Source: Candidatus Kerfeldbacteria bacterium
GTDB lineage: Bacteria > Patescibacteriota > Patescibacteriia > SBBC01
Direction of reading: 5' to 3'
Assembly (NCBI GenBank): GCA_016207275.1
Contig: JACQPY010000018.1
Span: 23,960-87,959 of the forward strand
Length of the DNA: 64,000 nucleotides
In this document: piece by piece, positions 1 through 64,000 of the stretch
Layout: the number at the start of each line of letters is the position of its first letter
Position numbering within the stretch: the stretch's first letter is position 1
Program-made: the position numbers and the translations under genes
The notes under the pieces: generated by a model
Databases searched by the model: none
What the model was told of the DNA's origin: nothing
The model's input: the letters and a program-made list of their open reading frames with translations, nothing else

Positions 1-416
1 CACAAGCCGTAGGCTATCCCTAAAAAAACTTCCCGGTTCGTCCGGCTTCGACTGACTAAGGCCATGGCTTCACGTAGCCGGCGGTACGATACCGGATCAT
101 CGAGCTGTCCGACGACGAGCGTCTCGGCCGCCGACGCCAGCAAACCAGCCGCAGCAATCTTGGCCAAGTTCTCGTGGATCGACCGGTACGATTCACGAAC
201 GACGCTACCGATAATCACTGAACGTCGGCTAGGTGCGACGGTCAGTTCAACCAGAGTAAGCGGTTCTAAGCTGCCAGCCAGCTTGCTAGCCAGCTTCTGA
301 GTGCCGCGGGCGCGAAATTCTTGCTTACCGGCGGCCGAAAACAAGGTTACTAGCCGATCGACGCTGCCAATGTTGCGGCGCTTGAGAACGATGCCGGTCA
401 GGCGGTGCAACGACAT
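1..416 (-). CDS. recO: DNA repair protein RecO, N-terminal part; the gene continues beyond the window start
   Basis: Reverse-strand translation from the ATG near 416 gives MSLHRLTGIVLKRRNIGSVDRLVTLFSAAGKQEFRARGTQKLASKLAGSLEPL..., which is RecO N-terminal OB-fold-like, and stays open to position 1. The ORF track misses it because no stop falls inside the window. The plus-strand ORFs 64..300 and 301..495 are its antisense. Confidence 0.55.
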   Translation of the reverse strand, partial: MSLHRLTGIVLKRRNIGSVDRLVTLFSAAGKQEFRARGTQKLASKLAGSLEPLTLVELTVAPSRRSVIIGSVVRESYRSIHENLAKIAAAGLLASAAETLVVGQLDDPVSYRRLREAMALVSRSRTNREVFLGIAYGL

Positions 417-421
417 GAGCC

Positions 422-1354
422 TCAGTCACAGGTTCCGCTGCCCTGGTCGCGAAATGAAACCCCCGCCACCGGCACGAACTCCCATTCGTAACTAGCTTGG
501 CGCAAGGACAACTTCAGGACCCCGTACGAGGTGTTGTCTCGCGCCTCGCTCCCGGCCAGTACCCGACCAAAGTTGTAGTGACTCCGGCCGCCGGTGCCGA
601 CCGTAAAGGCTCGAATACCCCCTGAATCAGGCTGACCATCAGGGCCCAGCACGGCAAACCGTTCATAGACATGGTCATGACCGGCCAGGGCCACGTCAAC
701 TCCGCCGGCGACCAGCTCGCGCCAGACCGTATCGAGCGCCGGCGTGCTGCCGTGCTGCTGACCAGAGCTGAACCGCGGATGGTGCATGTACGCCAGCGCG
801 CACGGGGTCGGATGCGTCCGCAGGTCTTCCTTAAGCCACTGGACTTGGGCTGAAGCTGGACCGCAGCCGCCAACCTCGTCGCAGTTCGAGTTTAAAACCA
901 CGAGGTGCCACTGACCGAGGTCGTAGCTGTAGTAGCCTTTGTTCGGCAGGCCGGCCGCCGCCCCGAAGTAACCGAAGTAGCCAGTCGCACCCTGCACATG
1001 GTACTCGTGGTTTCCGACGGCCGGCTTGGTTCGCGCTTTATGTCGTCCCCAGGTCGGCTGGTAGCAACGGGTAAACTCATCGGCCGTGCCATTGGCGTAG
1101 ACATTATCGCCCAGCGTAAACACCGTGCCCTCAATGCCGTCCAATAATGTAGCCGTCGCTTCGTCGTGGTCGTTGACGCAACTGGCAATGTCGCCGGCGC
1201 CGACCAACACCGCGTCAACGACGCCTGTAGACTGAAGATCAGACTGATTTGTGGTGCTGACGAGGACTAATCGGCCGTTAATCCACCAATAGGCAAAACC
1301 GATTACAAGAACCATCCCGATCGAGAAGTAGAGCCAGCGGGTTGGATGGTTCAT
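422..1354 (-). CDS. Metallophosphoesterase (calcineurin-like/purple acid phosphatase-like) with an N-terminal TM anchor
   Basis: Carries the GDNVY, GNHEY and GHDH phosphoesterase motifs. An N-terminal hydrophobic helix is present. Confidence 0.8.
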   Translation of the reverse strand: MNHPTRWLYFSIGMVLVIGFAYWWINGRLVLVSTTNQSDLQSTGVVDAVLVGAGDIASCVNDHDEATATLLDGIEGTVFTLGDNVYANGTADEFTRCYQPTWGRHKARTKPAVGNHEYHVQGATGYFGYFGAAAGLPNKGYYSYDLGQWHLVVLNSNCDEVGGCGPASAQVQWLKEDLRTHPTPCALAYMHHPRFSSGQQHGSTPALDTVWRELVAGGVDVALAGHDHVYERFAVLGPDGQPDSGGIRAFTVGTGGRSHYNFGRVLAGSEARDNTSYGVLKLSLRQASYEWEFVPVAGVSFRDQGSGTCD

Positions 1355-1798
1355 GATTTCCTATGCTCCAAAAACGCCGCAAAGACCGGAACCAGATTCT
1401 CAATCAATGGATAGGAGTGAAAATCCTTGGGCTCGATCCATTGAAATGTATCGTGATCGACGCTCAGCATAACATTGTTAGTCTTGGCCTGACAGACAAA
1501 ATACACGCCAATAATCTGCCACTGTTCGCCATGCACGACTGGTCGCCACCAGGGCGACGTGAAAGGGCTGACCACGTTCGACCGTTAATCCTGTTTCTTC
1601 TCGAATCTCACGCCTCAAGGTTTCGTCAAACCGTTCACCCGGCGCGAGTCGCCCGCCGACCACGTCAAATTTCCCGGCGTTGGTACCGACCGGGTTCGTC
1701 GGCGCTTCTCGGACAATCAAAACTTTCCCTTCAAAGACAATAAAGGCCTTAATGGCGATGCATAACGTAATACCCGATTTCTTCGTCATTCCGGTCAA
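1351..1798 (-). pseudogene. NUDIX hydrolase interrupted by a frameshift (two overlapping ORFs, 1478..1798 and 1351..1575)
   Basis: The Nudix box GGRLAPGERFDETLRREIREETGL lies in the first ORF. The C-terminal part of the fold (WQIIGVYFVCQAK...WIEPKDF) continues in another frame. The frames switch near 1560-1580. Confidence 0.6.
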
Positions 1799-1818
1799 AT
1801 GTCAAACGTCAAATGTCT
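1795..1818. promoter_or_regulatory. Tandem TTGAC/GTCAAATGTCA array directly abutting the NUDIX ATG
   Basis: The plus strand reads gtcaaatgtcaaacgtcaaatgtc, which on the minus strand is TTGACgTTTGACaTTTGACC immediately followed by ATG. The same array recurs at 38225-38250 and 38636-38665. Confidence 0.4.
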
Positions 1819-2208
1819 TATCTGTCCTTCACCCGCCACACAAACTTCAATCCCGACCACGTCTCGTCGATCGCCGCCACTTTTACGTCCACCAAACCAT
1901 GCGCCAGACCAACTTTCATGACCACGTTCTCACGCAAATCCGTTTTCACACCTGACGATTGCTTTGGCCACGACACCCACAGCATGCCTTCTTTCTTCAA
2001 CGATCGCTTGAGCCTCGGAAACGCCGCGCGCAGCTCATGCTCATCCTTGGAAAAATACTGGATGAAGTCACATGAACTGGCTAATTTGTGTGGAAATTTC
2101 ATGCCGAGCAGACGGCGGTATCCTGGTGGCGGCTGTACCACACACGCACGAAAACCAGGCGTGAGGCCCAGCTTATCAGCCAGTTTTTTCTTGGAGTAGC
2201 CCGCCACG

Positions 2209-2222
<14 letters not shown>
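1818..2222 (-). CDS. Hypothetical protein (DUF3052-like)
   Basis: 134 aa starting MPRANVAGYSKKKLADKLGL. I recall a resemblance to DUF3052 small proteins but cannot confirm it. Confidence 0.4.
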
Positions 2223-5772
<3,550 letters not shown>

Positions 5773-5829
5773 GACTGCGATATATCAGATCGCATTGGTA
5801 CTGTACCTGAAGAACTTGAGGTAGTCAAA

Positions 5830-5946
5830 CCTTCCCTTGTCAATCACCTTCCCTTGTCCCCTCCTGACTTCAGGAGGGGCACGCTTTATCGAACCCCCTC
5901 TTCAATTGAGGAGGGGTGTCCCGAGCACCCCCGACTCGATCGGGGG
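5830..5946. repeat. Family-1 palindromic repeat cluster R2 between the ileS start and the DUF559 gene's 3' end
   Basis: Contains a direct repeat cttcccttgt x2 and three hairpins: cccctcctg-actt-caggagggg, cccctc-ttcaattgag-gagggg and cccccga-ctcga-tcggggg. Confidence 0.65.
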
Positions 5947-6313
5947 CGAGGGACGAGGAGGTGATGAACTCCCGCAGCCGTTCCAACGTACCGTCAAGGT
6001 TATGGAGCACGTCATCGTTCGTGAACCTGACAACTCGAAAAAACATCGATTGTAACCACGCTGTTCGTCTGCGATCGTAGGCTTGCTGGTGTACGGCCCC
6101 GTGGGAATCACCATCAACTTCGACTACCAACCGAAGTTCACGACAATAAAAATCGGCAATGTAGTTGCCAATGCTGTGCTGGCGACGAAATTTCAACCCC
6201 ATAAACTGCTTCGTCTTCAAAGCATTCCACAAAACGACTTCTGCTTTGGAGCTATCCCGCCGAAGCGACCGACGCCGGTCAACGTATTTTGTCAGATTGT
6301 AAATTCGTGGCAT
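5870..6313 (-). CDS. DUF559 endonuclease-domain protein (Vsr-like fold); its C-terminal tail is encoded by the R2 repeat
   Basis: LWNALKTKQFMGLKFRRQHSIGNYIADFYCRELRLVVEVDGDSH is typical of DUF559. The last ~30 codons overlap the hairpin repeats. Confidence 0.75.
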   Translation of the reverse strand: MPRIYNLTKYVDRRRSLRRDSSKAEVVLWNALKTKQFMGLKFRRQHSIGNYIADFYCRELRLVVEVDGDSHGAVHQQAYDRRRTAWLQSMFFRVVRFTNDDVLHNLDGTLERLREFITSSSLAPDRVGGARDTPPQLKRGFDKACPS

Positions 6314-6427
6314 CGAAAAATATCCGCGCCACCAACATTGGCAATATACCAGATCGCAGGGGCAGTCTACTCGGGAAACGAGGGTGCGTCAAGCCGCAAC
6401 GCACACACGATCAGCGTCCTTTGGACC

Positions 6428-6997
6428 CTACAACAACCCCTTCTTCTCTAACAACAAATGCGGATACCCGCGAAAATCCTGCGGGCCAGTCTTTGCGCCA
6501 ATTTCTTTCAGCACATCGGACAAACATTTCTTGGCCTCTTCCACCGAGGCAAACTCGCCTTTTGCTTCGAGCTCTATATGTGAGCCCAAATCCGTGACTT
6601 CATCAATCGCAATCTCCACGTCATTGTACATCCAGGTGCTCCGACGTTTTTCTACGATCACAACCTCTTTAATATCCAAGCGTCGTAAAATGTTCTTCAT
6701 CGCTTCAACATCCGCGATGGCTGTTTCATGCTCATCGCAAGAGACGGCCTGCTCGTCATTCTGGTTATGCCAGAACTTGTAGTTCACCGTAGCCCCTTTT
6801 GACGTTTCACGAATCCGCAGCCATTCGGAAATCGGCTTCTGCTTCAAGAAATTCCGATGCGCTGGAATGTAGTAGGTGTCTTTTTGGTACTCCTGCTGCT
6901 TTTCCGGTTGTGCCAGTCCTGCCAACCGCCTCTTCAACGCTTCTTGGTTGAGCAGCGGAAACGTCAGCTCAACCTCGACGTTTGTGAGTACACCCAT
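6428..6997 (-). CDS. CYTH-domain protein (class IV adenylyl cyclase / triphosphatase-like)
   Basis: 189 aa with an N-terminal EVELTF (ExExK-like) motif and an acidic C-terminal half, consistent with a CYTH fold. Confidence 0.5.
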   Translation of the reverse strand: MGVLTNVEVELTFPLLNQEALKRRLAGLAQPEKQQEYQKDTYYIPAHRNFLKQKPISEWLRIRETSKGATVNYKFWHNQNDEQAVSCDEHETAIADVEAMKNILRRLDIKEVVIVEKRRSTWMYNDVEIAIDEVTDLGSHIELEAKGEFASVEEAKKCLSDVLKEIGAKTGPQDFRGYPHLLLEKKGLL

Positions 6998-7030
6998 GCG
7001 CGATCTTCAATCCCACTTACAACCGACAAC

Positions 7031-8176
7031 TTAAATCTTTCTCTTCTCTCCCACTTCCCGATATACCTGTAACGTCTCTTTTGCCGTCGCTTCCCAGGTG
7101 AACATCGCGGCGCGACGCTGGCCTTCGGTACTTAACCGTTTCCGTAAATTTGCGCTGCCGACAACCTTGGCAATCGCCTGACCAATGTCCTTAAATCGTC
7201 CGGGGTTGACGAACACGGCCGCCGTGCCCGCGACCTCGGGCAAGCTCGAGACGCGGCTGGCAATGACCGGCGCGCCGAGGCTCATCGCCTCGAGCACGGG
7301 TAAGCCAAACCCCTCGTAGAGGCTGGGGAAGACGAAGACGGCGGCGTGCTCAATCAGCTGCAGCTTATCTTGATGCGGCACGTAGCCGAGGTAGCGGATC
7401 CGTCCGCCGAGCTTGGCCTGGGCAATCGCCCGCAGCACGTCGCCGTACTTCCAGCCCGGCGCCCCGGCCAGAATGAGATCAACCTTCTTCAGGCTCGGCA
7501 GGTTAGCGACCGAGGAAAATCCTTTAATCAGTCCGGCCAGGTTCTTACGTGGTTCAATCGTACCGATAAACAGGACGTAGCGGTCAAGGCGGTATTTCTG
7601 CCGAACGTCGACGACGGTCTTCGGCACGCGTTCGCGGACAAAACCCTCGTAGATGACGCGAACTTTCTTGTCGCTGACTTTAAAGAGATTTTTAAGATCG
7701 CGCTTGGTCGCCTCGGACACGGCAATCACCTTCTTCGCTCGCCGAATGCTCCGCGGCACCACTAACTTGGTTGACAAAAACTGGCCGGCCGGAAACAACC
7801 TCGGGTACTTATAGATGGTTAAATCATGAACCGTCACCACCGCCGTCGATGGGTAGGTCAGCGGCAGTGTCGTCGCCGGAGCGTGCAAGACGTCGAGACG
7901 TTCCTTCAAAAAAACCGCGGTCGTCAGCAGGTGCGAGTAGGTGATCGGCAGGAAGCGACGGTACTGGGAGAACGGCAGATAGCGAACCGTTACGTTCGCC
8001 TGCTCGAACTCCTGCGTTTTATCGCGATCCATGCGCGAATCGAAGAACAACACGTAATCGTTCTTCCGGTCGAGCTTCAATAGATTCTTAACCAGGTAGA
8101 ACGTGTAGTGCCCAATGCCGGCCTGCTCGCCGCGGCCGGGATTGAGGATGGTTCGACAATCGATTCCTATTCGCAT
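7031..8176 (-). CDS. Glycosyltransferase family 4 (GT-B)
   Basis: Carries [20 protein letters not shown] and the N-terminal GT4 pattern. Confidence 0.85.
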
Positions 8177-8236
8177 AGATTCAACCTCGAGTTCATACGA
8201 GAGATCCCGCGGTTATGAGATCCCTCACCGAGTTCG

Positions 8237-8312
8237 GGATGACCCCGCACCTCTTCCGCTGACGGACATATCAGTCAGGAAAACAACGGATTTGGGGAAA
8301 AGGTGCGGGGTC
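8237..8312. repeat. Family-2 palindromic element overlapping the argS stop codon
   Basis: cgggatGACCCCGCACC-[~50 nt]-GGTGCGGGGTCAcatc has 11-bp inverted arms. The argS TGA is the revcomp of the tca inside the right arm. Confidence 0.6.
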
Positions 8313-9942
8313 ACATCTTCTCCGGCGCGCTGACACCCATCAGCCTGAGCGTCTTGGCCAGTACCAACTTCGTGGCCTGGACCAGCTCCAACGCTCGCGG
8401 GTTGACCGTGCCGTGGTCAATCACCCGAACCTGACCGTAGAAAACATGGAATGTCTCAGCCAGGCGCATGGTGTAGAACGGTAGTTTGTGGACGTCGTAC
8501 GACATCGCCACCTCTTCGACGAGCTCCGGCAGACGGAGTAATTGTTTAATCAGTCCGAGCGCCGCCGGTTCGCTAATTGCCGCGCCTTTTTTCGTCGGCA
8601 ATCCCTTCGTCTTCTTCACTATACTGCAAATCCGCGCGTGCGCATACTGGACGTAGTAAACCGGATTCTTTTCGCTTTTTTCTTTGGCCAAATCAAGATC
8701 GAAATCCATGTGCGTGTTGGCCGCGTGCATCAAGAAGAAAAACCGCGCCGCATCGAGGCCGACCTCGTCAATCAGCTCTTCAATGGCCACATAATTCCCG
8801 GCCCGTTTCGACATCTTTACTTCCTGACCGGCTTTTATCAACCGTACGAATTGCACAATGACGATTTCGAGTTTTTTTTCAAAGCCGAGCGCACTCATCG
8901 CCGCCTGCATACGGCCTTGATAGCCGTGATGATCCGCGCCCAGGAACAGAACTTCGCAATCGAATTTTCGCTGCCGGAATCTATTCCAGCGAAGCGCAAT
9001 ATCCGCCAGAAAGTAGGTTTTCTCTCCGTCCGACTTTATCAGCACCCGATCCTTGTCATCGCCGAACTGCGTCGTCCTGAACCACGTCGCTCCATCCTGT
9101 TTATAAATCAATCCCTTCTCAGCCAACAAGGCCAACGCTTTTTCATCCAGTCGCTGTTCATAAAGCTCGGACTCGCGAAACCAGCGATAATACCCAATGC
9201 CGAGCTTCTTGGCGGCCACCCGTTGCAACTCCGTCAGCATCATCTTTACCACCCGCCCCTTGACCCGCTGCTTCAACTCGTTCGCGCTTTTCAATTTGTA
9301 GCGTTCCAGATGAAGTTTTTTGGCAATTTCCAAAACGTACTCGCCCTGGTACAGGTCGGTCGGGTAATCCACCTTAATTCCTTTGAGTTGAAATGACCGA
9401 CGGATGACCGACTCGGTCAATTTTTCGACCTGTCCACCGATGTCGTTGACGTAGTACTCGCGGAATGGCTTGTAGCCAGCCGCCACCAGCACGTTGGCCA
9501 GAGTATCGCCGGCAAATCCGCCCCGGCCGTTGGCCAAAGTCATCGGGCCGGTGGGGTTTGCGGAGATGAATTCAAGGATCACGCGTTTGCCCTCTCCGAT
9601 CGTGCTTGCTCCGTACTCCTTTCCGGCGTCGAGGATCGCTCTCACCTGTTGCGTGAACCACGACGCTGCCACGCGAAAATTCAAGAATCCGGGCGGCACC
9701 ACCTCTATGGTAGTGATTCCAGGGACCGTGCCCAGCGCCACCTTCAACTTATCGGCAATCCGCATTGGCCCATCTTTGACCACCGGTGCCAATTGCATCG
9801 CCAGGTTGGTGCTGTAGTCACCAAATTTTGGATCGCTGGGCGTCTCCACTCGAACAACCGGCGGCTGCTGCTTGCACTCTTCAAAGAGGTCAGCGGCCGT
9901 CTGCGTCAGCTTGGCGCGGAGGATTTGCGTCATGGTCATCAT
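8311..9942 (-). CDS. argS: Arginine--tRNA ligase
   Basis: 543 aa with a HIGH-like region and KMSKRAGN, which is the ArgRS architecture. Confidence 0.95.
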   Translation of the reverse strand: MMTMTQILRAKLTQTAADLFEECKQQPPVVRVETPSDPKFGDYSTNLAMQLAPVVKDGPMRIADKLKVALGTVPGITTIEVVPPGFLNFRVAASWFTQQVRAILDAGKEYGASTIGEGKRVILEFISANPTGPMTLANGRGGFAGDTLANVLVAAGYKPFREYYVNDIGGQVEKLTESVIRRSFQLKGIKVDYPTDLYQGEYVLEIAKKLHLERYKLKSANELKQRVKGRVVKMMLTELQRVAAKKLGIGYYRWFRESELYEQRLDEKALALLAEKGLIYKQDGATWFRTTQFGDDKDRVLIKSDGEKTYFLADIALRWNRFRQRKFDCEVLFLGADHHGYQGRMQAAMSALGFEKKLEIVIVQFVRLIKAGQEVKMSKRAGNYVAIEELIDEVGLDAARFFFLMHAANTHMDFDLDLAKEKSEKNPVYYVQYAHARICSIVKKTKGLPTKKGAAISEPAALGLIKQLLRLPELVEEVAMSYDVHKLPFYTMRLAETFHVFYGQVRVIDHGTVNPRALELVQATKLVLAKTLRLMGVSAPEKM

Positions 9943-10073
9943 AGCAACGTCAGTATACCGAATCGAACAGACAAACTAAAGCCGCGCGGCGGCAAATTTT
10001 CGAAGAAAAAGGTGGGGGTCAAGAGATGAAGTCCGGGAAATTCTCTCGGCCCCCTACCTTCTGACGAGCTCAG

Positions 10074-10538
10074 TTACTCGGTGCTGCACCATCCCCCGCC
10101 GGTTGGCTGCGCCTTCTGGGATCCACTTCGCGGCACGTGGTTACCCATCTTCTGGTCCCAATTCTGGAGAACATTGATGACCCGTGACATGGTCTCCCGA
10201 ACGAGCAGCGGCTGCTGACCCCAGGTCAGCATGATTCTCCGGTAGAGGGCGTGCTTATCAGCGCTGATGCGGCCGCGCTCCATCGCCCTCCTCAGCAACT
10301 GCCGACGCTGCTCACGTTCGCTTGCAGACAGACCGGTCTGATCTTCCGCTTCTTCGGGCGCCGGTTCGACGGTGAGAAGCGCGTACCGCTGCAGCAGTCG
10401 GGTGAAAAGCGACAAGTGATCCTGCGGCTTCGACTCAACGAACCAACCCTCCATGACGCTTCCTCCGCAGCGCTCCTGCCCGCACGCAATTGTTCGGGCA
10501 TGAGCCTGAGGAAGAGGGTGTACTAACGAACAAAACAC
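10074..10538 (-). CDS. Hypothetical protein (true start likely the internal MEGWFVES)
   Basis: An ORF with no recognisable motifs. The long N-terminal extension overlaps noncoding-looking sequence. Confidence 0.3.
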   Translation of the reverse strand: MFCSLVHPLPQAHARTIACGQERCGGSVMEGWFVESKPQDHLSLFTRLLQRYALLTVEPAPEEAEDQTGLSASEREQRRQLLRRAMERGRISADKHALYRRIMLTWGQQPLLVRETMSRVINVLQNWDQKMGNHVPRSGSQKAQPTGGGWCSTE

Positions 10539-10761
10539 CCGCCTCGAGCGGGGGTAGTGAACTGCCGGTGAAACTATTCGCTCTTAATTCGTAGTTATTC
10601 GCAGCGCGCAGCGGTCCCGTTTGAGGGGCTTGAAAAGCCTGTAAACCACCAGCGATACTGCGATTGATTCATGATGAAACCATCATACACCAACCAATAA
10701 TCCTGTCAAATTGAAAGCGGCCAGAGGATCCGAAGATCATGGCCGCTGTCTATTTGAGCGA

Positions 10762-11007
10762 TTAATGCTCGTAGCAATCCCCTGCAGAGATGACCATGGC
10801 CCAAGTCTCTCCACTTTCGAACTGCTGAAGACATTTTTCCTGCATCCAACGAAGTAGACTCGACTTTTCGCGTTCGAACTCTTCGCGGGATCCGAAGAAC
10901 CATGCCTCGTACCAATCAGCAAGAAACGCTTCCTGGATTGCGACGGCATTTTGCTGCCCAATGATAGCTCGGATCGGCTCGATCTGTGCTAACTCAGTAA
11001 TGTGCAT
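10762..11007 (-). CDS. Hypothetical small protein (81 aa, start MHITELAQ)
   Basis: The internal ATG is preceded by GGAGGA, so the longer ORF-track start is unlikely. No known domain was found. Confidence 0.4.
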   Translation of the reverse strand: MHITELAQIEPIRAIIGQQNAVAIQEAFLADWYEAWFFGSREEFEREKSSLLRWMQEKCLQQFESGETWAMVISAGDCYEH

Positions 11008-11122
11008 GACTCCTCCTCGTAATGCATTGAGCGACGCATGAACGATGCGGAAGTAGGACGCATTTAATAACGAACAAACCCCTCCCGCGGGAAGGGTCGT
11101 CATACATGACCAGTTACGACGC

Positions 11123-11437
11123 TTACCGCGAAAGGCGTGGGTACGCAGTATGATGGCGCAGGCGCGCAAGCATGAGCCGGTAGCCGCCCATGCCTTTCTC
11201 AAGCCACCATGAAATCCGGGCAATAGTCCGGGAACTCAAGCCAATGTGGTTTTCAATTGCCGTATACGGTGCGCCAGCATTGAGCATCCGCGCGGCCTGC
11301 CACCGCTTTCCGAACTCGATGAGCTCGTCCTCGGTCAGGAGATCGCGCAAAAACTTCCGGGCTTCCAGCGGTGTTTTCAAACGCAGAATGGCCACGAAAA
11401 GCGCCTTTGTTTGCGGATTGTTCCAGGAATTACGCAT
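11123..11437 (-). CDS. TrpR-like (YerC/YecD family) DNA-binding protein
   Basis: LLTEDELIEFGKRWQAARML...YTAIENHIGLSSRTIARI is the Trp-repressor-like fold signature. Confidence 0.55.
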   Translation of the reverse strand: MRNSWNNPQTKALFVAILRLKTPLEARKFLRDLLTEDELIEFGKRWQAARMLNAGAPYTAIENHIGLSSRTIARISWWLEKGMGGYRLMLARLRHHTAYPRLSR

Positions 11438-11532
11438 AGGAAATACTTTACTACAGTAAAGTATACCAATGACGGGATCCCGTCAAGGGATACTTTTCCA
11501 CATGGTCTAAAAACCAAAAAACAAACAAAAAC

Positions 11533-11566
11533 ATCCCCCTCCTAGGCTAGGAGGGGCTAGGGGTGG
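11533..11566. repeat. Family-1 hairpin R3 in the divergent intergenic region upstream of smpB
   Basis: ccccctcctag-g-ctaggagggg followed by ctaggggtggtac. Confidence 0.6.
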
Positions 11567-11578
11567 TACGCTCAACCC

Positions 11579-12028
11579 ATGCCACATCTCGCCGACAACC
11601 GCCAAGCCCGTCACGACTACCACATCCTCGAAACCTTCGAGGCCGGCATCATCCTGACCGGCCCGGAAGTGAAATCTGCCAAAGCCGGCCAGGTCAACTT
11701 GCGCGGCAGCTACGTGACCATCAAAGATAACGCGGCTTGGTTGGTCAACTGCCACATTGCTCCGTACAAACCAGCTAACCTCGGCGCTAACTACATTCCC
11801 ACGCGGACACGCAAGCTCTTGCTCCAAGCCCACGAGCTCGCCACCCTGATCGGAAAATCCAAGGCCCAAGGCCAAACCCTCATTCCCCTGTCAGTCTATA
11901 CCAAGCGCGGTTTAGTCAAAGTCCAAATCGCTTTGGCCCGCGGCAAGAAACTCCACGACAAACGCGCCACCATCAAAAAGCGCGAGGCCAAACGCTCGAT
12001 CGAACGGGCCATACGGATGAAATCCTAG
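11579..12028 (+). CDS. smpB: SsrA-binding protein SmpB
   Basis: HDYHILETFEAGIILTGPEVKS...KRGLVKVQIALARGKK is the canonical SmpB sequence. Confidence 0.95.
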   Translation: MPHLADNRQARHDYHILETFEAGIILTGPEVKSAKAGQVNLRGSYVTIKDNAAWLVNCHIAPYKPANLGANYIPTRTRKLLLQAHELATLIGKSKAQGQTLIPLSVYTKRGLVKVQIALARGKKLHDKRATIKKREAKRSIERAIRMKS

Positions 12029-12109
12029 GCCTTGACATTCATCTGCTACTCGTCCACACTACCCCTCGCTCGGCCTTCCCCCGCTCTGACCACTTGGTGG
12101 TCGGAGCGG

Positions 12110-12523
12110 GGGGATGCTCAAATGTTGATGCAACCTTGACAAGCTACCATTGCACGGCGTAGCGCCGGAACCTACGTAAAAATTCCGGAAATGATAAGTG
12201 CCAAGACACTGATCAGCAAGCTAAAGACGCTGAAGGATAACTTCTCCGTCCCACAGTTTGCCCCGTCGTTCGCCTAACCCCGAATTAATTCGGGGCCGAA
12301 CGGCCATCCGTCTGGCCGATGCCGATAAGCCAGAGCCGGGTGTAATATCTTTCGGCTGGCCAACATTGTGCTCCACGATGTTGGTAAGAACTCGGAGCTA
12401 GTGACGTCGGCGTCTGGTCTGCCTCTAAGCAGGCGTCACGAACAACCCTGAGGTGGACGAACCGTGTGGACTGTGGTAGAGTGTTGGTTGCAGACGCGGG
12501 CGCACGACCCGCCATCTCCACCA
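12110..12523 (+). ncRNA. ssrA: Candidate tmRNA (ssrA), about 414 nt
   Basis: - It lies immediately downstream of smpB.
- The 5' GGGGATG pairs with the 3' CATCTCC, including a G3:U70 wobble, followed by ACCA.
- A T-arm-like GCGGG-cgcacga-CCCGC abuts the 3' acceptor strand.
- A helix-2-like pairing forms between TGCAACC (~12130) and GGTTGCA (~12487).
- An internal frame ends ...PQFAPSFA-TAA (12275-12277), followed by a perfect hairpin ccccgaattaattcgggg. Confidence 0.7.
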
Positions 12524-12528
12524 CGTAA

Positions 12529-12547
12529 AGTCCCGCCTGCGGCGGGA
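12529..12547 (+). terminator. GC-rich hairpin directly after the tmRNA 3' end
   Basis: The hairpin is gtcccgcc-tgc-ggcgggac with no T-tract. Confidence 0.4.
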
Positions 12548-12699
12548 CCACGTGGCGCGGCCAGCGCCTCGTGCTACGCGAAGCGTAGGTACGTGGTGAG
12601 TCGCGTCCGCGAAGCGGTTTACGCGACCACCAGTTAAGAGGTTAACAGCACCTCAAAAAATAAATGAGGATTCATGGTGGCGCGTAACGTATCACCACC

Positions 12700-12981
12700 A
12701 TGCACTACGTCTACCTTCTTGAAGATCAAGTTGATCGCGGCTGGTACATCGGTTACTCAACCAAGCCGGTCCCGCGACTTGATCAACACCGCTCCGGTCT
12801 TGTATATTCAACACGATTGAAGCAGGCGCTGCGCATCATCTACGTCGAGGGTTACCTCAACAAATTCGATGCCCTCGGCCGGGAACGTTTTCTCAAGAGT
12901 GGAGCTGGCCGACGATTCCTTAGAAAGCAACTTAAACACCACCTGGAAGACCAAAACAAAACACCGCTAACTTACCCCTAA
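12700..12981 (+). CDS. GIY-YIG nuclease family small protein
   Basis: 93 aa. MHYVYLLEDQVDRGWYIGYSTKPVPRLDQHRSG is the GIY-YIG signature. Confidence 0.7.
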   Translation: MHYVYLLEDQVDRGWYIGYSTKPVPRLDQHRSGLVYSTRLKQALRIIYVEGYLNKFDALGRERFLKSGAGRRFLRKQLKHHLEDQNKTPLTYP

Positions 12982-12991
12982 CCCTTCCGCC

Positions 12992-13504
12992 ATCAGCAGC
13001 CCCGCCCTCCGCGTTAATCGTCTCATCCGCGCGCCGGAAGTCATGCTCATCGATGAGCAAGGAAAGTCCCACGGCGTCGTGACGACGGACGAAGCGCTCC
13101 GCCTGGCCGCTGAACGGGGGTTTGACTTAGTCGAAGTCGCGCCCCACGCTCGGCCGCCGGTCTGCAAGCTGCTCGACTTCGGCGCGTACCAGTACCGCCT
13201 AGAAAAGCAGGAACGGAAATCAAAGGCCCACGCCAAGCGAATCGAGGTCAAGGGTGTCCGGCTGTCGTTCAAGATCGGTGACCACGATCGGCAGGTGCGC
13301 CTGCACACCGCGCGCCGGTTTCTTGACGAAGGACACAAAGTCAAGGTTGAGATGATTCTGCGCGGTCGTGAATTCGCCCATCAGAATCGTGCCCGAGAAA
13401 ACGTCAATGACTTTATTCGGCAACTGGGAGAGAAAGTATACGTCGAGCAACCAATCAGCAAGCAGGGTAACAAATTATTCACCGTCATCGGAGAAAAGAA
13501 ATGA
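12992..13504 (+). CDS. infC: Translation initiation factor IF-3, probably with a non-AUG start
   Basis: The ORF-track ATG is at 13043, but the conserved N-terminus (..VNRLIRAPEVMLID) is encoded upstream in frame from a stop at 12968-70. A candidate ATC/ATT-type start lies near 12992, as is known for infC autoregulation. The start is uncertain. Confidence 0.85.
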   Translation: MSSPALRVNRLIRAPEVMLIDEQGKSHGVVTTDEALRLAAERGFDLVEVAPHARPPVCKLLDFGAYQYRLEKQERKSKAHAKRIEVKGVRLSFKIGDHDRQVRLHTARRFLDEGHKVKVEMILRGREFAHQNRARENVNDFIRQLGEKVYVEQPISKQGNKLFTVIGEKK

Positions 13505-13581
13505 TTCCGCCTCAGCGGAATCATCCCGAGCCACTCCGGCGAAGGATCTCCAATGAACCATCAGTTTGAAATCATTCTTCC

Positions 13582-13806
13582 ATGAAGCTAAAAACGCACC
13601 AAGCCACGGCCAAACGCTTCCGCGTCACCCGACGCGGCAAGGTTCTCAAACGGGCGGCTGGTCAAGACCACTTCAACTCCCGTGATCCCGGGAGAATCAC
13701 GCTGCGCAAACGCCGCGACCGCACCATCGCCAAGGTTGATACTCGCGCGCTCCAGCATCTCCTACCCTACGCCAAGATCAAACCCGCCGCCAACCGTGAC
13801 TTTTAA
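13582..13806 (+). CDS. rpmI: 50S ribosomal protein L35
   Basis: MKLKTHQATAKRFRVTRRGKV...LLPYAK matches L35. Confidence 0.9.
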   Translation: MKLKTHQATAKRFRVTRRGKVLKRAAGQDHFNSRDPGRITLRKRRDRTIAKVDTRALQHLLPYAKIKPAANRDF

Positions 13807-13835
13807 CCATGCGGCCTTTGTAGCCACGCTAACAA

Positions 13836-13855
13836 CGCGGACTTAAGTCCGCGCT
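13836..13855 (+). promoter_or_regulatory. Perfect hairpin between rpmI and rplT
   Basis: gcgcggac-ttaa-gtccgcgc. It may be an attenuator or L20-feedback structure, or an internal terminator. Confidence 0.3.
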
Positions 13856-13862
13856 CCACACT

Positions 13863-14210
13863 ATGCGCGTCAAACGCGGCATCATCCACAAAAAACACGT
13901 CAAGAACATCCTCAAACATGCTAAAGGCTACCGTTGGCGTCGAAAAACTTCGGTTAAGCTCGCGAAGGTCGCGGTCACCCACGCCGGCTGGAACGCCTAC
14001 AAACACCGCCGAACCAAAAAGCGCGATTTCCGGCGGCTCTGGCAGATCCGGATCAACGCCGGCGCGCGACAGAATGGCATTACCTACTCTCGGCTAATAC
14101 CGTTGCTCAAAGCCAAGAAGATCGAGCTCAACCGAAAGGTTTTAGCCGAACTGGCGGCCAAACACCCTCAGGTCTTTGCCGAGGTCGTCAAGGTCGCGCA
14201 GGCAAAGTGA
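13863..14210 (+). CDS. rplT: 50S ribosomal protein L20
   Basis: MRVKRGIIHKKHVKNILKHAKGYRWRRK...RKVLAELAAKHPQVF matches L20. Confidence 0.95.
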   Translation: MRVKRGIIHKKHVKNILKHAKGYRWRRKTSVKLAKVAVTHAGWNAYKHRRTKKRDFRRLWQIRINAGARQNGITYSRLIPLLKAKKIELNRKVLAELAAKHPQVFAEVVKVAQAK

Positions 14211-14214
14211 AGCT

Positions 14215-14320
14215 CCACGGCCTCACGGCCGTGGTTTCTCTCGATCCGTGGTTCCGTGGAGCGGAACCCCGCACCGTCCCGACCGCACAAGCGCGTCGGG
14301 ACTGGTGCGTGGGTAAAACA
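14215..14320. repeat. Family-2 element copy A (with a conserved upstream hairpin block) between the convergent rplT and PRTase genes
   Basis: ccacggcc..ggccgtgg and ggttccg-tggag-cggaacc are followed by AACCCCGCACC-gtcccgac...gtcgggac-TGGTGCGTGGGTAA. This is near-identical in layout to copy C at 25521-25608. Confidence 0.6.
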
Positions 14321-14392
14321 ACTTCATTGCAGGCAGGTTGAAGCCGGTCACATCCATGTGGACCGGCTCCTTAGTGCTGACGAACTTCCCTC

Positions 14393-14980
14393 CTAGGCGA
14401 CGACCGCCACCGCTTGCATTTTCCTGACGCGAGCTTGCATCACCCGTTCCCAGAGCTCCCACGGATAGAGCCGATAGCGTGGATCGATCTCCGCCGCGAA
14501 GATGTCCGGCTTGCGCTCCGGGAAGATGTTGCATTCGGACTTGAAGTGCAGCGTGATGGTGGTGAGGCTCCGAGGGCTGGCGTCCATGATGCGGTGCTGA
14601 GCCCGGACGTTGCTCTTGCCGGTCTCCCACACTTCATCGAACAGCCCGACATTCTTGTCGCGGAGATCCTCGTCCGAAGGAAAGTAGACGATCTTCGGCG
14701 AGGGTGAATCCCGCTCCGACAACCCTGTCTCCTCGCGCCTCAAGCGGGCATAGGCCACCTTGTTGTGGTCGAGCACGCGCTCAACGAGTGAGACGAAGTG
14801 GGTGGCGCCGTGTTTGATCGCCACGATCGTGTCGAACGGACCGAGTTTCTCGATCCGCGGCACAAGCTGGAGCACGACCTCCTGCGCCAGCAAGCCGACT
14901 TCGGACCATGACACGTAAACCTCGTTCGGCTCAATCAGACTGCGCGGATCAATGCCGTCTACCACCTGCAATTCATTCAT
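14393..14980 (-). CDS. Phosphoribosyltransferase-domain protein (start at the internal MNELQVV preceded by GGGAGG)
   Basis: VGLFDEVWETGKS resembles the PRTase PRPP-binding loop. The longer ORF-track N-terminus is S/R-rich junk that overlaps element A. Confidence 0.45.
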   Translation of the reverse strand: MNELQVVDGIDPRSLIEPNEVYVSWSEVGLLAQEVVLQLVPRIEKLGPFDTIVAIKHGATHFVSLVERVLDHNKVAYARLRREETGLSERDSPSPKIVYFPSDEDLRDKNVGLFDEVWETGKSNVRAQHRIMDASPRSLTTITLHFKSECNIFPERKPDIFAAEIDPRYRLYPWELWERVMQARVRKMQAVAVVA

Positions 14981-15209
14981 ACCGCCTCCCTGGGGTTCAG
15001 TGGTCGAAAATGCAGACGAGCGATGCTGCGTAGTGCAGCGTTTCGGTTTTGGTTTCCCTCCTGTGGTGGACCAATAAAACACGCGAGGGCGCGGTTGCGC
15101 CCCCAAGGCTTCACTGTCTTCGTTTCTGGTTCCGCTTGATCGGCGGGATCTCCATAGGTATTTAGTAGCATGGCCGCGCTGATCTGACAACCAGGGAGTT
15201 TTCCCCAGG

Positions 15210-15596
15210 CTAGAGCTTACTGCTCGGCGCAGTCATCCGCCGTCGAATGGCCAGGCCGCTCAGCACACCGACCAGGTCAATCGCCGCGTCAACCGGCGCC
15301 CCGTGCCGGCCAGGGACGAAGGTTTGGTGCCATTCATCAATCCCGGCGTAGCCAGCGCTCAGGACCGCGGCCAAGACCACTGCCCGCGCCCGCGGCAGGC
15401 CGCTAACCTCGAACGCCCGAAACATCAGCCCGCCGAGAATGGCATACTCAGCCAGGTGAGCAATCTTCCGTAGGATTATATCCCACAGCGGCAGCAACCC
15501 TGAACGGAGGTCAGGAATCGACGACCAGATAAAAATCACCGTCATCCACCCGCTGACGTAGACCCAGGCCCACAGGCGCTGTTGAGACAAAGTCAT
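15210..15596 (-). CDS. VanZ-like membrane protein
   Basis: 128 aa with 3-4 TM helices and AHLAEYAILGGLMFRAF typical of the VanZ family. Confidence 0.6.
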   Translation of the reverse strand: MTLSQQRLWAWVYVSGWMTVIFIWSSIPDLRSGLLPLWDIILRKIAHLAEYAILGGLMFRAFEVSGLPRARAVVLAAVLSAGYAGIDEWHQTFVPGRHGAPVDAAIDLVGVLSGLAIRRRMTAPSSKL

Positions 15597-15680
15597 ACTT
15601 CATCGGTACCATAGCGGTCAACCCTCGACAAGCCCAGCCATGTTTGCTAAAATCGTCCTGCTCAAGAACGTGCGCGGAGC

Positions 15681-15702
15681 GGACCGTTAGTGTAGTGGTT
15701 AA
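15681..15702 (+). other. Displaced 5' fragment of a tRNA-Asp-like gene (acceptor strand plus D-arm)
   Basis: GGACCGT-TA-GTGT-AGTGGTTAA parallels the start of the intact tRNA-Asp but stops at a family-2 element. The matching 3' half is at ~15917-15958. Confidence 0.45.
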
Positions 15703-15742
15703 CCCCGCACCAATTCTCGCTTCGCTCGAATGGTACGGGGCA
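15703..15742. repeat. Family-2 element (CCCCGCACC-aattctcgcttcgctcgaa-TGGTACGGGG)
   Basis: Inverted arms enclose a TTCG-containing core. The same subfamily is found at cobA (56188-56236) and prfB (44119-44165). Confidence 0.6.
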
Positions 15743-15772
15743 AGCACGCCTCCCTTGCAAAGCGCCCAGAGC

Positions 15773-15847
15773 GGACCCATAGTGTAGCCCGGTTAACACG
15801 TCTCCCTGTCACGGAGAAGATCAGGGGTTCAAATCCCCTTGGGTCCG
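15773..15847 (+). tRNA. tRNA-Asp (GTC)
   Basis: Cloverleaf: acceptor GGACCCA/TGGGTCC, U8A9, D-stem GTGT/ACAC, anticodon stem TCTCC/GGAGA with loop CTGTCAC, variable AGATC, T-arm AGGGG-TTCAAAT-CCCCT, discriminator G. Confidence 0.8.
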
Positions 15848-15869
15848 CTCTGAGCGCAGCCTCCCTGCC

Positions 15870-15919
15870 TGCCCCGCACTTGTGACCCTGAGCCAGTCGA
15901 AGGGGAACATAGTGCGGGG
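15870..15919. repeat. Family-2 element with a nested gaccc-hairpin core
   Basis: CCCCGCACT-tgtgaccctgagccagtcgaaggggaacat-AGTGCGGGG. The inner part matches the family-3 H2 motif. Confidence 0.55.
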
Positions 15920-15958
15920 TCACGGAGGAGATCACGGGTTCGACTCCCGTACGGTCCG
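15917..15958 (+). other. tRNA-Asp-like 3' half (anticodon loop 3' side, variable loop, T-arm, acceptor 3' strand)
   Basis: TCAC-GGAGG-AGATC-ACGGG-TTCGACT-CCCGT-ACGGTCC-G. Its acceptor strand complements GGACCGT at 15681-15687. Confidence 0.45.
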
Positions 15959-16022
15959 CTCCGCGCATGCGTCTCCCTGCTGCGCCCCGTCTACGCAAAC
16001 GTAGTGAGCGTTGTACGGGGCC

Positions 16023-16062
16023 TGCCCCGCACTTGACTCGAAGAGGCATAGTGCGGGGTCAC
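16023..16062. repeat. Family-2 element (short-core variant)
   Basis: CCCCGCACT-tgactcgaagaggcat-AGTGCGGGG followed by tcacggag. Confidence 0.5.
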
Positions 16063-16326
16063 GGAGCCCAGTACCACGTAGGGTGCTGGGCAAGAAGACC
16101 TGTCCCGTAAATGAGCGAAGCGAATTATACGGGATCAGGGGTTTCCCGCCACAATAATTTCAAAATTCTAAGGAAGGCGGGATCCCCGCCTGCCGAAGTC
16201 TCGCACGGCGGGCAGGCCGCCGAACTTGTCCCGTCGAATAACGGGATGGCGGGACAAATCCGGTCGGATCCGCCAAGAAAACTTAGTATCGAGCAATCCG
16301 ACAACACCGACGGTTGAATAAAGTTT

Positions 16327-17280
16327 ATGAGGACAAAGAAGACGGCAGTCGTCACGGGTGGAGCAGGATTCATCGGCCACCATCTTTGCGCAAGACTTCT
16401 GGACAATGGGTACCGAGTTGTTTGTCTGGATAACTTCTCTAGCGGCAGGCCAGAGAATGTTCGACCGTTTCGTGGTCACTCACGATTTACTTTTTATCGT
16501 CGTGACATTACCCGGCCACTTCGTTTACGTGAAGATGTCGATGAAATATACAACCTGGCATCACCGGCATCCCCTGTCGATTACCAGCATCGGCCAATGG
16601 ACACGGTGCAGGCTAATACCCTTGGTGTCTATCGGGTGGTCGCGTTAGCTCTACAAAAACGTGCCAAGCTGTTGCAGGCTTCGACCTCGGAGATCTACGG
16701 GGATCCCCTGGAACACCCGCAACCCGAGACGTACCACGGTAATGTTAATCACCTTGGTGTGCGCGGGTGTTATGAAGAAGGAAAACGCATTGCGGAAACG
16801 ATTTTTTCAATCCACCATCAGACCTACGGCCTTCGGTTACAAATCGCCAGGATATTCAATACCTACGGTCCCGGGATGCGCGAAAACGACGGGCGCGTCA
16901 TTCCGGAATTCATTTACGCCGCTCTTCGGAACCAGCCGCTGACGGTCTACGTCGGATCGCAGACGCGCTCTTTCTGTTATGTTGATGACCTGATTAAGGG
17001 CCTTATCAGATTACAGAGAGTTCCAAAATACATTGATCCGGTAAACATCGGCAATCCTAAAGAAATATCCATGCTACAACTTGCTCGTCGGGTTATTCAA
17101 ATGACCAATTCGAAAAGCCGGATCAGAATTTTGCCTAGTCAAACAGACGACCCGCGCCAACGCAAACCGGATGTTCGTAAGGCATCTCATTTCCTGAAAT
17201 GGTCCCCGGACACCAATTTTGACCTTGGCCTTCGCCGAACCATAGACGATTTTCGAAATAGATTCACTGCGGAATCTTGA
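16327..17280 (+). CDS. NAD-dependent epimerase/dehydratase, UDP-glucuronate decarboxylase (UXS)-like
   Basis: VVTGGAGFIGHHL ... YNLASPASP ... ASTSEIYGDP is the extended SDR / UXS pattern. The gene has lower GC than its surroundings. Confidence 0.85.
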   Translation: MRTKKTAVVTGGAGFIGHHLCARLLDNGYRVVCLDNFSSGRPENVRPFRGHSRFTFYRRDITRPLRLREDVDEIYNLASPASPVDYQHRPMDTVQANTLGVYRVVALALQKRAKLLQASTSEIYGDPLEHPQPETYHGNVNHLGVRGCYEEGKRIAETIFSIHHQTYGLRLQIARIFNTYGPGMRENDGRVIPEFIYAALRNQPLTVYVGSQTRSFCYVDDLIKGLIRLQRVPKYIDPVNIGNPKEISMLQLARRVIQMTNSKSRIRILPSQTDDPRQRKPDVRKASHFLKWSPDTNFDLGLRRTIDDFRNRFTAES

Positions 17281-17420
17281 AAAAGTATCGCGTCGTCGTA
17301 TGCAACGCTGGCCGCACTCAAATACATACCCGCCCACAAACAGAGCGAGTGGCATGAGACTCTCCGCTCCGCAAAAATCATTTTATTCCAATGAATATCG
17401 TTCGATAATCAAAAACTGCT

Positions 17421-18437
17421 GTGAACGAACGATATAGGTTTTCGGGCGAAGCAGGATCGTTTGCAAAATTAGCATTGACGGAAAAAGAGGTGGACGTCAT
17501 TAAAAAACTCGGCCTCACGCCGGAAGATCTTCACAAGCTTCTTATTACGCAACCTTTCGCAGAAGGTAGTTATGCCTTGCTTTTCGAATTACCAAGAAGC
17601 AATTCGGATCTCGTCACAAAAGCATGGAAGAATCCTCAACATGGCTCTGGAAGAGAGGCAAATGAGAATGTAGCTCTGCGCTTACTCAGAATTCACGGTT
17701 ATAAGAGCGCGCCAAAACTTGAGGGCTATTTAAAAACATCGAGTATCCTTTTCGAAGAAAAGATTGAAGGTGAGACAGTGGAACACTTTGATAAGGATAT
17801 CATAGATCGGCTGGCAGTAGCGCTCGCGAATCTTCATTCCATCGAGCTAAACGCATACGGCAAACCCCTGACCGAAAGGAAAAAAGGTTCCCGCATGGAT
17901 TACTTGCTCGACGGCATCGAAACCCTTCGCCAGATCGCACTCCCCTTCAGGGGTCAGACCGAAACGATGGGGTTAATTAACCGTTTACTCGTCAGGATGA
18001 AGGACGCGGCGGATAGGACCGGCGAGGCTTTCTCAGACGACCGTTTCACCCTCATTCACTTCGATCTCAATCCAAGCAATATCATCTATTCAAGAAAGGA
18101 CGGGGCCCTGGCCATTGTCGACTGGGAACAAGCTTCTGCCGGCGACAACGCAATGGATATAGCCAAGTTATTTTTGAAGTCAGGCTTCGATGCGGATCAA
18201 AAACAGGAATTCCTCACGCAATATGAAAGTCATTTACCAAAAAAAGGTCCGCATTTTCAGGAGCGACTTCGAGTATACGAGCTTTTCGTCCTCATTAATT
18301 CAATTATATGGAGACTGGGCGTCTTAAGGGACAAACCGGAGCGGGTATCACCCGGGAACGAAGAACAATTCTACGATCGTGTCAAAACCAACCTGGACAA
18401 GGAAATTGACACGCTGAAAAACTTTTTATCAGAATAA
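17421..18437 (+). CDS. Phosphotransferase (APH/choline-kinase-like) family kinase
   Basis: FTLIHFDLNPSNIIY ... IVDWEQASAGDNAMDIAKL carries the Brenner and DxD motifs of the APH fold. Confidence 0.65.
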   Translation: MNERYRFSGEAGSFAKLALTEKEVDVIKKLGLTPEDLHKLLITQPFAEGSYALLFELPRSNSDLVTKAWKNPQHGSGREANENVALRLLRIHGYKSAPKLEGYLKTSSILFEEKIEGETVEHFDKDIIDRLAVALANLHSIELNAYGKPLTERKKGSRMDYLLDGIETLRQIALPFRGQTETMGLINRLLVRMKDAADRTGEAFSDDRFTLIHFDLNPSNIIYSRKDGALAIVDWEQASAGDNAMDIAKLFLKSGFDADQKQEFLTQYESHLPKKGPHFQERLRVYELFVLINSIIWRLGVLRDKPERVSPGNEEQFYDRVKTNLDKEIDTLKNFLSE

Positions 18438-18443
18438 TTATCT

Positions 18444-19322
18444 ATGTTTTTGACCAGATTTGATCTACATTTTCACTCGGTCCATTCGGATGGGAAATTG
18501 TCCGTTCCAGAACTTGCCACTACGATCAGGAGAAAAAAATGGCAATACTGCGCCTTGGTCGACCATAACTCCATAGACGGTATCCGAGAAATGGAAACAT
18601 GCCTAGACGGTTCCGGGACAAAAGTGATCCCCGGCACGGAACTCACCGCTAAGTACGGAGAAAATGAGGTACATATTCTGGCGTATGATTTTGACATCGA
18701 TGTAGCCGGCGTCATATTAAGGGAACGTAATGAGATCGTACGACGACAAAAAATTAAGGAAATGGAAATAGCAATTTGTCTTTCCCGTCGAGAAGGGCTT
18801 GAGATTACCGATGGCTTAGCACCGTCTGAAAAACAGCCCGTTAGTCTAACAGTTGCGCTTGATATTTGTGCAAATCGCGCAAATCAAAACATATTTCTAG
18901 AGAGGCATGGAAAACGGCTGACTCCGGAAAGTGTTTATTACGAGTATCAAGCGCCGAATAAATCTTGCGCCGTGGAAAGAAGCGGGGTTACCGTCGAGTG
19001 GCTAGCGAAAAAATTCAGAGGGGTTGCCCAGGATCTGATCATTGCGCATCCTTTTGTGTCAGTAAGTGTTGTGACCAAGCCGCTTGATGAGATGCGTATC
19101 AATGATTTACTAAAGATTGGGGCGACCGGGGTCGAAGTGTATCATAATCAAACTTCAAATGAACAAATTGAACTGCTAAAAAAAATAGTGAGTGACCGGG
19201 CCATCCATTATACGGGCGGGTCTGATTTTCATGGCAAAAAGAATGATACATCGCCTGGACAATTCGGTCCTAAAAAGACTATTCCTGACTTTCATCTTTC
19301 TCGTTACCAACTATCATCGTAA
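18444..19322 (+). CDS. PHP-domain phosphoesterase
   Basis: FDLHFHSVHSDG ... ALVDHN is the PHP family N-terminal His motif pattern. Confidence 0.65.
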   Translation: MFLTRFDLHFHSVHSDGKLSVPELATTIRRKKWQYCALVDHNSIDGIREMETCLDGSGTKVIPGTELTAKYGENEVHILAYDFDIDVAGVILRERNEIVRRQKIKEMEIAICLSRREGLEITDGLAPSEKQPVSLTVALDICANRANQNIFLERHGKRLTPESVYYEYQAPNKSCAVERSGVTVEWLAKKFRGVAQDLIIAHPFVSVSVVTKPLDEMRINDLLKIGATGVEVYHNQTSNEQIELLKKIVSDRAIHYTGGSDFHGKKNDTSPGQFGPKKTIPDFHLSRYQLSS

Positions 19323-19333
19323 TTGGTCAATAG

Positions 19334-19606
19334 ATGCCACATCCTCCATTTATCCAAAAGGTTGCGGAAGCGCTTAAAGCAAGATTTGAAAACTTTACGC
19401 CCATTCGATCGGCCTATCTTTACGGCAGCGTATTGACAGATCATTTTTCTGAAACCAGCGATATCGATGTGCTTTTCATCGTCGACGATATGCCAGAAAG
19501 GAATTCATTTCTAGAACCTATCCTAAAAATCGCTTTCGAGCCGAGGGACGAAATTTCGAAGGCGAGGGGCGAGCCACCGCAAAGCGGGGTCCCGCTGCTG
19601 CGGTGA
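19334..19606 (+). pseudogene. Minimal nucleotidyltransferase (MNT) gene fragment interrupted by an inverted-repeat element
   Basis: LYGSVLTDHFSETSDIDVLFIV is the NTase GS..D.D motif. The ORF reads into the hairpin element and no HEPN partner is present. Confidence 0.5.
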
Positions 19607-19713
19607 TTCGGAGGACGAGGAATATTGGTGATATTTCGAGTCCGAGACGAAGCCCCGCAGCCCGAAATTGCGGGCCGCAGCGCCGGAATGGATTTTTAGG
19701 ATAGGTTCTAGTG
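19508..19713. mobile_element. MITE-like hairpin element with 21-bp perfect terminal inverted repeats
   Basis: ctagaacctatcctaaaaatc ... gatttttaggataggttctag, with further internal palindromes. It lies between the MNT fragment and the GT4 fragment. Confidence 0.5.
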
Positions 19714-20460
19714 GTTTTTGAACGAAGATGCATGAATTACAGTCGCATTGTTTTTGTAAAATCTCATACAATGGCGAGCGAAGTTGCTCGTCTTTATGGT
19801 GTCAATCCAGAGAAAATCGCGATTGTTGCCGGCGGCATCGATGAAAAGGATTTTCAGATGAAGACCGAATCGTCTAGTATTGAGTTCAGACAAAAACTTG
19901 GGATACCTTTGGGTGTTTATGCAGTTTTGTATGCCGGACGCATTGTGCCGCAGAAAGGGTTAATATATTTAGTTAAGGCCGCGCTACGTCTGGTTAAAGA
20001 GTTTAATTTTGTGGTGGTGGTGGCAGGTGCCTCAATGAACAAGTCATACGCAGCATCAATCAATCGCCTTCTGAGAAATAAAATTCATCAGAGGTTTTTT
20101 CACTTCCTAGGGCACATAGATCAGATGGAGATATCACGCGTCTTCGCTTCAGTAGATTGTATCGTGACACCATCAATCTATGAACCATTCGGCATGGTTA
20201 ATTTACAAGCGGCCTCCATGGGTAAAACTGTGATAACGACAGACGTGACCGGTTCTGTTGATATGTTAGCACAGTGCCCAAATGTGAAAGTCGTTCCAGC
20301 CGGTTCCATTGAGTCCCTTGGGGCTGCCTTAAGGGAAGTATTGTCTTTGAGGAGAAAAAAGGGGCAGATACCTTTTAATTTCAGAGCGTATTCATGGCAC
20401 AGCGTAGCAGAACAGCTTGCGCGATATTTTTCATTATACAGTTTGAAAAGATTAGCGTGA
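19711..20460 (+). pseudogene. C-terminal half of a GT4 glycosyltransferase (N-terminal domain missing)
   Basis: EPFGMVNLQAASMGKTVITTD is present, but the ORF begins inside the fold directly after the hairpin element. Confidence 0.5.
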
Positions 20461-20692
20461 AAACCGTTATTGATAAAAGTGTTCTTGCATTGCAGGTAGT
20501 GAAAATCCAACTATAATGAGATTGTGTCCCTCAAAATTTACCAGTAATAAAACAATTCTCCTAAATATTCGACTCCCAGCCCACATGCCTCAAATTGCGA
20601 TCTATAAAAAGCACCGAAAAACCCTTATACTGTTTGCATGAAAGTGAAACAAGTCCAAGCTGCTTACTGAAATAATCCCTAACTAACCAAGT

Positions 20693-21721
20693 ATGACCAA
20701 ACCCACCAAGCGCGACCTGCTCAAACAACCGATCGAACACATCGACATCACCAAGCTCAATGCCACGCCGATTGTCGAGGCGTACAAGAAAATGTCCTTT
20801 TCTTCACGCGACCTCGGTCGAGCGAGCGACATTTACAATATGATGCTAGCCGACAAAGACTCGTCGGTTTGGCTGACGATTGCTGGTAGCACATCAGCAG
20901 CCGGCTGCATGCAGGCCTACGTCGATTTAGTAAAACACAACATGATCGACGTCATCGTGGCCACGGGGGCGACCATTGTCGATATGGACTTTTTCGAGGC
21001 CCTCGGCTTTAAACACTATAAAGGCACGCCGTACATTGACGACGCCATGCTCCGCTCGCTGTACATCGACCGCATCTACGACACCTTCATCGACGAGGAA
21101 GAACTGCAAGCCTGCGACAAAACCATCACCGCCATTGCTGACTCACTCGAACCGCGGCCTTACTCGTCGCGCGAGTTCATCTGGGAAATGGGCAAGTGGC
21201 TGACTAAAAATTCCAAGAAAAAGGATTCGCTGGTCCAAGCCGCCTACGAGCACAACGTGCCGATCTTCTGTCCGGCGTTTTCCGATTCCTCGGCTGGTTT
21301 CGGTCTGGTCATGCATCAAGACAAGCATCCGGACAAACACGTCTCGATTGACTCGGTCAAAGACTTTCGCGAGCTGACTGACATCAAGCTGAAGAGCAAA
21401 GACTCCGGCCTGTTAATGATCGGCGGCGGCGTGCCAAAAAACTTTGCCCAGGATACTGTCGTCTGCGCCGAAGTGCTCGGCCACGACGTGCCAGTGCACA
21501 AGTACGCCATCCAAATCACGGTGGCTGATGTCCGCGACGGCGCCTGCTCATCGTCGACGCTCAAGGAAGCCAGCTCCTGGGGCAAGGTTTCGACGGTCTA
21601 CGAGCAAATGGTCTTTGCTGAAGCGTCTATGGCCTTGCCCTTGCTCGCTGCGTATGCCTACGAAAAGGGATCGTGGAAAAACCGCAAGCCTCGCGAGTTC
21701 GCGAAACTGTTCAGGAAGTGA
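20693..21721 (+). CDS. Deoxyhypusine synthase-like protein (homospermidine-synthase-like)
   Basis: 342 aa with LLMIGGGVPKNF and the NAD-binding DHS fold pattern. Confidence 0.7.
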   Translation: MTKPTKRDLLKQPIEHIDITKLNATPIVEAYKKMSFSSRDLGRASDIYNMMLADKDSSVWLTIAGSTSAAGCMQAYVDLVKHNMIDVIVATGATIVDMDFFEALGFKHYKGTPYIDDAMLRSLYIDRIYDTFIDEEELQACDKTITAIADSLEPRPYSSREFIWEMGKWLTKNSKKKDSLVQAAYEHNVPIFCPAFSDSSAGFGLVMHQDKHPDKHVSIDSVKDFRELTDIKLKSKDSGLLMIGGGVPKNFAQDTVVCAEVLGHDVPVHKYAIQITVADVRDGACSSSTLKEASSWGKVSTVYEQMVFAEASMALPLLAAYAYEKGSWKNRKPREFAKLFRK

Positions 21722-22062
21722 TGGCGCACGCGTACCGCCAGGTCATCATCAGTGCGACGAGCAAGAAGGAAGCTGAATCGCTATCGGCGTTGTTGCTGAA
21801 AAAACGACTCATCGCTGGATCACTCATCATTCACGGACCATCACAGTATTGGTGGCAGCGGAAAATAGTTAAGAAAACTTACTACAATATCCAAGCGTTC
21901 ACTGTCTCCTCAAAGAAAAAGACGATTATCGCACAAGTCAAGCGCTACCACTCCGACAGGGCACCAATCATCGCGTTTGTTCAAATCGACGGAAATACGG
22001 AATTCAAGAAATGGATCGACGAATCCGTGCATAGTCAAACGTCAAATGTCATCCTTCGATAA
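21721..22062 (+). CDS. cutA: CutA1 divalent-cation tolerance protein
   Basis: MAHAYRQVIISATSKKEAESLSALLLKKRLIAGSL...YWWQRKI. The ATG overlaps the DHS stop (ATGA). The longer ORF-track start is rejected. Confidence 0.7.
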   Translation: MAHAYRQVIISATSKKEAESLSALLLKKRLIAGSLIIHGPSQYWWQRKIVKKTYYNIQAFTVSSKKKTIIAQVKRYHSDRAPIIAFVQIDGNTEFKKWIDESVHSQTSNVILR

Positions 22063-22150
22063 TACTCAGGATGACTCCGTACTTCACAGGGAAACAAGAA
22101 ATATGTCCATCAGACAGCGTCTCGGGATGACCCTGAGCGAAGTCGAAGGG
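22028..22150. repeat. Family-3 composite element (GTCAAACGTCAAATGTCA + catcc-hairpin + gaccc-hairpin) spanning the cutA 3' end and the agmatinase 5' end
   Basis: catccttcgataatactcaggatg and cgggATGACCCTGAGCGAAGTCGAAGGGTCAaaagttaaacg. A second copy is at 55375-55600. Confidence 0.55.
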
Positions 22151-23071
22151 TCAAAAGTTAAACGTAGTATTCTCCACGACACCGGCTCCCGCGGCTTCCT
22201 CAACCTGCCTAACCACCGCGACTTCAAGCGCTCGAAAGTCGTAGTCGTGCCGTTCGGTTTGGAAAAATCCGTCACCTTCGGCCATGGAACCTCAAAAGGT
22301 CCGGCCGCCATCATTGCGGCCAGTCACGAAGTCGAACTCTACGACGAACAGTTCAAAAACGAACCGTACAAACGTTACGGCATTGCCACCCTTAAACCAT
22401 TCCCCATACCCCACTCCCATCGTCGTGCACTAGAACTTCTCACCGATCTAACAGCCCGGTTGCTTCGACGTAAAAAATTCCCCATCATCCTCGGCGGCGA
22501 ACACTCGCTGACTGGCGGTTCAGTCGCTGGTATGGCCAAGGTTTTTGGCCGACGCGGTTTTAATATTCTCCACTTTGACGCACACACTGACCTACGACCG
22601 TCGTTTCAAGGCAACAAGCTAAGCCACGCCTCAGCCCTGCACCTGGCTATCCCCTACTTCCACCGTTTGGTTCAAATCGGCATCCGCAATACCTCCACCG
22701 AGGAACAGCCGATCATTCGCCGCTTGACCAAAGCCCGCCGTTTACAAATTTTCACCGCTGAGGACATTCTGCGTGCTAACAACACCGCCTACTTAACCAA
22801 AGCTATGGACTTTCTGCGAGACCGGCCAGTCTGGTTAACCTTTGACGTTGATGTCTTTGATCCGGCCATCATCGGTTCGAGCACTGGCACGCCCGAACCC
22901 GGCGGTTTATGGTGGTACGGCGTGCTTGACGCCCTCCAGGCAGCCACCAAACAACTCGACATTATCGGCGCCGAATTCGTCGAACTTTTGCCAAAACCGG
23001 GCCAGCAAGCGCCGGATTTTATCGTGGCCAAGCTCATCTACCAATTCCTGAATTTCAGGTTCGCGGCTTGA
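22103..23071 (+). CDS. speB: Agmatinase / arginase-family ureohydrolase (start uncertain: 22046, 22103 or 22127)
   Basis: GGEHSLT, HFDAHTDL and DVDVFDPA..TGTPEPGG are the Mn-binding motifs. The N-terminal ~15 codons are encoded by the family-3 repeat. Confidence 0.8.
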   Translation: MSIRQRLGMTLSEVEGSKVKRSILHDTGSRGFLNLPNHRDFKRSKVVVVPFGLEKSVTFGHGTSKGPAAIIAASHEVELYDEQFKNEPYKRYGIATLKPFPIPHSHRRALELLTDLTARLLRRKKFPIILGGEHSLTGGSVAGMAKVFGRRGFNILHFDAHTDLRPSFQGNKLSHASALHLAIPYFHRLVQIGIRNTSTEEQPIIRRLTKARRLQIFTAEDILRANNTAYLTKAMDFLRDRPVWLTFDVDVFDPAIIGSSTGTPEPGGLWWYGVLDALQAATKQLDIIGAEFVELLPKPGQQAPDFIVAKLIYQFLNFRFAA

Positions 23072-23664
23072 TGCGGAAACCGGTTGACGATTTACGAAAG
23101 GACATCGTTTTCTCCGCGCACTTACGCCAACACGAATTCGCGTTCCATTCGACCTGGGGACTCTTCAGTCCGGAGGCGATTGATCCAGGATCTAAACTCC
23201 TGATTGATCACCTCGATGTGCGCCCCAACGATACCGCAATTGATCTCGGATGCGGATACGGGGCAATCGGCATCGCCGTGGCGCGTGAAGCGTCGGCGGG
23301 ATACGTTCACCTTGTTGATAAAGACTTCATCGCGGTTGAATACGCCAAAAAGAACATTGCCGTAAACGGCATCGCCAACGCCACCGCCTACCTAAGCAAT
23401 GGATTCAACGCCATTCCCAAGGATCAGCGGTTCGATCTCATTCTTTCAAATCTTCCAGCCAAGGTCGGTCGAGAACTCTACGATATATTCTTCCTTGATG
23501 CCAAAAACTTCCTCAAACCTGGCGGCCGGATCTACGTCGTCACCATTGCCGGCCTCAAGGAATTCATCAAGAAAAACTTCCACGAAATATTCGGGAATTA
23601 CGACAAAGTAAAACAAAATGGCACGCACGTCGTCGCCCGAGCAGTGAAGCGCTCCCCGAGCTGA
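23068..23664 (+). CDS. Class I SAM-dependent methyltransferase (RsmC/RlmG-like small MTase domain)
   Basis: DLGCGYGAIG is SAM motif I, and NLPAKVG is an NPP-like motif. Confidence 0.65.
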   Translation: MMRKPVDDLRKDIVFSAHLRQHEFAFHSTWGLFSPEAIDPGSKLLIDHLDVRPNDTAIDLGCGYGAIGIAVAREASAGYVHLVDKDFIAVEYAKKNIAVNGIANATAYLSNGFNAIPKDQRFDLILSNLPAKVGRELYDIFFLDAKNFLKPGGRIYVVTIAGLKEFIKKNFHEIFGNYDKVKQNGTHVVARAVKRSPS

Positions 23665-23696
23665 CGCTCGGGGTATCAGTCCTTTCGGGCTTTCGG

Positions 23697-23750
23697 AGCG
23701 CGGAACCCCGCACCCGTCCCGCCAGCGGGCGGGACTGGTGCGTGGGTCAA
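23697..23750. repeat. Family-2 element copy B
   Basis: AACCCCGCACC-cgtcccgcc-agcg-ggcgggac-TGGTGCGTGGGTCA. It marks the left edge of an AT-rich islet. Confidence 0.6.
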
Positions 23751-24263
23751 ACGATCATAATCAGCGTTTGGCCTGTCTCGTCAGGAAACGCAGCTGGCGG
23801 GCCAAGTTCATCTATAAGTTTTTTTGAATTTTTGATTCGGTCGCTGACAGAAATATGTTATTCGCACGGACGGGCTGACCTCCAGTTTTCAGTCATAAAA
23901 TTCCTTAAAATATCAAACTCGCTGCAGGTGAGTCCGGCGTCCTTCCCCCAACCTACTCTGCTACCACCTCCGCCCTCTCCATCAACCACGCCAAAGTCAT
24001 AATTTTTGAGCAATCACCTAAATGTAGCTCTACTTACTAAGTCGAATATTTCTGCATTGTTTCTAAAGGCCTCTAGCAGTTTAAGGTTGATTGTCCCTTC
24101 GGGATAATTAGTTTTTTCTTGAATCATTATCAGCTCAACCGTGGCCATAAGAAAGTCGCTGGAATATTCTCCATATTTATTCAAGTCTTCATACTCTTTT
24201 AGGTTGACTTTGGTGAAGAACTGGAATTCAGGCGGATATTTTTTCGAGGGTTGAATTTTCTGG

Positions 24264-24452
24264 TCAAGTTATTTCCTCGGTCAAATCTTCTGATAGGTCT
24301 TCCAATAACCACTTACGTCCACATTGACAACTTCGCATATAAGAATTTTGGTATTGCCCGCCAATTAACTTCAATACTACTTCTCTTCCGCATCCGCAGG
24401 TTATTGACTTGATTTGATTGTATGAATCACGCATTCGATCAACACTTTTCAA
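24264..24452 (-). CDS. Small zinc-ribbon protein (possibly the 5' part of a frameshifted gene continuing to ~24010)
   Basis: CGCG...CQCG gives two CxxC pairs. It lies in the AT-rich islet, and an ATG-less ORF follows in another frame. Confidence 0.3.
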   Translation of the reverse strand: MKSVDRMRDSYNQIKSITCGCGREVVLKLIGGQYQNSYMRSCQCGRKWLLEDLSEDLTEEIT

Positions 24453-24456
24453 TTAA

Positions 24457-25203
24457 TTATAACCGGCTACCATAATTGATATTGTTTTCCAGGCTCACAA
24501 TTTCGAAACTTTTAGCGTGCCATTCGGACAATCGCTCGTAGTCTATGAACTTTATTCTTGACTTGATTGGTACGAAAGCATTGAGTAATACTTTGGCCTC
24601 GAACTCTGACTTTCGAGCGCCGTTTGCAACAATGTAAAAATTCGTATTAAAATCTTGAAGTTCGATGAACTTCAACAGTGAGTTTTTAATATCAGTAGAA
24701 TGCTCAACCTCGAAGAAATACGCTGGCATTTTTCGCACATTAAACCAGCTGACGTCAACTGTTCGCGCCTTACGGATAATATGATCATAGCCGAATCGGT
24801 AAAAATCCCGTATGGTGGCAATCTCGCCAAGTTTCCTGTTTATAAATTTTCTATTTTTATCTTGACTCGGAACGAAAGTATAATATTTTTTCAAGTTGCC
24901 GATTTCAACCAATAAACCTTGGTAGTAGCTATGGTTAAATAACTCATGTTCTTTTTGAGAGACAAGTTCGGTTGGTAGTATCTCAAGTGGTATCCTCGTC
25001 CGATATGACCGCAGCGCCCAAAGACCGGGTTTAATTTTAAAGAAAAACCTCTTATCCTGGACGATGCGACGGATACTCGCGAAAGGAGTTTTTGTTTTCC
25101 ACTCAACGCCAGAAACTTTCAAAACTTCCTGATTGAGGTGGCCGAGTGTCGCGAACCCGCCGCTCCGTTCCATTACCTTAATTACTGCTTCGTGTTGTTT
25201 CAT
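24457..25203 (-). CDS. Hypothetical protein, possibly a restriction-endonuclease-like partner of the adjacent methyltransferase remnant
   Basis: 248 aa and AT-rich. Only the location beside the MTase fragment suggests the role. A possible D..EVEH acidic cluster is present but no family was recognised. Confidence 0.35.
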   Translation of the reverse strand: MKQHEAVIKVMERSGGFATLGHLNQEVLKVSGVEWKTKTPFASIRRIVQDKRFFFKIKPGLWALRSYRTRIPLEILPTELVSQKEHELFNHSYYQGLLVEIGNLKKYYTFVPSQDKNRKFINRKLGEIATIRDFYRFGYDHIIRKARTVDVSWFNVRKMPAYFFEVEHSTDIKNSLLKFIELQDFNTNFYIVANGARKSEFEAKVLLNAFVPIKSRIKFIDYERLSEWHAKSFEIVSLENNINYGSRL

Positions 25204-25246
25204 ATTTGAAAATTGACAATAACATCAACACCCTTACTCTTTTGTC

Positions 25247-25435
25247 TCATTCGCTCTTATTGACGCTTACCTGCCGACCGGCATGAACAGTAAACCCGCC
25301 GTTTGAAAGATGGTACGGCGGGTCAGCAAAAATCATGTCCACCGAGTTCTCTTTGAGAAGCGGAAGTATCTTTAAACAACCACCACGATACAAAGTAAAC
25401 CGCTTGTCCTCATCTTGATAGCTGGGTCTTATCAT
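25247..25435 (-). pseudogene. N-terminal fragment of a DNA (N6-adenine/N4-cytosine) methyltransferase
   Basis: SVDMIFADPPY is the catalytic motif IV (DPPY), found in a 62-codon ORF that then terminates. Confidence 0.6.
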
Positions 25436-25520
25436 TTTGCGCTTGTATGACTCCCTGTTGATATCTTACCCGAAGAAAAACCGAATGTCAATTTATGCGA
25501 AATTGTGAAGCTCCATGTCC

Positions 25521-25608
25521 CCACGGCCGTGGTTTCTCTCGATACGTGGTTCCGTGGAGCGAAACCCCGCATCCGCCCCGAGCAATGTCGAGGGGCTGGT
25601 GCGTGGGT
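25521..25608. repeat. Family-2 element copy C (with the conserved upstream hairpin block)
   Basis: ccacggccgtgg...ggttccgtggagcgaaACCCCGCATC-cgccccgag..tcgaggggc-TGGTGCGTGGGTAA. It marks the right edge of the AT-rich islet. Confidence 0.6.
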
Positions 25609-25684
25609 AAGGATTTACTACTCTATGGTACGAGTTTTCCACACCAAAATCAAGAAAAAATCGCGGAAAGCTACAGACTAGCCA

Positions 25685-27172
25685 TTAACGCTTTGTAACC
25701 TTCACGAGCGTACGAATTTTGTTCGCCAATTCTTTCGTCAACAGCTTTTCACTGAACCGCCATTGCCAGTTGCCTGTTCTCGTCCCCGGCGTATTCATCC
25801 GCGCCTCGCTGCCGAGATTCAGCACGTCCTGAAGCGGCACGATGACCGTGTTGGCGCGACTGCGGTAGGCCGCGCGAATCATCCGCCAGGCAATGCTTGG
25901 TTCAGTCGCGTGAAAGAATTTCAATATGTTCTTGCGTTCGTGCCGCTGCGCGTCTTCGCCAAACCAGCCGCGGGTCGTGTTGTTGTCGTGCGTGCCGGTG
26001 TAGAGAACGGGGCGGCGACTGATGTTCCCGAGGGCGTGGATACTGCCCAGGTCGTCGAATCCGAACTGCAACACGCGCACGCCTGGGTATCCAAGCTGGT
26101 TGCGCAGCGCCACCACGTCATCAGTAATCACGCCAAGATCTTCGGCGATTAAGCGAGCGTGGGGCAGGGCGTGTCGAACGGCGCGAAAGAGTTCACGACC
26201 GGGAACCGGATACCAAGCCCCGTGACGGGCCGTCGGACTCTTCGCTCTGATGCCCCAGCCGGCCACGTATCCTCGGAAGTGATCAAGTCGGACGATGTCG
26301 TAGAGCTCAAACGAGCTTCTGAACCGGGCAATCCACCAGCGAAATCGTTCTTGCCGCAGGTGCTCCCAATCGTAGAGTGGATCGCCCCAGACCTGTCCGC
26401 GCCGGCTGAAGTAATCGGGCGGCACGCCGGCCACGAGCCGCGGCCGGCCGAGGTGATCGAGCATGAAGTTCTTCGGATCAGCCCAGGTATCGGCGCTGTC
26501 GCGCGTCACAAACAGCGGCAGGTCGCCGATTACCGAAATCCCGCGGGCGTTGGCGTACCGTTTGAGTGCTGACCACTGCCGTCGGAACAGCCACTGCCGC
26601 CACGCCTGAAAACGGATTTCTGCGCCCAGCCGTCTGCTCCAGGTGCGAACTGCTGCCGGCGTGCGTTTGCGAATCGGACCCGGCCAGCGGGTCCAGGGGA
26701 CGGTCAGACTAAAATGTTCTTTCAGGGCCGCAAAGAGCGCGTAGTCCTGAAGCCACGACCGCTGACTAATGACAAACGACTGAAATTGTCGTTGCTGGTA
26801 CGGCTGAGCGGCCACCGTAAAAACGTGGAATGCTTCTTCCAGCAGCCGCCGCTTTCGGTACTCAACCGAACGATAGTGAACTGGCTCGGCCGGGTCGGTC
26901 CATCCCTGGAGATGCGGTGGCAGGAGTCCGTCCTCGACTAAACGGGCAAGGCTGATCATCAACCAGTTACCGGCAAAGGCTGACGATGAAGCGTAGGGTG
27001 AACCAAGCTCGTCAGGAATAGTCAGCGGGAGGACTTGCCACACCCGCATGCCCGCCGATTTCAGGAAGTCAACAAACCGGTAGGCCGACGGGCCCAGGTC
27101 GCCAATACCAAAGGCGCTGGGCAGGCTGGTTGGGTGCAGCAGGACGCCAGCCCGCCGGGCAAAGAGGCTCAT
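25685..27172 (-). CDS. malQ: 4-alpha-glucanotransferase (amylomaltase, GH77)
   Basis: 495 aa. The N-terminus GVLLHPTSLP..GIGDLG and the GH77 fold pattern are present. Confidence 0.9.
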   Translation of the reverse strand: MSLFARRAGVLLHPTSLPSAFGIGDLGPSAYRFVDFLKSAGMRVWQVLPLTIPDELGSPYASSSAFAGNWLMISLARLVEDGLLPPHLQGWTDPAEPVHYRSVEYRKRRLLEEAFHVFTVAAQPYQQRQFQSFVISQRSWLQDYALFAALKEHFSLTVPWTRWPGPIRKRTPAAVRTWSRRLGAEIRFQAWRQWLFRRQWSALKRYANARGISVIGDLPLFVTRDSADTWADPKNFMLDHLGRPRLVAGVPPDYFSRRGQVWGDPLYDWEHLRQERFRWWIARFRSSFELYDIVRLDHFRGYVAGWGIRAKSPTARHGAWYPVPGRELFRAVRHALPHARLIAEDLGVITDDVVALRNQLGYPGVRVLQFGFDDLGSIHALGNISRRPVLYTGTHDNNTTRGWFGEDAQRHERKNILKFFHATEPSIAWRMIRAAYRSRANTVIVPLQDVLNLGSEARMNTPGTRTGNWQWRFSEKLLTKELANKIRTLVKVTKR

Positions 27173-27181
27173 GCCGATATG

Positions 27182-29206
27182 TTACTTCAGGCGGACGGCG
27201 CGAATCAAATCGTTGATCTGATCGGCGACCAGCAGGTAGGTCGAGGTCAGCATCACCATGCCGCGGGGGTTATGGAACGTCGCCACGGTCGCCGCGCCAT
27301 CGGTACTGCCGCGTGAACCCGTCCCCGCCACCAAACTGATAGTCTGCCGGGCGAGGTCGATCCGCCGAATGCGCTGACCACCGATCTCGCTGACGAATAA
27401 GGTATTTTTCGTTCCCAGGGCTAACGAATCGGGCAGGCTCAGCCGCGCCGCAGGCAGTGACCCATTGCGATACCCGGCTTTTCCGGTTCCAACCAGCGTC
27501 GTCACCAACTTCGTCTTCAGATGAACGACGCGAATGGCGTGGTTGTCCTGGTCGACCACGTAGAGCTTCTTTCCATCAGGACTGAGCTGGAGCGCCACCG
27601 GCGTGTTGAACTGCGCGGCCGAGCCAACGCCGTTCTTGAAGCCGACCGTCCCGCCGGCGATGAGACGCGTCCGGCCGGTCCGCAGGTCGTAGGACCGAAT
27701 GCGGTGATTCTCCGTATCGGCTACGTAGATAAGGTTGCCGCCACGGGAAATGGCAATACCCATCGGCCGGTTGAAGTAGGCGCAGCCGGCCACGGCCCGA
27801 TTCATTTCCAACGGACAGCCACGTCCTTCAGCGTAGCCATTGTTATCACCGGCAAACTGGTTGACCGCCCCGGCACCGGCCAGGGTCGTCATTCGCTGGT
27901 CGGCCACGGCCAGCACGCGAATGCGGTTGTTGTTGCGGTCGGCGAAATAGAGCTTGGTGCCGTCCGGCGAACTGACCATCTGCGTGGCGCCGCTCAGTCG
28001 CGCCTCGTCGCCGACGCCGTCGCGCCAGTTGTCATTGGCGTGTCCGGCCAGCAGGCGGAGCGTCTTGGTCTTCAGCGTAAACTCTTTTATCTTCTGATTC
28101 TCCAGCAGGTAGACTTTGGACCGGTCTTTCGATACGACCAGCGACTTCGGCCGACCAAGCACGGCTGACCGCCAAAAACCATCTTGATCGCCGTAGCGGT
28201 GCTGGCCGGCGATTCGTTCGGCGTTGGTGCCGTCGACGTTCAACCGAAAAACGCTCGATCCGGACGAGAAGAGCAGGTACATTTTGTCGTTGCAGAACAG
28301 GATGTCCGAGGCATGGTTGTACCACTCGGTTTCCGGCACATTGGCGATGCGGGTGATGATCCCGACGGCTGGATCGTACTTCCAGATCTCGTTATGTATT
28401 CCCTTTGGTCCGGCGACCACGTAGACCTGTCCGTTGTAGACGGCCACGCCTTCAGCGTTTTCCAGATCAGTCTTGATCGACACGATGGTACCGGTTGAAA
28501 TACTGACCTTCGAAAAGCTGGTGCTGTTGTGCACCACGTACAGCGTGTCGCCGGACACGGCCAGCTTCCATGGTCGGGTGATGGTGGCCACGAGCTGCGC
28601 CAAGCCGTCTGGCGTCGTGGCTTTGAGAATGCGGTTGTTGTTGGTGTCGGCAATGTAGGCGGTGGTCCCGTCGATGGTTATGCCGGCCGGCCGCTTCAGT
28701 CCGCTCAGCCAGGTGCTGATTGTGCTGTCAGTTATAATCCGAATCCGGTCGTTCTCGGTGTCGGCCACGTACAACCGACCATCAGCGCCCCGGTCAATGT
28801 CGTACGGCGCGCGAAACGTGGCGTTTAAGGCCACGCCGTCATCGTGGCGGTAGGCGCCGGTGCCGGCCAAGCGCGTGATGACATTGGTGCTGACCGTAAT
28901 CTTCCGCACCATGTTGTTCATGGTGTCGGCCAAGGTCAGGTTGCAGCTGGCATCGGCCACAAAACCATTCGGATTATCGAGAAAGGCATCCCGCGCATCA
29001 ACGCCCTCGCCAGCGAATAGCTGCCCAAACCAGGTCGTGGTCGTGCCGGTCAGGTGTTTGGCCTGGACGGTGAGGGGAGCGAAAAGACCAACCAGCAACA
29101 GCCACGTGCTGAGGCCAGCAATCAAACGCAATCGTATCATCCTCCTACGTACGCCAGTCATATTTTTGCGATTCACACTATACCACACTATGGTAGAGGG
29201 AGACAA
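27182..29206 (-). CDS. Secreted NHL-repeat beta-propeller protein (paralog 1)
   Basis: Signal/TM N-terminus and repeated YVADTENHRIR / YFADRNNNRIRV NHL motifs. It is a tandem paralog of the next gene. Confidence 0.8.
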   Translation of the reverse strand: MSPSTIVWYSVNRKNMTGVRRRMIRLRLIAGLSTWLLLVGLFAPLTVQAKHLTGTTTTWFGQLFAGEGVDARDAFLDNPNGFVADASCNLTLADTMNNMVRKITVSTNVITRLAGTGAYRHDDGVALNATFRAPYDIDRGADGRLYVADTENDRIRIITDSTISTWLSGLKRPAGITIDGTTAYIADTNNNRILKATTPDGLAQLVATITRPWKLAVSGDTLYVVHNSTSFSKVSISTGTIVSIKTDLENAEGVAVYNGQVYVVAGPKGIHNEIWKYDPAVGIITRIANVPETEWYNHASDILFCNDKMYLLFSSGSSVFRLNVDGTNAERIAGQHRYGDQDGFWRSAVLGRPKSLVVSKDRSKVYLLENQKIKEFTLKTKTLRLLAGHANDNWRDGVGDEARLSGATQMVSSPDGTKLYFADRNNNRIRVLAVADQRMTTLAGAGAVNQFAGDNNGYAEGRGCPLEMNRAVAGCAYFNRPMGIAISRGGNLIYVADTENHRIRSYDLRTGRTRLIAGGTVGFKNGVGSAAQFNTPVALQLSPDGKKLYVVDQDNHAIRVVHLKTKLVTTLVGTGKAGYRNGSLPAARLSLPDSLALGTKNTLFVSEIGGQRIRRIDLARQTISLVAGTGSRGSTDGAATVATFHNPRGMVMLTSTYLLVADQINDLIRAVRLK

Positions 29207-29262
29207 TCATAAAGGCGGGATCGTTATCCCGCCCTTGCTATAACGTCAGGCTGGGTATTTTG

Positions 29263-31269
29263 TTACTTTGGGAGCTTGATCAGCCGAATGAGGTCGTTGA
29301 CGACGTCAGCCACCAAGAGTGTCTTGGCGGACAGCAAGACCATGCCCTTCGGGTTGTTAAACGTCGCTTTATCAGCCCGGCCGTTAGCGCTCCCGCGTTG
29401 ACCAGAGCCGGCCACCAGCGAAATCTCTTTTTTCTTGAGGTCAAGTTGCCGAATCCGCTGCGAGCCGACTTCGGAAAGTAAAATGGTATTGCTATTTGGC
29501 CCGAACGCGAGCGAGTCGGGGAAGGAGAGGCGAGCTTTCTTAAACGTTCCCTCTCGATATCCAGCCTTACCAGTGCCGACCAGCTTAGTGACGCGCTTGG
29601 TGGCCAGATCAATCTTGCGAATGGCCTGGTTGCCGGAATCGATGACGTACAGCGTTTTCCCGTCCTGGCTTAGCAGGATGCTGGTCGGACCCTTGAACCG
29701 GGCGGCCGAGCCGACGCCGTTCTTAAATCCCTTCTCGCCGCCAGCCAGCAGGGCGGTGGCGCCAGTCGCTACGTTGACCGTTCGGATACGCTGGTTGTCG
29801 CCGTCGCTGACGTAGAGCGTCTTGCCGTCGCCTGAGATGGCAATGCCGTGCGGCCGGTCGAAGTACGCACATCCAGTAACGCCTTTGTCGGTCGTTGAGC
29901 AGGCCGCTCCCTCGGCGTAGCCGTTGCGTTCACCGGCAAACTGGTTGATCGCCCCGGCGCCGGTTAGCGTTTCCAGACGGGCTTCGTCGATGATCAGCGA
30001 ACGAATACGGTTGTTATTTTTATCGGCAAACCAGATCCGTTTCCCGTCGGGCGACAGGACCGCCTGATTCGGTCCGCTGGTCCGCGCCTGATTGCCGACG
30101 TTATCCCGCCAGTTGTCCATCGGGCTGCCGGCGATGAAGGACAACTTCTGGGTGGCAAAATCAAATACCTTGAAGCGATGGTTTTCGACGATGTAGAGCT
30201 TATCTTTATTCTTGGACAAGATCAGCACCTTCGGCCGACCGAGCACCAAGTCGCTGACCCCGCCGTCGGTATCGCCGTACCGGTGAATGCCGGCGATCTT
30301 TACGGGATTCGTCCCATCGGGCTCGAGCCGGAAGATGCTCGATCCCGAAGAGAACAGGAGGTACATCTTGTCTTTGCAGAAGAGGATGTCCGAGGCATGG
30401 TTGTACCATTCAGTCTCGACGACGCGGATAAGCATGACGATCTCGCCGGTCGCCGGATCGTAACGCCAGATTTCGTTGTACATGCCGCGATCGCTCGCAA
30501 CGAAGTAGATCTTATCGTTGTACGCAGCAACGCCCTCGAGGTCGGTGAGTCCGTCCTTGATCGTTGTCGTCTCGCCGGTTGACGGATTGACTTTTGCTAA
30601 TGCCGTGTTGTCGAGGTATGTTACGTACAGCGTCGAACTCGAAGCACCAGTGGGCATGACCGAAATCATCCCGTTTGGATGTACAAGGTTCGTCACTACC
30701 GTCGGACTGCCGTTCGGAGCGGTTGCTTTGACAATACGGTTATTCCCGGTGTCGCTGACGTAGAGCGTCGAACCGTCAATGGCGCTTCCCTTCGGTCGCT
30801 TGAGGTTTTTGAGCCACGTGGAGACGACACCGTCTCGAAGGATTCGCACGGCCCCGTTCTCCGTGTCGGTGATAAAGACTTCCCCGCTCGGTCCAAGCTC
30901 GACGTCGCTCGGCCAGCGGAACGAGGATGAGGCTGCCGCGCCGTCTTTCAACAGGAAGTGGCCGTTCCCGGCGATGGTCGACATGACGTTCGTGGTCCCG
31001 TCGACGCGGCGGATGACGTTGTTGAGCGTATCGGCGATGGTGAAGGTACAATTCGCATCAGCGACAAAGCCCTCAGGATTGTCGAGGTAAGCGCTGTTTG
31101 CCTCCACCCCATCACCGGCGTAGAGCCGGCCAAGGAAAGTACTGACCGTGCCGTACTTCTTCTTGGCCTTTTTAGTCGCGGCCTCGGCCGACGCCGGTAC
31201 CACAAGCAGCCCCACGGTCATCAAGGCGAGCAGTGGAACGGCAATGAAGCGGAGTGTGCGTGTTTTCAT
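29263..31269 (-). CDS. Secreted NHL-repeat beta-propeller protein (paralog 2)
   Basis: Shares long identical blocks (ETEWYNHASDILFC.DKMYLLFSSGSS.FRL) with paralog 1. Confidence 0.8.
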   Translation of the reverse strand: MKTRTLRFIAVPLLALMTVGLLVVPASAEAATKKAKKKYGTVSTFLGRLYAGDGVEANSAYLDNPEGFVADANCTFTIADTLNNVIRRVDGTTNVMSTIAGNGHFLLKDGAAASSSFRWPSDVELGPSGEVFITDTENGAVRILRDGVVSTWLKNLKRPKGSAIDGSTLYVSDTGNNRIVKATAPNGSPTVVTNLVHPNGMISVMPTGASSSTLYVTYLDNTALAKVNPSTGETTTIKDGLTDLEGVAAYNDKIYFVASDRGMYNEIWRYDPATGEIVMLIRVVETEWYNHASDILFCKDKMYLLFSSGSSIFRLEPDGTNPVKIAGIHRYGDTDGGVSDLVLGRPKVLILSKNKDKLYIVENHRFKVFDFATQKLSFIAGSPMDNWRDNVGNQARTSGPNQAVLSPDGKRIWFADKNNNRIRSLIIDEARLETLTGAGAINQFAGERNGYAEGAACSTTDKGVTGCAYFDRPHGIAISGDGKTLYVSDGDNQRIRTVNVATGATALLAGGEKGFKNGVGSAARFKGPTSILLSQDGKTLYVIDSGNQAIRKIDLATKRVTKLVGTGKAGYREGTFKKARLSFPDSLAFGPNSNTILLSEVGSQRIRQLDLKKKEISLVAGSGQRGSANGRADKATFNNPKGMVLLSAKTLLVADVVNDLIRLIKLPK

Positions 31270-31349
31270 TTAATCCTCCGGTTACGTGTGTTTTAGTTTT
31301 TATAGTGTAGCACAGCTAAGCTATTTCCGCAACCCCACACAATCGACCT

Positions 31350-32315
31350 TTATATTTTTCTCGGCGTGAGGCTGCTTTCGAGACGTCCGTGGTTTCGCTC
31401 CGACCGTGCAGCGACCAGATGCGCCCCCCCCAGCACCAGTACTTCTACCACCATCATCGACACCCGGCTGACGGCGGCCACGGCCACGGCTTGCGGCGCA
31501 CCCATGAACGGTCCCAGTAACGCAATTAAGAAAGCTTCGCGTACCCCCAGTCCGCTCGGGGCCAAAAAACTGAGATAGCCCAGCAGCCAGCTGAGTAAAA
31601 ACACGCCGGCCAAAGCCACTAGCGACCCGGCTGAGACCACTCCCAACGCCTGCGCCACAAGCAACTGAAACGTCGCAAACATCAACCAGCTGACCGTCAT
31701 CGAAGCGAAGGCTGGCGCGCTGCTGCCGATTGCTGACGGTGCTGGCCGCCGCAGCACCCGGTGAAGCAGCTGGACTAACGTCTTCGCCACTGGTTTCAGG
31801 ATGACGACCAAACTAGCGACTGCCACCACCAACAGCGCGATCGTGCGTCCTGGCCACTGATACTGCGGATAGCCAGTCAACAGTACGGCCGACAAACCGA
31901 GGCAGCTTAAGACCAACAGCATTGCCTCGAGCACCATGCTGGTAAAAATGGTCGTCCGGCTGGCGCCGAGGCGTCCGGCCTGCGCCATCCGGCCGAGCAC
32001 CGACCAGACGTATCCGGGAATGTACCGCACTACCTCCGCTTTCATCCAGATGTTCCAGGCAGTCACCTGGTCGACTCGCACTCCCAACAAGACCAATAAC
32101 CGATTCCAGGTTGCCGCGCGCAACCAAAAGTAGGCCACGCCGGGAAGTAAGCTCACCACCGTCCACTCCCAGCGTATTCGAGAGATAACTGCGGCCACCG
32201 TCGGCCAGTCAGCTTCAACTCGCCGCCACAGAAAAATAAAAACAAGGACGACGACTCCCCATCGAAGAACTTGCCGGACCCAGCGCCTACCGGCCATTAC
32301 CGTGCTGGCGGTCAA
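31350..32315 (-). CDS. Flippase-like / lysylphosphatidylglycerol-synthase-TM-region (UPF0104) membrane protein
   Basis: Multi-TM protein with YIPGYVWSVLGR, positioned with a GT2 gene as is usual for this family. Confidence 0.55.
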   Translation of the reverse strand: MTASTVMAGRRWVRQVLRWGVVVLVFIFLWRRVEADWPTVAAVISRIRWEWTVVSLLPGVAYFWLRAATWNRLLVLLGVRVDQVTAWNIWMKAEVVRYIPGYVWSVLGRMAQAGRLGASRTTIFTSMVLEAMLLVLSCLGLSAVLLTGYPQYQWPGRTIALLVVAVASLVVILKPVAKTLVQLLHRVLRRPAPSAIGSSAPAFASMTVSWLMFATFQLLVAQALGVVSAGSLVALAGVFLLSWLLGYLSFLAPSGLGVREAFLIALLGPFMGAPQAVAVAAVSRVSMMVVEVLVLGGAHLVAARSERNHGRLESSLTPRKI

Positions 32316-33228
32316 GCACCTGCTCGACCGGGTAACGTCGCGGCGCTGACCGGCTGGTGATCAACTCCGCCAACAGGCCAGTAAACAAAAACTGCAAACC
32401 GGTTAGCATCAAGAGGACGGCAAAGGTCAGTAATGGTCGCTGGCCGATGGACTGACCTTGCCACCAGATGATCGTCAGGTAGAGCGCGATCACGAAGCCG
32501 AGGCCGAAGCACCCCAATCCCAGGGTGCCGAACAAGTGGAGCGGTCGATTGGCGAACCGACCGAGAAAGGCTACCGTCATCAGATCAAGTGCCCCCCGCA
32601 CGAAGCGCTTCCAGCCGTACTTCGACTGTCCGTACTTGCGCTGGTGGTGTCCAACTGGTACCTCACCGATCCGGAACCCCTGAAGGAACGCTAAGATGGG
32701 CACGAAACGGTGAAATTCACCGTACAAATCAATGGCCGTCGCCACTTCCCGACGCATGACCTTGAGGCCGCTGTTCAAATCATTTAAGCGGACGCCGAAG
32801 AGGAGACGCGCCGCGCCGTTAAATACTTTTGAAGGAAAACGCTTAGTCCACGGGTCGTTCCGTTGTTGCTTCCAGCCGGTGACCAAATCAAAACGATCCA
32901 GCGCCTCAACTAATCGAGGAATCTCGCGCGGTTCATCTTGCAGATCAGCGTCAATCGTCACCACCAGCTCACCGCGGGCCCCTTGAAAACCTTGGCTCAG
33001 GGCGGCGGACTTGCCTAGGTTGCGTCGGAACTTGATGACCCGGACGCGTCGGTCAGCGGTGAACAGACGCTGCGCCACGGTAAAGGACTGATCAGTGCTG
33101 CCGTCGTCAATGAAAATAATTTCGAAGCTGCCGAGCGGTTCGAGCGCGGCCACCAGGCGCTGGTACAATTCGTCGAGGCTTTCGGCCTCGTTGAAAAACG
33201 GAATGACGACGGAAAAACGTGGGTTCAT
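32287..33228 (-). CDS. GT2 polyprenol-phosphate glycosyltransferase (Ppm1/ArnC/GtrB-like) with C-terminal TM helices
   Basis: VVIPFFNEAESL ... DDGSTD ... DADLQDEP, followed by two C-terminal TM segments. Confidence 0.85.
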   Translation of the reverse strand: MNPRFSVVIPFFNEAESLDELYQRLVAALEPLGSFEIIFIDDGSTDQSFTVAQRLFTADRRVRVIKFRRNLGKSAALSQGFQGARGELVVTIDADLQDEPREIPRLVEALDRFDLVTGWKQQRNDPWTKRFPSKVFNGAARLLFGVRLNDLNSGLKVMRREVATAIDLYGEFHRFVPILAFLQGFRIGEVPVGHHQRKYGQSKYGWKRFVRGALDLMTVAFLGRFANRPLHLFGTLGLGCFGLGFVIALYLTIIWWQGQSIGQRPLLTFAVLLMLTGLQFLFTGLLAELITSRSAPRRYPVEQVLDRQHGNGR

Positions 33229-33231
33229 GAC

Positions 33232-35049
33232 TTAGTCCTTGGCGGCTGAAATCAGCTCGAGCAGCACAAACCGGTCGCGCTCTAGTATAGCACGCCCCTG
33301 CCCAAACTGGTCGCGACTTGCCGTGGTTGTCAGCACGTATGGACCAGCAGCTGTTTCCGCCGTGACCTCACGAACCGCTACACCGGCGCGCCGTAGGTAA
33401 AAGTAACCCGCCGGCTGGGTCAGCAGCTTGACGCCAACCACATCCACCTGCCCGGCCTTGAGGTGATCGAGACGTCCAGCCAGTTCTTGTAACGGCGAGC
33501 TCGTGGGCAGGTGACGCAGGTATGAAATCTGCCAGCCAAGAGCTAAGGCCACGACGTAGATTGTACTAAGCGTAGTTACCGCTTTAAGCGGTCGTTCCCG
33601 CCACCGACGAAGCAACGCGACCACCAGCCACACGACCGCCGCCGTGGTCAGACCGACGACGACTCGGCCACCGCTCGATAGCGCCGCTGCGGGCAGGTAG
33701 GAGTACGGCGTTAGCTGCCAGAGGAGACCTTCGTGCGCCAGTCCAAGCGGCAATCCGTAGACGGCCGCAGCCAAGCTAACTAGGAATCCGCCGGTCAGGA
33801 GCCAATCTGGTCGCTTAACGAGCTCCCACACTGCCCGCGCCAGCAGCAGGACCAAGGCCGGATAGATTGGCAATACGTACCAGTCAAACTTGGTCTGGAT
33901 GACGGAAAAGAGACTAAACACCGCGGCCGCCCAGACCAACAGTAAACGGTCGAGTTCGTCTCGGGAACGCAGCCACCGTCGGGCGCCGAGCAACACTGCC
34001 AACGGAACAAACGCCACAACCGGAAACATTCGCCGCCCAATGATCTCGGCGTACCAGTACCACGGCACTTGGTTGGCGTACAGCGCTTCACCAGCCCGCT
34101 CGAGTATGTGAAAACCGAAGTAGCTTTGCCAAAACTCGCGGCCGTGCCGAACGAGCTCAAGCAGGTGCCATGGCAGCGTCACCACGACGGCGGCCAGCGC
34201 ACTCCAGCCGATCGTCCGCCAACCAACCGACCGCCAGCGCCGACCAAGAATCATATCAGTCGCCACGATGATGGCGGGAATGGCGCCGGCAAACGACTTT
34301 GTCATGACGGCTAAACCAGTCAGCAAGCCGAACCAAATAAACCACCATCTAATCCACTCTCCTCTCTGAGGAGAGGGTGGGTGAGGAGAGAGCGGTCCTC
34401 CCCCTGCCTGCACGCCCCGCCGTAGGCGAGGCTCCGCCGAATGGCGGGCCGAGGGAGGGGGAGTTAGAGGGGGTGGGAGTGCTACGCTTCGCCAATACGC
34501 ATACATCGCCGCTACAAAAAACAACATGAACAGTCCGTCGGTTTCGCCAGTCCGGAAGGCATGGAACAGTACATACCGACCAGTCACGAACAGCACTCCG
34601 GTCAGCACTGCCATGCGCGCATTGCCAAAGACCTGCCAGGCCCAATACGACAACAGCAAGGTCGTCGCCACGCCCGCCACCGCTGACCACAGACGAATGG
34701 CTAATTCGGTCTCGCCAAAAACAGTAAACAAAGCTGCCCGCATCCAGAACGACAGTGGTGGCTTAGCCGTGTACAGCTCATCGCGGTACGACAAGTCGAG
34801 CCAGGCGCCCTGACGGTACATTTCTAGCGTCACGTTGGCATGGATGCCCTCGTCCCAGTTTTCCAACGGCTTGTCACCCAGCCGCCAGAACAGGATGAAA
34901 GAAGAAACGATCGCGACTACCAACAACGCCACCACCAATCGCTGCCGTGCAGTAGTGTTGCTGTTCGCCAACGACAAAGCAGGCACCATCGCCCCCACCC
35001 TAGCAAACGACAAGCTCACCGTCCAGCAGTAAATCCCAATACCCACCAT
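33232..35049 (-). CDS. GT39/GT83-like (PMT_2 family) membrane glycosyltransferase with an in-frame GC-rich repeat insertion
   Basis: GDKPLENWDEGIHANVTLEMYRQGAWL with many TM helices. Residues ~190-232 (PPPLTPPPSARHSAEPRLRRGVQAGGGPLSPHPPSPQRGE) are encoded by repeat R4. Confidence 0.8.
   Translation of the reverse strand: MVGIGIYCWTVSLSFARVGAMVPALSLANSNTTARQRLVVALLVVAIVSSFILFWRLGDKPLENWDEGIHANVTLEMYRQGAWLDLSYRDELYTAKPPLSFWMRAALFTVFGETELAIRLWSAVAGVATTLLLSYWAWQVFGNARMAVLTGVLFVTGRYVLFHAFRTGETDGLFMLFFVAAMYAYWRSVALPPPLTPPPSARHSAEPRLRRGVQAGGGPLSPHPPSPQRGEWIRWWFIWFGLLTGLAVMTKSFAGAIPAIIVATDMILGRRWRSVGWRTIGWSALAAVVVTLPWHLLELVRHGREFWQSYFGFHILERAGEALYANQVPWYWYAEIIGRRMFPVVAFVPLAVLLGARRWLRSRDELDRLLLVWAAAVFSLFSVIQTKFDWYVLPIYPALVLLLARAVWELVKRPDWLLTGGFLVSLAAAVYGLPLGLAHEGLLWQLTPYSYLPAAALSSGGRVVVGLTTAAVVWLVVALLRRWRERPLKAVTTLSTIYVVALALGWQISYLRHLPTSSPLQELAGRLDHLKAGQVDVVGVKLLTQPAGYFYLRRAGVAVREVTAETAAGPYVLTTTASRDQFGQGRAILERDRFVLLELISAAKD
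34353..34482. repeat. Family-1 (CTCTCC variant) palindromic repeat R4 inside the GT39 coding sequence
   Basis: cctctc-tgag-gagagg followed by gtgggtgagg, plus a long-range cctccccct/agggggagg stem. It is the same subfamily as R7. Confidence 0.6.
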
Positions 35050-35065
35050 TCGTGCTTCGCAACGC

Positions 35066-35160
35066 TTGATTCAAAACAAAAGGGCGTCGCCGAAGTTCAG
35101 GTGTTAGCTGAAACTTCGAACGACGCCCCAGCGAGCATCGCCGAGCATTGTGCTCGGCGT
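35066..35160 (-). terminator. Long nested GC hairpin after the 35164 gene
   Basis: gggcgtcg ... cgacgccc (8-bp stem) with inner cgaagttcag..ctgaaacttcg pairing. Confidence 0.4.
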
Positions 35161-35163
35161 TAG

Positions 35164-36693
35164 TTAATGAGCAGTCGACTGCCGGCGGTGGTAAGCCCCC
35201 CACAATCCGAAGCAGACAGCCGCGCCCAGCACGATCCCGATCATGGCGGCCGGCATACCCAGCGCAGCCAGCAGCCCGCCGACGATCAGCGCGATGGCGA
35301 TTGCTCCGACCAGCGCCCACCACGAGCTGAACATGTGGGTGAACCCGCTGGCCACCAGCAGCACCACTGCGACCAGCAGGATCAGGCCGACCACCGTCTG
35401 CATTTCCTTGCGCATGCCGGCGTGTCTGACCTTGGTCCAGAAGTTGTGCCACTCGATGTTCGTCGCTTGGTACTGCGACGAACTGCCGCCTCCGTTGTCG
35501 GACTTGGAAAGCAGCGCCTCCTTCGCCTTGAGCGAATCTGCCTTCCAACGAGCCGTGTCGCGGACTGCCTGCACCCACAGCTGGTGATCGCGCTCGTACT
35601 GGGCCCGCCGGCGCATCTCCTCGATGCGCTGGGGGTTGTCGACACGGAGCGTGTCGCGGACCGGGTTGATGAAGCCGGCCTTGACCTCCTCGCCGTCCGA
35701 CACCCCGTTGTCGTCAGTATCGCGGTCACGCCAGTTGGTGTTGAACACTACACGTTCGTCGTAGTTGGTCAGACCGTCGTGATCGTAGTCGTGGCGGTAG
35801 ATATACGCCACTGCCCATGAGTAAACGGTGACCCCCACGATGACCAGGGTGGCCAGCCCCCGAAGGTGGACTTGGGTGATCGGCAACTCAAACTTCCGAC
35901 CCTTGCCAAATCCGAACGCCACCTTACGATTGCTGACCTGTCGGCGAAGAACATCATACTCCTTGGCCTCAAGAACGCTGTTTCCTTCGGCGTCCCTGTT
36001 GTTGCCGATGGTGGTATTCACTTCCCACAGGGCCAAGGCCGCCAACCCCTGTAGGGTAACGGTCAGCCACGGCAAGCCGGTGGCGTGGTGAAACGTGACG
36101 ATGCAGATGATCAGGGCCCAGGTGAAGTAGTGACCCTCGTTCATCAGCTTGTGAATCACTTCCCAAGCCGCCGCCGGCATGGCCACCTTCGCCGCCTCCA
36201 GGGCCTTCTTGATCGAAGCCCACTGTTTGCGGGGGTTGGGTGAGAAATCCAGCTCGCCGACCGCGCTGATGAGCCCGCTGGCCAGGATTGCATCCTGCAC
36301 GCGGGCCATCATGTACGACTTCTCGACGTGCTTCATCCAGAGTCCGAATGCGAAGAACACCAGCATTACCGGACCCCAGTCGAAGAACCAGTGAATGCCC
36401 AATGCCAGAAGCGTCAGGCCGACCCACTTAAACTCCATGAGGGCGTAGCCGATGGCGAGGGCTTCGACCAACAGATTGACTGAGCCCTCGGCCATGCGGA
36501 TGCCACCGATCCACGCGGCCCGCAGATACCGCAGCATCATCCGCTGCGCCCGCTCGTTGAAGAGCATGATGCCGACAACTGCAAACCATGGACTCCGCTT
36601 CATCGCCTTGCGCAGGACGCGCTTGGCGTCGCGGAGGAATGACTCGTTCTCGGCCTGCGTTTCCGGTCCAGGTTCCTGTGGATTCTCGTTCAC
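35164..36693 (-). CDS. Multi-TM membrane protein with thrombospondin-type-3-like Ca-binding aspartate repeats
   Basis: At least 8 predicted TM helices and DYDHDGLTNYDE / DRDTDDNGVSDGEE (DxDxDG) motifs. Confidence 0.45.
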   Translation of the reverse strand: MNENPQEPGPETQAENESFLRDAKRVLRKAMKRSPWFAVVGIMLFNERAQRMMLRYLRAAWIGGIRMAEGSVNLLVEALAIGYALMEFKWVGLTLLALGIHWFFDWGPVMLVFFAFGLWMKHVEKSYMMARVQDAILASGLISAVGELDFSPNPRKQWASIKKALEAAKVAMPAAAWEVIHKLMNEGHYFTWALIICIVTFHHATGLPWLTVTLQGLAALALWEVNTTIGNNRDAEGNSVLEAKEYDVLRRQVSNRKVAFGFGKGRKFELPITQVHLRGLATLVIVGVTVYSWAVAYIYRHDYDHDGLTNYDERVVFNTNWRDRDTDDNGVSDGEEVKAGFINPVRDTLRVDNPQRIEEMRRRAQYERDHQLWVQAVRDTARWKADSLKAKEALLSKSDNGGGSSSQYQATNIEWHNFWTKVRHAGMRKEMQTVVGLILLVAVVLLVASGFTHMFSSWWALVGAIAIALIVGGLLAALGMPAAMIGIVLGAAVCFGLWGAYHRRQSTAH

Positions 36694-37181
36694 GGCCTAC
36701 CCCTCCTTCTCAGTCGAGTCCCGAGCGACGCAGGCCACGCCCACGTCGACACGGGAACGTGTGCCTTCAGAAACCAGACGTGCGGCCGATTCCGATCTCG
36801 CCGACGACGCCGGTCTCCAGACAGCCCACGGAGTTGACCAACGTGTGAACTGACCGCATGAGGATACAGCCTCTCGGCGGTCCGGCTGATGATTCCCCGC
36901 GGCTTGACTGCATGCTTCCAGCCGACGACGATCAGGTTCTGAGCAGCCCGGAGGGCTTTGCCCGCTGTCACCCGACCGCGCTCGGCCTTGAACATACCGA
37001 GAACGAAGCCGACGATAATGCTCAGGGTGGCAAGGATGCCGACCTGCTCACCAGCTGTCGTCTTCGACTCCCCGGTTGGGGCCGACGGCGTGGCTGCTGC
37101 TGCCGCTTGGACACCTGCTCCTAGACTCGTCGTCTCCGGAGCTGGCGCCTCCTCCCGCTTCTTACCCTTACCGTTACTCAT
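36690..37181 (-). CDS. Hypothetical single-TM protein
   Basis: One hydrophobic helix (VGILATLSIIVGFVLGMF) and an Arg-rich tail. It overlaps the neighbouring gene by 4 nt. Confidence 0.3.
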   Translation of the reverse strand: MSNGKGKKREEAPAPETTSLGAGVQAAAAATPSAPTGESKTTAGEQVGILATLSIIVGFVLGMFKAERGRVTAGKALRAAQNLIVVGWKHAVKPRGIISRTAERLYPHAVSSHVGQLRGLSGDRRRRRDRNRPHVWFLKAHVPVSTWAWPASLGTRLRRRGRP

Positions 37182-37213
37182 GGCAATCCCTCCTTTTCAT
37201 CATTCGTCACGTT

Positions 37214-38011
37214 TCAGTCGAGGCGTGCGCTCTCAGCTTCGAGTGCTGTGTTCAGACGATCGAGCATCGGATCGACTGCTTCACCCATGCCCTGGAACAG
37301 GTCCTCCAACGGACCTTCCTTAGCCAGGGCGCGCAGCATCCGCACCCGCAACGGCCGAGGTTGATGCAGCAGGAGCCGGAGCGAATCGATGTCGCTCATC
37401 GTCCCCAGCATCTCCCGTACGACTTCTTGGTCGCGCGGCTCGAGCGTTGAGAACCACCACGCCACTTCGTGCTGCTCGGCCTCGCTGAGAAGACTGACTG
37501 TCTTGAAGAACGCAGCGGTTTCGTCTGGTTTGGCCTGGGCCCGCTTCCACGTGTCGAGGATGCGAGTCGGGAAACTACGAACGGCGCGGAGCAAACGTTG
37601 ACTGAACTGTTGGACGTTTGCGACCAACGTCTCCCGGATCAGCCCCTCGACGGTCTCACGATTGAGCTCGAGTGGCGTGAAGCCCTCGAAGTCGATCGGA
37701 TGCTCCTTGTTCCGTTCCGTGTAGTAACGCGTCACCGCCCGCGGAACCTGACCGAGAACCTCGGTCTTGGCCCGCTTGAAGGTTGGATTATCACGCACCC
37801 ACGGGATCCGATTGGTGGCGACATCGATGCCGGTGTTGACGGCAGCAGTGAGGAACTCGACCTTGGTTGGTTCCTTGATCGCGTTATAGGCCAGGGTCTT
37901 CCATAGGTCGGGTCTGGTTTCTTCGAGGGTGTCGAGGACCGGTCCGACGAGGATCAGTCGTGTTCCGAGATCCGCGAACCACTCTTTCGTTACTTCCAGA
38001 TGTTCTGGCAT
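37214..38011 (-). CDS. Hypothetical protein (265 aa)
   Basis: Clean ORF with no recognisable motif. Confidence 0.4.
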   Translation of the reverse strand: MPEHLEVTKEWFADLGTRLILVGPVLDTLEETRPDLWKTLAYNAIKEPTKVEFLTAAVNTGIDVATNRIPWVRDNPTFKRAKTEVLGQVPRAVTRYYTERNKEHPIDFEGFTPLELNRETVEGLIRETLVANVQQFSQRLLRAVRSFPTRILDTWKRAQAKPDETAAFFKTVSLLSEAEQHEVAWWFSTLEPRDQEVVREMLGTMSDIDSLRLLLHQPRPLRVRMLRALAKEGPLEDLFQGMGEAVDPMLDRLNTALEAESARLD

Positions 38012-38224
38012 TCCTCAACTCCTTGAGACTCAGGAACGCACGGTGCGTCCTGCGGTTAGGGTGTCGGGTATGTGTCCGTAGATTCTCTACTAACAGTGAT
38101 ATGACTTGGCTGACCAAAAACTGGCCAGCTAGAGTGTTTTTATCGAGCTATCTGCAATCGTTGCAACAGATGCAACGGGTCACCTTACTACATGTTACGG
38201 AAAATGTCAAGGGTTGGGTGGGGA

Positions 38225-38250
38225 CGTTTAACTTTTGACATTTGACGTTT
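38225..38250. repeat. TTGAC x3 array (left flank of the four-helix-bundle gene)
   Basis: tttgacatttgacgtttgacc-ATG. It is inverted relative to the array at 38636-38665. Confidence 0.5.
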
Positions 38251-38259
38251 GACCATGCG

Positions 38260-38643
38260 CTATTCCAGCAGTCTTTTCCTAAATGCTGATAATTGATTTC
38301 CAAGTTCTGCCGCGCTCGACAGTACTTCATCGCGTTCTTGGTGGGTGAGGCAGCCACAATCAACAGCCACATCACAACAGGCAACAACTTCATTCAAAGA
38401 GGCTAGTGCATAATTAAGAAAGAGCGCAAAATCCTTGTCCGAACTTCGATTCGATCCTTCGGCAATGTTGAGGACGATTGAGTTTGCTGCCCGCAGCAAC
38501 TGCGCCGTAAGAATGTATCTCTCACCATCCGGAAATGATCGCGCGTAACGACGAACGTGACTGACAAATTGTCGTGCTAACTGGTAGACGGTGAATTTTC
38601 TAAATCGAAACTTTCTATCGATATCAAATACCATTCTGGTCAA
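38260..38643 (-). CDS. Four-helix-bundle protein (23S rRNA intervening-sequence protein family)
   Basis: YILTAQLLRAANSIVLNIAEG ... LASLNEV is diagnostic for this family. Confidence 0.75.
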   Translation of the reverse strand: MTRMVFDIDRKFRFRKFTVYQLARQFVSHVRRYARSFPDGERYILTAQLLRAANSIVLNIAEGSNRSSDKDFALFLNYALASLNEVVACCDVAVDCGCLTHQERDEVLSSAAELGNQLSAFRKRLLE

Positions 38644-38665
38644 ATGTCAATTGTCAAATGTTATT
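38636..38665. repeat. TTGAC x3 array (right flank of the four-helix-bundle gene)
   Basis: ggtcaaatgtcaattgtcaaatg reads as TTGACAATTGACATTTGACC on the gene strand, directly upstream of the ATG. Confidence 0.5.
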
Positions 38666-39498
38666 TTTTGCCCGTCACTCGTCATCACCACGTCGCCGTC
38701 TTCATCCGTCCGTAACATTTTCGCCCCGCGCTTGTTGTACCGCCGCAGCACTACCGGGTGCGGATGGCCGTAGCGATTGTCCTGGCCCACGGAAATGACT
38801 GCCGCGGCAGGCTTGAGCGCATCTAAAAACTCCTCGCTCGACGACGAAATACTCCCGTGGTGCGGAACTTTCAAAACTTCGACGTCGGGCAACGTGCCGG
38901 TCAGCACCAGCCGCTGCTCAACGTCGGCACTGATGTCGCCGGTCAACAGCACGTCAGTCTCGCCGTACTGGACGTGCAGAACGACCGACGTGTCGTTGCG
39001 CAGTTTGGCATCGGCCGCGACCGCTGTTGGCGGCCACAGCACCTTCAGTGCAACCCCACCGACATCGAGCCGATAATTACCGATTGCTTCCAGGCGTTGC
39101 GCGCGCTGAGCGTCAATGGCGGCTTCCCAGGATCGATCGGCCAAGCTGTCGCTGCGGACCGCCGTTTCCAGAACGCGTTCGATCTTAAAGTGTTCAGCGA
39201 CGGCTGGTAAGCCACCGACGTGGTCTGCGTCAGGGTGGGTCAGGACCACGAGCTCCAGCGTCCGATCAGACGGCGGCAGGTACTCCGACAGTCGCTCAAC
39301 TACGCGTCCATCAGGACCACCATCAACCAGCACATCGCTGCCATCCGGTGTTTGCAGCAAAATGGCATCGCCCTGCCCAACGTCCAGCACCACCATTCGA
39401 AAAGCCGGGTCGGATCGCGGCCCGACCCACAGCGCCAGGGCCAGGGCGCAGGCCACCATCAGGAATGCTACCCGAATGACCAGGTTACGTTGCGACAT
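38647..39498 (-). CDS. comEC: ComEC/Rec2 C-terminal metallo-beta-lactamase domain
   Basis: VLDVGQGDAILL ... LTHPDADHVGG ... PHHGS. It forms a separate ORF with a 14-nt overlap on the upstream ORF. Confidence 0.75.
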   Translation of the reverse strand: MSQRNLVIRVAFLMVACALALALWVGPRSDPAFRMVVLDVGQGDAILLQTPDGSDVLVDGGPDGRVVERLSEYLPPSDRTLELVVLTHPDADHVGGLPAVAEHFKIERVLETAVRSDSLADRSWEAAIDAQRAQRLEAIGNYRLDVGGVALKVLWPPTAVAADAKLRNDTSVVLHVQYGETDVLLTGDISADVEQRLVLTGTLPDVEVLKVPHHGSISSSSEEFLDALKPAAAVISVGQDNRYGHPHPVVLRRYNKRGAKMLRTDEDGDVVMTSDGQKITFDN

Positions 39499-40654
39499 GC
39501 CGCTTCCTCGTTATCGTGACGTACCAACCAATGGCCAGGGCATTGACGGATGCGGCCGCGGCGCTGGCCTGCCAACCGAGCTGAACCGCCGCGATCGGCA
39601 GTGCGGCGCCAAACGTCACCACCCAGACCATCGCCCGCAGCGGTAACCACGCCAGCCAGCCGACCAACACTGCCAGCCACGGCGCCAGAGCGGTCAGCAC
39701 CGCCACCGCAAAGCCGGTCAGCATGGCCGGCGGGATCAAAGGCAGTACCACGACGTTGACTAGGGGTGCTACCAGCGACACCTGCCCGAAGTACAGTAAA
39801 ATCAACGGCTGCGTAAACATGATGGCCGCCAGCGTCGAGGCTAGTGAGCTCCGCAAGCCAAAGACGGTTGACACGAAGGTTAACCGCTGTTCCAACGGTT
39901 CGGCCAGCAGCACCAAAGCGGCAGTCGCCACGACGGACAGCTGAAAGCTCAAGCTCGTGATGATGACTGGCTGGATCACAACCATGCTGGCCGCGCTCAG
40001 GACCAGCAGATGCCAACCGTCAGCCAGCCGACCACTGTACCGCGCCAGCACCACCAGCGATCCCATAATCCCAGCCCGGACAACCGAGGGCGACGCACCG
40101 GTGAGAATGACGAAGGCGGCCACGGCCAGAATCGTGACCAACAACTGCATGGCGCGACCCAACGGCATCGATCTGATGATGGCGGCCACCGCACTGACCA
40201 CGATGGTGACGTTGAAGCCTGAAACTGCCACGATGTGGCTGGTGCCCGTAGTCCGAAAGGCTTGGAGTAAGTTGCGCGGTAGGTCTTCGCGTCCGCCGAG
40301 CAGCAAGCCAGTCAGCAAGGCCGCCTCAGTCGGCGGCAGCGCCTGGTTAATCCCGTGTTCTAACCACGCACGGGTTGCGGTCAGGGCAGCGATAATTGGC
40401 TGCTCATCACTGACTCCCGCTGGCGCACCCAGCAGCCACCCCCGGAGCAATCCGAGACCAAACAGCAACGGCACAAACCACCAGCGCCACCGTGCGGCGA
40501 TGGCCGTGAGTGTTGCTCCGAACACCATCCCCATCGTCGGAACAACAAAACCACCGACCGCTGCGCCAGCGGCCAGCGCCATTGCTCCGACTTGAATCCG
40601 CGTTTTCCGTGGTAACAAAATTGGTGACCAGCGGCCACCGTTTGTCTGGATCAA
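39485..40654 (-). CDS. comEC: ComEC/Rec2 N-terminal competence (TM) domain
   Basis: Multi-TM protein with FRTTGTSHIVAVSGFNVTIV, the competence-domain signature. Confidence 0.75.
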   Translation of the reverse strand: MIQTNGGRWSPILLPRKTRIQVGAMALAAGAAVGGFVVPTMGMVFGATLTAIAARWRWWFVPLLFGLGLLRGWLLGAPAGVSDEQPIIAALTATRAWLEHGINQALPPTEAALLTGLLLGGREDLPRNLLQAFRTTGTSHIVAVSGFNVTIVVSAVAAIIRSMPLGRAMQLLVTILAVAAFVILTGASPSVVRAGIMGSLVVLARYSGRLADGWHLLVLSAASMVVIQPVIITSLSFQLSVVATAALVLLAEPLEQRLTFVSTVFGLRSSLASTLAAIMFTQPLILLYFGQVSLVAPLVNVVVLPLIPPAMLTGFAVAVLTALAPWLAVLVGWLAWLPLRAMVWVVTFGAALPIAAVQLGWQASAAAASVNALAIGWYVTITRKRHVAT

Positions 40655-40689
40655 CCATACACCGCCGGTGCACCGTCGTCAAGAATGAG

Positions 40690-40730
40690 AACCGCCCAAC
40701 ACCTTTCTCCGATTGGTGCTGGGCGGGTTG
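40690..40730 (-). terminator. Hairpin downstream of glmS
   Basis: aaccgccca ... tgggcgggtt is a 9-bp stem. Confidence 0.4.
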
Positions 40731-40743
40731 AAACGACGAGCGA

Positions 40744-42618
40744 CTACTTGACCGTCACCGACTTGGCTAGGTGCCGCGGCTGGTCGATATTCCGACCGAG
40801 CGCCGCCGCCGCACCGTGGGCGAGGAGTTGCAGCGGGAGAACTGCGGTAATGGCGGAGAACGGTCCGATCGTCGCCGGCACGCGGATGATTCTCTCGAGC
40901 CTCGTGCCGGAATACTCGAGTTCCGCGATTCGTTCATCGCCTTCCTCCGCGATGGCGATGACGCGGCCGCCGCGGCTCAGGATCTGTCCGACGTTGTCGA
41001 TCGTCCGGTCGTAGGTCAACGGCACCTTCGGATCCGGCAGACACATTGCAATGACGACTGTCCTCTTGTCGACGAGCGCCAGGGGTCCGTGTTTCATCTC
41101 GGCGGCGGACTTCTCCAGCGCTGAGATGTAGGCGACCTCGAGCATCTTCAGCGCTCCTTCGTGCGCCGCGGCCAGTGTGTACCCGCGACCGAGGAACACC
41201 ATCCGCGAGATCTTTGCCAGCGAACTCCCGAGCGCTTCATACGACGGTCCGCGTTTGAGGATAGCTTCTGCGGCTTCCGTCAGCCGTCGCGCCGCCTCGC
41301 CGAATTCCTGAACATCGAGGGCGGTGACCCGACCGGCGCTACGAGCGATCGCCAGCGTCAGGAGGCAACCGCTCAAAATCTGAGCGGTGTATGCCTTCGT
41401 CGAGGCAACGGCGGTCTCCAGTCCTGCCCGGGTGTACACCCCATTTCCGTACAACGACAGCGTCGACCCTGGGACATTGACGAGCGAGAACGTGACGGCC
41501 GAATCCTTCAGTAGTCGTTCCATCGCCTCGAGAACGTCGGCTGTTGTTCCGGACTGCGAGATCGGAACGACGAGCGTCTCTGGCGTGACATGGCGGTACG
41601 ACGTGGCGAACTCCGCCGCGTCGATGACCTCGGACGGGTAGCCGAATTCCTCGAAGTACCGGGCGATCGCCAGGCCAGCGAACTTCGACGTTCCGCAGCC
41701 GAGGATCAAGACCCGACGAAGCTGGGTGGTTATGTAGTGCTGGAACTCCGGCCTCCGAGCAATGCCGCCAATGTGAATGGCGTACTGTTCGGTAAACCGT
41801 CCTTCGAGCACTCGACGAATGACCTCACCCTGTTCGTGGATCTCCTTGTGCATGAACGTCGGGTGTTTCCCTTTCTCGATTTCACCGAGTTCGTACCAGA
41901 GATCCTCGACCGCGTGGAGGACCTCCTCATTCTCGAACGTCAGCACCTGGTGCGACGCGTCGCGACGGATCACTGCCACATGGCCGTCCTTGACGTAGAC
42001 GTACTTGTCAGTATGCGCCCGGAACGCTCGCGTGTCCGAAGCAACGAACAGTCCGCCGTTAGCCAGTCCGATGAACAAGTCGCTGCCCAAACGGGCGGCC
42101 ACGATCTCATCCGGCGCGGTGCTGTCAATCACTGCAAACGCGAATGCGCTCTCGCGAATGAGCAGCGCGGTTTTCTGCACCGCAGTGACGAGCGAATCGC
42201 CGTCTGACCGAAACTGCTCGACGAGGTGGCTGATGACCTCCGTGTCGGTGTCCGATCGGAAGCGGTGCCCGCGCCGCTCCAGGTCTTCCTTGATCGCTTT
42301 GTAGTTCGCGAGCATGCCGTTGTGGACGACCGCGATCTGTCCGGAGCAGTCGGCGTGTGGGTGGGCATTTCGCTGATTCGGTTTTCCATGCGTTGCCCAG
42401 CGCGTGTGCGCAATGCCGCAGGTACCCTTGAGTTCCTTGTCGATCACTGCCGCTGCCGTGATCTCCACCGGGCCCTTCCGCTTCACCAAGACGAGCTCAT
42501 TGCCTTCGTTGACCGCCACGCCAGCCGAATCGTACCCACGGTACTCCATCCGCCGCAGTCCTTCGAGCAGGAACGGAACTGCCGTTCGCGGACCGATGTA
42601 TCCGATGATGCCGCACAT
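40744..42618 (-). CDS. glmS: Glutamine--fructose-6-phosphate aminotransferase
   Basis: MCGIIGYIG N-terminal nucleophile and two SIS domains. Confidence 0.95.
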   Translation of the reverse strand: MCGIIGYIGPRTAVPFLLEGLRRMEYRGYDSAGVAVNEGNELVLVKRKGPVEITAAAVIDKELKGTCGIAHTRWATHGKPNQRNAHPHADCSGQIAVVHNGMLANYKAIKEDLERRGHRFRSDTDTEVISHLVEQFRSDGDSLVTAVQKTALLIRESAFAFAVIDSTAPDEIVAARLGSDLFIGLANGGLFVASDTRAFRAHTDKYVYVKDGHVAVIRRDASHQVLTFENEEVLHAVEDLWYELGEIEKGKHPTFMHKEIHEQGEVIRRVLEGRFTEQYAIHIGGIARRPEFQHYITTQLRRVLILGCGTSKFAGLAIARYFEEFGYPSEVIDAAEFATSYRHVTPETLVVPISQSGTTADVLEAMERLLKDSAVTFSLVNVPGSTLSLYGNGVYTRAGLETAVASTKAYTAQILSGCLLTLAIARSAGRVTALDVQEFGEAARRLTEAAEAILKRGPSYEALGSSLAKISRMVFLGRGYTLAAAHEGALKMLEVAYISALEKSAAEMKHGPLALVDKRTVVIAMCLPDPKVPLTYDRTIDNVGQILSRGGRVIAIAEEGDERIAELEYSGTRLERIIRVPATIGPFSAITAVLPLQLLAHGAAAALGRNIDQPRHLAKSVTVK

Positions 42619-42834
42619 TCCTGTGCCTCCTTTGTCGACGAGCAGGCCGATTACCTACAACCGCGAATCAACGATACCCCAAGAGGTTCGCAGAAAGCCA
42701 CTTGAATGTCAACCAAGCCCCGCGCCAGCTGTCATCCTGACCCCGACAGATGGCGGGGGAAGGATCTCCTATGGGACTGCAGTCGAATGAGAGACTCTTC
42801 GGCTCCGCCTCATGGTGACGGCGCGGGGCGGCAC

Positions 42835-43981
42835 CTATACCCCATCCTTCCCACTCCCACGTTTCGCCTGCCCCGAGCTCTTTCGGCGGGGCCTGCCTTC
42901 ACGTTTCCAACGTAGGAACGCTTCCATAAATGACTGGAGTTCTCCATTCAACACCGCGTCCACATCGCTTGTTTCGAACTTTGTCCGATGATCCTTGACC
43001 ATCCGGTACGGCTGCAGCACGTACGAGCGAATCTGGTTGCCCCAGGCCGCTTCGGCGTACTCGCCGCGTAGCTGCTGCTTTTCTTGATGGATTTTTTCTT
43101 CTTCCAGCATCTGCAGCTTCGACTGCAGAATCTTCATCGCGGTTTCGCGATTCTGCTGCTGCGAGCGCTCGTTCTGCACAGACACCATGATTTTCGTCGG
43201 CCGGTGCACCACCCGCACGGCCGAGTACGTCGTCTGCACGCCTTGTCCGCCGTGACCGCCGGACAAAAATGTGTCAACGCGAATATCTTTCGGATCAATT
43301 TTGACTACTTCCAACTCTTCGAACTCGGGAATGACCTCGACCAGGGCGAACGACGTGTGCCGCATCTTTTCCGCGTCAAACGGCGAAATCCGGACCAGCC
43401 GGTGCACGCCGGCCTCACTCTTAAGGTAGCCGAAGGCAAACCGACCTTTGACTTCAAGCAGCACGCTCTTGATGCCGGCTTCTTGCCCCCGCGACTCGTC
43501 AATCACCCGCGTCTGCCACCCTTGCTGTTCAGCAAACCGCAGCAGCATCCGCAGCAACATCAGCGCCCAGTCTTGGGCGTCCGTGCCGCCGGTACCGGCG
43601 TGCACGGCGACAATTGCATTTTTATCGTCGTGCTTTCCCGACAGCAATATTCTAAATTCCAAATTCCGCATTCCCCCTTCCAATTCTCCCAACTGATGTT
43701 CAATGTCTTTTCGCAGTGATTCTGCCTCCGGCTCCTCCAGTACATGCGCTAAATCGGCGGCTTGCTGATTCAACCGATCCCAGATCACGATATCTTCTTT
43801 AAGCTCGCTTAGATGCCTGCTCTGCCGTTCGGCCTGCTCACGATCATCCCAAAACCCCGGCTGGCCCATCCGCTCTTCAATTTCGAGAATGGCCTGCCGT
43901 TTCTGATCCAGGTCAAAGCAAGCCGCGGGCAGAAACTATTTTCTGCCGTAGGCTGTCCAATCTTCGCGCTAAATCATTCAT
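42835..43981 (-). CDS. prfB: Peptide chain release factor 2 with a programmed +1 frameshift
   Basis: SPF and GGQ motifs are present in ORF 42835..43869. Upstream, ATG (43981) - MNDLARRLDSLRQKIVSARGLL runs into the canonical CTT TGA C shift site (~43913-43918). The +1 frame then continues DLDQKRQAILEIEERMGQPGFW. Confidence 0.85.
43913..43918 (-). promoter_or_regulatory. RF2 autoregulatory +1 frameshift site CUU UGA C
   Basis: The minus-strand sequence is ggcttgCTTTGACctgg. Confidence 0.8.
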
Positions 43982-43999
43982 ACAATTACGAAACGGCGC

Positions 44000-44045
44000 A
44001 GTCCCGCAACGTAACGAGCGGCCGCGAGTTACTGGTGCGGGGAAA
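44000..44045. repeat. Family-2 element between prfB and its first 5'-end duplicate
   Basis: GTCCCGCAAC-gtaacgagcggccgcgagttac-TGGTGCGGGGAAA. Confidence 0.55.
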
Positions 44046-44105
44046 CCCCCGTGCTTCGGAAACTTTCTTCTCAAGAATTGTCAGTCGGTCTTTTAAATCT
44101 TTCAT
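44046..44105 (-). other. Duplicate of the prfB 5' end (decoy start 2)
   Basis: Minus strand reads ATGAAAGATTTAAAAGACCGACTGACAATTCTTGAGAAGAAAGTTTCCGAAGCACGGGGG, translating MKDLKDRLTILEKKVSEARGF. This is RF2-N-terminus-like and runs into the element. Confidence 0.55.
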
Positions 44106-44118
44106 GGTACTAGCAATG

Positions 44119-44165
44119 TAACCCCGCACCGGAACGAACGCAAGTGAGTGACTGGTGCGCGGGCA
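44119..44165. repeat. Family-2 element between prfB duplicates 2 and 3
   Basis: AACCCCGCACC-ggaacgaacgcaagtgagtgac-TGGTGCGCGGG. Confidence 0.55.
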
Positions 44166-44279
44166 GCCTTCGCGACGTGTTGATTTTGTCGCGAAGGTGT
44201 TCCAAGCGCTTTACCAAATCGTGCATCATAAAAATGTTTAGGCTGTCCCGAGCGAGCGAAGCGAGTCGAGGGATAACCT

Positions 44280-44336
44280 CCGTGAACTTGTAACTTTACT
44301 TTGGAGAACTGACAGACGATCCTTTAAGTCTTTCAT
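44280..44336 (-). other. Duplicate of the prfB 5' end (decoy start 3)
   Basis: Minus strand reads ATGAAAGACTTAAAGGATCGTCTGTCAGTTCTCCAAAGTAAAGTTACA, translating MKDLKDRLSVLQSKVT. Confidence 0.5.
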
Positions 44337-44375
44337 GGCGCTGATACTACATCATTTTCCAACCAAACGCAAATG

Positions 44376-45239
44376 TTACTCCAGCGCGTACCGGTACGCG
44401 CCGACGTGTCCGAGGCCGGGTTCGCCGGGTGCGGCGTAGCGGAACGTGCCGCAGAGCGTGGTGGTCCCGCTACAGGTTCTTTCCCCGTCAGCATTATCCC
44501 AGCAGGTCAGCACCGAGGGATCAATTGAACCAGTATACCAGACGTAAGGTTCGGTAACGCGGAGACGCCCATCGGCGTCCAGTTTACTGCCGGCGCCAAA
44601 GGCGCTGAACTCGAACGAGCTCTGGTAGGGCCCGTGAAGACACAGCGGTTGGTCGTCGTAGCTGGCCGGCTTCTGCAGAACCTGGCTAACTTCATAGGTC
44701 ACGACAAAGTTATCGGTTGGCTGCGTGTTGACGTTTTTTGTTGCTGGTCTCGCTGCTTCGCAACGCTGGTTCACGCATCGACAGGTATATCCCTCGTACG
44801 TTCGACAGGCCAAATCCGGCGGTGCCGTCTTCAAAAAGTCTTTGGAGAAACAGCCGCTGCAGATGAGCAAGCCGCAGTCTTCGTCTCGCTGGCAGTACTT
44901 GTTGCCGACTGACGAGTTCGTGTTGACGTTTAGGGCAATGTTTGCGTTAACGGTGACATCGGTATTCGCAGTATTCGCATTCCCATTCGCAGCATTAGCA
45001 TCATTAGTAGCATTCGCAGTTGGACACTCCGCAAACTCACAGTTCGGCGCAACCCGGCCGACGTAGCTGCCGTCCGGACAGAGTTTGGCGTCTTGCGTAC
45101 AGGCCACGGCATTTCCGTTTCCATTGAGTGACGGTGCCTTCTGGCCGGGATTAAACACGACCAGCCCCAAACCGACCACCGCGGCCAGTGCGGCCACAAT
45201 GATAAGCAGCGGAATTACGGCAAACCCACCTGACTTCAT
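44376..45239 (-). CDS. N-anchored, Cys-rich secreted hypothetical protein with an Asn/Val-rich linker
   Basis: An N-terminal TM helix is followed by NANTANTDVTVNANIALNVNTNSS and many Cys residues. Confidence 0.4.
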   Translation of the reverse strand: MKSGGFAVIPLLIIVAALAAVVGLGLVVFNPGQKAPSLNGNGNAVACTQDAKLCPDGSYVGRVAPNCEFAECPTANATNDANAANGNANTANTDVTVNANIALNVNTNSSVGNKYCQRDEDCGLLICSGCFSKDFLKTAPPDLACRTYEGYTCRCVNQRCEAARPATKNVNTQPTDNFVVTYEVSQVLQKPASYDDQPLCLHGPYQSSFEFSAFGAGSKLDADGRLRVTEPYVWYTGSIDPSVLTCWDNADGERTCSGTTTLCGTFRYAAPGEPGLGHVGAYRYALE

Positions 45240-45397
45240 ACGAAATACCGAATACTAACTCCCAAATCCTACTTCCTTCTTCCTAATTCCCAGCTTCCCT
45301 ATTTCGTAAAGGTAAAGGCGGAGAGAATTTGCAGTTCGATCGCGGTGGTCTTCGATGACGGCATTGTATAACATTTTCTTATTCTTCAAAATCACGC

Positions 45398-45595
45398 TCA
45401 TGCAACTGGGCCTGTCGAAGAATTGACCGGAACGTCCCCTGCGGTATTTCCTTTCGGTTCGCTGGTAATGATGACGGTCAACGTCGGACTGCCGTATCGC
45501 CGATACTTCACGTGGCTTCCCCGTTGAGATACAAAAACAAAGCCCTTATTCTCCAAAATCCTGACGATATGTTTGGAAGAATGCAGCTTAGGCAT
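45398..45595 (-). CDS. hicA: HicA-family mRNA interferase toxin
   Basis: 65 aa with ..ILENKGFVFVSQRGSHVKY, the YcfA/HicA fold signature. Confidence 0.65.
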   Translation of the reverse strand: MPKLHSSKHIVRILENKGFVFVSQRGSHVKYRRYGSPTLTVIITSEPKGNTAGDVPVNSSTGPVA

Positions 45596-45803
45596 GTACG
45601 AGAGAACGGCTTATTTCCGCTCTCTCTACCTGCGCCAAGCGAGGATTTTTTGCATCCTCGAAGTAGAGTTCTAGTGCTTCCTGAAGATTCCGTAAGGCCT
45701 CCTTCTTCGTTTTCCCGAAGCTGGAAACGTCAACGTTCAAGCACTGGGCCACGTAGTGCTTGCCTTCTTTCCAAACCACGTTCTGCAATCGAAAAGCTTT
45801 CAT
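45588..45803 (-). CDS. hicB: HicB-family antitoxin
   Basis: 71 aa protein immediately upstream of and overlapping hicA. The HicB/UPF0150-like N-terminal domain pattern is present. Confidence 0.6.
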   Translation of the reverse strand: MKAFRLQNVVWKEGKHYVAQCLNVDVSSFGKTKKEALRNLQEALELYFEDAKNPRLAQVERAEISRSLVHA

Positions 45804-45946
45804 GTCAAAAAGAGTGTAGACAATTTCTCATCACCTGTCAAATTCCGCCAAGCACAAGCCGGCTCTCCAACGTCTTAAACTAAACCCTATTCCCAATCCC
45901 TAGACTGTTTCCCTTACTCCGCCTGCCAAGCACTACGACCTCGTCG

Positions 45947-47095
45947 TTAGTCTTGTGTGAAGGTGAAAGTGGAGAGGATTTGATCAACAACTGTCATGTC
46001 CTCACTCAATCCGTTGGATAGGTATATCCAATTGTCATAAGACCAATCAGATGGTACGACTTTTCGAAATTGCACTGTATCGCGACGATAGCATCCACTT
46101 TCAAATTTCGGTTCTATGGCGCCGGTACAAGTGACTTTTGATCTTGTTGCTGAACGGCCAGCAATAATAACATCTGCATCACTCGTCTCCCATTGACGTA
46201 CCGCATCTTGGTCCTTTATAGACCTGCAGTAGAAACCTGCTTCTGGACAAACTGAGAAATAGTTTTTACCAGCGTTGTCAGCGACCGCAAACTGTGTTCC
46301 ATCGAGAGGACCATCAATCGTAAAATCCTCAGTTAATTTCCAGTTGGGTGGGTATCGAAAAAGAAAATGATATTTCTGATTCGTATACGTCTTCCACCCG
46401 GCGGTGGGAGAGGTGGTCGAAAAACTTATGGTTTGCAATAAGGTTTCCAGATCCGTCACAAACGAAGCAGATGTGTCTGGATGGGCCAAAAGATCAAATC
46501 GTGTCGACCCGGTAGTGCCACACACGAGTATAACTTTAAACTGACCATTGTCCGCATTAAGTAACAAACGTAAGAACTTCGCTGGTTGGTCATCGATAGT
46601 TATGTTTTTGTTTTCTTGGGTGGTGTAATTTGCATACTGACTATGAGCTAGGTCAGCGCATCGACTCTCGGGCGTAGAGCCGCTGGCGATGCTTCTCCCC
46701 CAATCAAAATTAATATAATCTTTGGTGGTATCTCCAGGAGTAGCATATAAAGATATGGTATCTATACTAGCGGATGCAGCGTACTTTGAAGGGTATGCTA
46801 ATGCGAGTGCTGGACGCTTCGCTTCTATTATAGGAGCGTCATCAAAGGTAGTTGAGTTAAAGGTAAGCCAGCCCTGAGGAATAGTTTTGGGGGTTAGAGT
46901 ATTTTTAGTTGAGTCCGCATTAGTATTCACAGCGGCATTCCCGTTCACCGCATTCGTATTCTTCACGATCACCGGACCAGTTGACGGCAAATCCGACGCC
47001 TTTGGCCACAGCATGTAGCCAAAAATCAACACGACCACGGCCGCGCCGAAGATAAAGGCGATAGCCGGAATAATGCTGCCGCGTTGGTTGGTCAT
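45947..47095 (-). CDS. N-anchored secreted hypothetical protein
   Basis: A TM anchor is followed by the Asn-rich linker NAVNGNAAVNTNADSTKN. Confidence 0.4.
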   Translation of the reverse strand: MTNQRGSIIPAIAFIFGAAVVVLIFGYMLWPKASDLPSTGPVIVKNTNAVNGNAAVNTNADSTKNTLTPKTIPQGWLTFNSTTFDDAPIIEAKRPALALAYPSKYAASASIDTISLYATPGDTTKDYINFDWGRSIASGSTPESRCADLAHSQYANYTTQENKNITIDDQPAKFLRLLLNADNGQFKVILVCGTTGSTRFDLLAHPDTSASFVTDLETLLQTISFSTTSPTAGWKTYTNQKYHFLFRYPPNWKLTEDFTIDGPLDGTQFAVADNAGKNYFSVCPEAGFYCRSIKDQDAVRQWETSDADVIIAGRSATRSKVTCTGAIEPKFESGCYRRDTVQFRKVVPSDWSYDNWIYLSNGLSEDMTVVDQILSTFTFTQD

Positions 47096-47191
47096 AATTC
47101 CTCCAAAATCTTAATTCACCATCCGTTATTCTATACCCTAATCTCCTAATTCCCTAACCCCTAATCCCTAACAACCTAATTCCCAACAGAC

Positions 47192-48574
47192 CTACCGATT
47201 CACCCAGTTGATCCCCAGCCGACCGCCGCCCGGTCCGCCGTAACCGTCGCCGCCGTAGCCCTGGATGCCGCTGATGCCTTCGAGCTCGACTGCTTTCTTG
47301 ACGCTCGGCGAGTAGCTGTAGAGGTCGCCTTGGTTGTTAGCGTAGATAATCAGACTGCCCGGGTACCACAAGACGGCGTAGGAAAACTCTTTGATCGTGT
47401 CGACGGCTCCCTTGGCCAGGTCGTAGATGACGCCGCCGTCGCCCGTCCGGACCAGCAGCTTGCCCGAGTCCGGCGACCAGGCGCTGGGGTTGTCGCCGTA
47501 GAACTTGTCAATTGACTTTTCGTTCAGTTTTCCGGTTTGGACGTTGTGGACGACCAACACCGACTGCCGTTTCTCTTGACTGTAGCTGCTGAATACGAAC
47601 AAGGTGTTGTTCGGCGAGATCGAGTCGGGTGACGGGTAAACGTCGCGCGGCGGGCTAAGCGATCCTTCATCAAGCAGCAACTTGGTCGCCGCCACCTTGC
47701 CATCGCTCAATCTAATCTGGTCGTAGGACCACTTCCCTTTCGGCGGATCACGGTACTGTTCGTCGTCAGTGTAGAGCACCTCAAGCGAAGAACCGTTACC
47801 GGGAAAACCGACCAGCCGCGGCGCCGTGGTGTACGACTTCAGGTCGCGCACTGTCTTATCTTTCAGATTGACGATTTTGACGTAGTTGTTGTTGACGCCT
47901 GACTCGCCGCGGATAACAAAGGCGACCTGGTTGGTCGGCGCGTTGAACAGGATTTCGCTGATCGTCGGCAGGTCGTTGTTGAACAGGTTGTTGCGGTCGT
48001 ACTGGACAACGGTCTCGACCGTGGTCGGCGTAGCCAAGCTCGTCCGGTAGATGCCGATGAACGGGTTGGTGCCGGTGGCGCTGCTCATCAGGAAGACGAT
48101 GCTGTCGCCGTCCCGGCCGAACTGGAACTGCGACGGCGCTGGCGGCAGCTCGGTCAGGCCCAAACTCTGCTGGATCTGGGTGGTGCTAAGCTCAACCGTG
48201 GTAATCGTTTTACCAGTCGCCGCGTTGACCTTAGCCAACCGGGTTACCAGCTTGTCAGTCGAACGACGAAAGGCCACTGCCAGGGTCTTTGAGTCGGCCA
48301 CAGTAAACGGAGCCTCCGGGGCGTCGTAACCGGCTGGTTCCAGCGCGACAGTGACGTTAGCATTTTCATTGGCGTTCGTTACCACCGCCACGTTTACGTT
48401 CTGATTCAGGTCGACCGCTGACGTTACATTCGTCGTCCTGACCGTCCTCGTCGATGACCTGGACGAATAGACCACAAAGTAGCTGGCCGCGAAAAACGCC
48501 GCCAGTCCGGCGATGATGACCAGGACCGGCACAAGGGTCATTCCACGGTGGGGATTGGGCATAGAAGCCTCCAA
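47192..48574 (-). CDS. N-anchored secreted protein with a probable beta-propeller (TolB/WD40-like) C-terminal region
   Basis: TM anchor plus NQNVNVAVVTNANENANVT linker. Repeated short beta-strand motifs suggest a propeller. Confidence 0.35.
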   Translation of the reverse strand: MEASMPNPHRGMTLVPVLVIIAGLAAFFAASYFVVYSSRSSTRTVRTTNVTSAVDLNQNVNVAVVTNANENANVTVALEPAGYDAPEAPFTVADSKTLAVAFRRSTDKLVTRLAKVNAATGKTITTVELSTTQIQQSLGLTELPPAPSQFQFGRDGDSIVFLMSSATGTNPFIGIYRTSLATPTTVETVVQYDRNNLFNNDLPTISEILFNAPTNQVAFVIRGESGVNNNYVKIVNLKDKTVRDLKSYTTAPRLVGFPGNGSSLEVLYTDDEQYRDPPKGKWSYDQIRLSDGKVAATKLLLDEGSLSPPRDVYPSPDSISPNNTLFVFSSYSQEKRQSVLVVHNVQTGKLNEKSIDKFYGDNPSAWSPDSGKLLVRTGDGGVIYDLAKGAVDTIKEFSYAVLWYPGSLIIYANNQGDLYSYSPSVKKAVELEGISGIQGYGGDGYGGPGGGRLGINWVNR

Positions 48575-48629
48575 TGTTGTTTTCCTACCGATTAAAATAC
48601 CACGTCAGCGTTGCTAAAAGCAACTATCA

Positions 48630-48720
48630 CCTCCTGTCCTCCTCTTATATCAAGAGGAGGGACTTGCTAAAGGCCTGTTCGCGAGTCCTCCCTCTTCCCT
48701 GAAGAGGGAGACGGAGGGTG
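48630..48720. repeat. Family-1 composite repeat R5 upstream of DUF559 gene 2
   Basis: tcctcctctt-atatc-aagaggagga, then GACTTGCTAAAGGCC, then tcctccctcttc..gaagagggagacggagggtg. It is a direct copy of R6. Confidence 0.65.
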
Positions 48721-48781
48721 ATACACTTGACACTGCATTAAATGTCTTCTACGCTGTAGTCCGGTGGCATAACCATACAAC

Positions 48782-49192
48782 ATGCCGCCACATTTTTTAT
48801 ACAACAACCCGTCGTTTAAGCGACGACGGCAAAAGCTGCGAAACAAGTCAACACCGGCTGAACGAAAACTTTGGGGACATCTTCGAAAAAGTCAGTTGTT
48901 GGGCTTAAAGTTCCAACGGCAGTATGGGATCGGCCCGTACGTGCTTGATTTCTTTTGTCCGGAATTACGACTGGCAATTGAAGTTGACGGCGACTCACAT
49001 TTCACGCCCGACGCCCGCGCCTACGATCAGCAACGTCAACAATTCATCGAGAACGAGGATATCGCCGTGGTCAGGTTTCTCAATACCGACATTCACGAGA
49101 ATATGGATGGCGTGCTAACAAAGCTAGGCGAGGTAGTGATGTCTCTTACCACCCCTTGTTCCCCTCCTACGCTAGGAGGGGAGACTTGCTAA
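48782..49192 (+). CDS. DUF559 endonuclease-domain protein (copy 2); its C-terminal tail is encoded by repeat R6
   Basis: LWGHLRKSQLLGLKFQRQYGIGPYVLDFFCPELRLAIEVDGDSH matches DUF559. The tail ..TTPCSPPTLGGETC lies in the hairpin. Confidence 0.75.
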   Translation: MPPHFLYNNPSFKRRRQKLRNKSTPAERKLWGHLRKSQLLGLKFQRQYGIGPYVLDFFCPELRLAIEVDGDSHFTPDARAYDQQRQQFIENEDIAVVRFLNTDIHENMDGVLTKLGEVVMSLTTPCSPPTLGGETC

Positions 49193-49250
49193 AAGCCGTT
49201 AGCATATCCTCCCTCCTAGGGTAGGAGGGAGACAGAGGGTGGTACCAAAA
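49160..49250. repeat. Family-1 composite repeat R6 at the 3' end of DUF559 gene 2
   Basis: tcccctccta-cgc-taggagggga, then GACTTGCTAAAAGCC, then tcctccctcctagggtaggagggagacagagggtgg. Confidence 0.65.
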
Positions 49251-49258
49251 CAACCAAC

Positions 49259-50650
49259 CTAGTTCTTATAAATCACAATCGGCATGCCGACCTCGCCCCA
49301 GGTAAAGATCCACTCCGAGTCGTCGACTGACTGGCCGACGCAGCCGTGCGAGCGCGGCCGGATGCCGAAGTCGTTGTGCCAGTAAACGCCGTGCAGTGAG
49401 TAGTCGCCTTTGAACCACAAAATATTCGGCACGTTCGGCAGGTAGTAGCCAGGACCGGACATCTTCTGCTTTTTGGTTTTGGCGTACACGCGGAACGTGC
49501 CGGTCGGCGTCCAGTCATTGATACCAGACGAGATTTTCATCGAGTAGACCAGCTGGCCGTCTTGGTAGGCGTAGGCCTGCTGTTTCGTCAGGTCAACGCC
49601 AACTACCTTACCCGTGCCGATGGGCGCGGCCGGTGGTTCGGCCAGCTGCGTCTCAAACGGCACGTCGGTCAGGGCCAGCTCGAGCGGCTGGCGGTCACCC
49701 GCCAGCAGGTGCGTCCGCACCTGCGCGACCGCCTGATCGATAACCAGGCGTTTTCCCGGAACGCCAACTTGCAGCACGTCGGTTTTGTGCTGGCTCTTCA
49801 GAATCGTTTGCGCTACGGGATCTCGCTCAACCGCCGCGGCCTGGGCTCGCAAAAACTCGCTGACCGCGTCAGCGTTTAGATCAAGCTGTCCGGCCGGGCC
49901 GGCCGGCAGGGCGCGGCCGAGCGCGGCCACGGTCCGCGGTGGCGATTCAACGCCGAAGGCTAGCCAGTTCGCCAGGTCCGGTCGTTCGACGATCACGGTT
50001 TGGTCGCCGAGTTTCAGCGTCAGGGGTTCTGCGACCAATCCTTCGGCCGCGGCTACCAGCGGTCGCAAGTCGTCTTCGGTCACGGCCGGTCGGGCTAGCA
50101 CCAGCGGCACGTCAACGGTGACGGCGGTCGCGCGCTCGAGCGCCGGCTTGAGCTTAGCCATCACCGCCGATTCATCAACCACCAACCCCTCAGCGCCGGG
50201 CACCAACGCAAAAGCACCATCAGCGCCAACCGTCACCGTGGCCGGTTTTGGCTGAACGCCTAGGCTCCGCACCAACGCATCAAAGTACGGCTGCCGTTCC
50301 TCGGCTGGCCAGTCGAATGTCATTGGCACGCGCCACCACCACCGTCCCCGCCCAACGCTGAAGGCTTTTGCGGCCAGCGGCCGGGCATCGTACCGAACGC
50401 CGAGGTCAGCGGGAGTCGCGGTCAGGTAGTGATCGTTCAGCCGCAACTCGATCGGCTGTTGGCTCGTGGCCTGCTCAATGGTCGCGGTCGCCTGTTGTCT
50501 CGTTAAGCCGCCAACCGGCACCGATCCAACCGTAACGCCCGGCAGAATTGTATCGTCAAACGAAACGGCGAAAGCAAATGTTGCCGCGCTCAGCACGAAC
50601 GGCACCGCTTGCTTCAAGCCAATATGAAGTCTGGTTTTGGTTTCAACCAC
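49259..50650 (-). CDS. L,D-transpeptidase (YkuD domain) family protein with an N-terminal TM
   Basis: The C-terminal YkuD catalytic motif is ...LHGVYWHNDFG..SHGCV. Confidence 0.75.
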   Translation of the reverse strand: MVETKTRLHIGLKQAVPFVLSAATFAFAVSFDDTILPGVTVGSVPVGGLTRQQATATIEQATSQQPIELRLNDHYLTATPADLGVRYDARPLAAKAFSVGRGRWWWRVPMTFDWPAEERQPYFDALVRSLGVQPKPATVTVGADGAFALVPGAEGLVVDESAVMAKLKPALERATAVTVDVPLVLARPAVTEDDLRPLVAAAEGLVAEPLTLKLGDQTVIVERPDLANWLAFGVESPPRTVAALGRALPAGPAGQLDLNADAVSEFLRAQAAAVERDPVAQTILKSQHKTDVLQVGVPGKRLVIDQAVAQVRTHLLAGDRQPLELALTDVPFETQLAEPPAAPIGTGKVVGVDLTKQQAYAYQDGQLVYSMKISSGINDWTPTGTFRVYAKTKKQKMSGPGYYLPNVPNILWFKGDYSLHGVYWHNDFGIRPRSHGCVGQSVDDSEWIFTWGEVGMPIVIYKN

Positions 50651-50756
50651 GATTTTCTTTTTGTTTTTTGCTTGTCTCCCGTCATTATCTCACATTTTTC
50701 AACTTTTTTCAAGTACCAAAATTCAGCCGGCTATCCGCGGTTGCCAGGCTCGAACG

Positions 50757-51578
50757 CTACGCGCGTGGTATCGTCGTTTCGGCTTTGACTTCCTCGTCAG
50801 TCGTCGCGTCGAGCAGGTCGTTCATCAAGCTGCGCTCCTGCTCGTCAAAATCGTCGACTACTTCCGAACCAAACTTCTTTCGGTAGCGTTGGTTAAAACC
50901 GGGCTCGCTCCAATACGATAAGTCGAGCGCCAGCTCGACGGTTCGACGCAACTTGTCGCTGAAGCTGGTGGCCCCGACGCGATCGGGCAGCAGTTTCTTC
51001 AAGACCGCGCCAGCCTGTGTTTCCTTAAAACTCGAAACCATCCGCTCCGTCTCGCGCTTCAGATTTTCGCCAGTCAGTTCACGACGGCGGACCCGCGAAC
51101 GGAGTTCTCTGACCCGCTTGGTCAGCTCGTCCTTCGCCTCCTCGTACGCCTCCTCGGCAACCTCCAGTTGCTTGAGTTGGGCCTCGATGCGCCGGCGTCG
51201 GGCCTTGGTTTCAGCAATGGCATCCGCTTCCGCCCGCGACGGTCGGCCCGGTTTGGTGGGTGCGGTTTCGACGGTCGTCTGTTCACGAGCTGACGGTTCA
51301 GGCGTCGGCTGTCTTGGTTTGCCGCGGCGACCGCGTTTCCGGTCCCGGGCCTGACGAGGCTGATCGCCGCCACCACCGCCAATTTCACCGTGGTTGTCCA
51401 ACCGGTCAGACTGTTCGACTTTTCCTTCCGCCTCTTTCAGTTCAGGCTGCGTCTCGCTCATATCAGCTCCCTCCCCTCCGGCGCTCTGCGCCACCTCCCC
51501 TTCAGACAAGGGGAAACGGCGAGCATCAAACTGCAGAGGATCGTCAACCGGCGGCCCGTCAAAGCGTTTCGTATCCAT
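50757..51578 (-). CDS. Hypothetical Glu/Arg-rich coiled-coil protein
   Basis: Low-complexity charged N-terminal two-thirds and a C-terminal ~80 aa with no known motif. The start is uncertain. Confidence 0.3.
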   Translation of the reverse strand: MDTKRFDGPPVDDPLQFDARRFPLSEGEVAQSAGGEGADMSETQPELKEAEGKVEQSDRLDNHGEIGGGGGDQPRQARDRKRGRRGKPRQPTPEPSAREQTTVETAPTKPGRPSRAEADAIAETKARRRRIEAQLKQLEVAEEAYEEAKDELTKRVRELRSRVRRRELTGENLKRETERMVSSFKETQAGAVLKKLLPDRVGATSFSDKLRRTVELALDLSYWSEPGFNQRYRKKFGSEVVDDFDEQERSLMNDLLDATTDEEVKAETTIPRA

Positions 51579-51688
51579 GCACCTACCCTAGCACCGTCCA
51601 AATCAAAAAAGCAAGCCCTCAATCTCTGAAACCTCTAAACCGCCAATCCTCCAAACTGACAACGCAGGCTTAAGCCTGCGCTTGACCG

Positions 51689-52915
51689 CTACTCGGTCCG
51701 CGCTTCGAGCGTCGCCTGAACGGTCTTTTCTTTCCCCTTCGAGAAAACCTTGAGTGTCACGGTTTGACCGATTGTTTTCTCCGACAGCGCCTGGGCCAGG
51801 TCGTGGTCCTCGGTAATTTTCTGGCCGTCGATTTCCAGAATAATATCGTTCTCGACAAGGCCGGCTTTGTCGGCTGGGCCGCCGGGAATTACCGCTAGTT
51901 CGTCGCGAGTATCACCGCGAACGACCAGAGCGCCGTAATCGACCGCCAGGTCGTTCGCCTCTTTGATTGCCTGGTTGATGAGGATGTAGCGAATGCCGAG
52001 GTAGGGCTGCTCGATCTTGCCCGTCTTCTTCAGGCTGTCGAGGTCACGCTTGGGCACGTTGATGGGGATGGCGAAACCGATCAGCTGACCCTCGCGGTCG
52101 ATGGCGGTGTTGATGCCGATCGCTTGGCCAGCCAGGTTGAGCAGCGGACCGCCGGAGTTCCCCTGGTTGATGGCGGCGTCGGTCTGGATGACGTTGCGCA
52201 GGGTTTCGACCTGACCCGATCCGTCGCCGGCCCGGATGGTCCGGGCTAAGCCGGAGATGACCCCTTTGGTCACGGAGTTTCGGTACTGGCCGAGGACGTT
52301 GCCAATGGCGATGACCGTGTCGCCGACTTGGGCTGAATCTGAATCACCGAGTTCGACGGTTGGCAAATCTTTGGCCTCAATCTTCATGAAAGCGACATCG
52401 TTGGTCGGATCGGTAGCGAGCACGTTGGCGTCGAAGGTCTGCTGGTCGTTCATCACCACCACAAACTCGTCGGCGCCTTCAATCGTGGCGACGTGCTTAT
52501 TGGTGACGATCGTCCCATCTGAAGAAATAATAAACCCCGTTCCGCTGCCGATGGTTTGGATGCCGCGCGGCGGCGTTTTTAAAAACGGCAAGCCGAAAAA
52601 GTCGTCGAGCGGCGTGTTCTGGTTGCCGAAAACCTTGCTGAAATCCTTCTTGGCGATGATGCTGACGACGGCCGGGTTGACCTTCTTAACGACGTCAACC
52701 GTCGCCGACTCCTCTTGCAGGGCGATCGTGCTGACGTTGACGTTGCTGACGCCGCGCTGCACCGGCGACCCGAGGAAATTACTCAATCCCCCTTTGGTCG
52801 CGGCCACCCCGAAAATGCCGCCCGACATGCCGCCGACGAGAAAGCTGACGATAATGATCGTCGCTAGCGTCGGCTGACCAGGTCGCGAGGGCGATTCAGG
52901 CGTAGGATGTTCCAT
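51689..52915 (-). CDS. htrA: HtrA/DegP-family serine protease (trypsin-like domain plus PDZ)
   Basis: GSGTGFIIS..TNKHV and GNSGGPLLNLAGQAIGINTA are the S1C triad regions. A C-terminal PDZ domain is present. Confidence 0.9.
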   Translation of the reverse strand: MEHPTPESPSRPGQPTLATIIIVSFLVGGMSGGIFGVAATKGGLSNFLGSPVQRGVSNVNVSTIALQEESATVDVVKKVNPAVVSIIAKKDFSKVFGNQNTPLDDFFGLPFLKTPPRGIQTIGSGTGFIISSDGTIVTNKHVATIEGADEFVVVMNDQQTFDANVLATDPTNDVAFMKIEAKDLPTVELGDSDSAQVGDTVIAIGNVLGQYRNSVTKGVISGLARTIRAGDGSGQVETLRNVIQTDAAINQGNSGGPLLNLAGQAIGINTAIDREGQLIGFAIPINVPKRDLDSLKKTGKIEQPYLGIRYILINQAIKEANDLAVDYGALVVRGDTRDELAVIPGGPADKAGLVENDIILEIDGQKITEDHDLAQALSEKTIGQTVTLKVFSKGKEKTVQATLEARTE

Positions 52916-52971
52916 AGTAAGTTATCCCCAAATATACTACTACACAGTGTAGTAGACCAACCCCGACCTCG

Positions 52972-53883
52972 TCAAATCCCGGCTGAGGAGTTGGTATTCT
53001 GGCTGGCCGCCGACGTCTCGACGCGGAGCAGGTCGCGCAAGGTCACGAAAGTGTACCCTTTGGCGCGAACCTCATCAACCAGCGGTCCGAGCAAGTCAAC
53101 CGCAATGTCGCTGTTGGCCTGCAACATCATGATGGCGCCGTCCTTGAGTCCGTCGAGGACGCGCGTCTTTGCGCTGTCCGCCGTGGCGCCGTTCTTCCAG
53201 TCTTCCGCATCGACCGTCCAGAGAATCATGCAGTACCCCTGCTTCCGTGTCTCGGCCAGCGAGGCCGTATCGTAGTCGCCGAATGGCGGCCGGAAGTAGG
53301 GCTTGGTCGTTTCGGTCGTCACGTCGAAGACGGCCGCCTCGGCTTTGGTCAACTCGGTATCAACCTTCTCGTCGTCCAGACCTTTAAACGAAGGGTGGCT
53401 GTAGCTGTGACTGAAGATGTCGACGCCGGCATCGTGGTAGGCCTTGATTACCTCGGCGTTGTCCTCCGCCCACTTTCCCGTACTGAAGAGGGTCGCCGGA
53501 ACTTGCTTCGACTTAATAACGTCGAGTGCCTTCAGGGCGTCGCCGATAATGCCGCCGCCGTCGAGCGTCAGGGCGACGTACTTACCATCGACGCGCGCCA
53601 GCGAAATTGGCTTCGGACAGTCTTTCGTGATCAACTCGCGACCGGACAGCTCTGGCACGGTCGTGCTCGCCGTCGCATTGACACTAAGGTTGCCGTTACT
53701 ATTATTGGCCAGCCGAATGCTGTCGGACGCATTCTGGTTGGTGGTCGAGCTCCCGGACAGCCCGTTGCGAATCAGGATAATGACGACGATGCCGACCGCC
53801 GCCCAGCCGACCAGCTTGAACAGCCGACCTCCCCCAGAGGTGCGGTGCTGTCGGTACGGTTGGTAGCGGCGGTAGTTAGCCAT
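52972..53883 (-). CDS. Polysaccharide deacetylase (NodB domain) with an N-terminal TM
   Basis: ALTLDGG...FSHSYSHP...TVDAEDW are the NodB motifs. The start is taken at the internal MANYRRY. The longer ORF-track N-terminus is rejected. Confidence 0.75.
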   Translation of the reverse strand: MANYRRYQPYRQHRTSGGGRLFKLVGWAAVGIVVIILIRNGLSGSSTTNQNASDSIRLANNSNGNLSVNATASTTVPELSGRELITKDCPKPISLARVDGKYVALTLDGGGIIGDALKALDVIKSKQVPATLFSTGKWAEDNAEVIKAYHDAGVDIFSHSYSHPSFKGLDDEKVDTELTKAEAAVFDVTTETTKPYFRPPFGDYDTASLAETRKQGYCMILWTVDAEDWKNGATADSAKTRVLDGLKDGAIMMLQANSDIAVDLLGPLVDEVRAKGYTFVTLRDLLRVETSAASQNTNSSAGI

Positions 53884-53893
53884 CGTCGTGCAC

Positions 53894-54442
53894 TTAGCTT
53901 TTCTGGTGTACCACCAACTGCCGTCGGCGCGCAAGCAGGAGCGCCAGCTCGAAAGCGCCGAACAACAAACCAGTAAAGGCCAGATCGCCGAGGACCGTGT
54001 TGCGGAAAAACGGCAGGCCGGCGACGTAGGCGGCCAACAGGCCGGCAATTGTTTTGGGATACAACGCCGCAAAGGCCCAGACCGCGGCGTTGGTCACCAG
54101 GAAGAACACCATCGACCCAATGACGGTGCCAGTGAGAATCGGGCCGACGCGTTTGTGTGTCCGCAGCCACAACCCAATCAGGCCACTGACTGCGAAGCTG
54201 CCGTACACCGACGCCATAATCCCAAGCTCATAGAAACCAATCAGCACGTCAGCCAACAGCATGGCCGCCAGCGGCACGGCAAAGGCCAGCCGCCGCGGCA
54301 GGTAGACCCCGCCGAACAAGGCCAGGGCGGCAATCGGCGCCACGTTTGGCGGTAAGCTAATCAAGCCGGCGTCACGTAACACGCGAATGCCGGCCGCGCC
54401 AACAATTAAGGCGATGGCGAGAATCAGGTGCGGGCGCTTCAT
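53894..54442 (-). CDS. Small integral membrane protein, possibly an ECF-type S-component (CbrT-like)
   Basis: 182 aa with 5-6 TM helices. It sits next to a DUF4430 gene, which is a common pairing at cobalamin ECF loci. The family assignment is tentative. Confidence 0.35.
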   Translation of the reverse strand: MKRPHLILAIALIVGAAGIRVLRDAGLISLPPNVAPIAALALFGGVYLPRRLAFAVPLAAMLLADVLIGFYELGIMASVYGSFAVSGLIGLWLRTHKRVGPILTGTVIGSMVFFLVTNAAVWAFAALYPKTIAGLLAAYVAGLPFFRNTVLGDLAFTGLLFGAFELALLLARRRQLVVHQKS

Positions 54443-54445
54443 GCG

Positions 54446-54829
54446 CTACTGGGCATAGACGAACCGCCACTCAATCGTTTCAGTCGACTTCGTCACGTAA
54501 TCCTTCGCGCCGACTTGTCCTTCCTGACCATTGGCGTACCACAGCCAATAGGCGGTCGACGAACCAACCCGACCATCAATGCCCTGAACGAAGCCGTTGC
54601 TCTCGACGACCTCGTGATTCTCCTGCAGCAACTCGAGGACGGTCTTACCATCCTGACCTTGGTACGAAATAGTCGTCGGCAGCGGCGCTTCGACGTTCGC
54701 ATTCGGCGTCGCCGCCGGGTTGATGTTCTGGTTGGCGACGGGAGTGGTTTGTTGGCTGGTGTACCACCACGCTCCGACGCCGACCAGTGCCACGACAATA
54801 ACGACAATGACAATTGACTGTTTTTTCAT
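54446..54829 (-). CDS. DUF4430-domain secreted protein (transcobalamin-like fold)
   Basis: An N-terminal TM/signal is followed by TVLELLQENHEVVESNGFVQGIDG ... YWLWYANG. Confidence 0.5.
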   Translation of the reverse strand: MKKQSIVIVVIVVALVGVGAWWYTSQQTTPVANQNINPAATPNANVEAPLPTTISYQGQDGKTVLELLQENHEVVESNGFVQGIDGRVGSSTAYWLWYANGQEGQVGAKDYVTKSTETIEWRFVYAQ

Positions 54830-55039
54830 GGTCGATCCCTCGTTCTATATAATAAGCTGCAGGAACAATTTAGGCAACGTATGCTTGTCGGTCTAAAGAC
54901 CCCCTTTCTCATTAAAGTGGTTGATGACAAAAACACCTCGTTCCGAGAAGCGAGGCAATTAGTAACTAAACGCGACCTCATCCCGGAGGATTTGTCTTTA
55001 CCCGCGCACCATATTGGGTGTGGGGAAGGCGTCCGACTT

Positions 55040-55165
55040 CCTTCCCCTCTCCTCTCCGAGGAGAGGGCTGGGGTGAGGTTACGGTTGCGGGACAGTTCCG
55101 GAATTGATTTCCCTCCCCTTTCAGGTCCTCTCCTTTGCATTCTGCAAAGGGGAGGGGTCAGGAGT
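55040..55165. repeat. Family-1 (CTCTCC variant) palindromic repeat R7
   Basis: cctctc-cgag-gagagg followed by gctggggtgagg, then a cctttgca-ttc-tgcaaagg hairpin and ggggaggggtcaggagtgggg. Confidence 0.6.
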
Positions 55166-55374
55166 GGGGTCGCACCGGATTGCCTACATTCGTATTTTCA
55201 ATGTGTGGTTGACGACGAACTAACTACTGATCCCTAACCCCCAAACCCTATCTTGTCACCCAGTACATGAAGGAAAAGACGAACACCGCCGCGGCCATGA
55301 AGAAAATCAACCACAAAAACTGCAGGAGTGTCGACTTTTTTTCGAGTGGATTATGAAACATTGTTTTTGGTTAA

Positions 55375-55600
55375 ACGTTACGAGTCAAATGTTCACTTCG
55401 ATCCTTCGACTTTGCTCATCCTTCGACAATGCTCAGGATGAGTCCCGCCGAATGGGCGACCTTTATGCACGTATCCACAGGATAGCACATCGAATGACTT
55501 GTGACTAGCGACCCGTCACATGTCATCCCTCGACGCTGCTCGGGATGACCCCGAGCGTAGTCGAAGGGTCACAGATCAAATGTCACATGTTCTCAATAAT
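55375..55600. repeat. Family-3 composite element (two catcc-hairpins, one gaccc-hairpin, flanking GTCAAATGT motifs)
   Basis: catccttcgacaatgctcaggatg, catccctcgacgctgctcgggatg and gaccccgagcgtagtcgaagggtc, followed by cacagatcaaatgtcacatg. Confidence 0.55.
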
Positions 55601-56168
55601 CAATCCCCTTGCTGGCAATAATCCCTTGGTAGTATGGATGCTTAACCATCTTCATTTCGGTCACCAAGTCACAACGCTTTAATACAGCTGGGTAGGCGCT
55701 GTGGCCGGTCATGGCCACGTGGACCAGTTTTGCTTTCGGATGCTTAGCTCGTTCGTTGAGCAACTTCGCAATCGCCGACACGGGAAAGAGTTTCTGCTCC
55801 GAGCAAGCAATGATCTCATCGAGTATCACGAGCTTGTACTTTCCTGAAAACAGCAATTGCTTTGCTTCGGCCAACGCGCTGGCTGCAGCTTGCCGGTGCT
55901 GCCGGCGAGATTTTCGGTCGCCTAAAATGCCCACAAACCCTTTGCCGCGGACGCGCACATCAACCCCTAACTTCTTCAACGTCACCCGCTCGCCTGACGG
56001 CCATTGCGCTGACTTGTAAAACTGAAAAAACAGCACGGGCCAGCCGTAGCCCGCAGCTCGCGTGGCCAAACCGACAGCCGCCGTGGTTTTTCCTTTACCA
56101 TCGCCGACGTAGGCAATGGTTAGACCGCGATCAATGGCGCGAAATTGCTTTACGGCTGATCTCTTCAT
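55593..56168 (-). CDS. Cob(I)yrinic acid a,c-diamide / cob(I)alamin adenosyltransferase (BtuR/CobA/CobO family)
   Basis: IAYVGDGKGKTTAAVGLATRAAGYGW is the P-loop region. The start is taken at MKRSAVKQF. The longer ORF-track N-terminus is rejected. Confidence 0.75.
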   Translation of the reverse strand: MKRSAVKQFRAIDRGLTIAYVGDGKGKTTAAVGLATRAAGYGWPVLFFQFYKSAQWPSGERVTLKKLGVDVRVRGKGFVGILGDRKSRRQHRQAAASALAEAKQLLFSGKYKLVILDEIIACSEQKLFPVSAIAKLLNERAKHPKAKLVHVAMTGHSAYPAVLKRCDLVTEMKMVKHPYYQGIIASKGIDY

Positions 56169-56187
56169 AGAGTACTGCGCCGACGCA

Positions 56188-56236
56188 TGCCCCGTACCGG
56201 ACTCCGAGCGAAGTCGAGGAGGACTGGTGCGGGGTA
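56188..56236. repeat. Family-2 element immediately upstream of the adenosyltransferase gene
   Basis: CCCCGTACC-ggactccgagcgaagtcgaggaggac-TGGTGCGGGGTAGG, with a TTCG core like the tRNA-Asp and prfB copies. Confidence 0.55.
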
Positions 56237-56239
56237 GGC

Positions 56240-56293
56240 AATGATCAGGCCGCGATCGATCGCCCGAAATTTTTTTGGAGCAGATTTTTTCAT
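56240..56293 (-). other. Diverged duplicate of the adenosyltransferase 5' end
   Basis: Minus strand reads ATGAAAAAATCTGCTCCAAAAAAATTTCGGGCGATCGATCGCGGCCTGATCATTGCCTAC. The real start is ATGAAGAGATCAGCCGTAAAGCAATTTCGCGCCATTGATCGCGGTCTAACCATTGCCTAC. Confidence 0.55.
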
Positions 56294-56368
56294 GATTCAC
56301 GTAATCAGCGCGGCATTCGCCGCGCTCATTAGTTTACCGTACTACCAGTCAATCAACAATCGCCACCG

Positions 56369-58042
56369 CTATGCCTCACATGCACCCTCGCACAATTTCG
56401 TCTGGCTGAATTTTTGCGCGGCGTTCGTGCTGTGCTGGTAGTACAGAGTTTTAATCCCTTTTTGCCAGGCCTGGATGTACAGATTATTAATGTCCTTGGC
56501 CGAGGTCTTCGGATTGATCATGAGATTCAGCGATTGACCCTGATCAATGTGGTACTGACGGGAAGCGGCTTGCTCGATAATCACGGCTTGGTTAATTTCC
56601 GGGAAGGTCTTAAATACCTCTTTTTCATGGTCGGTCAGGAAATCAAGATGCTGGACCGAACCGTCGCGGTCGCGAATCGAGGACCAGACCTCTTTCGTAT
56701 TTTTCCCTTTTGACTCCAGCAGCTTCGCCAGGAACGGATTCTGAATCGTGACTTTCATTTTATCGATATCCTTGACGTAACAGTTCGACCAAACCGGCTC
56801 AATGCTCTGTGACACCTGACCCAAGATAAAAGCCGAGGAGGTCGTCGGCGCGACCGCGTTGAGCGTCGTATTCCGCCGGCCGTAGCCCTCTAACAGTGAC
56901 GGTTCGCCGTATTTTTTCGCCAGTTCTTCTGAGGCGCTATAAGAACGCTCTTGAATGAAGCGAAAGATCTGTACATTCAGCTTGTTGGCTTCCAGGCTTT
57001 CGAACGGAATCATCTTTGACTGCAAGTACGAATGCCAGCCCAGCACGCCCAGCCCGAGCGCGCGGTTGGCGACCGCAAAATTATACGCCCGTTCCATAAA
57101 AAAGAAGGCTTTGCGATCTTCGTCGCGCTCGGAGTCCCGCAAGCCCTCTAACTTGGCGATGAAATCGGTCATGACCGCGTCCAGGAAATAGACCATCGTT
57201 TCGACTGCGTCGGTCTGTTTCCACTCGTCGCAATGGAGAATATTCATGGAGGACAAATCGCACACAAACGACCAGTCGGCGCGAGTCGGCAACATGATTT
57301 CCGAACACAGATTACTATGCCTGATCGTCAGCTGTTTATCCTTGTACACGTCGACCGTGTTCCGGTTGACCGTATCGGTAAAAAAGATATACGGATAGCC
57401 CATCTCGACGCGGCGCTGAAGAACCTTGGCCCAAATCCGGCGCTTGGCGCTGTCGCCGTCGACCATGGCTTGCATCCAGCTGTCCGTCACCGTCACCGCG
57501 TGCGTCAATTCCTGAATCGGGTTGCCCTCCGTGCCGATGTCGAGAAAATCCTCGATGTCCGGATGCTCGACCGGCAGATACGGCGAGAAGTGGCCGCGGC
57601 GAGTTGATCCCTGGCTGACGACGTTGACCATCGATTCGAATAAACGCATAAAGTGGACCGAGCCCGACGACGTGCCGTTGTCCGTAATCGCCGCGCCGCG
57701 CGGACGCAGTTCCCCGAAGTACCCGGCTGTCCCCCCGCCGAATTTGCTCATCATGCCGACTTCCGCCAAGACGTTCAGAATGTTTCCCATGTTGTCAGGG
57801 ATATGCGAGGCAAAACAACTGATCGGCAACCCCTTTTTCAATCCAAAGTTCGCCCAAATCGGCGTCGACAACGAGTAGAACCCTTTCGACATGTACTCAT
57901 AAAACTTGTCGGCAAAACCGGCTTGTCCGAGGATCGTTTCGGCTCGATCGGCAATGAATCGGATGCGCTCCTCCGGGGTAACGCCGGTGGTCAGATACCC
58001 TTTGTTCAGAAACTTCCGACTATTTTCGTTCAGCCAGTTCAT
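56369..58042 (-). CDS. nrdA: Ribonucleoside-diphosphate reductase large subunit (class I, short form without an ATP-cone)
   Basis: NLCSEI active-site motif and a C-terminal Cys pair. At 557 aa it lacks the N-terminal ATP-cone. Confidence 0.85.
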   Translation of the reverse strand: MNWLNENSRKFLNKGYLTTGVTPEERIRFIADRAETILGQAGFADKFYEYMSKGFYSLSTPIWANFGLKKGLPISCFASHIPDNMGNILNVLAEVGMMSKFGGGTAGYFGELRPRGAAITDNGTSSGSVHFMRLFESMVNVVSQGSTRRGHFSPYLPVEHPDIEDFLDIGTEGNPIQELTHAVTVTDSWMQAMVDGDSAKRRIWAKVLQRRVEMGYPYIFFTDTVNRNTVDVYKDKQLTIRHSNLCSEIMLPTRADWSFVCDLSSMNILHCDEWKQTDAVETMVYFLDAVMTDFIAKLEGLRDSERDEDRKAFFFMERAYNFAVANRALGLGVLGWHSYLQSKMIPFESLEANKLNVQIFRFIQERSYSASEELAKKYGEPSLLEGYGRRNTTLNAVAPTTSSAFILGQVSQSIEPVWSNCYVKDIDKMKVTIQNPFLAKLLESKGKNTKEVWSSIRDRDGSVQHLDFLTDHEKEVFKTFPEINQAVIIEQAASRQYHIDQGQSLNLMINPKTSAKDINNLYIQAWQKGIKTLYYQHSTNAAQKFSQTKLCEGACEA

Positions 58043-58069
58043 TAGGTGATGTTGATTAACTCATCCCGG

Positions 58070-59356
58070 TTAAAATAAGTCCTCGCTGGTGATACTCTGA
58101 CTGCGTTTGTGGTAATTGATCGACCGTTTGACAAAAAAATCACCATGCTTGGTAGCAATGATCTCGTCGTTGAACCATTCCGTTCTTTCCAGTTCTTTTA
58201 TGTCAACCGGAAAGAGTCGCTCCAGGCCGATGCTGACCAGAGAATTGTTCAGCCGATGTTTGATAAATTCTTTCACGACGTTGCTCGGCAGAAAATCGAG
58301 TTCCCCGGCCTCAAAAATCCAATCCACAATTTTCGCTTCCGCGGCAAAAGCTTCACGGCACAACTGCCTGATGTCTTCGCGAGACTGTTCATCAAACCAT
58401 TCTGGGTGTTCTCGCTGAATAATATTGATCACATCGATTCCGAACAACCCGTGAATCTGTTCCTCCTTCGAGGTTGCTTCGACGGCGTTGGAGACCCCTT
58501 TAAAGACATTCCGATACTTATTGAAGGACATGATAATCAGGAATTGCGAGAACAGGGATACGTGCTCAATAAACAATGAGAACAACAGAATTGCCCGTGC
58601 ATACTCGCGCGGGCTGTCGCTCTTGGCGTTGGCTATTGCTTTCTCCAAATATGCAATCCGTTCCATGATGACCGGAACATCTTTGATCTTGGTGAATTCT
58701 TGATTCAACCCGAGGATCTCAAGCAAATGCGAATAGGCATCGTAGTGCCGCACTTCACTTTCGGCGAAGGTGTAGCCGACTGCTCCGATCTCCGGTTTTG
58801 GCAACTTCTTAAAAATGTCCCCCCAGAATGTTTTGACCGCGACTTCGATCTGGGCAATGGCCAACATCGCATTCTTGATCGCACTCCGCTCAACCGGATT
58901 GACGTTAACCTTAAAGTCTTGAATGTCGCTGGTAAAGTTGAATTCGGTGTGAATCCAATATGAGTGCCGGATGGCGTCAGTGTATTCCGCCAGTTCGGGG
59001 TACTCGTGCGGCTTGAGATTCATTCGTTTCTTAAAAATATCCCGCTGGCGTTCTTGGGCGTGTTTTTCTCGGTACAAAATATACGCCTTGGCCACGTCAT
59101 GAAAACTGCTGTCCATCAGCGCTTCTTCTACGGCATCCTGTATCTTCTCGACGCTGGGGACGTTACCGCTAGCATCCACGCCGTCTGTTCCGGTGTACGT
59201 GGCCTGCAGTTTCCGTTCAACCTCTTGGGAAATCCGCTGGGCGTCTTCGAGGGTGCCGTGTCCGGCCGCTTGCATGGCCGAAAAAACCGCCTTGGTTATT
59301 TTTTCCAATACAAAGGGTGTGACCGTGCCGTCTCTCTTTTGAATATGGTTGAGCGT
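58070..59356 (-). CDS. nrdB: Ribonucleotide reductase small subunit (ferritin-like R2) with an N-terminal ATP-cone; probable GTG start
   Basis: The ATP-cone is IQKRDGTVTPFVLEKI...VEKIQDAVEEAL. The R2 part has EVRHYDAYSHLLE and IEHVSLFSQF metal ligands. The ORF-track N-terminal extension overlaps repeat R8. A GTG preceded by AAAGGA is a better start. Confidence 0.8.
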   Translation of the reverse strand, partial: TLNHIQKRDGTVTPFVLEKITKAVFSAMQAAGHGTLEDAQRISQEVERKLQATYTGTDGVDASGNVPSVEKIQDAVEEALMDSSFHDVAKAYILYREKHAQERQRDIFKKRMNLKPHEYPELAEYTDAIRHSYWIHTEFNFTSDIQDFKVNVNPVERSAIKNAMLAIAQIEVAVKTFWGDIFKKLPKPEIGAVGYTFAESEVRHYDAYSHLLEILGLNQEFTKIKDVPVIMERIAYLEKAIANAKSDSPREYARAILLFSLFIEHVSLFSQFLIIMSFNKYRNVFKGVSNAVEATSKEEQIHGLFGIDVINIIQREHPEWFDEQSREDIRQLCREAFAAEAKIVDWIFEAGELDFLPSNVVKEFIKHRLNNSLVSIGLERLFPVDIKELERTEWFNDEIIATKHGDFFVKRSINYHKRSQSITSEDLF

Positions 59357-59487
59357 CACGAAGATTGTCCTTTCATAAACAACAGACTTGGCTCGAGCCA
59401 AGTTCGTGTACCGCAGGACAACCTGCGCCAAGCTTAGCGCGAGCCAAAGTGCGGACCCTTGAATGGGTGCATAGACGAGATCGGGCT

Positions 59488-59535
59488 CACCCCTCCCCTT
59501 CGACCTCCCCAAGGGGAGGGGTCGGGGGTGGGGTC
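59488..59535. repeat. Family-1 hairpin R8 between nrdB and nrdJ
   Basis: cccctcccctt-cgacctcccc-aaggggagggg is an 11-bp stem, followed by tcgggggtggggtctacc. Confidence 0.6.
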
Positions 59536-59627
59536 TACCGTTGCGCGACAGCGCTGGAGTTACACCAGCTTCACCGTCTAACCGCTTCGATTTGTTAAAG
59601 TTACCTAACCGCTAAACCAGGCAAACC

Positions 59628-61904
59628 TCAGCCGCACTTCGAAAATCCGCAATTGTGGCACTTCATGCAGCCTTCGGCGATTTCCAGCATCGTGCCGCAG
59701 TCCGGGCAAGCCGGAGCATAGCCGGCGTTAGCCAAAGACTCTTTTTTCGTCCCATTAGTCACGATCGTCGGAGTCGAATTTCCGTTCAGTCCGAGTTCAA
59801 GCTTTTGCTGATTGCGGTTAACGTGCTTTTCAATCACCTTGCCGATGGCGTCTGGGAGCGACAGAATCTGTCCGCCGTCGTGCCAGGACACGTCCGGCCC
59901 GCGGATCCCTTTGATCTGGTCAACGATTTCTTTCGGCGAAATGCCGGAGCGGAGAGACAGTGAAATCAAACGGCAGATCGATTCAGACTGGGCCGCAAAG
60001 AACCCGCCGTTTTTGCCGATGGTGGCGAAGACCTCAAACGGCCGACCCTGTTCGTCGTCATTGACAGTGATGTAGAGTGAGCCATATGGCGTGTTCACTT
60101 TGTAGGTGGTGCCCTTCAAGTGCTCAGGCCGCTCTCGTGGACCGAAACCATTGGCGGTCTCAACTACTGGCGTCGGTTTAACCTGTCCATTGAGCACCGT
60201 TTTGCCAGTAGTCAGCACTTGTTCGTCCCGGGAGCCGTCGCGGAAGATGGTTACGCCCTTGCAGCCAAGGTCGTAGGCCAGGTCGTACACTTTCCGGACG
60301 TCTTCCTCAGTTGCTTCGTGCGGGAAGTTGACGGTCTTGGAAATCGAGTTGTCGACGTGTTCCTGGAAGGCGGCTTGCATCCGGACGTGGTCTGCCGGCG
60401 TACAGTCAGCCGCGGTCACGAACACCTTCTTCCATTTGTCCGGTACTTCGTCGAACTTCTGGATTGAGCCTTCATAGGCAATTCGTTCCATCAGCTCGGC
60501 CGAGTACCAGCCTTCGCGCTTGGCGATCTCTTCGAATTTAGGGTGGACGTAGACGAGCGCCGTGCCGTCCATGACCGTTTTGGTGAAGACCACGGCGAAC
60601 AACGGCTCGAGCCCTGAGCTGCAGTCAGCAATCATCGAGATCGTGCCGGTCGGCGCGACCGTCGTCCGAGCGACGTTGCGCATCGGCAGACCCTGCTTCT
60701 CAAACTCAGAACCGACGTAGTTCGGGAAATTGCCGCGCGTCTTCGCCAGTTCGGCTGACGCCCGAGTGGCCTCATCATTGATGAACTTCATCACCTTGCC
60801 GGCCATGTCTAAACCGGCCTTCGAATTGTACGGAATCTCCAGCTCGATCAGCACGTCGGCAAAACCCATCACGCCTAAGCCGATGCGACGGTTAGTCAAC
60901 GTCTTTTCGGCAATCTGGGCGACCGGGAAACGATTCATGTCGATCACGTTGTCCAGAAAGTGAACCGTTTCCACTGTCACCTTCTTCAGCCGGGGCCAAT
61001 CAACGCTGGCCTTGCCGGTCTTGGTCCGCTTGACGAAGTGGCCGAGGTTGATTGAACCCAAGTTGCAGGAATCGTAGCCGGCCAGCCACTGCTCGCCGCA
61101 GGGGTTGGTGGCTTCGAGCGTTTCCACATGTCGGGCCGGGTTGGTGGCGTTCGCCCGGTCGATGAACAGGACACCGGGATCGCCGGTCAGCCAAGCGTGG
61201 TGGACAAGTAAGTTCCAGACTTTACGGGGATCGAGCTGACCGGTGACCTGGCCATTGTGCGGCGCCACCAAATCGTACTGCTTCCCGGCCTGGAGGGCGT
61301 CCATGAATTTTTCGGTCACCGCCACCGAGATGTTGAAGTTCCGCATTTCGTTCAGATCTTCCTTGATCTTGATAAACTCAAGGATGTCGGGGTGGTCGAC
61401 CCGCAGCACGCCCATGTTGGCACCGCGTCGGGTGCCGCCCTGCTTGACGATGTCGGTGGCCGTATTGAAAATGCGCATGAACGAGACCGGTCCCGAAGCC
61501 ACGCCGTGCGTGGTCTTAACCAAGCTGCCCTTGGGGCGCAGGCGGGAAAAGGAAAAGCCAGTCCCGCCGCCGGACTGGTGGATGATCGCCTGGTGCTTGA
61601 GCGTTTCGAAAATGCCCTCGATCGAGTCCTCGACCGGCAAGACAAAGCAGGCCGAGAGCTGTTGGAAGTCGCGACCAGCGTTCATTAAGCAGGGCGAATT
61701 GGGTAAGAAATCGCGGCTGGCAATCAGCCGAAAGAACTGCTCCTCGAGCTTGACCACCTTGGTCGGCGTCGTTCCGTACGTGGCATCGGCCTGGGCGATG
61801 TTGTTGGCCACCCGCCGGAACATGTCGACTGGCCGCTCCGCTGGTTTGCCGTCTTTCTTCTTCAGATATCGCTTTTCCAGGACCGTAATGGCGTTGGCGC
61901 TCAT
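59628..61904 (-). CDS. nrdJ: Class II (adenosylcobalamin-dependent) ribonucleotide reductase NrdJ
   Basis: [12 protein letters not shown] active site and a C-terminal Zn-ribbon [13 protein letters not shown]. The likely start is [14 protein letters not shown] (ORF-track maximum 62120). The start is uncertain. Confidence 0.85.
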
Positions 61905-62059
61905 GTTGTCGAGGAGCGCGTCGTCGTCCTGACGCTTTCGTCCGTCAACCAGGGCGTCGGTAATAATCTCCTTAAGTTTTTGCTGGTCGATCGGCTGCTG
62001 CTGAACGAGCTTGCGTGGATGGACGGAACCGTTCATACGGGTGGTGATGCGAAATGTGG

Positions 62060-62587
62060 TTATGACTTTTTGAAACGCGACTTGTTCGATCGGCGCCGAC
62101 CGCGCTGGCCACCCCGCCACTGGCGGGGAGTCCCGCCGGGGGCGGGAAAGGACTTAAGTTCCTCCCAGAAACTCTCGGCGTCCGTGAAAGACCGGTAAAC
62201 GGAGGCGAAGCGAATGTAGGCCACGGGATCGGCCCGTTTCAACCGCTTCATGACGATTTCACCGATCTGCTCCGAGGTGATTTCGTTTCGGCCCCGCAAT
62301 TGGATGTCCCGCTCAACGATATTGACCAGGCGCTTGAAGCTGTCGTGGGTAATCGGCCGCTTTTCCAGCGCTTTCTTCAGGCCGGCTTCCAGCTTCTCGC
62401 GACTGTAGGGCTCTCGCCGGCCGTCGCGCTTAACGACGGTGAGGTTGAGAATTTCAACCTCTTCGTAGGTAGAAAAGCGGAAACCGCACTGCAGACACTC
62501 CCGGCGGCGGCGGACAGCCACCCCTTCGTTGACCAGGCGCGAATCGGTTACTTTGGTGTCAATGTTATGGCACGCGGGACAGCGCAT
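62060..62587 (-). CDS. nrdR: Transcriptional repressor NrdR
   Basis: MRCPACHNIDTKVTDSR...CLQCGFRFSTYE Zn-ribbon followed by an ATP-cone. The start is taken at the internal ATG (the ORF-track TTG extension is rejected). Confidence 0.85.
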   Translation of the reverse strand: MRCPACHNIDTKVTDSRLVNEGVAVRRRRECLQCGFRFSTYEEVEILNLTVVKRDGRREPYSREKLEAGLKKALEKRPITHDSFKRLVNIVERDIQLRGRNEITSEQIGEIVMKRLKRADPVAYIRFASVYRSFTDAESFWEELKSFPAPGGTPRQWRGGQRGRRRSNKSRFKKS

Positions 62588-62882
62588 CGGCGCTCCTTTA
62601 GACGGTCGGTGAGGCCGGTCGACGGCATAAAATCTGCCCACCCGCCAGTTCCGACACCCTACCAAACCTCCATTCCTACAATATCTTGTGCCTCTACCGG
62701 GTAGTATACTACTAAATATGGGGTCGGTCAAGAACCACGCCCGCGTCTTCGGCGGGTTTTGTATCCGCCACTCGGAAAAAACAACAGCCCGTTCATCATA
62801 AACCTTCTGGCCCTCTCTGTCCTGTGGATAAAACAGCTATCAGCGCCTAGCCGCTAGCTTTCAGCCGCCTGCTGCTGGCCGC

Positions 62883-64000
62883 TTACATCATCTTTTTCCG
62901 AATAAACGCCGGAATTTCGAGGTCTTCTTCCGCCTTAGTCTTTTCCGGAACCTTAGGAGCAGGCTCCGAGAGTGACGGTACTGGGGCTGATCGGGTAACG
63001 GTTGCCGGGGCAGACGGAACCGAACCAAAACCGCTCACTTCCGGCTGGCCAAAACTCATCGGTGCCTGAACCGTGACCCGGCGAGCCGCTGGTCGGGTAT
63101 CCCCCTTGCCAAAACCCGTGGCAATCACGGTAATCTTGACTTCGTCTTTTAATTCTGGGTCAACCACCGCCCCAAAAATGATTTTGGCGTTAGCGTCGGC
63201 TGAACTGGTGATCACCCGGGCGGCCTCGTTGACCTCATGCATGCCCAGGTTCTCGCCGCCGGTGACCGTAAACAGAATGCCTTTGGCACCGTCAATCGAC
63301 AGCTCCAGCAGCGGCGAGTCAATGGCCGCCTTGGCGGCGTCGACCGCGCGATTCTCGCCGGTGGCCTGACCAATACCCATCAGGGCCGAGCCTTGGTTCT
63401 CCATGATCGCTTTGACGTCAGCGAAGTCGACGTTGATTAATCCGGGGACGGTGATCAACTCCGCGATTCCCTGCACGCCCTGCCGAAGCACGTCATCGAC
63501 CGTGTCAAAAGCATCAAGCAATGATGTCTTCTTGTCGATTATCTGCAAGAGCCGGTCATTGGGTATGGTAATAATGGTGTCAACCTTGTCGCGCAACTCG
63601 ACAAAACCTTGCTCCGAAATCTGTCGACGCTGGGCACCCTCGAAGCTGAACGGTTTAGTCACCACCCCGACGGTCAAGGCACCAACATCCTTGGCGATCT
63701 CGGCCACGATTGGGGCAGCCCCGGTGCCGGTCCCGCCTCCCAAGCCACAGGTAATAAAAACCATATCGCTACCTTTAAAGTTGTCGTGGATTTCATCAGC
63801 GTTTTCTTCGGCCGCTTTCCGACCAAGCTCGGCATCCATACCGGTACCCAAACCACGCGTCGTCGTCTTACCAATGTGAATCTTATGCGGGGCGGCGTTG
63901 TGGTGTAGCGCCTGGGCATCGGTGTTGATTGCGACAAAATCGATGCCGCGAATCTTCGAGCGCATCATCCGATTGATGGCCGAACCGCCGGAGCCGCCGA
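62883..64000 (-). CDS. ftsZ: Cell division protein FtsZ, 5' end beyond the window
   Basis: GGGTGTGAAPIVAEIAK... The reading frame continues upstream of the listed ATG through GGSGGSAINRMM to the window edge, so the true start is outside the window. Confidence 0.9.
   Translation of the reverse strand, partial: GGSGGSAINRMMRSKIRGIDFVAINTDAQALHHNAAPHKIHIGKTTTRGLGTGMDAELGRKAAEENADEIHDNFKGSDMVFITCGLGGGTGTGAAPIVAEIAKDVGALTVGVVTKPFSFEGAQRRQISEQGFVELRDKVDTIITIPNDRLLQIIDKKTSLLDAFDTVDDVLRQGVQGIAELITVPGLINVDFADVKAIMENQGSALMGIGQATGENRAVDAAKAAIDSPLLELSIDGAKGILFTVTGGENLGMHEVNEAARVITSSADANAKIIFGAVVDPELKDEVKITVIATGFGKGDTRPAARRVTVQAPMSFGQPEVSGFGSVPSAPATVTRSAPVPSLSEPAPKVPEKTKAEEDLEIPAFIRKKMM

Follow-up and report, generated by a model that had tools for sequence, protein, structure and literature searches.

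What are the short GC-rich hairpins that recur along this DNA, and how did they come to lie where they are? The window, i.e., the whole 64-kb stretch that was analysed, belongs to the genome of a Candidatus Kerfeldbacteria (CPR) bacterium. A preliminary description of its "family-2" palindromes had proposed three roles for them: a REP/MITE-like mobile element, a recombination site for a trans-acting recombinase, or a structured terminator or ncRNA family. Of the three, the first fits best, given the empty orthologous sites and the multiple copies found in many genomes. The hairpins probably represent copies or single modules of a small mobile DNA element, non-autonomous and dependent on structure, that is found in ultra-small uncultured bacteria. 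In the best reading, its behaviour resembles that of REP, MITE and Rickettsia palindromic elements, although it fits the definition of none of them.

The hairpins of the window

Ten positions had been listed, and a position check together with single-hairpin folds located a copy at each of them (E, covariance model of the cross-phylum family; z, fold against shuffles):

Copy a, 14208..14313 (H2 14264-14313), plus strand: full composite element, E = 2.1e-15, H2 fold z = -7.3
Copy b, 23645..23746 (H2 23703-23746), plus strand: full composite element, E = 2.8e-13, z = -6.0
Copy c, 25506..25607 (H2 25562-25607), plus strand: full composite element, E = 3.1e-10
Copy d, 44120..44163, plus strand: H2 only, E = 8.9e-5, z = -2.2
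Copy e, 56190..56234, plus strand: H2 only (CCCCGTACC...CTGGTGCGGGG), E = 0.034, z = -2.6
Copy f, 44002..44042, plus strand: H2 only (TCCCGCAAC...CTGGTGCGGGG), E = 0.0035
Copy g, 8240..8313, no strand assigned: long hairpin with 18-nt arms (TGACCCCGCACCTCTTCC / GGAAAAGGTGCGGGGTCA), z = -7.2
Copy h, 15701..15740, minus strand (the better model score): hairpin, E = 0.034
Copy i, 15872..15919, no strand assigned: hairpin, z = -4.3
Copy j, 16025..16058, no strand assigned: hairpin, z = -6.2

Set against the earlier count of at least 11 copies, these ten and four weak relatives (at 12079, 16067, 40695 and 55002) were verified; the nested variant said to lie within a third repeat family was not found. 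Each of the ten folds as a single hairpin (z = -2.2 to -7.3 against shuffles), the closing arms being CCCCGCAC(C)/(G)GTGCGGGG. The motif is enriched about 8-fold over shuffles: CCCCGCACC occurs eight times when 0.96 would be expected, and the paired-arm pattern, allowing at most one mismatch per arm, gave 12 matches against a shuffle mean of 2.05 and a shuffle maximum of 6. The set is heterogeneous. Clear scores with the covariance model were obtained for copies a, b, c, d and f (E = 2e-15 to 4e-3), borderline ones for e and h (E = 0.03) and weak ones for i and j, and copy g does not match the model.

The genomic contexts that had been described were found as stated. Copy b overlaps the 3′ end of a methyltransferase gene (23068-23664) and copy c is antisense to the 3′ end of a 4-alpha-glucanotransferase gene; as direct repeats, they bound a 1.8-kb AT-rich islet on its left and right, respectively. 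Copies f and d flank a duplicated gene 5′ end, a diverged pseudo-copy of the RF1 5′ region (44105-44043, minus strand; N-termini MKDLKDRLTILEKKVSEARGF vs MNDLARRLDSLRQKIVSARGL). Copy f lies between this displaced pseudo-copy and the functional RF1 start (43869), and copy d, which has a bulged 3′ arm (CTGGTGCG-C-GGG), lies upstream of the pseudo-copy, intergenic between minus-strand genes. Copy e separates the ribonucleotide reductase and corrinoid adenosyltransferase genes, both on the minus strand. Copy g begins at the argS stop codon, whose TGA forms the outermost bases of the 18-nt arm; behind it another palindrome, unrelated to the first, extends to the glycosyltransferase start.

Architecture and covariation

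The full unit is roughly 110 nt long (about 100–130 nt) and consists of two adjoining GC-rich hairpins, H1 and then H2, with the layout TGAAGC-[hairpin H1]-GCGR-AACCCCGCACC-[variable hairpin]-CTGGTGCG(Y)GGG. The "family-2" hairpin is thus H2, the 3′ module of a composite element. Copy a, for example, is made up of TGAAGC, hairpin H1, GCGG, AACCCCGCACC, the inner hairpin and CTGGTGCGTGGG. A block of about 45 nt that had been noticed upstream of copies a and c proved to be the H1 module, nearly identical between the two, and copy b has an H1 as well. H1 is closed by the arms GCTCCACGG/CCGTGGAGC, and its loop holds other GC palindromes in some copies; H2 is closed by ACCCCGCACC/GGTGCG(Y)GGGT, with two conserved single-base bulges in the 3′ arm and a variable tip. 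The unit ends in TGAAGC and YGGG, without terminal inverted repeats.

The arms had been described as conserved and perfectly inverted. They are seldom perfect inverted repeats, because most window copies contain a mismatch or a one-base bulge (GGTGCG-T-GGG, CCCCGTACC, CCCGCAAC), and the exact consensus first given (AACCCCGCACC...GGTGCGGGG) matches no copy in the window. The compensatory nature of the inner hairpins was borne out: among 23 distinct copies from many genomes both sides were altered in six of the seven inner pairs, a covariation score attained by none of 500 shuffles. The inner hairpins are not completely different from one another, as had been thought, and fall across genomes into recurrent types, e.g., a long type that is conserved and GTCCCGC-loop-GCGGGAC. 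The idea that structure is selected and not sequence is only half right: it describes the inner stem, which changes by compensatory substitutions, but not the H2 arms, whose sequence is conserved across phyla. Within one genome the inner hairpin differs among otherwise identical copies, something that simple copy-and-paste fails to explain.

Distribution among genomes

The hairpin family is not specific to the Kerfeldbacteria genome of the window. A scan with an exact 22-base pattern retrieved 90 loci in 62 assemblies, where about two would be expected by chance. These assemblies represent many CPR lineages as well as Omnitrophota, Scalindua/Planctomycetota and Ratteibacteria, and several genomes have multiple loci (Uhrbacteria MGEP01 10, Jorgensenbacteria PCRZ01 7, Omnitrophota JAZFTF01 4). 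The GC-rich sequence is maintained in hosts of 35–46% GC. Six copies in MGEP01 share an identical 57-nt H1, which we counted as recent copying. No matches were found among viral contigs, phage records or plasmid records, and no Rfam family matched the element.

Empty sites and a conserved target

At the end of rplT, copy a is found after the last codon (AAG) and before the stop TAA, so that the window reads AAG-[106-nt element]-TAA and the TGA of the element now terminates rplT. The relatives L005, L002 and L003 read AAG-TAA, and the element is also absent from L098 and L099. At the argS stop, L005 reads TAA-CCT-ATG, again without the element. As the orthologous sites in relatives are empty, the copies are insertions.

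The composite copies share a conserved target, approximately (A/T)AAG^TAAA and often a stop codon. The base before the insertion is G in 44 of 50 copies, and the four that follow are T, A, A and A in 44, 43, 45 and 37, respectively; a target-site duplication was found in none of the 50. This target accounts for the presence of copies at TAA stops, in very short junctions within operons and, with the frame kept, in coding sequences, and a copy within an ORF of L042 has it as well. The AAAG^TAAA target is missing from the H2-only copies (d, e, f and g) and from those in tRNA sequences (h, i and j), all of which may differ in origin.

The conserved target, the absence of target duplication, the two bulged bases and the variable hairpin tip make a recombination site for a trans-acting recombinase possible. 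On this reading, H2 would be a folded single-strand site like integron attC, on which a structure-specific tyrosine recombinase would act by exchanging strands at G^T (element junction GGG^TGAAG, target AAG^TAAA), and pairs of sites could mobilise the genes lying between them. Like attC, H2 has conserved outer arms, extrahelical bases and a variable terminal structure, its inner part is conserved in structure more than in sequence, and copies lie directly after the 3′ ends of ORFs. Sequence is conserved on either side of the insertion point, direct repeats surround a gene in L032 as they do the AT-rich islet, and conservation across phyla is compatible with structure-based recognition. However, the sequences contain no R″/R′ cores (RYYYAAC/GTTRRRY), the window encodes no integrase or other recombinase, there are no co-oriented arrays, both orientations are equally common, and copies also lie inside ORFs and tRNA loops. 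We consider this explanation unlikely.

Gene context and transcription

The orientation of the element is independent of the neighbouring genes: 59 classified contexts comprise 20 sense, 22 antisense, 15 convergent and 2 divergent. Bias with respect to replication strand is only moderate (of 101 copies, 63 have negative GC skew on the strand of the element, as do 40 of the 56 loci with strong skew). Some copies occupy operon junctions, e.g., ftsW/murG and dnaX/ybaB, and others lie within PheT (two copies), an ABC ATPase, a carbamoyltransferase, PriA and a Wzy-like protein. Every in-ORF copy examined was in frame and free of stop codons, and among them no gene split by a frame-breaking copy was found.

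Some E. coli REP elements protect mRNAs or act as terminators, and the hairpins could likewise be cis-acting RNA structures beneficial to the host, guarding against 3′ exonucleases or serving as factor-dependent or bidirectional terminators. They are very stable, as palindromes they fold in either orientation, most of them adjoin gene 3′ ends and hardly any divergent promoter regions, and orthologous copies have been retained between L039 and L040. Copy a does lie between the convergent rplT and phosphoribosyltransferase genes, where a terminator-like role had been suggested, but that role is doubtful since the native intrinsic-terminator hairpin, which is conserved and is used by relatives without the element, persists downstream of it. 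The downstream flank has no U-tract, G-U pairs are not distributed asymmetrically between the strands (47 vs 41), and antisense copies are as frequent as sense ones. Copies at operon junctions and in frame in essential genes, and the empty sites of close relatives, also argue against such a role, which would leave the specific cross-phylum arm sequence and the conserved DNA target unexplained. A terminator or ncRNA family is thus rather improbable.

Hairpins in tRNA-Asp fragments

The preliminary description did not mention a link to tRNA, but three of its copies are hairpins in the loops of tRNA-Asp fragments. They surround the following gene:

15773..15848, plus strand: intact tRNA-Asp (GUC), the only one (ARAGORN; Rfam 69 bits); context, not part of the element

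The intact gene is nested between a disrupted 5′ fragment (15682-15757) and 3′ fragments, an arrangement also seen in L020. Copy h is located in the D-loop of the outer 5′ fragment, and L005 and L020 have it at the same position with one compensatory pair change. Copy i is in the anticodon loop (CCCTG-CCTG[...]TCACGGAGG) of a 3′ fragment, with a hairpin at the equivalent position in L020, and copy j, with the same arms, occupies the corresponding place in the anticodon loop of a third fragment (15970-16290), in or close to whose loops at least five more GC palindromes occur.

These positions might point to an intervening sequence acting at the RNA level, cut out of transcripts whose ends are rejoined, so that an insertion into a coding region or tRNA loop would do no harm. 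Conservation of the D-loop copy in three lineages, with its compensatory change, would agree with this, and tRNA introns are known from Patescibacteria (PMC13011429). The presence of an intact tRNA-Asp means that the interrupted copies are not needed, the outer copy of L020 lacks the T-arm, and no group I intron signal was found. In addition, the in-ORF copies examined all keep the frame and avoid stop codons. The interrupted fragments are better accounted for by a GIY-YIG gene having invaded the locus, and removal at the RNA level appears very unlikely.

Equally remote is an origin in place, by templated mutation at quasi-palindromes or breakage and repair at hairpin tips, with a conserved host protein (e.g., for DNA uptake or the nucleoid) favouring CCCCGCACC-like arms: the hypervariable tips on otherwise identical copies of one genome, the palindromes nested in hairpin loops and a ComEC gene in the window would agree with it, but complete 100–130-nt units sharing the same ends are found at unrelated sites that are empty in orthologues, and identical 57-nt H1 modules cannot arise independently.

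Comparison with known mobile elements

REP/BIME sequences and REPINs, associated with RAYT (Y1 HUH) transposases, are also short GC-rich imperfect palindromes in multiple copies, mostly at gene 3′ ends, and form composites of different hairpin modules with a mismatch or bulge. Related CPR contigs (L002 and L068) do have Y1 transposase genes, but with their own, different GTAG hairpin flanks. The present element lacks the 5′ GTAG, is not arranged in inverted pairs and also occurs inside ORFs. It is shared across phyla, whereas REP families are normally species- or genus-specific. The proposed search for a matching RAYT, TnpB or integrase gave no linked gene: no transposase or recombinase gene was found in the window, nor one consistently next to copies elsewhere.

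Rickettsia palindromic elements are reportedly similar in size (about 100–150 nt) and are said to occupy intergenic regions, RNA genes and, in frame, essential protein genes, as here. Again as here, they reportedly have no recognisable terminal inverted repeats, target duplications or transposase; they are said to be confined to one genus. They are unrelated in sequence to the present element, which differs by its AAAG^TAAA target, two-hairpin layout and cross-phylum range. MITEs such as Correia/NEMIS are likewise non-autonomous, multi-copy and polymorphic in insertion, and can overlap gene ends; unlike them, our unit has neither terminal inverted repeats nor target duplications, nor a known parent insertion sequence.

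The palindrome-associated elements derived from IS200/IS605 (PATEs) share a subterminal hairpin at each end, the lack of terminal inverted repeats and target duplication, insertion next to a short specific sequence and some strand bias, and a bulged hairpin base is a known recognition feature of TnpA. In contrast, the present element inserts where the sequence is conserved both before and after the insertion point, its two hairpins are dissimilar, its strand bias is weak, and no TnpA/TnpB gene with matching ends was found. Finally, the mobile GC clusters and double-hairpin elements of fungal and algal mitochondria are GC-rich (double) hairpins of compact genomes that insert between genes as well as in RNA genes and coding regions, are common to distant species and lie beside endonuclease genes and partial gene duplications, as here, but they inhabit another host compartment and are unrelated in sequence.

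A probable structure-dependent mobile element

The mobile-element reading would work as follows. The element would be recognised as a folded single strand, through its hairpins and bulged bases, by a sequence- and structure-specific enzyme acting in trans and moving it without staggered cuts, possibly a HUH/Y1-type single-strand transposase or a site-specific recombinase. Copying would continue only in lineages whose hairpins are preserved, which we propose as the reason for the covariation of the inner stem. Resident copies would be mostly neutral passengers, tolerated at gene ends or in frame without stop codons. The orthologous copies of L039 and L040 are more conserved than their surroundings and this, together with the D-loop copy kept in three lineages, hints at some constraint or function at the level of the host.

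Family-2 hairpins in the window

The preliminary description listed ten positions at which inverted arms enclose a variable GC hairpin (family 2), and a copy was present at all ten. Three of them (a, b and c) are composite elements with a second hairpin, four (d to g) consist of the flagged hairpin only and three (h, i and j) lie in tRNA-Asp gene fragments; copy a is found at the rplT stop and copy g at the argS stop. The claimed enrichment over background holds, since CCCCGCACC occurs eight times in the window vs. 0.96 expected from dinucleotide shuffles, and the paired-arm pattern (both arms with at most one mismatch each, spaced 6–70 nt) has 12 matches, whereas shuffles average 2.05 and never exceed 6. 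Folded as single-stranded DNA, every listed copy forms one arm-closed hairpin (z from -2.2 to -7.3). The literal consensus first proposed matches none of the copies, and the arms, described as perfectly inverted, contain a mismatch or a one-base bulge in one arm in most of them. A covariance model built on copies from other genomes and then searched against the window recovered copies a, b, c, d and f at low E-values but did not find g, and this spread of results indicates that family 2 is real but heterogeneous.

Covariance-model E-values of the window copies
Copy a, 2e-15
Copy b, 3e-13
Copy c, 3e-10
Copy d, 9e-5
Copy f, 0.0035
Copy e, 0.03
Copy h (minus strand), 0.03
Copy j, 0.12
Copy i, 3.6
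Copy g, not found

The genes of the window include those for tmRNA, SmpB, IF3, L20, ArgRS and RF1, and the phosphoribosyltransferase adjoining rplT is 100% identical to a Candidatus Kerfeldbacteria bacterium protein, which identifies the host as a member of the CPR (Patescibacteria) with a GC content of ca. 55%. A separate palindrome with 21-nt arms (CCCCCGCTCTGACCAC/GTGGTCGGAGCGGGGG, 12073–12117) overlaps the 5' end of the tmRNA gene, and its arms are similar to those of family 2.

Element architecture

Copies a, b and c carry an extra hairpin block (H1) upstream of the hairpin originally flagged (H2). The aligned unit is ca. 100–130 nt long and, after a flanking G, runs TGAAGC-H1(TCCACGGCTTTACAGCCGTGG...CCGTGGA)-GCGR-AACCCCGCACC-variable hairpin-CTGGTGCG(Y)GGG, followed by TAAA, with two conserved single-base bulges in the 3' arm of H2. 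Compensatory change in the inner hairpins, as first suggested, is clear: among 23 distinct copies of equal length, six of the seven pairs of the H2 inner stem have changed on both sides (25 cells), a covariation score that was reached by none of 500 shuffles and that collapses in slid controls. A second arm type, CCCAGCACC/GGTGCTGGG, is related to the main one and differs by one compensatory pair. The inner hairpin varies even among copies that otherwise match exactly, the loop of the H1 inner hairpin (TTTA/C) repeatedly holds other inserted GC palindromes, and in the Uhrbacteria genome MGEP01 six copies share an identical 57-nt H1. The sequence of the element stays GC-rich in hosts of 35–46% GC.

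Insertion sites and target preference

The clearest evidence of insertion comes from comparing occupied and empty sites. In relatives rplT ends ...AAG TAA and is followed by a terminator hairpin, whereas the window has ...AAG[TGAAGC...GTGGG]TAA and then the same terminator. Likewise, at the argS stop the contig L005 of another genome reads ATG TAA CCT ATG where the window contains ca. 130 nt of palindromes. The copies are therefore insertions, and the element is non-autonomous, multi-copy and either present or absent at orthologous sites. In 44 of 50 composite copies a G precedes the element, and the four bases after it are T (44/50), A (43/50), A (45/50) and A (37/50); flank matching at k = 2 to 5 detected a target-site duplication in none of the 50. 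Since the rplT flanks are host sequence, the conserved flanks reflect a target preference of approximately (A/T)AAG^TAAA, which explains the frequent position of copies at TAA stop codons. A copy within a coding sequence (L042, SASF/TFF) has the same target as the others.

Larger segments are also found beside the hairpins. An AT-rich restriction-modification islet (23749–25505, 1.8 kb, 44% GC) with a HARE-HTH protein gene is bounded by copies b and c in direct orientation. In L002, from another genome, the islet and the adjoining methyltransferase gene are both missing, and the genes for arginase and glucanotransferase lie next to each other. Some working start codons have, just upstream, a diverged second copy of the 5' end of their gene, with GC palindromes in between:
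44043–44105, minus strand, window: RF1 5'-end duplicate (33/63 nt identical, clear homology at the protein level)
L002 14413–14507, L098 10256–10349 and L099 14310–14405: 5'-end duplicates of a family-4 glycosyltransferase gene

Distribution across genomes

We scanned 185,579 species, one genome each, for the exact pattern AACCCCGCACC-N10-40-CTGGTGCGNGGG (22 fixed bases), for which ca. two chance matches were estimated, and found 90 loci in 62 assemblies, with multiple copies per genome in several hosts. Within the CPR the hosts were Kerfeld-, Uhr-, Jorgensen-, Berkel-, Lipton-, Komeili-, Buchanan-, Doudna-, Moran-, Brenner-, Sacchari- and Peribacteria; outside it, they were Omnitrophota (six assemblies), Scalindua and other Planctomycetota, Ratteibacteria and some MAGs labelled Gammaproteobacteria. 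About seven matches in GC-rich genomes (e.g., Streptomyces, Oscillospiraceae) are not hairpins and look like chance. No match to the element was detected in phage records, plasmid records or IMG/VR contigs, Rfam returned only tmRNA and tRNA at gathering thresholds (E-value searches over the copies gave noise), and the translated long variant had only three matches in the protein database, which were uninformative. Our search of the literature on CPR palindromic, MITE or REP-type repeats and on the recurrent peptides mentioned below found no description of it.

Gene context

The orientation of the element (E) is independent of the direction of transcription.

Orientation of copies relative to neighboring genes
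gene> E> gene> (sense), 20 copies
<gene E> <gene (antisense), 22 copies
gene> E> <gene (convergent), 15 copies
<gene E> gene> (divergent), 2 copies

G-U pairs are equally common on the two strands (47 vs. 41), the folding energies do not differ between them either, and copies occupy operon-type junctions such as dnaX/ybaB and ftsW/murG. In other genomes, and in no case in the window, copies are found in frame and free of stops inside the genes for PheT (twice), an ABC ATPase domain, a carbamoyltransferase, PriA and a Wzy-like protein, at the following loci:
L096 2950–5664 (PheT, two copies)
L083 2848–3657
L025 2022–3923
L022 3795–5831
L042 923–3226
None of the copies examined splits a gene by breaking its frame. 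On the strand that carries the element, 63 of 101 copies have a negative GC skew, as do 40 of the 56 loci where skew is strong, which suggests a possible link to the replication strand. Taken together, the orientation, G-U, junction, in-frame and GC-skew results point to a selfish element acting at the DNA level and argue against a sense RNA signal or an excised intervening sequence.

Three RNA- or protein-level roles were discarded. RNA excision from split genes is contradicted by the flanking ORF pairs, which were separate genes in all five cases tested; a translated TGA-to-TAA cassette does not agree with the varying element lengths or with copy a, in which the spacing cannot be divided by three; and the TGA of the element serves as an in-frame stop in only 15 of 50 copies. 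Translation of the in-frame copies gives recurrent peptides, e.g., FTHAPVPLGGTVRGSAPRNPVRQEATAVKPWSF, QPRTELRSGAWARNDK and HSEPAHQSEARCGV. Peptides of the AQNDK/SEAKNL type are frequent in hypothetical proteins of metagenome-assembled genomes.

Hairpins in tRNA-Asp fragments and GIY-YIG genes

One intact tRNA-Asp is surrounded by tRNA-Asp gene fragments, and copies h, i and j occupy the D-loop and anticodon loops of these fragments. L020 has the nested layout as well and L005 has part of it, and the D-loop hairpin shows a compensatory change. An intact tRNA-Asp lies between a disrupted 5' half and at least one 3' half at three loci:
15677–16290, window
L020 5043–5350
L005 1–640 (reverse)
Genomes whose proteins are only ca. 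70% identical have near-identical upstream leaders and D-loop hairpins at this locus. Related genomes present several states of this locus: a plain tRNA-Asp in L099, a small GIY-YIG gene within a tRNA-Asp copy in L098 and L005, and nested fragments with no GIY-YIG gene in the window and L020.

Small GIY-YIG genes are the most recurrent neighbor across loci, nearly all of them located within a tRNA or tmRNA gene or next to one, where the 5' part of the tRNA is duplicated. This duplicate is usually upstream of the GIY-YIG gene; one of these genes lies in a tRNA-Phe D-loop and two within tRNA-Asp copies. These free-standing genes (ca. 85–115 aa) include:
12700–12972, window
L005 84–377 and 3154–3429
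L098 25–303
Others of this kind are in L014, L020, L029, L032, L074, L075 and L082. The window protein is 94.5% identical to a copy in L005, where neighboring genes are ca. 70% identical. The small GIY-YIG genes look like tRNA-targeting homing-endonuclease genes, and, given the locus states in relatives and the association of GIY-YIG genes with tRNAs, the tRNA fragments are probably relics of invasion by an endonuclease gene that later gathered hairpins. GIY-YIG was rejected as the enzyme linked to family 2: it is the commonest recurrent neighbor but is tied to tRNA genes rather than to the element.

Other features of the window:
5870–6313 and 48782–49192: two DUF559 (Vsr-like endonuclease) genes, abutting different long palindromes (CCCCTCC...GGAGGGG type) at 5858–5916 and 49147–49244; this may be another pairing of endonuclease gene and palindrome
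38260–38643: gene of the 23S rRNA intervening-sequence protein family (PF05635), whose fold is that of diversity-generating retroelement accessory proteins
2209–5772, minus strand: isoleucyl-tRNA synthetase-like protein (1187 aa) with a PF00300 histidine-phosphatase domain (residues 515–678) between segments of the catalytic domain; judging from similar alignment spacing, the L002 homologue may share the insert

Comparison with known systems

Rickettsia palindromic elements share in-frame insertion into protein genes, a likeness in behavior only; there is no sequence relation and family 2 is not a member. Elements derived from IS200/IS605 have subterminal hairpins, lack inverted repeats and duplications and insert 3' of a fixed short sequence; hairpins without a duplication and with a G at -1 (44/50) fit this, but the TAAA 3' flank is here as conserved as the G, which such elements do not require. 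A strong orientation bias relative to replication would also be expected of them; the observed skew is negative in 63/101 copies and 40/56 strong-skew loci. MITEs are also non-autonomous, multi-copy and variably present at sites, but have terminal inverted repeats and target-site duplications, whereas the ends here (TGAAGC... and ...GCGYGGG) are not mutually inverted and duplications were 0/50 (k = 2 to 5). REP/RAYT repeats have GTAG at the 5' foot of the hairpin, in contrast to GCGGAA, GCGAAA, TGTAA and similar before H2 and to TGAAGC at the start of the composite, and they occur mostly as inverted pairs, unlike the single hairpins or the two dissimilar hairpins (H1+H2) found here. The initial suggestion of a REP/MITE-like mobile element stands for the non-autonomous, multi-copy, mobile behavior and does not extend to the features that define REP/RAYT and MITEs.

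No RAYT gene (PF01797) was detected in the 64-kb window by tblastn or Pfam. Y1 transposase (PF01797) genes flanked by GTAG hairpins, the classic REP-RAYT arrangement, were observed in related CPR contigs:
L002 6850–7440 and 15640–16370
L068 420–1190
Their hairpins are unlike family 2, and their loop motif ATTCAT is also found in the conserved long inner variant of H2. RAYT is considered unlikely as the linked enzyme, with Y1 genes near copies at two loci only and accompanied by their own, different repeats. Integron attC sites pair R'' (RYYYAAC) with R' (GTTRRRY) and form co-oriented arrays next to intI; here GCGGAAC precedes the arm, no GTT follows, the 3' end is GGG before TAAA, and copies are scattered in both orientations. 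Among the window ORFs scanned, Pfam matched none to a family of integrases or other recombinases.

Group I introns in Patescibacteria tRNAs have an RF00028-like ribozyme core and interrupt the anticodon loop after U35 (PMC13011429); between 14100 and 16400 there was no RF00028 match up to E = 10, and the inserts are hairpins of 34–48 nt. Archaeal bulge-helix-bulge introns are discounted by the bacterial host, evident from tmRNA, SmpB, L20 and IF3, and by arms that pair without 3-nt bulges. A DNA uptake sequence, prompted by ComEC and the GTGCGG core, does not agree with the insertion of whole 100-nt units.

Mobilization and significance

Searches of the window (tblastn, Pfam) detected neither a transposase nor a recombinase, and no such gene recurs consistently near copies in other genomes. 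The most likely explanation of family 2 is a mobile DNA element that is non-autonomous, structure-dependent and target-specific. In behavior it resembles REP, MITE and Rickettsia palindromic elements, but it lacks defining features of REP/RAYT, MITEs and attC sites, and its range across phyla is unusual. A neutral model of plain copy-and-paste does not accommodate three observations: the variation of the inner hairpin between otherwise identical copies, the orthologous copies retained in L039 and L040, and the conservation of copy h in three lineages. We infer the mode of movement. A more specific reading, which we consider rather improbable, is that the double hairpin would be the folded single-strand substrate of an undescribed site-specific insertion system common to ultra-small bacteria of several phyla (CPR, Omnitrophota and others), inserting at AAAG^TAAA without duplication, tolerating a variable tip and able to move or replace adjacent gene segments. 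For this last capacity, the hints are the islet's flanking direct repeats and the gene 5' ends that have been displaced.

By supplying stop codons the element changes gene ends; it also adds peptides to essential proteins such as PheT and PriA, crowds tRNA loci and is a probable cause of breaks in metagenome assemblies (L005 stops within repeated tRNA/hairpin sequence). Annotators of such genomes should therefore mask it. CPR genomes are tiny and tightly packed, with few recognized mobile elements. The enzyme that mobilizes the element, if found, could be a compact insertion enzyme steered by structure and sequence. That Kerfeldbacteria, Saccharibacteria, Peribacteria, Omnitrophota and Scalindua carry an almost unchanged 100-nt sequence implies that DNA moved recently between these very distant lineages, and also that a conserved enzyme or host factor recognizes the repeat.

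Follow-up and report, generated by a model that had tools for sequence, protein, structure and literature searches.

Finding an intact tRNA-Asp gene between the apparent halves of a second one raises the question of how this arrangement came about in a bacterial chromosome and which of the copies works. The locus lies in a 64-kb chromosomal window, meaning the whole stretch of 64,000 nucleotides analysed, of Candidatus Kerfeldbacteria (Patescibacteria/CPR), an uncultured ultra-small bacterium. Bacterial markers are provided by tmRNA and SmpB in the window and by an FMN riboswitch in the related locus L093. The tRNA-Asp(GTC) that the original prediction placed at 15773-15847 is recovered there by both ARAGORN and Rfam (RF00005, 69 bits). 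The mosaic around it reaches ~16275 and includes seven or more hairpins along with a 3' remnant of greater age, and region 15660-15975 folds as nested cloverleaves (z = -7.6). Its features are as follows:

15625..15653 (+): promoter-like; TCGACA-17-TAAAAT, extended -10 (TG); the sole such site in 15500-16400
15671..15702 (+): 5' part of the outer ('A-type') tRNA-Asp; paired leader at 15671-15680, then GGACCGT TA GTGT AGTGGTTAA at 15681-15702
15703..15744 (-): hp1, hairpin 15703-15740 plus CAAG; on the bottom strand CTTG + hairpin, in the D-loop at about position 20/21
15745..15755 (+): outer gene, internal segment CACG-CCTCC-CT, from the D-stem 3' strand through G26 and the anticodon-stem 5' strand to C32 and U33
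15756..15859 (+): putatively inserted inner unit; leader TGCAAAGCGCCCAGAGC, intact 'B1-type' tRNA-Asp(GTC) at 15773-15847, trailer CTCTGAGCGCAG
15860..15867 (+): second copy of CCTCC-CTG (anticodon-stem 5' strand, loop); bases 1-7, CCTCCCT, are the right direct-repeat copy
15868..15919 (+): hp2, CCTG + CCCCGCACT..AGTGCGGGG, between G34 and U35 of the outer anticodon (CM 35.1 bits)
15920..15968 (+): outer 3' half, TCAC GGAGG AGATC ACGGG TTCGACT CCCGT ACGGTCC G at 15920-15958, then a paired trailer
15971..15984 (+): oldest remnant, first piece; G TCTCC CTG (G26, anticodon-stem 5' strand, loop start), then CTGCG
15985..16024 (+): hp3 (hairpin 15985-16020) plus CCTG, a 40-nt block that L095 lacks (CM match 15981-16020, 33.3 bits)
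16025..16058 (+): hp4, of the hp2 subfamily (CM 42.5 bits), also in L095
16059..16098 (+): oldest remnant, middle; TCAC-GGAG, a degenerate hairpin CCCAGTACC..GGTGCTGGG (16067-16090) and CAAGAAGA
16099..16134 (+): hp5, CCTG + TCCCGTA..TACGGGA, a 36-nt block (CM 36.5 bits)
16135..16274 (+): oldest remnant, T-arm and acceptor; TC-AGGGG-TT, T-loop insert, CAAAT-CCGGT-CGGATCC-G-CC
16144-16182 (+): hp6, TCCCGCC..GGCGGGA, with further hairpins up to 16254

Layers of tRNA-Asp sequence in the window

The TCGACA..TGnTAnAAT box also lies upstream of the locus in L095, L096, L100, L101, and L104, and in the window it would probably drive the entire mosaic as a single transcript. The inner tRNA could be freed from this by ordinary end-processing and the remainder discarded. 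No T-tract terminator was found in the locus and no ORF in 15600-16330. A 116-aa frame on the minus strand (15699-16049) was rejected as a gene, its blastp 'homologs' in L090 and L092 consisting of shared tRNA sequence only.

The predicted 5' fragment of the outer gene can be read directly off the sequence at 15681-15702, where it supplies the 5' acceptor strand, the D-stem 5' strand, and the D-loop; it matches the start of the intact L095 gene without a difference. The predicted 3' half is likewise present. The acceptor strands are mutually complementary, as had been claimed, and together with leader and trailer they form a 17-nt inverted repeat of 100% identity (15671-15687 / 15951-15967). 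When rejoined in silico the outer pieces give a perfect cloverleaf. Comparison with orthologous loci, which had been proposed as a check, found the outer gene intact in L095 without hp1, the inner unit or hp2, and the joined exons of the window are one base from this gene (AGATC vs AGACC). The resident outer gene appears to be dispensable and recently broken. The inner and outer window copies differ at many positions.

In the inner unit the leader and trailer pair with each other, lengthening the acceptor stem (inverted repeat I3: 18 nt, 94%). The inner type of the window (GGACCCA, leader GCGCCCAGAGC) is the outermost, disrupted copy in L101, with 33 nt, GCGCCCAGAGC+GGACCCATAGTGTAGCCCGGTT, identical between them. 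On either side of the 104-nt unit stands a copy of the 7-nt direct repeat CCTCCCT, the left one at 15749-15755. Repeated bits of the anticodon stem had been noted before and are present, with two corrections: the first, given as 'CCTCCCTG', actually reads CCTCCCT-T at 15749-15756, and the third is TCTCCCTG at 15972-15979. In the minimum-free-energy fold, CCTCC of the copy starting at 15860 pairs with GGAGG at 15924-15928. An alternative joining of the first copy, CCTCC-CTT + TCAC, would give tRNA-Glu(TTC); it was dismissed because its T is the first base past the 7-nt repeat, and it is supported by none of the relatives.

The pieces downstream, up to ~16274, belong to a third, older tRNA-Asp 3' remnant, which reads G-TCTCC-CTG .. 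TCAC-GGAG .. AAGA .. TC-AGGGG-TT .. CAAAT-CCGGT-CGGATCC-G. Its first piece corresponds to G CCTCC CTA CTGCG in L095. In the middle piece, ~93% identical to L095, TCAC-GGAG represents the anticodon loop and stem 3' strand and CAAGAAGA a remnant of the variable loop. The original prediction saw a pseudo-T-arm beside its third element; the structure there is instead the degenerate hairpin at 16067-16090. The T-loop insert holds hp6 and more hairpins, including a window-specific one of ~32 nt at ~16186-16217. T-stem pairing is gone in this remnant and its 5' partner is absent; L095 retains CCCCT/TGGGCCC at the corresponding T-arm/acceptor positions. Standard covariance and heuristic finders call no tRNA on the flanking pieces besides the inner gene, and a permissive Rfam scan returned only noise beyond it. 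The inner tRNA is accordingly the sole call, an outcome that the original prediction had listed as counting against it, yet the flanking pieces are clearly non-random.

A dispersed family of covarying hairpins

The hairpins are members of a single covarying, dispersed REP-like family. The family unit consists of a CNTG tetranucleotide and a 9-bp GC-clamped stem (96% paired), in which six of nine pairs show double changes, a level reached in 0/500 shuffles. Each unit is one hairpin, with no distinct left-end/right-end pair. Hairpins of the form CCCCGCAC..GTGCGGGG give two exact-pattern matches versus none in 100 shuffles. Copies also occur in ordinary intergenic DNA of the window and its relatives, in both orientations, and the same type is found after ordinary stop codons (ArgRS stop, 8311) and before tmRNA. 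Five of the six strong window copies fall inside 15703-16134 (432 nt), with only 1-4 copies elsewhere in the 64 kb and a density away from the locus of ~1 per 10 kb.

The three elements listed in the original prediction are real, but more exist: hp3, the degenerate hairpin, hp5, hp6, and others. Their proposed bounds, ..CCCTG and TCACGGAG, apply to hairpins 2 and 4 only, hp1 being in the D-loop, between GGTTAA and CAAG-CACG. The junction of hp2, CCCTG followed by CCTG-hairpin and then TCACGGAG, recurs in L090 and L108, and hp4 shares its flanks, GCCTGCCCCGCACTTG and CATAGTGCGGGGTCACGGAG, with hp2 at 100% identity. With CM R1, hp1 scores 46.5 bits on the minus strand versus 14.5 on the plus strand. 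The hp5 loop, GAGCGAAGCGA, matches the hp1 loop in reverse complement, and hp1 is an hp5-type unit inverted. While missing from the intact L095 ortholog, hp1 lies at the same site in L104, L096, L090, L093, and L094. Across lineages of 38% to 55% GC it keeps ~80–85% identity at exactly one D-loop position, which fits a conserved function as well as a site-specific mobile element. L095 lacks hp5 and L096 has it at the same site as the window, a distribution that needs either precise loss or parallel insertion.

Three filled/empty comparisons show a clean insertion of 4 nt plus hairpin with zero target duplication. The flanks are loosely conserved, ..TG or ..GA before the insertion and T-C/T/A-A after it. 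No transposase for the hairpins (HUH/RAYT, IS200-type TnpA) was found in the 64-kb window. The hairpins presumably move as DNA, perhaps single-stranded. The motif GCGAAGC, a stable DNA mini-hairpin that recurs in the loops, shows no enrichment in the window (17 observed vs 17.3 expected).

Related loci and a linked GIY-YIG gene

The nested tRNA-Asp layout also occurs in at least five other lineages, and the ten syntenic loci compared include everything from a plain tRNA up to nested copies that contain an ORF. Every complete locus contains exactly one intact tRNA-Asp; L099, L100, and L097 have a plain gene with no scaffold. The relatives differ in the presence or absence of elements, and outer copies decay. 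The window and L095 share ~93% identity apart from clean indels of 40, 36, and ~32 nt. In L096 the outer copy is mismatched in the acceptor stem (GGGCCCA vs TGGGCAC), its D-stem is broken, and it carries six or more inserts. That of L093 has a T-stem mismatch and a 3' end matching the inner tRNA of L094, which suggests a recombinant. L108 keeps the inner tRNA and the hp2 block (TCTCCCTG-CCTG-hp2 right after the tRNA), and its outer 3' half is absent. In L092, L093, and L094 a whole tRNA-Asp sits in the stalk/loop of a family-2-type hairpin at 34/35, which supports the earlier idea of a composite of element, tRNA, and element. Inner copies of the GGRCGCG type occupy different resident genes in L092 and L094.

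Between the window and L104 the non-coding promoter/leader reaches 92% identity, compared with 72–79% for the flanking genes, and six marker proteins have conflicting nearest relatives. These may be signs of horizontal exchange at the locus. As the markers disagree on the tree, the insert differences may reflect either gain or precise loss. A reference-genome scan with the downstream epimerase, which shares ~50% identity across all phyla, recovered no relatives. In viral contigs, a loose 3'-half pattern matched just ordinary phage tRNA-Glu/tRNA-Asp genes, and junction patterns gave chance matches only, in GC-rich phage DNA.

A GIY-YIG gene is linked to tRNA-Asp. In L101, L104, and L105 a GIY-YIG ORF (PF01541, E about 1e-13) lies inside a tRNA-Asp gene, directly upstream of the intact tRNA-Asp. 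The encoded protein of 92–127 aa amounts to little more than the catalytic domain and shows no evident DNA-binding domain, and a homolog search with it returned four matches. The ORF-less nested loci resemble the ORF-bearing loci in their AT-rich spacer and leader. At the window locus there is no GIY-YIG ORF; tblastn finds only a paralog at 12700-12972, and no duplicated tmRNA fragments surround that gene. The window locus may represent the same cassette minus its ORF and may once have held the nuclease, an origin that rests on layout homology because the ORF is absent from the locus.

Origin of the mosaic and known systems compared

The locus is thought, with somewhat better than even confidence, to be a DNA-level palimpsest in which selfish DNA has repeatedly hit tRNA-Asp and only the inner tRNA works. 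It is best matched by a known kind of selfish-DNA behaviour in a variant that the literature searched does not describe, and the outer RNA pieces would be functionless. The split halves would be the former resident tRNA-Asp, still uninterrupted in the close relative L095. The 104-nt unit, in which a leader/trailer helix closes a second tRNA-Asp, would have entered this gene with duplication of CCTCCCT. It may be what is left, minus the ORF, of a cassette combining a GIY-YIG nuclease with a replacement tRNA-Asp, acting in a homing-like manner by destroying the resident gene and supplying a new copy. REP-like units (CNTG + a 30–50-nt GC-clamped hairpin) would insert in either orientation with no target duplication, landing in sequence coding for the D-loop, anticodon 34/35, the variable loop, and the T-loop, as well as beside earlier copies. 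The stretch 15971-16274 would be what remains, on the 3' side, of an even older tRNA-Asp layer, decaying and carrying at least five hairpins. Insertion with target duplication, as offered in the original prediction, is supported for the inner unit by its 7-nt repeat and by the intact outer gene of L095, but not for the hairpins, for which the filled/empty comparisons show no duplication.

The same pieces could be regarded as exons. A protein enzyme recognising the GC-clamped hairpin bases would then excise the inner tRNA and hairpins from RNA, with the outer exons ligated into a second functional tRNA-Asp. This is quite improbable, although it explains why every outer exon is present, in order, on one strand, and under a single promoter, and why the inserts are confined to cloverleaf loop positions. 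In five lineages, joining the outer exons produces a perfect tRNA-Asp cloverleaf, with stems that differ and are compensated. The outer gene of L092 is far from its inner copy in sequence yet has zero mismatches. In L090 the outer exons (4–22 nt each) are identical to the inner tRNA; such lengths are short for gene conversion, so the identity suggests either a very recent event or selection. The conserved sequence and position of hp1 among distant lineages would also fit splicing, as would the precise lack of all inserts in the A-type gene of L095, expected of intron loss via a spliced-RNA copy, and Patescibacteria do tolerate anticodon-loop introns in tRNA-Asp (PMC13011429). However, the four 'perfect' outer genes returned are a biased sample because the metagenome search pattern demanded an intact 3' half. 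An intact tRNA-Asp is always alongside, and stem mismatches, AT-rich non-hairpin inserts or missing halves occur in L096, L093, L094, L108, and the third copy. Within one transcript the element is found in either orientation, and it has intergenic copies as well. The 34/35 junction does not have bulge-helix-bulge (BHB) geometry, which calls for a 4-bp helix between two 3-nt bulges: the anticodon stem and hairpin stalk are 7 nt apart on the 5' side (CTGCCTG) and 4 nt on the 3' side (TCAC), giving a 7 x 4 nt internal loop in which no pairing of CCTG and TCAC is possible. Exact rejoining would also be needed for an insert that separates anticodon bases 34 and 35. Group I and group II cores are absent; no Rfam intron family was found, RF00028 giving no match in 15550-16400 even at E up to 10, and the insert follows G34 (CTG, then CCTG..GGGG, then TCAC), whereas a group I 5' splice site comes after U (U.G pair in P1). 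A group I core (P3-P9) takes up about 200 nt or more, against 34–52 nt for the inserts here. Neither RtcB nor the splicing endonuclease EndA is present among the ~55 ORFs of the window. These data, with the decay or deletion of outer copies in L096, L108, and the third copy, also disfavour the 'tiny unconventional intervening sequences' considered originally. If splicing were nonetheless true, it would give Bacteria a first case of tRNA splicing that depends on a protein and not on a ribozyme, a counterpart to the multi-intron tRNAs of archaea, and would overturn the view that bacterial tRNA introns are removed only by self-splicing ribozymes. It would involve several introns per gene, an intron within the anticodon (34/35), and a tRNA encoded in another tRNA's intron, with the L095 gene as an intron-loss allele.

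Unlikely, too, is a role for the hairpins and paired outer pieces as a scaffold for expression of the inner tRNA, through RNase III-type processing stems, 5'/3' protection or terminators, with the family-2 hairpins being a general terminator/processing hairpin and not mobile. The inner tRNA does always have a covarying leader/trailer helix (18 nt in the window, 16 bp in L096, and also in L090, L092, and L095). Hairpins after stop codons and before tmRNA, the lack of a T-tract terminator in the locus, and the retention of the hp2 block in L108 after loss of the outer 3' half point the same way. Against this, a plain tRNA-Asp suffices in L099, L100, and L097, close relatives vary in hairpin number and position, and a terminator needs neither a strand-asymmetric CNTG nor both orientations. 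The ordered tRNA-Asp fragments between the hairpins would also be left unexplained. tRNA genes are classic integration sites, and the remnant at 15971-16274 spans from near the anticodon stem to the 3' end in an att-like manner, so the fragments could be viewed as attL/attR-type partial duplications from decayed phages or islands in tRNA-Asp. This is very improbable and already largely refuted: integrase and island genes are absent in or beside the locus in the window and all relatives, 5' fragments are duplicated too, the hairpin indels are unrelated to att recombination, and the copies are nested in ~300 nt (fragments within 0.6 kb) instead of flanking kilobases of foreign DNA. Mis-joining of tRNA-Asp/hairpin repeats in a metagenome-assembled genome is barely credible. 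Contigs of relatives do break in the repeats (L101, L104, and L108 end in the locus and Logan L001 starts at ~16133), but the nested order is recovered independently across samples, assemblers, and lineages. Two independent records, L090 and L091, have the same sequence, and the layout is repeated in L092, L093, L094, and L096. As the inner and outer window copies differ at many positions, collapse or chimera formation by k-mer identity is not expected.

If the palimpsest reading is true, CPR selfish DNA specialises on one essential RNA gene and spares the host via a replacement copy. It would have two parts, a tiny GIY-YIG cassette and REP-like hairpins able to hold a whole tRNA in their loop, with repeated invasions producing 'Russian-doll' layers of tRNA-Asp. 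This would provide a compact natural system for the study of homing and hairpin transposition in genomes of ~1 Mb, and suggests that tRNA-shaped single-stranded DNA loops may be the target of the hairpin elements. It would also explain broken assemblies at tRNA-Asp loci in such genomes, and warns that outer copies should not be counted as genes or introns.

Several known systems resemble parts of this locus. Disrupted tRNAs of archaea and red algae (PMC4033280, PMC3978253, PMC3728597) similarly carry short inserts at the D-, anticodon, variable, and T-loops of one gene, are missed by standard finders, and rejoin in silico as a canonical cloverleaf. The present case differs in being bacterial, with junctions that cannot form a BHB, an uninterrupted isoacceptor copy inside or beside the interrupted ones, which decay, and inserts that also occur outside tRNA genes. 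Closer in host are the group I introns of Patescibacteria, detected with RF00028 at position 35/36 of tRNA-Asp/Asn and validated in vitro, which interrupt the sole gene copy in tested genomes (Nakagawa et al., mSystems 2026; PMC13011429). They share with this locus the phylum, the tRNA-Asp gene, the anticodon-loop site, and escape from standard annotation. The inserts here, by contrast, are 34–52-nt hairpins with no core, located at 34/35 after G and not U, with an intact copy alongside. Hairpin inserts, nested tRNAs, and GIY-YIG are unmentioned in that paper. Mitochondrial hairpin elements and GC clusters of sponges and fungi have conserved stems and variable loops and occur in compact genomes, mostly in intergenic positions but sometimes in RNA genes, including as tandem double hairpins; they are reported to be retained in the transcript, in non-critical parts of rRNA (PMC2800124). 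In both cases short hairpin families with conserved stems invade compact genomes, but the mitochondrial elements are organellar and have no tie to one tRNA, to nested gene copies or to a nuclease gene.

The hairpins themselves are most comparable to REP/REPIN (RAYT, Y1 HUH) and IS200/IS605-derived hairpin MITEs. Shared properties are short GC-rich imperfect palindromes with a tetranucleotide directly 5' of a covarying stem, extragenic copies that are dispersed, clustered, and in both orientations, and insertion with neither target duplication nor terminal inverted repeats other than the stem. The tetranucleotide is CNTG here; the classical one of REPs is GTAG. Unlike REPs, the window hairpins have no cognate transposase within the 64 kb, are sparse outside the locus, and have highly variable loops that can hold a whole tRNA gene (L092-L094). 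Unlike IS200/IS605-derived MITEs, they lack distinct left- and right-end hairpins. They also strongly prefer loop-coding positions of one tRNA gene, which to our knowledge is undescribed for REPs.

For the nuclease, the nearest comparison is with free-standing GIY-YIG enzymes of the SegB type, whose genes likewise lie among or inside tRNA genes and are patchy in relatives, with mosaic flanks. The putative nuclease here differs in being only 92–127 aa, in lying inside a tRNA gene (D-loop/anticodon region) instead of between genes, and in belonging to a CPR chromosome and not a phage, with no ORF at the window locus. In phage T4, a conserved motif of tRNA genes (TΨC) is the recognition site of SegB, which causes its gene to be inherited together with flanking tRNA genes (PMC2330249). 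This co-inheritance matches a cassette that would bring its own tRNA-Asp.

Anatomy of the tRNA-Asp locus

The original prediction described an intact tRNA-Asp lying between the halves of a second tRNA-Asp gene. This nested mosaic is confirmed and extends further than proposed: its flanks are ordered, and a third set of pieces runs to position 16274. ARAGORN and Rfam call a single tRNA in the whole 64-kb window, tRNA-Asp(GTC) at 15773-15847 (the inner tRNA), and a permissive Rfam scan of 15550-16400 returns nothing beyond it except noise. The concern that only one tRNA-Asp would be called and the flanks would prove random is thus borne out in its first half only, as the flanks are highly ordered. 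The parts around the inner tRNA are as follows (hp, hairpin element; outer gene, the tRNA-Asp in pieces).

15625-15653: promoter-like TCGACA-17-TAAAAT box, its -10 extended by TG
15671-15680: outer-gene leader
15681-15702: 5' acceptor strand and D-arm of the outer gene, GGACCGT TA GTGT AGTGGTTAA
15703-15744: hairpin hp1 followed by CAAG
15745-15755: piece of the outer gene, CACG-CCTCC-CT
15756-15859: 104-nt unit holding the intact tRNA, whose leader and trailer pair with each other
15860-15867: CCTCC-CTG
15868-15919: CCTG and hairpin hp2
15920-15958: 3' half of the outer gene, TCAC GGAGG AGATC ACGGG TTCGACT CCCGT ACGGTCC G
15959-15968: outer-gene trailer
15971-16274: third set of tRNA-Asp pieces, G-TCTCC-CTG, TCAC-GGAG, AAGA, TC-AGGGG-TT and CAAAT-CCGGT-CGGATCC-G, separated by hp3, hp4, one degenerate hairpin, hp5, hp6 and others

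An inverted-repeat search found that the outer leader and acceptor pair with the outer acceptor and trailer over 17 nt without a mismatch, while the inner tRNA has a separate extended stem of 18 nt. The region folds into nested cloverleaves (z = -7.6). Without its inserts the outer gene is a 73-nt tRNA-Asp(GTC) with a perfect cloverleaf in ARAGORN; the joins were picked by eye, so this demonstrates only that all parts are present and compatible. ORFs across the mosaic (window 15699-16049 (-); 7294-7560 (-) and 5454-5834 (+) in the nested metagenome loci L090 and L092) were rejected as genes, as their mutual blastp values of 50-57% arise only from translated common tRNA-Asp and hairpin sequence. 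Gene callers could mislabel them as conserved hypothetical proteins.

The hairpins form one family. Eighteen copies, oriented as four nucleotides plus hairpin and aligned, have as consensus the tetranucleotide CNTG and then a 9-bp stem, CCCCGYACY/RGTRCGGGG. Pairing in the stem amounts to 96%, and six of nine pairs vary on both sides, a number that none of 500 shuffles reached. With a covariance model trained on this alignment, the window has six strong matches: five within 15703-16134 and one at 56186-56234. Weak matches lie at ~8243, 43998 and 44118. Additional copies outside the training set lie in ordinary intergenic DNA of related contigs (L104 at 508, L102 at 2580, L095 at 4086). By this model hp1 scores 46.5 bits on the minus strand versus 14.5 on the plus strand, and the loops of hp1 and hp5 are reverse complements of each other, indicating one element in both orientations within one presumed transcript. 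In tRNA terms, hairpins sit in the D-loop, at 34/35, in the variable loop, in the T-loop and beside earlier hairpins, and their insertion sites have no more than a loosely conserved flank in common (..TG or ..GA | T-Y/A-A). Target duplication, which the original prediction had offered as an explanation, is absent from comparisons of filled and empty hairpin sites.

Family members also abut other genes. Hairpins of this type (window 8243-8310 and 12079-12111; L102 2584-2614) sit immediately next to the stop codon of ArgRS (8311) and the opening G residues of the tmRNA gene, which suggests that the structure is also used, or tolerated, as a gene-end or processing structure. A second repeat family (window 14267-14312 and 23706-23745) consists of a hairpin inside a family-2-like stem, GGAACCCCGCACC[GTCCCG..CGGGAC]TGGTGCGTGGGT; both copies are intergenic, after convergent or adjacent genes.

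The site in related bacteria

The window encodes SmpB, tmRNA, IF3, L20, ArgRS and IleRS. Its L20 is 100% identical to a protein of a MAG named Candidatus Kerfeldbacteria by NCBI (126-kb contig), and the closest homologs belong to Kerfeldbacteria or Patescibacteria. The gene order SmpB-tmRNA-infC-rpmI-rplT-PRTase(-)-VanZ(-)-tRNA-Asp locus is kept in 10 related contigs. At window 20693-23071 (+) a deoxyhypusine synthase homolog (PF01916, 3.5e-97) adjoins an arginase/agmatinase-family gene, and the pair also follows the tRNA-Asp locus in the relatives L095 and L100.

Metagenome contigs were scanned for a tRNA-Asp 3' half after G at position 33, a combination absent from any normal tRNA. Four distinct loci with a GC content of 38% to 52% were returned, a sample biased toward well-preserved outer genes because the pattern needed an intact 3' half. 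The simplest, L092, has a complete outer tRNA-Asp interrupted only between G34 and U35, by CCTG and a CCCCGC..GCGGGG stalk whose loop contains a whole, different tRNA-Asp. In L093 and L094 the D-loop additionally contains hp1, and the anticodon stem an AT-rich insert. L090, syntenic with the window (amino-acid identity 59% for infC and 61% for rplT), is arranged like the window apart from an extra insert in the T-loop; L091 is a separate record of identical sequence. The outer genes of these loci rejoin to cloverleaves whose stems differ with compensation. A bacterial origin is supported by an FMN riboswitch in L093.

Unlike the pattern scan, relatives anchored by synteny form an unbiased set.

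State of the tRNA-Asp site in synteny-anchored relatives
L095: the window's outer gene intact, one base off the joined exons, without hp1, inner unit and hp2; then an ortholog of the window's third remnant
L096: intact inner tRNA; outer copy around it disrupted by six or more inserts; D-stem damaged; acceptor mismatch TGGGCAC vs GGGCCCA
L097, L099, L100: plain tRNA-Asp
L102: site without a tRNA
L108 (relative of L090): inner tRNA, trailer, TCTCCCTG, CCTG-hp2, then unrelated sequence; outer 3' half missing

Every complete locus holds exactly one intact tRNA-Asp copy. The third remnants of the window and L095 are ~93% identical outside three clean indels (40, 36 and ~32 nt), each one whole hairpin, and that of the window has drifted at the T-stem and acceptor (CCGGT/CGGATCC vs CCCCT/TGGGCCC in L095). 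Across relatives, the outer copies and remnants behave as layers of pseudogenes would, and unlike exons that are being maintained.

The same tRNA types occupy different layers in different loci. In L101 the outermost, disrupted copy is of the window's inner type (leader GCGCCCAGAGC plus GGACCCATAGTGTAGCCCGGTT, 33 nt identical), and the working gene of L095 is of the window's outer type. A GGRCGCG-type tRNA is the inner copy in L092 and L094, whose resident genes differ, and the outer copy in L093, where the T-stem is mismatched as though copies had recombined in the T-loop. The window's nearest relative is L095 by L20, L35 and VanZ, and L104 by IF3, PRTase and SmpB. Nucleotide identities across 13043-15688 to L095 and L104, respectively, are 90% and 76% for L20, 59% and 76% for PRTase, 79% and 72% for VanZ, and 69% and 92% for the non-coding promoter/leader. 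The promoter/leader, with one mismatch to L104 in its last ~70 nt, is far closer to L104 than the flanking genes are (only 72-79%), suggesting that the interrupted allele moved between lineages or was recently converted. The conflicting neighbours indicate sub-kilobase recombination between Kerfeldbacteria lineages, or chimeric MAG contigs. Given such transfer or conversion and the marker conflict, the species tree does not polarise gain versus precise loss.

GIY-YIG nuclease genes

In the related contigs L101, L104 and L105 a GIY-YIG ORF of 92-127 aa (PF01541, E ~1e-13) lies within a tRNA-Asp copy, in the order '...AGCCCGGTT', two short hairpins, 'AACAC', ORF, intact tRNA-Asp. The contigs of L101 and L104 end before the cassette is complete. 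The window's tRNA-Asp locus contains no GIY-YIG ORF. In ORF-less nested loci (L096, L093, L090), the AT-rich spacer and inner-tRNA leader are similar to the 5' UTR and ORF-tRNA junction found where the ORF is present. The two short hairpins immediately precede the ORF and lie within the D-loop of the tRNA-Asp fragment (L101 5753-5790, L104 5853-5885, L105 ~962-1003); their stems covary, and their loops are of the UUCG, UACG or GAAG type. The UNCG-type loops speak for a function at the RNA level, e.g. 5' UTR stability or nuclease-mRNA processing.

A GIY-YIG paralog does occur in the window at 12700-12981 (+), between the tmRNA gene and infC (93 aa, PF01541 1e-9). It is 94.5% identical to the syntenic L104 gene and 72% to the L101 gene, and none is called at this position in L095, L096, L097 or L099. 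A dense hairpin cluster (12524-12640), starting just after the tmRNA 3' end, precedes it. This paralog may be a second mobile nuclease associated with a tRNA-like gene. More distant homologs lie ~100 nt downstream of tRNA-Trp. Two small DUF559 genes (Vsr-like endonuclease fold, PF04480) at 5870-6313 (-) and 48782-49192 (+), with E = 2e-34 and 6e-29, are possible further selfish nuclease genes in this very small genome.

Origin of the nested locus

We lean towards reading the locus as a selfish-DNA palimpsest. Its basis is the nested anatomy, the single intact copy per locus, the decay or loss of outer copies, the hairpin indels between relatives, the single covarying hairpin family that also occurs outside tRNA genes, and the GIY-YIG gene embedded specifically in tRNA-Asp genes. 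A cassette of nuclease and tRNA-Asp would enter a resident tRNA-Asp gene by homing-like repair, breaking it close to where D-arm and anticodon arm meet and producing a short duplication (CCTCCCT in the window). It would provide a replacement tRNA-Asp, with the ORF lost later. REP-like [CNTG + hairpin] units would insert afterwards or alongside, and may travel as single-stranded DNA, a folded tRNA gene exposing its loops. Hairpins would build up because the broken pieces are unconstrained and such elements tend to land adjacent to each other. A single promoter would read the entire locus, and ordinary end-processing would free the inner tRNA. We take REP/RAYT and IS200/IS605 biology to be the nearest mechanistic model for these hairpins; the transposase that defines these systems was not found in the 64-kb window.

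Real RNA splicing of the outer gene, which would make the inserts protein-spliced tRNA introns in bacteria, is very unlikely. The order, orientation and perfection of exons in several lineages would fit it, as would L090 outer exons identical to the inner tRNA, the conserved position of hp1 and the simultaneous lack of all inserts in L095. However, outer copies in relatives decay or disappear like pseudogenes beside an intact copy, and the hairpins belong to a dispersed family found in both orientations and in intergenic DNA. A BHB motif is impossible at the junctions, Rfam scans detect no group I core, and no RtcB or EndA gene lies within the 64-kb window, which covers little of the genome. 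In Patescibacteria, tRNA-Asp and tRNA-Asn are reported to carry self-splicing group I introns at 35/36 (PMC13011429), but these introns are a different kind of insert from the window hairpins, and that report does not mention hairpins, nested tRNAs or GIY-YIG. The leader/trailer helices, and perhaps hp2, which is retained in L108, could plausibly serve as processing stems or terminators without splicing, but such a role leaves the ordered tRNA fragments unexplained. Integrase scars and assembly artefact are both poorly supported as origins.

The palimpsest, our best explanation, would be a variation on kinds of selfish DNA already known. SegB of T4, a GIY-YIG homing endonuclease, recognises tRNA genes by their TΨC motif and spreads jointly with the tRNA genes near it (PMC2330249), and hairpin-forming repeat families invade compact mitochondrial genomes, RNA genes included (PMC2800124). 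Literature searches found no description of a bacterial tRNA gene nested in the anticodon loop of its own second copy.

Elsewhere in the window, the catalytic domain of an isoleucyl-tRNA synthetase-like gene (2209-5772 (-), 1187 aa) is interrupted by a histidine-phosphatase domain (PF00300, residues 515-678). The stretch 56369-62731 (-) has two genes resembling the large subunit of ribonucleotide reductase, one of 830 aa with a TSCPD domain and one of 557 aa. Between them lies a small-subunit gene with a fused ATP-cone, and NrdR is upstream. Matches of the 557-aa gene are confined to the N-terminal domain and the final third of the barrel domain, so the gene may be split or hold an intervening element. 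A '23S rRNA intervening-sequence protein' gene (38260-38643 (-), PF05635, 1.6e-28) lies away from any rRNA gene and adjoins a competence (ComEC) gene.

Follow-up and report, generated by a model that had tools for sequence, protein, structure and literature searches.

The segment at 38225-38665 of the window (the window being the whole 64-kb stretch of Candidatus Kerfeldbacteria DNA that was analysed) is probably a single genetic unit, namely a selfish cassette of the intervening-sequence (IVS) type, sitting within a CPR protein-coding operon and outside rRNA. It holds one gene, encoding a four-helix-bundle (4HB) protein, between two inverted arrays of 7-nt repeats. An earlier, preliminary description of this DNA had pointed out a 4HB gene between inverted TTGAC arrays, and the sequence is as described there, with the ORF matching PF05635 at 99.6 bits (cut-off 33.8) and TIGR02436 at 98.3 bits (cut-off 24). 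The locus adds a new member to a known protein family, and its architecture is of a known type. What appears to be undescribed is the make-up of the arms as heptamer arrays, the generality of such arms and the solo arms found elsewhere. Most relatives of the gene also lie between paired inverted heptamer arrays, within and outside rRNA, and in uncultured as well as cultured bacteria.

Architecture of the cassette

The features of the locus are the following:

38225..38665, minus strand: whole cassette (5' arm, 4HB ORF and 3' arm), 441 bp
38638..38664, minus strand: 5' arm, ATAACAT TTGACAA TTGACAT TTGACC, followed by AGA and then by the ATG at 38634-38632
38260..38634, minus strand: 4HB protein gene, 124 aa, without a Shine-Dalgarno sequence
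38228..38257, minus strand: 3' arm, on the gene strand CAT GGTCAAA CGTCAAA TGTCAAA AGTTAA, its CAT pairing with the start codon

Each flanking array consists of four 7-nt units of the form TTGACNN, and the two are mutually inverted, the 5' and 3' arms being identical at 24 of 27 positions when one is inverted (z=11.6 vs shuffles). The 4HB ORF ends with TAG at 38260, followed by CGCAT and then by the 3' arm at 38254-38228. The motif TTGACNNTTGAC occurs seven times in the 64-kb window, where 0.08 occurrences are expected, and the three-unit pattern with up to two mismatches occurs eight times against an expected 0.10, so that the flanking arrays are not a product of chance. The complete cassette is present in the window as one copy only.

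Both arrays had been said to abut start codons, which is correct for the right one, where AGA and then ATG follow, but not for the left one. On the plus strand the left array (38228-38254) reads TTAACTT TTGACAT TTGACGT TTGACC and runs into an ATG at 38255-38257, yet this ATG is nothing more than the 4HB start codon's complement within the inverted repeat, and the ORF that it opens has just 13 codons, overlapping the 3' end of the 4HB gene in antisense. At the cassette, therefore, only the right array abuts a true start.

The GC content of the cassette is about 45% (0.43–0.50 across measurements), compared with about 60–61% in the flanks and the genome. Its neighbours are ComEC and a hypothetical protein. 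Upstream, on the minus strand, is the ComEC metallo-beta-lactamase-domain ORF (38647-39498), whose tail, made up of the last five codons and the TGA stop (ITFDN*), falls within the 5' arm; downstream is a 265-aa gene, the product of which had no homologue besides itself among 5.8 billion proteins. Reading by eye, no target-site duplication or direct repeat was seen outside the arms at the cassette ends. There is no rRNA at the cassette, and Rfam matches in the whole window consist of one tmRNA and one tRNA. Since a position in rRNA is the defining criterion of an IVS, the cassette is referred to here as IVS-type and not as an IVS.

Predicted fold and expression

The MFE and centroid folds both pair 38638-38664 with 38228-38257, giving a stem of ~27 bp around the entire ORF. 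In the predicted fold the gene-strand CAU is base-paired to the true AUG, with the 3 nt AGA bulged out, meaning that the inverted repeat includes the 4HB start codon. The stability of the whole-cassette fold does not differ significantly from that of shuffled sequences (z=-1.6), and it is the terminal stem alone that stands out. Among the arm mismatches, G.U pairs are not enriched in sense over antisense (42 and 45, p=0.83), and hence there is no specific sign that pairing was selected in sense RNA rather than in DNA.

TTGACA is the sigma-70 -35 consensus, and the arrays could for this reason be taken as iterated promoter hexamers, a view that the preliminary description had itself set aside. 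There is, however, no -10 partner at 16–18 nt, the array ends 3 nt before the ATG, the heptamers of relatives are entirely different (CTACGGT, ATGGCNN, GTAGGGA, TAACTAA), and a scan of 37900-39000 gave no sigma-70-type promoter. Promoter arrays are very improbable on these grounds and were rejected. No terminator was found at the cassette or between it and ComEC either, the sole terminator-like match in 37900-39000 being inside the ComEC metallo-beta-lactamase ORF.

From this arrangement we infer that the cassette is co-transcribed, cleaved and translated, and that its stem serves in excision or regulation. The cassette would have no promoter of its own and would depend on read-through transcription of the host operon, in which ComEC is followed by 4HB and then by the 265-aa gene. 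Its terminal stem may insulate it and may be a substrate of RNase III, an enzyme specific for double strands; such cutting is known for rRNA IVSs and is proposed by analogy for the cassette here. Cleavage of the stem would then free a nearly leaderless 4HB mRNA, to be translated without a Shine-Dalgarno sequence. Among relatives, an SD-like motif or tetramer lies upstream of the gene in only six of 77 cassettes.

Comparison with rRNA intervening sequences

The nearest known system is the rRNA IVS carrying an S23p/IVP ORF, as in Leptospira, Coxiella burnetii, Xanthomonas/Brucella and the insertions in CPR 16S and 23S rRNA. The two share the protein family, arms of ~27–28 bp enclosing the ORF, a weak or absent SD and a GC content below that of the host. 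They are also alike in size, with 441 bp here and 428–444 nt in the Coxiella IVS, whose 28-bp terminal stem is a target of RNase III; its S23p ORF has a poor SD and its GC content is below that of the genome (PMC4990558). IVP ORFs have been found in insertions of both 16S and 23S rRNA in CPR bacteria (PMC11270868). The present cassette differs in lying between protein-coding genes and not in an rRNA helix, although one relative, at locus L192, is in 16S rRNA, and neither the heptamer make-up of the arms nor solo arms occur in the IVS literature examined.

The 4HB protein

Among the uncharacterised small proteins of Bacteroidota, Cyanobacteria, Chloroflexota and CPR, those of PF05635/TIGR02436 are some of the commoner ones. 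To our knowledge, they have been met in two capacities only, as rRNA IVS passengers and as relatives of Avd, a retroelement factor. The 124-aa protein encoded here has the family core motif LNIAEG...R..D.DF, with N-E in the next helix, and the invariant columns of a 35-sequence alignment include Q45, N56-I57-A58-E59-G60, R63, D66, D68, F69, N81 and E82. Its closest solved structure, from a sequence match alone, is PDB 2GSC, the pentameric XCC0516 (E=9e-13), and a homopentameric toroid of four-helix bundles, characteristic of the family, is presumed for it. NCBI has a protein of 100% identity, on a 126-kb contig, under the name 'four helix bundle protein [Candidatus Kerfeldbacteria bacterium]'. 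Exact-sequence look-ups with the protein gave no match, and a look-up of its neighbours returned the same locus only, from two sequencing runs. The source is a groundwater community (runs SRR12113385 and SRR12113390). No 4HB relatives were found on viral contigs.

In close pairs of 4HB relatives dN/dS is 0.07–0.18, so that the protein is made and is constrained by purifying selection. Identity with the DGR protein Avd was considered and rejected, as the DivGenRetAVD model gives 17.8 bits, far short of its cut-off (80), and no reverse transcriptase (RVT) is found among the neighbouring genes. Avd nevertheless resembles the 4HB protein in having a homologous pentameric four-helix-bundle fold, and it acts on structured RNA beside its own gene, its target including a duplex of the avd 3' end with downstream RNA. 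In addition to the score and the reverse transcriptase, the cassette differs from a DGR in having no template/variable repeat pair.

Inverted heptamer arms across the family

The arrays had been proposed to be terminal inverted repeats of a small 4HB cassette akin to rRNA IVSs, a proposal that the relatives bear out. From 80 metagenomic loci with 4HB relatives at 37–59% identity, 67 non-redundant cassettes had enough flank for analysis. Inverted arms were present at z>=5 in 44 of the 67 and at z>=3 in 56, whereas the same test applied to control genes in the same loci gave 4/92. The median arm is 27.5 nt long, has 84% identity to its partner and lies ~10 nt (median) from the start and stop codons.

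The 7-nt period is just as general. Autocorrelation of the 60-nt flanks peaks at lag 7, with 0.45 upstream and 0.43 downstream against ~0.28 at other lags, and peaks again at lag 14, while the interior of the ORF is flat. The best repeat lag is 7 in 45 of the 67 cassettes and 8 in a further 12. In 350 kb of sequence 122 period-7 arrays were counted, compared with two in shuffled sequence, and 67 of the 122 lie within 100 nt of an end of a 4HB ORF, a zone that by our own estimate takes up ~5% of the sequence. Arm identity is 85% in register and 67–70% when shifted by 7 nt, a comparison that carries some selection bias; the in-register excess favours true pairing or a recent inverted duplication.

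The type of heptamer, on the other hand, is not conserved in the family. The closest relatives have TTGAC and TTAAC types, and others have TAACTAA/TAACTGA, CTACNGT, CTACGGT, CCTTAAT, GAAACAN, ATGGCNN, GCAGCTT or GTAGGGA. Similarity of the arms in 5-mers is 0.35 at protein identities of at least 60% and falls to 0.10 below 40% (Spearman 0.40). This rise of arm similarity with protein identity means that gene and arms evolve as one unit, and not that the gene has landed in unrelated, pre-existing hairpins. The covariation of arms and protein, together with the relative inside a 16S rRNA gene, gives further backing to a cassette related to the IVSs.

Possible recognition of the arms by the 4HB protein

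A plain stem leaves the tandem heptamers, with their particular conserved positions, unexplained. Differences between adjacent units cluster at particular positions of the heptamer (z=14), which suggests that each heptamer is perhaps read by something sequence-specific. The 4HB protein, presumably a pentamer, would be the obvious candidate for this reader, since Avd, a homologue, binds RNA stem-loops as part of the DGR ribonucleoprotein, and by the same analogy the pentamer is likely to be a nucleic-acid binder, its own arms being a possible target. Such a reader could also be a regulator with the array as its binding site, the other possibility raised in the preliminary description.

That the heptamers are binding sites of the pentameric protein, with four to six repeats per arm and in RNA or in DNA, is possible but can be put forward only tentatively. 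It is compatible with a selfish IVS-type cassette, and such binding would serve autoregulation, RNP formation or mobilisation, the arrays then being there for the protein and not just to form a stem. Apart from the concentration of differences at certain positions, it agrees with the length of the arms (mostly 4–6 units), with the way in which heptamer type tracks protein similarity, with the homopentameric state of 2GSC, the nearest structure (PMC4990558), and with the binding of RNA stem-loops by Avd (bioRxiv 10.1101/2023.10.23.563531). Common descent, however, explains the covariation of heptamer and protein equally well, the contacts of Avd with nucleic acid have been published as mainly electrostatic, and in one Ignavibacteria cassette the TTGAC-type arms are turned the other way round with respect to the gene.

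Genomic settings of the relatives

The cassette at L192 interrupts a 16S rRNA gene, reading in the same direction as that gene, and seems to replace a hairpin tip between GCAAGTCGAGCG and GGCGAACG, taken from the sequence to be helix 6. For five cassettes (L143, L180, L185, L187 and L189) a same-strand tRNA gene is no more than ~100 nt away, and the one at L198 is flanked on both sides by same-strand tRNAs according to the Rfam scan, the only method used for this locus. Co-orientation with neighbouring genes is in modest excess, at 92% against a local baseline of 82%.

The layout of gene and inverted arms extends to loci from Chloroflexota and Ignavibacteria, and to plasmids of cultured bacteria, namely Nostoc edaphicum, Anabaena sp. 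90, Geminocystis, Stanieria, Azospirillum lipoferum and Riemerella. In Nostoc edaphicum the arms are (GTAGGGA)n upstream and (TCCCTAC)n downstream. The layout is less pronounced in Nostoc PCC 7120, N. punctiforme and A. variabilis, and among 12 plasmid copies that of Calothrix PCC 7716 has no arrays and that of Gemmatirosa has arrays which are direct and not inverted. The copies of Nostoc sp. PCC 7120 are at pCC7120alpha 3776-4126 and gamma 15088-15438, that of N. punctiforme is on pNPUN02, and the Azospirillum strain is A. lipoferum 4B.

With regard to movement, pairs of 4HB genes at 100% identity share identical flanks and so represent the same locus, and L184 and L188 are orthologous loci; neither case gives a sign of recent movement. 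Some 4HB ORFs at 78% nucleotide identity do lie in unrelated flanks, which is weak evidence for recent mobility. The arms could also be the TIRs of a MITE- or foldback-type DNA transposon with its transposase encoded elsewhere and the 4HB gene a mere passenger. Inverted ends, low GC, dispersed, near-identical copies of the arms (90–97% identity) and the ORFs in unrelated flanks would all agree with such an element, and GxxExxY genes, a second small family, are likewise found between inverted repeats. Foldback elements, too, have ends made of short tandem repeats, and MITEs, REP/BIMEs and foldback transposons are in general short, non-autonomous units with inverted ends that are able to fold back. 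The cassette differs from all of these in carrying a conserved protein gene, in the lack of a target-site duplication visible by eye at its ends, and in having ends that vary among genomes, so that no single transposase could serve all of the cassettes. No linked transposase gene was present in the loci examined, and a passenger would neither co-vary with the ends across phyla nor be almost their sole cargo. A transposon of this kind is accordingly quite unlikely.

The GxxExxY (TIGR04256) genes, of 126 and 140 aa, occur in the same CPR contigs as 4HB relatives and resemble them as small genes between inverted short-repeat arms. They belong to a different protein family, their repeat period is ~11 rather than 7 in the L179 case, and the window contained no such mini-cassette as far as it was examined.

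Solo arms and hairpin modules in the window

Arrays without a 4HB gene occur at three further sites in the window, one of them holding two degenerate arrays:

1793..1819, minus strand: solo copy of the 5' arm, AAGACAT TTGACGT TTGACAT TTGACC GGA ATG, repeat family D5
22030..22051, plus strand: solo 3' arm, first part, CAT AGTCAAACGTCAAATGTCA, after a CutA-like gene
22052..22153, plus strand: hairpin-module insertion of 102 nt, the 'family-3' element of the preliminary description, splitting the solo 3' arm
22154..22165, plus strand: solo 3' arm, second part, AAAGTTAAACGT, beyond the hairpin module
55363..55392, minus strand: degenerate array, TTTGACT CGTAACG TTTAACC, family D5, 8 nt upstream of the ATG of a 37-aa ORF
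55570..55592, minus strand: degenerate array, ACATGTGAC ATTTGAT CTGTGACC, next to the same hairpin modules and immediately past the stop codon of ORF 55593-56300

The array reported to sit directly against the NUDIX ATG is indeed there, and it fills the 28-nt gap between the stop (1818-1820) of the upstream ORF (1818-2222) and that ATG (1787-1789). Over 30 nt the 4HB 5'-arm copy (38632-38661) and the reference copy at 1787-1816 have 90% identity, and the D5 match between the 4HB arm and the NUDIX copy takes in the tail CC(A/G)GAATG.

Arrays had also been placed inside the family-3 elements. The arrays at 22030 and at 55363 and 55570 are real, but they are split by hairpin modules or adjoin them, and the relation is the reverse of the one described. 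The solo 3' arm at 22030 is 96% complementary to 38236-38258, and excision of 22052-22153 in silico restores an identity of 34/36 to 38224-38259, with TGAC duplicated at both junctions of the 102-nt module. The restored identity indicates that family-3 elements are insertions into an array and not carriers of one. Related hairpin modules (repeat families D7 and D10) are found at 55416-55552, between the degenerate arrays at 55363-55392 and 55570-55592. The 37-aa ORF downstream of the former is hydrophobic and spans 55248-55361.

The solo arms at the NUDIX start, at 22030 and at 55363 are probably dispersed derivatives of cassettes of the kind seen at 38225-38665, and two of these arms now provide an SD-less region immediately before the start codon of another gene. 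Three of the five arrays in the window, those of the 4HB gene, the NUDIX gene and the 37-aa ORF, face a start codon 3–8 nt away with no SD between. This placement could instead mean that the arrays have nothing to do with the 4HB gene and are regulatory elements of the host, acting before starts in SD-independent translation or as sites for a regulator, like the TAACTGA repeats of Beggiatoaceae, for which exactly such a placement has been reported (MacGregor, 2015; PMC4679880), and TAACTGA/TAACTAA-type arms do flank the 4HB genes at L199 and L179. The other two arrays of the window (38228-38257 and 22030-22051), however, face away from any gene start, and inverted pairing around the gene is specific to the 4HB family, control genes having it in only 4/92 cases. 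Proximity to start codons is also weak for TTGAC arrays in other phyla, with 32 forward and 19 reverse of 144, and is thus not clearly a property of such arrays. Host regulatory elements are an unlikely explanation.

The TAACTGA repeats, which occur in Beggiatoaceae, Cyanobacteria and Bacteroidetes, are nonetheless similar to the present arrays in several ways. They too are tandem 7-nt units in intergenic sets of 2–6; like three of the five arrays here, they often end a few nt before a start codon that lacks an RBS; they have a patchy distribution among phyla that suggests horizontal spread, and they have no known protein partner. The differences are that the unit here is TTGACNN and that the arrays here form inverted pairs around one gene family.

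TTGAC arrays in other genomes

A scan of species-representative genomes with TTGACNTTTGACNTTTGACC gave at least 120 stretches, where ~17 chance matches would be expected by our own estimate from the length of the pattern and the size of the collection. Among the matches listed, most are (CTTTGAC)n and similar simple repeats from other phyla, with TTGAC-type arrays frequent in Bacteroidota, Acidobacteriota, Cyanobacteria, Chloroflexota and Planctomycetota. A 4HB gene accompanies four of the 120 listed, in each case no more than 610 nt from the array. Most TTGAC-type arrays among the matches listed are therefore not beside a 4HB gene, and arrays outnumber cassettes.

Wider implications

Taken together, the 4HB genes and the heptamer arrays could form one widespread selfish module, in which the pentamer would recognise its own 7-nt repeats and which would have spread into rRNA hairpin loops, tRNA operons and mRNAs. 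Bacterial heptamer repeats that have gone unexplained (the cyanobacterial STRR, TAACTGA and (CTTTGAC)n) would then stem in large part from decayed or solo arms of this module, some of them reused as SD-independent leaders. This wider scheme is conceivable but doubtful. If true, it would provide the IVS protein family with a function for the first time, and the heptamer repeats with the protein partner that they lack. Two puzzles, an uncharacterised 4HB family and repeats with no partner, become a single testable system now that the gene is seen so regularly between inverted heptamer arrays. Cyanobacterial STRR heptamers were reportedly described by Mazel et al. in 1990. Heptamer tandem repeats in bacteria have been catalogued since at least 2007 (Mrazek et al., as cited in PMC4679880), with no partner protein proposed. 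MacGregor put forward an unknown binding protein as a possible mobile agent of the TAACTGA repeats, and the text of that paper contains no mention of 'S23', 'intervening' or 'helix bundle' (MacGregor, 2015; PMC4679880). A search that covered few subscription journals found no paper tying heptamer repeats to the PF05635/TIGR02436 family. The cultured carriers (Nostoc PCC 7120, Azospirillum and Riemerella) make the arms, transcripts and protein open to experiment.

Effects on annotation

The arrays also affect how the surrounding sequence is annotated. They create spurious ORF extensions, seen in the ITFDN* tail of ComEC and in the tail of the CutA-like gene. '23S rRNA IVP' has been listed among the domains linked to CRISPR arrays (PMC10910872), and heptamer arrays of the kind found here may prompt false associations with CRISPR arrays.

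Arms and cargo of the mini-cassettes

One difference between two orthologous metagenomic loci, L184 and L188, which are 91% identical, is an indel situated exactly at an arm of the cassette that carries the four-helix-bundle (4HB) gene, with a 1.1-kb segment in one locus, holding a 336-aa ORF, replacing the 3' arm of the cassette (L184 2861–3980 versus L188 2866–2924). The 4HB gene is not the sole cargo of such cassettes; GxxExxY genes are a second cargo for mini-cassettes of this kind, with inverted short-repeat arms found on both sides of GxxExxY proteins (TIGR04256, 107 and 101 bits) adjoining 4HB cassettes:

L163 1119–1511, GxxExxY mini-cassette
L179 1064–1510, GxxExxY mini-cassette, the same as that at L194 2038–2484

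Inverted heptamer arrays also commonly occur as pairs that enclose no ORF, forming bare hairpins, in the CPR contigs that carry 4HB cassettes, and their heptamers are unlike those of the local cassette in the following:

L132 4104–4233, bare hairpin
L164 4515–4631, bare hairpin
L170 4516–4600, bare hairpin
L173 1377–1441 and 4740–4830, bare hairpins
L199 4131–4245, bare hairpin

Structured RNAs, introns and CRISPR loci

One 4HB cassette lies within a 16S rRNA gene, close to the gene's 5' end (L192 1103–2595), and another (L201) is followed ∼80 nt downstream by a group I intron (2936–3149), with a LOOT RNA farther along (4183–4301). On the Anabaena sp. 90 plasmid pANA02 (L203, 43677–45203), a 4HB gene and ∼300 nt of GGTGACA/GGGAACA heptamers are present between cas6 and cas4. 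The domains associated with CRISPR arrays include "23S rRNA IVP" (PMC10910872); heptamer arrays might be taken for CRISPR arrays, or the association might be real.

Reading frames in the window

ComEC is divided between two overlapping ORFs, and the 265-aa protein encoded downstream of it (37214–38011) matched only itself in a collection of 5.8 billion proteins. The NUDIX ORF ends after 106 aa, and a typical NUDIX C-terminal segment (KTNNVMLSVDHDTFQWIEPKDF...) runs on beyond its stop in a different frame; either the gene is frameshifted or a pseudogene, or the assembly is in error at this point.

1355–1789, minus strand, NUDIX ORF
38647–40654, minus strand, ComEC (Competence domain 39485–40654, MBL domain 38647–39498)

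Other repeats and hairpin modules in the window

A GC-rich repeat family of 74 nt + 23 nt, whose three copies share 65–96% identity, has no relation to the heptamer arrays:

14207–14319, 23646–23752 and 25505–25613, GC-rich repeats

A second heptamer family, CCCTAAN (TTAGGGN on the opposite strand), occurs at 47130–47190 and 20673–20690; one copy is ∼45 nt upstream of the start of a minus-strand gene with a normal GGAGG, and the other abuts the ATG (20693) of a deoxyhypusine-synthase-like gene. The isoleucyl-tRNA synthetase ORF contains a period-7 stretch at 3049–3073 (CAACCGA CAACCGA TAACTGA TAAC), translated as a SYQLSV-type insert, which is possibly a heptamer array taken up into coding sequence.

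Hairpin modules are also present:

22052–22153, 102-nt insertion module within a heptamer array; its junctions show a TGAC duplication
55416–55445 and 55523–55583, related modules

Two short hairpins, both GC-rich (GTCATCC...GGATGAC and TGACCCT...AGGGTCA), make up the 102-nt module. Its ATG-containing end lengthens the annotated N-terminus (MTLSEVEGS...) of the agmatinase-like ORF downstream.
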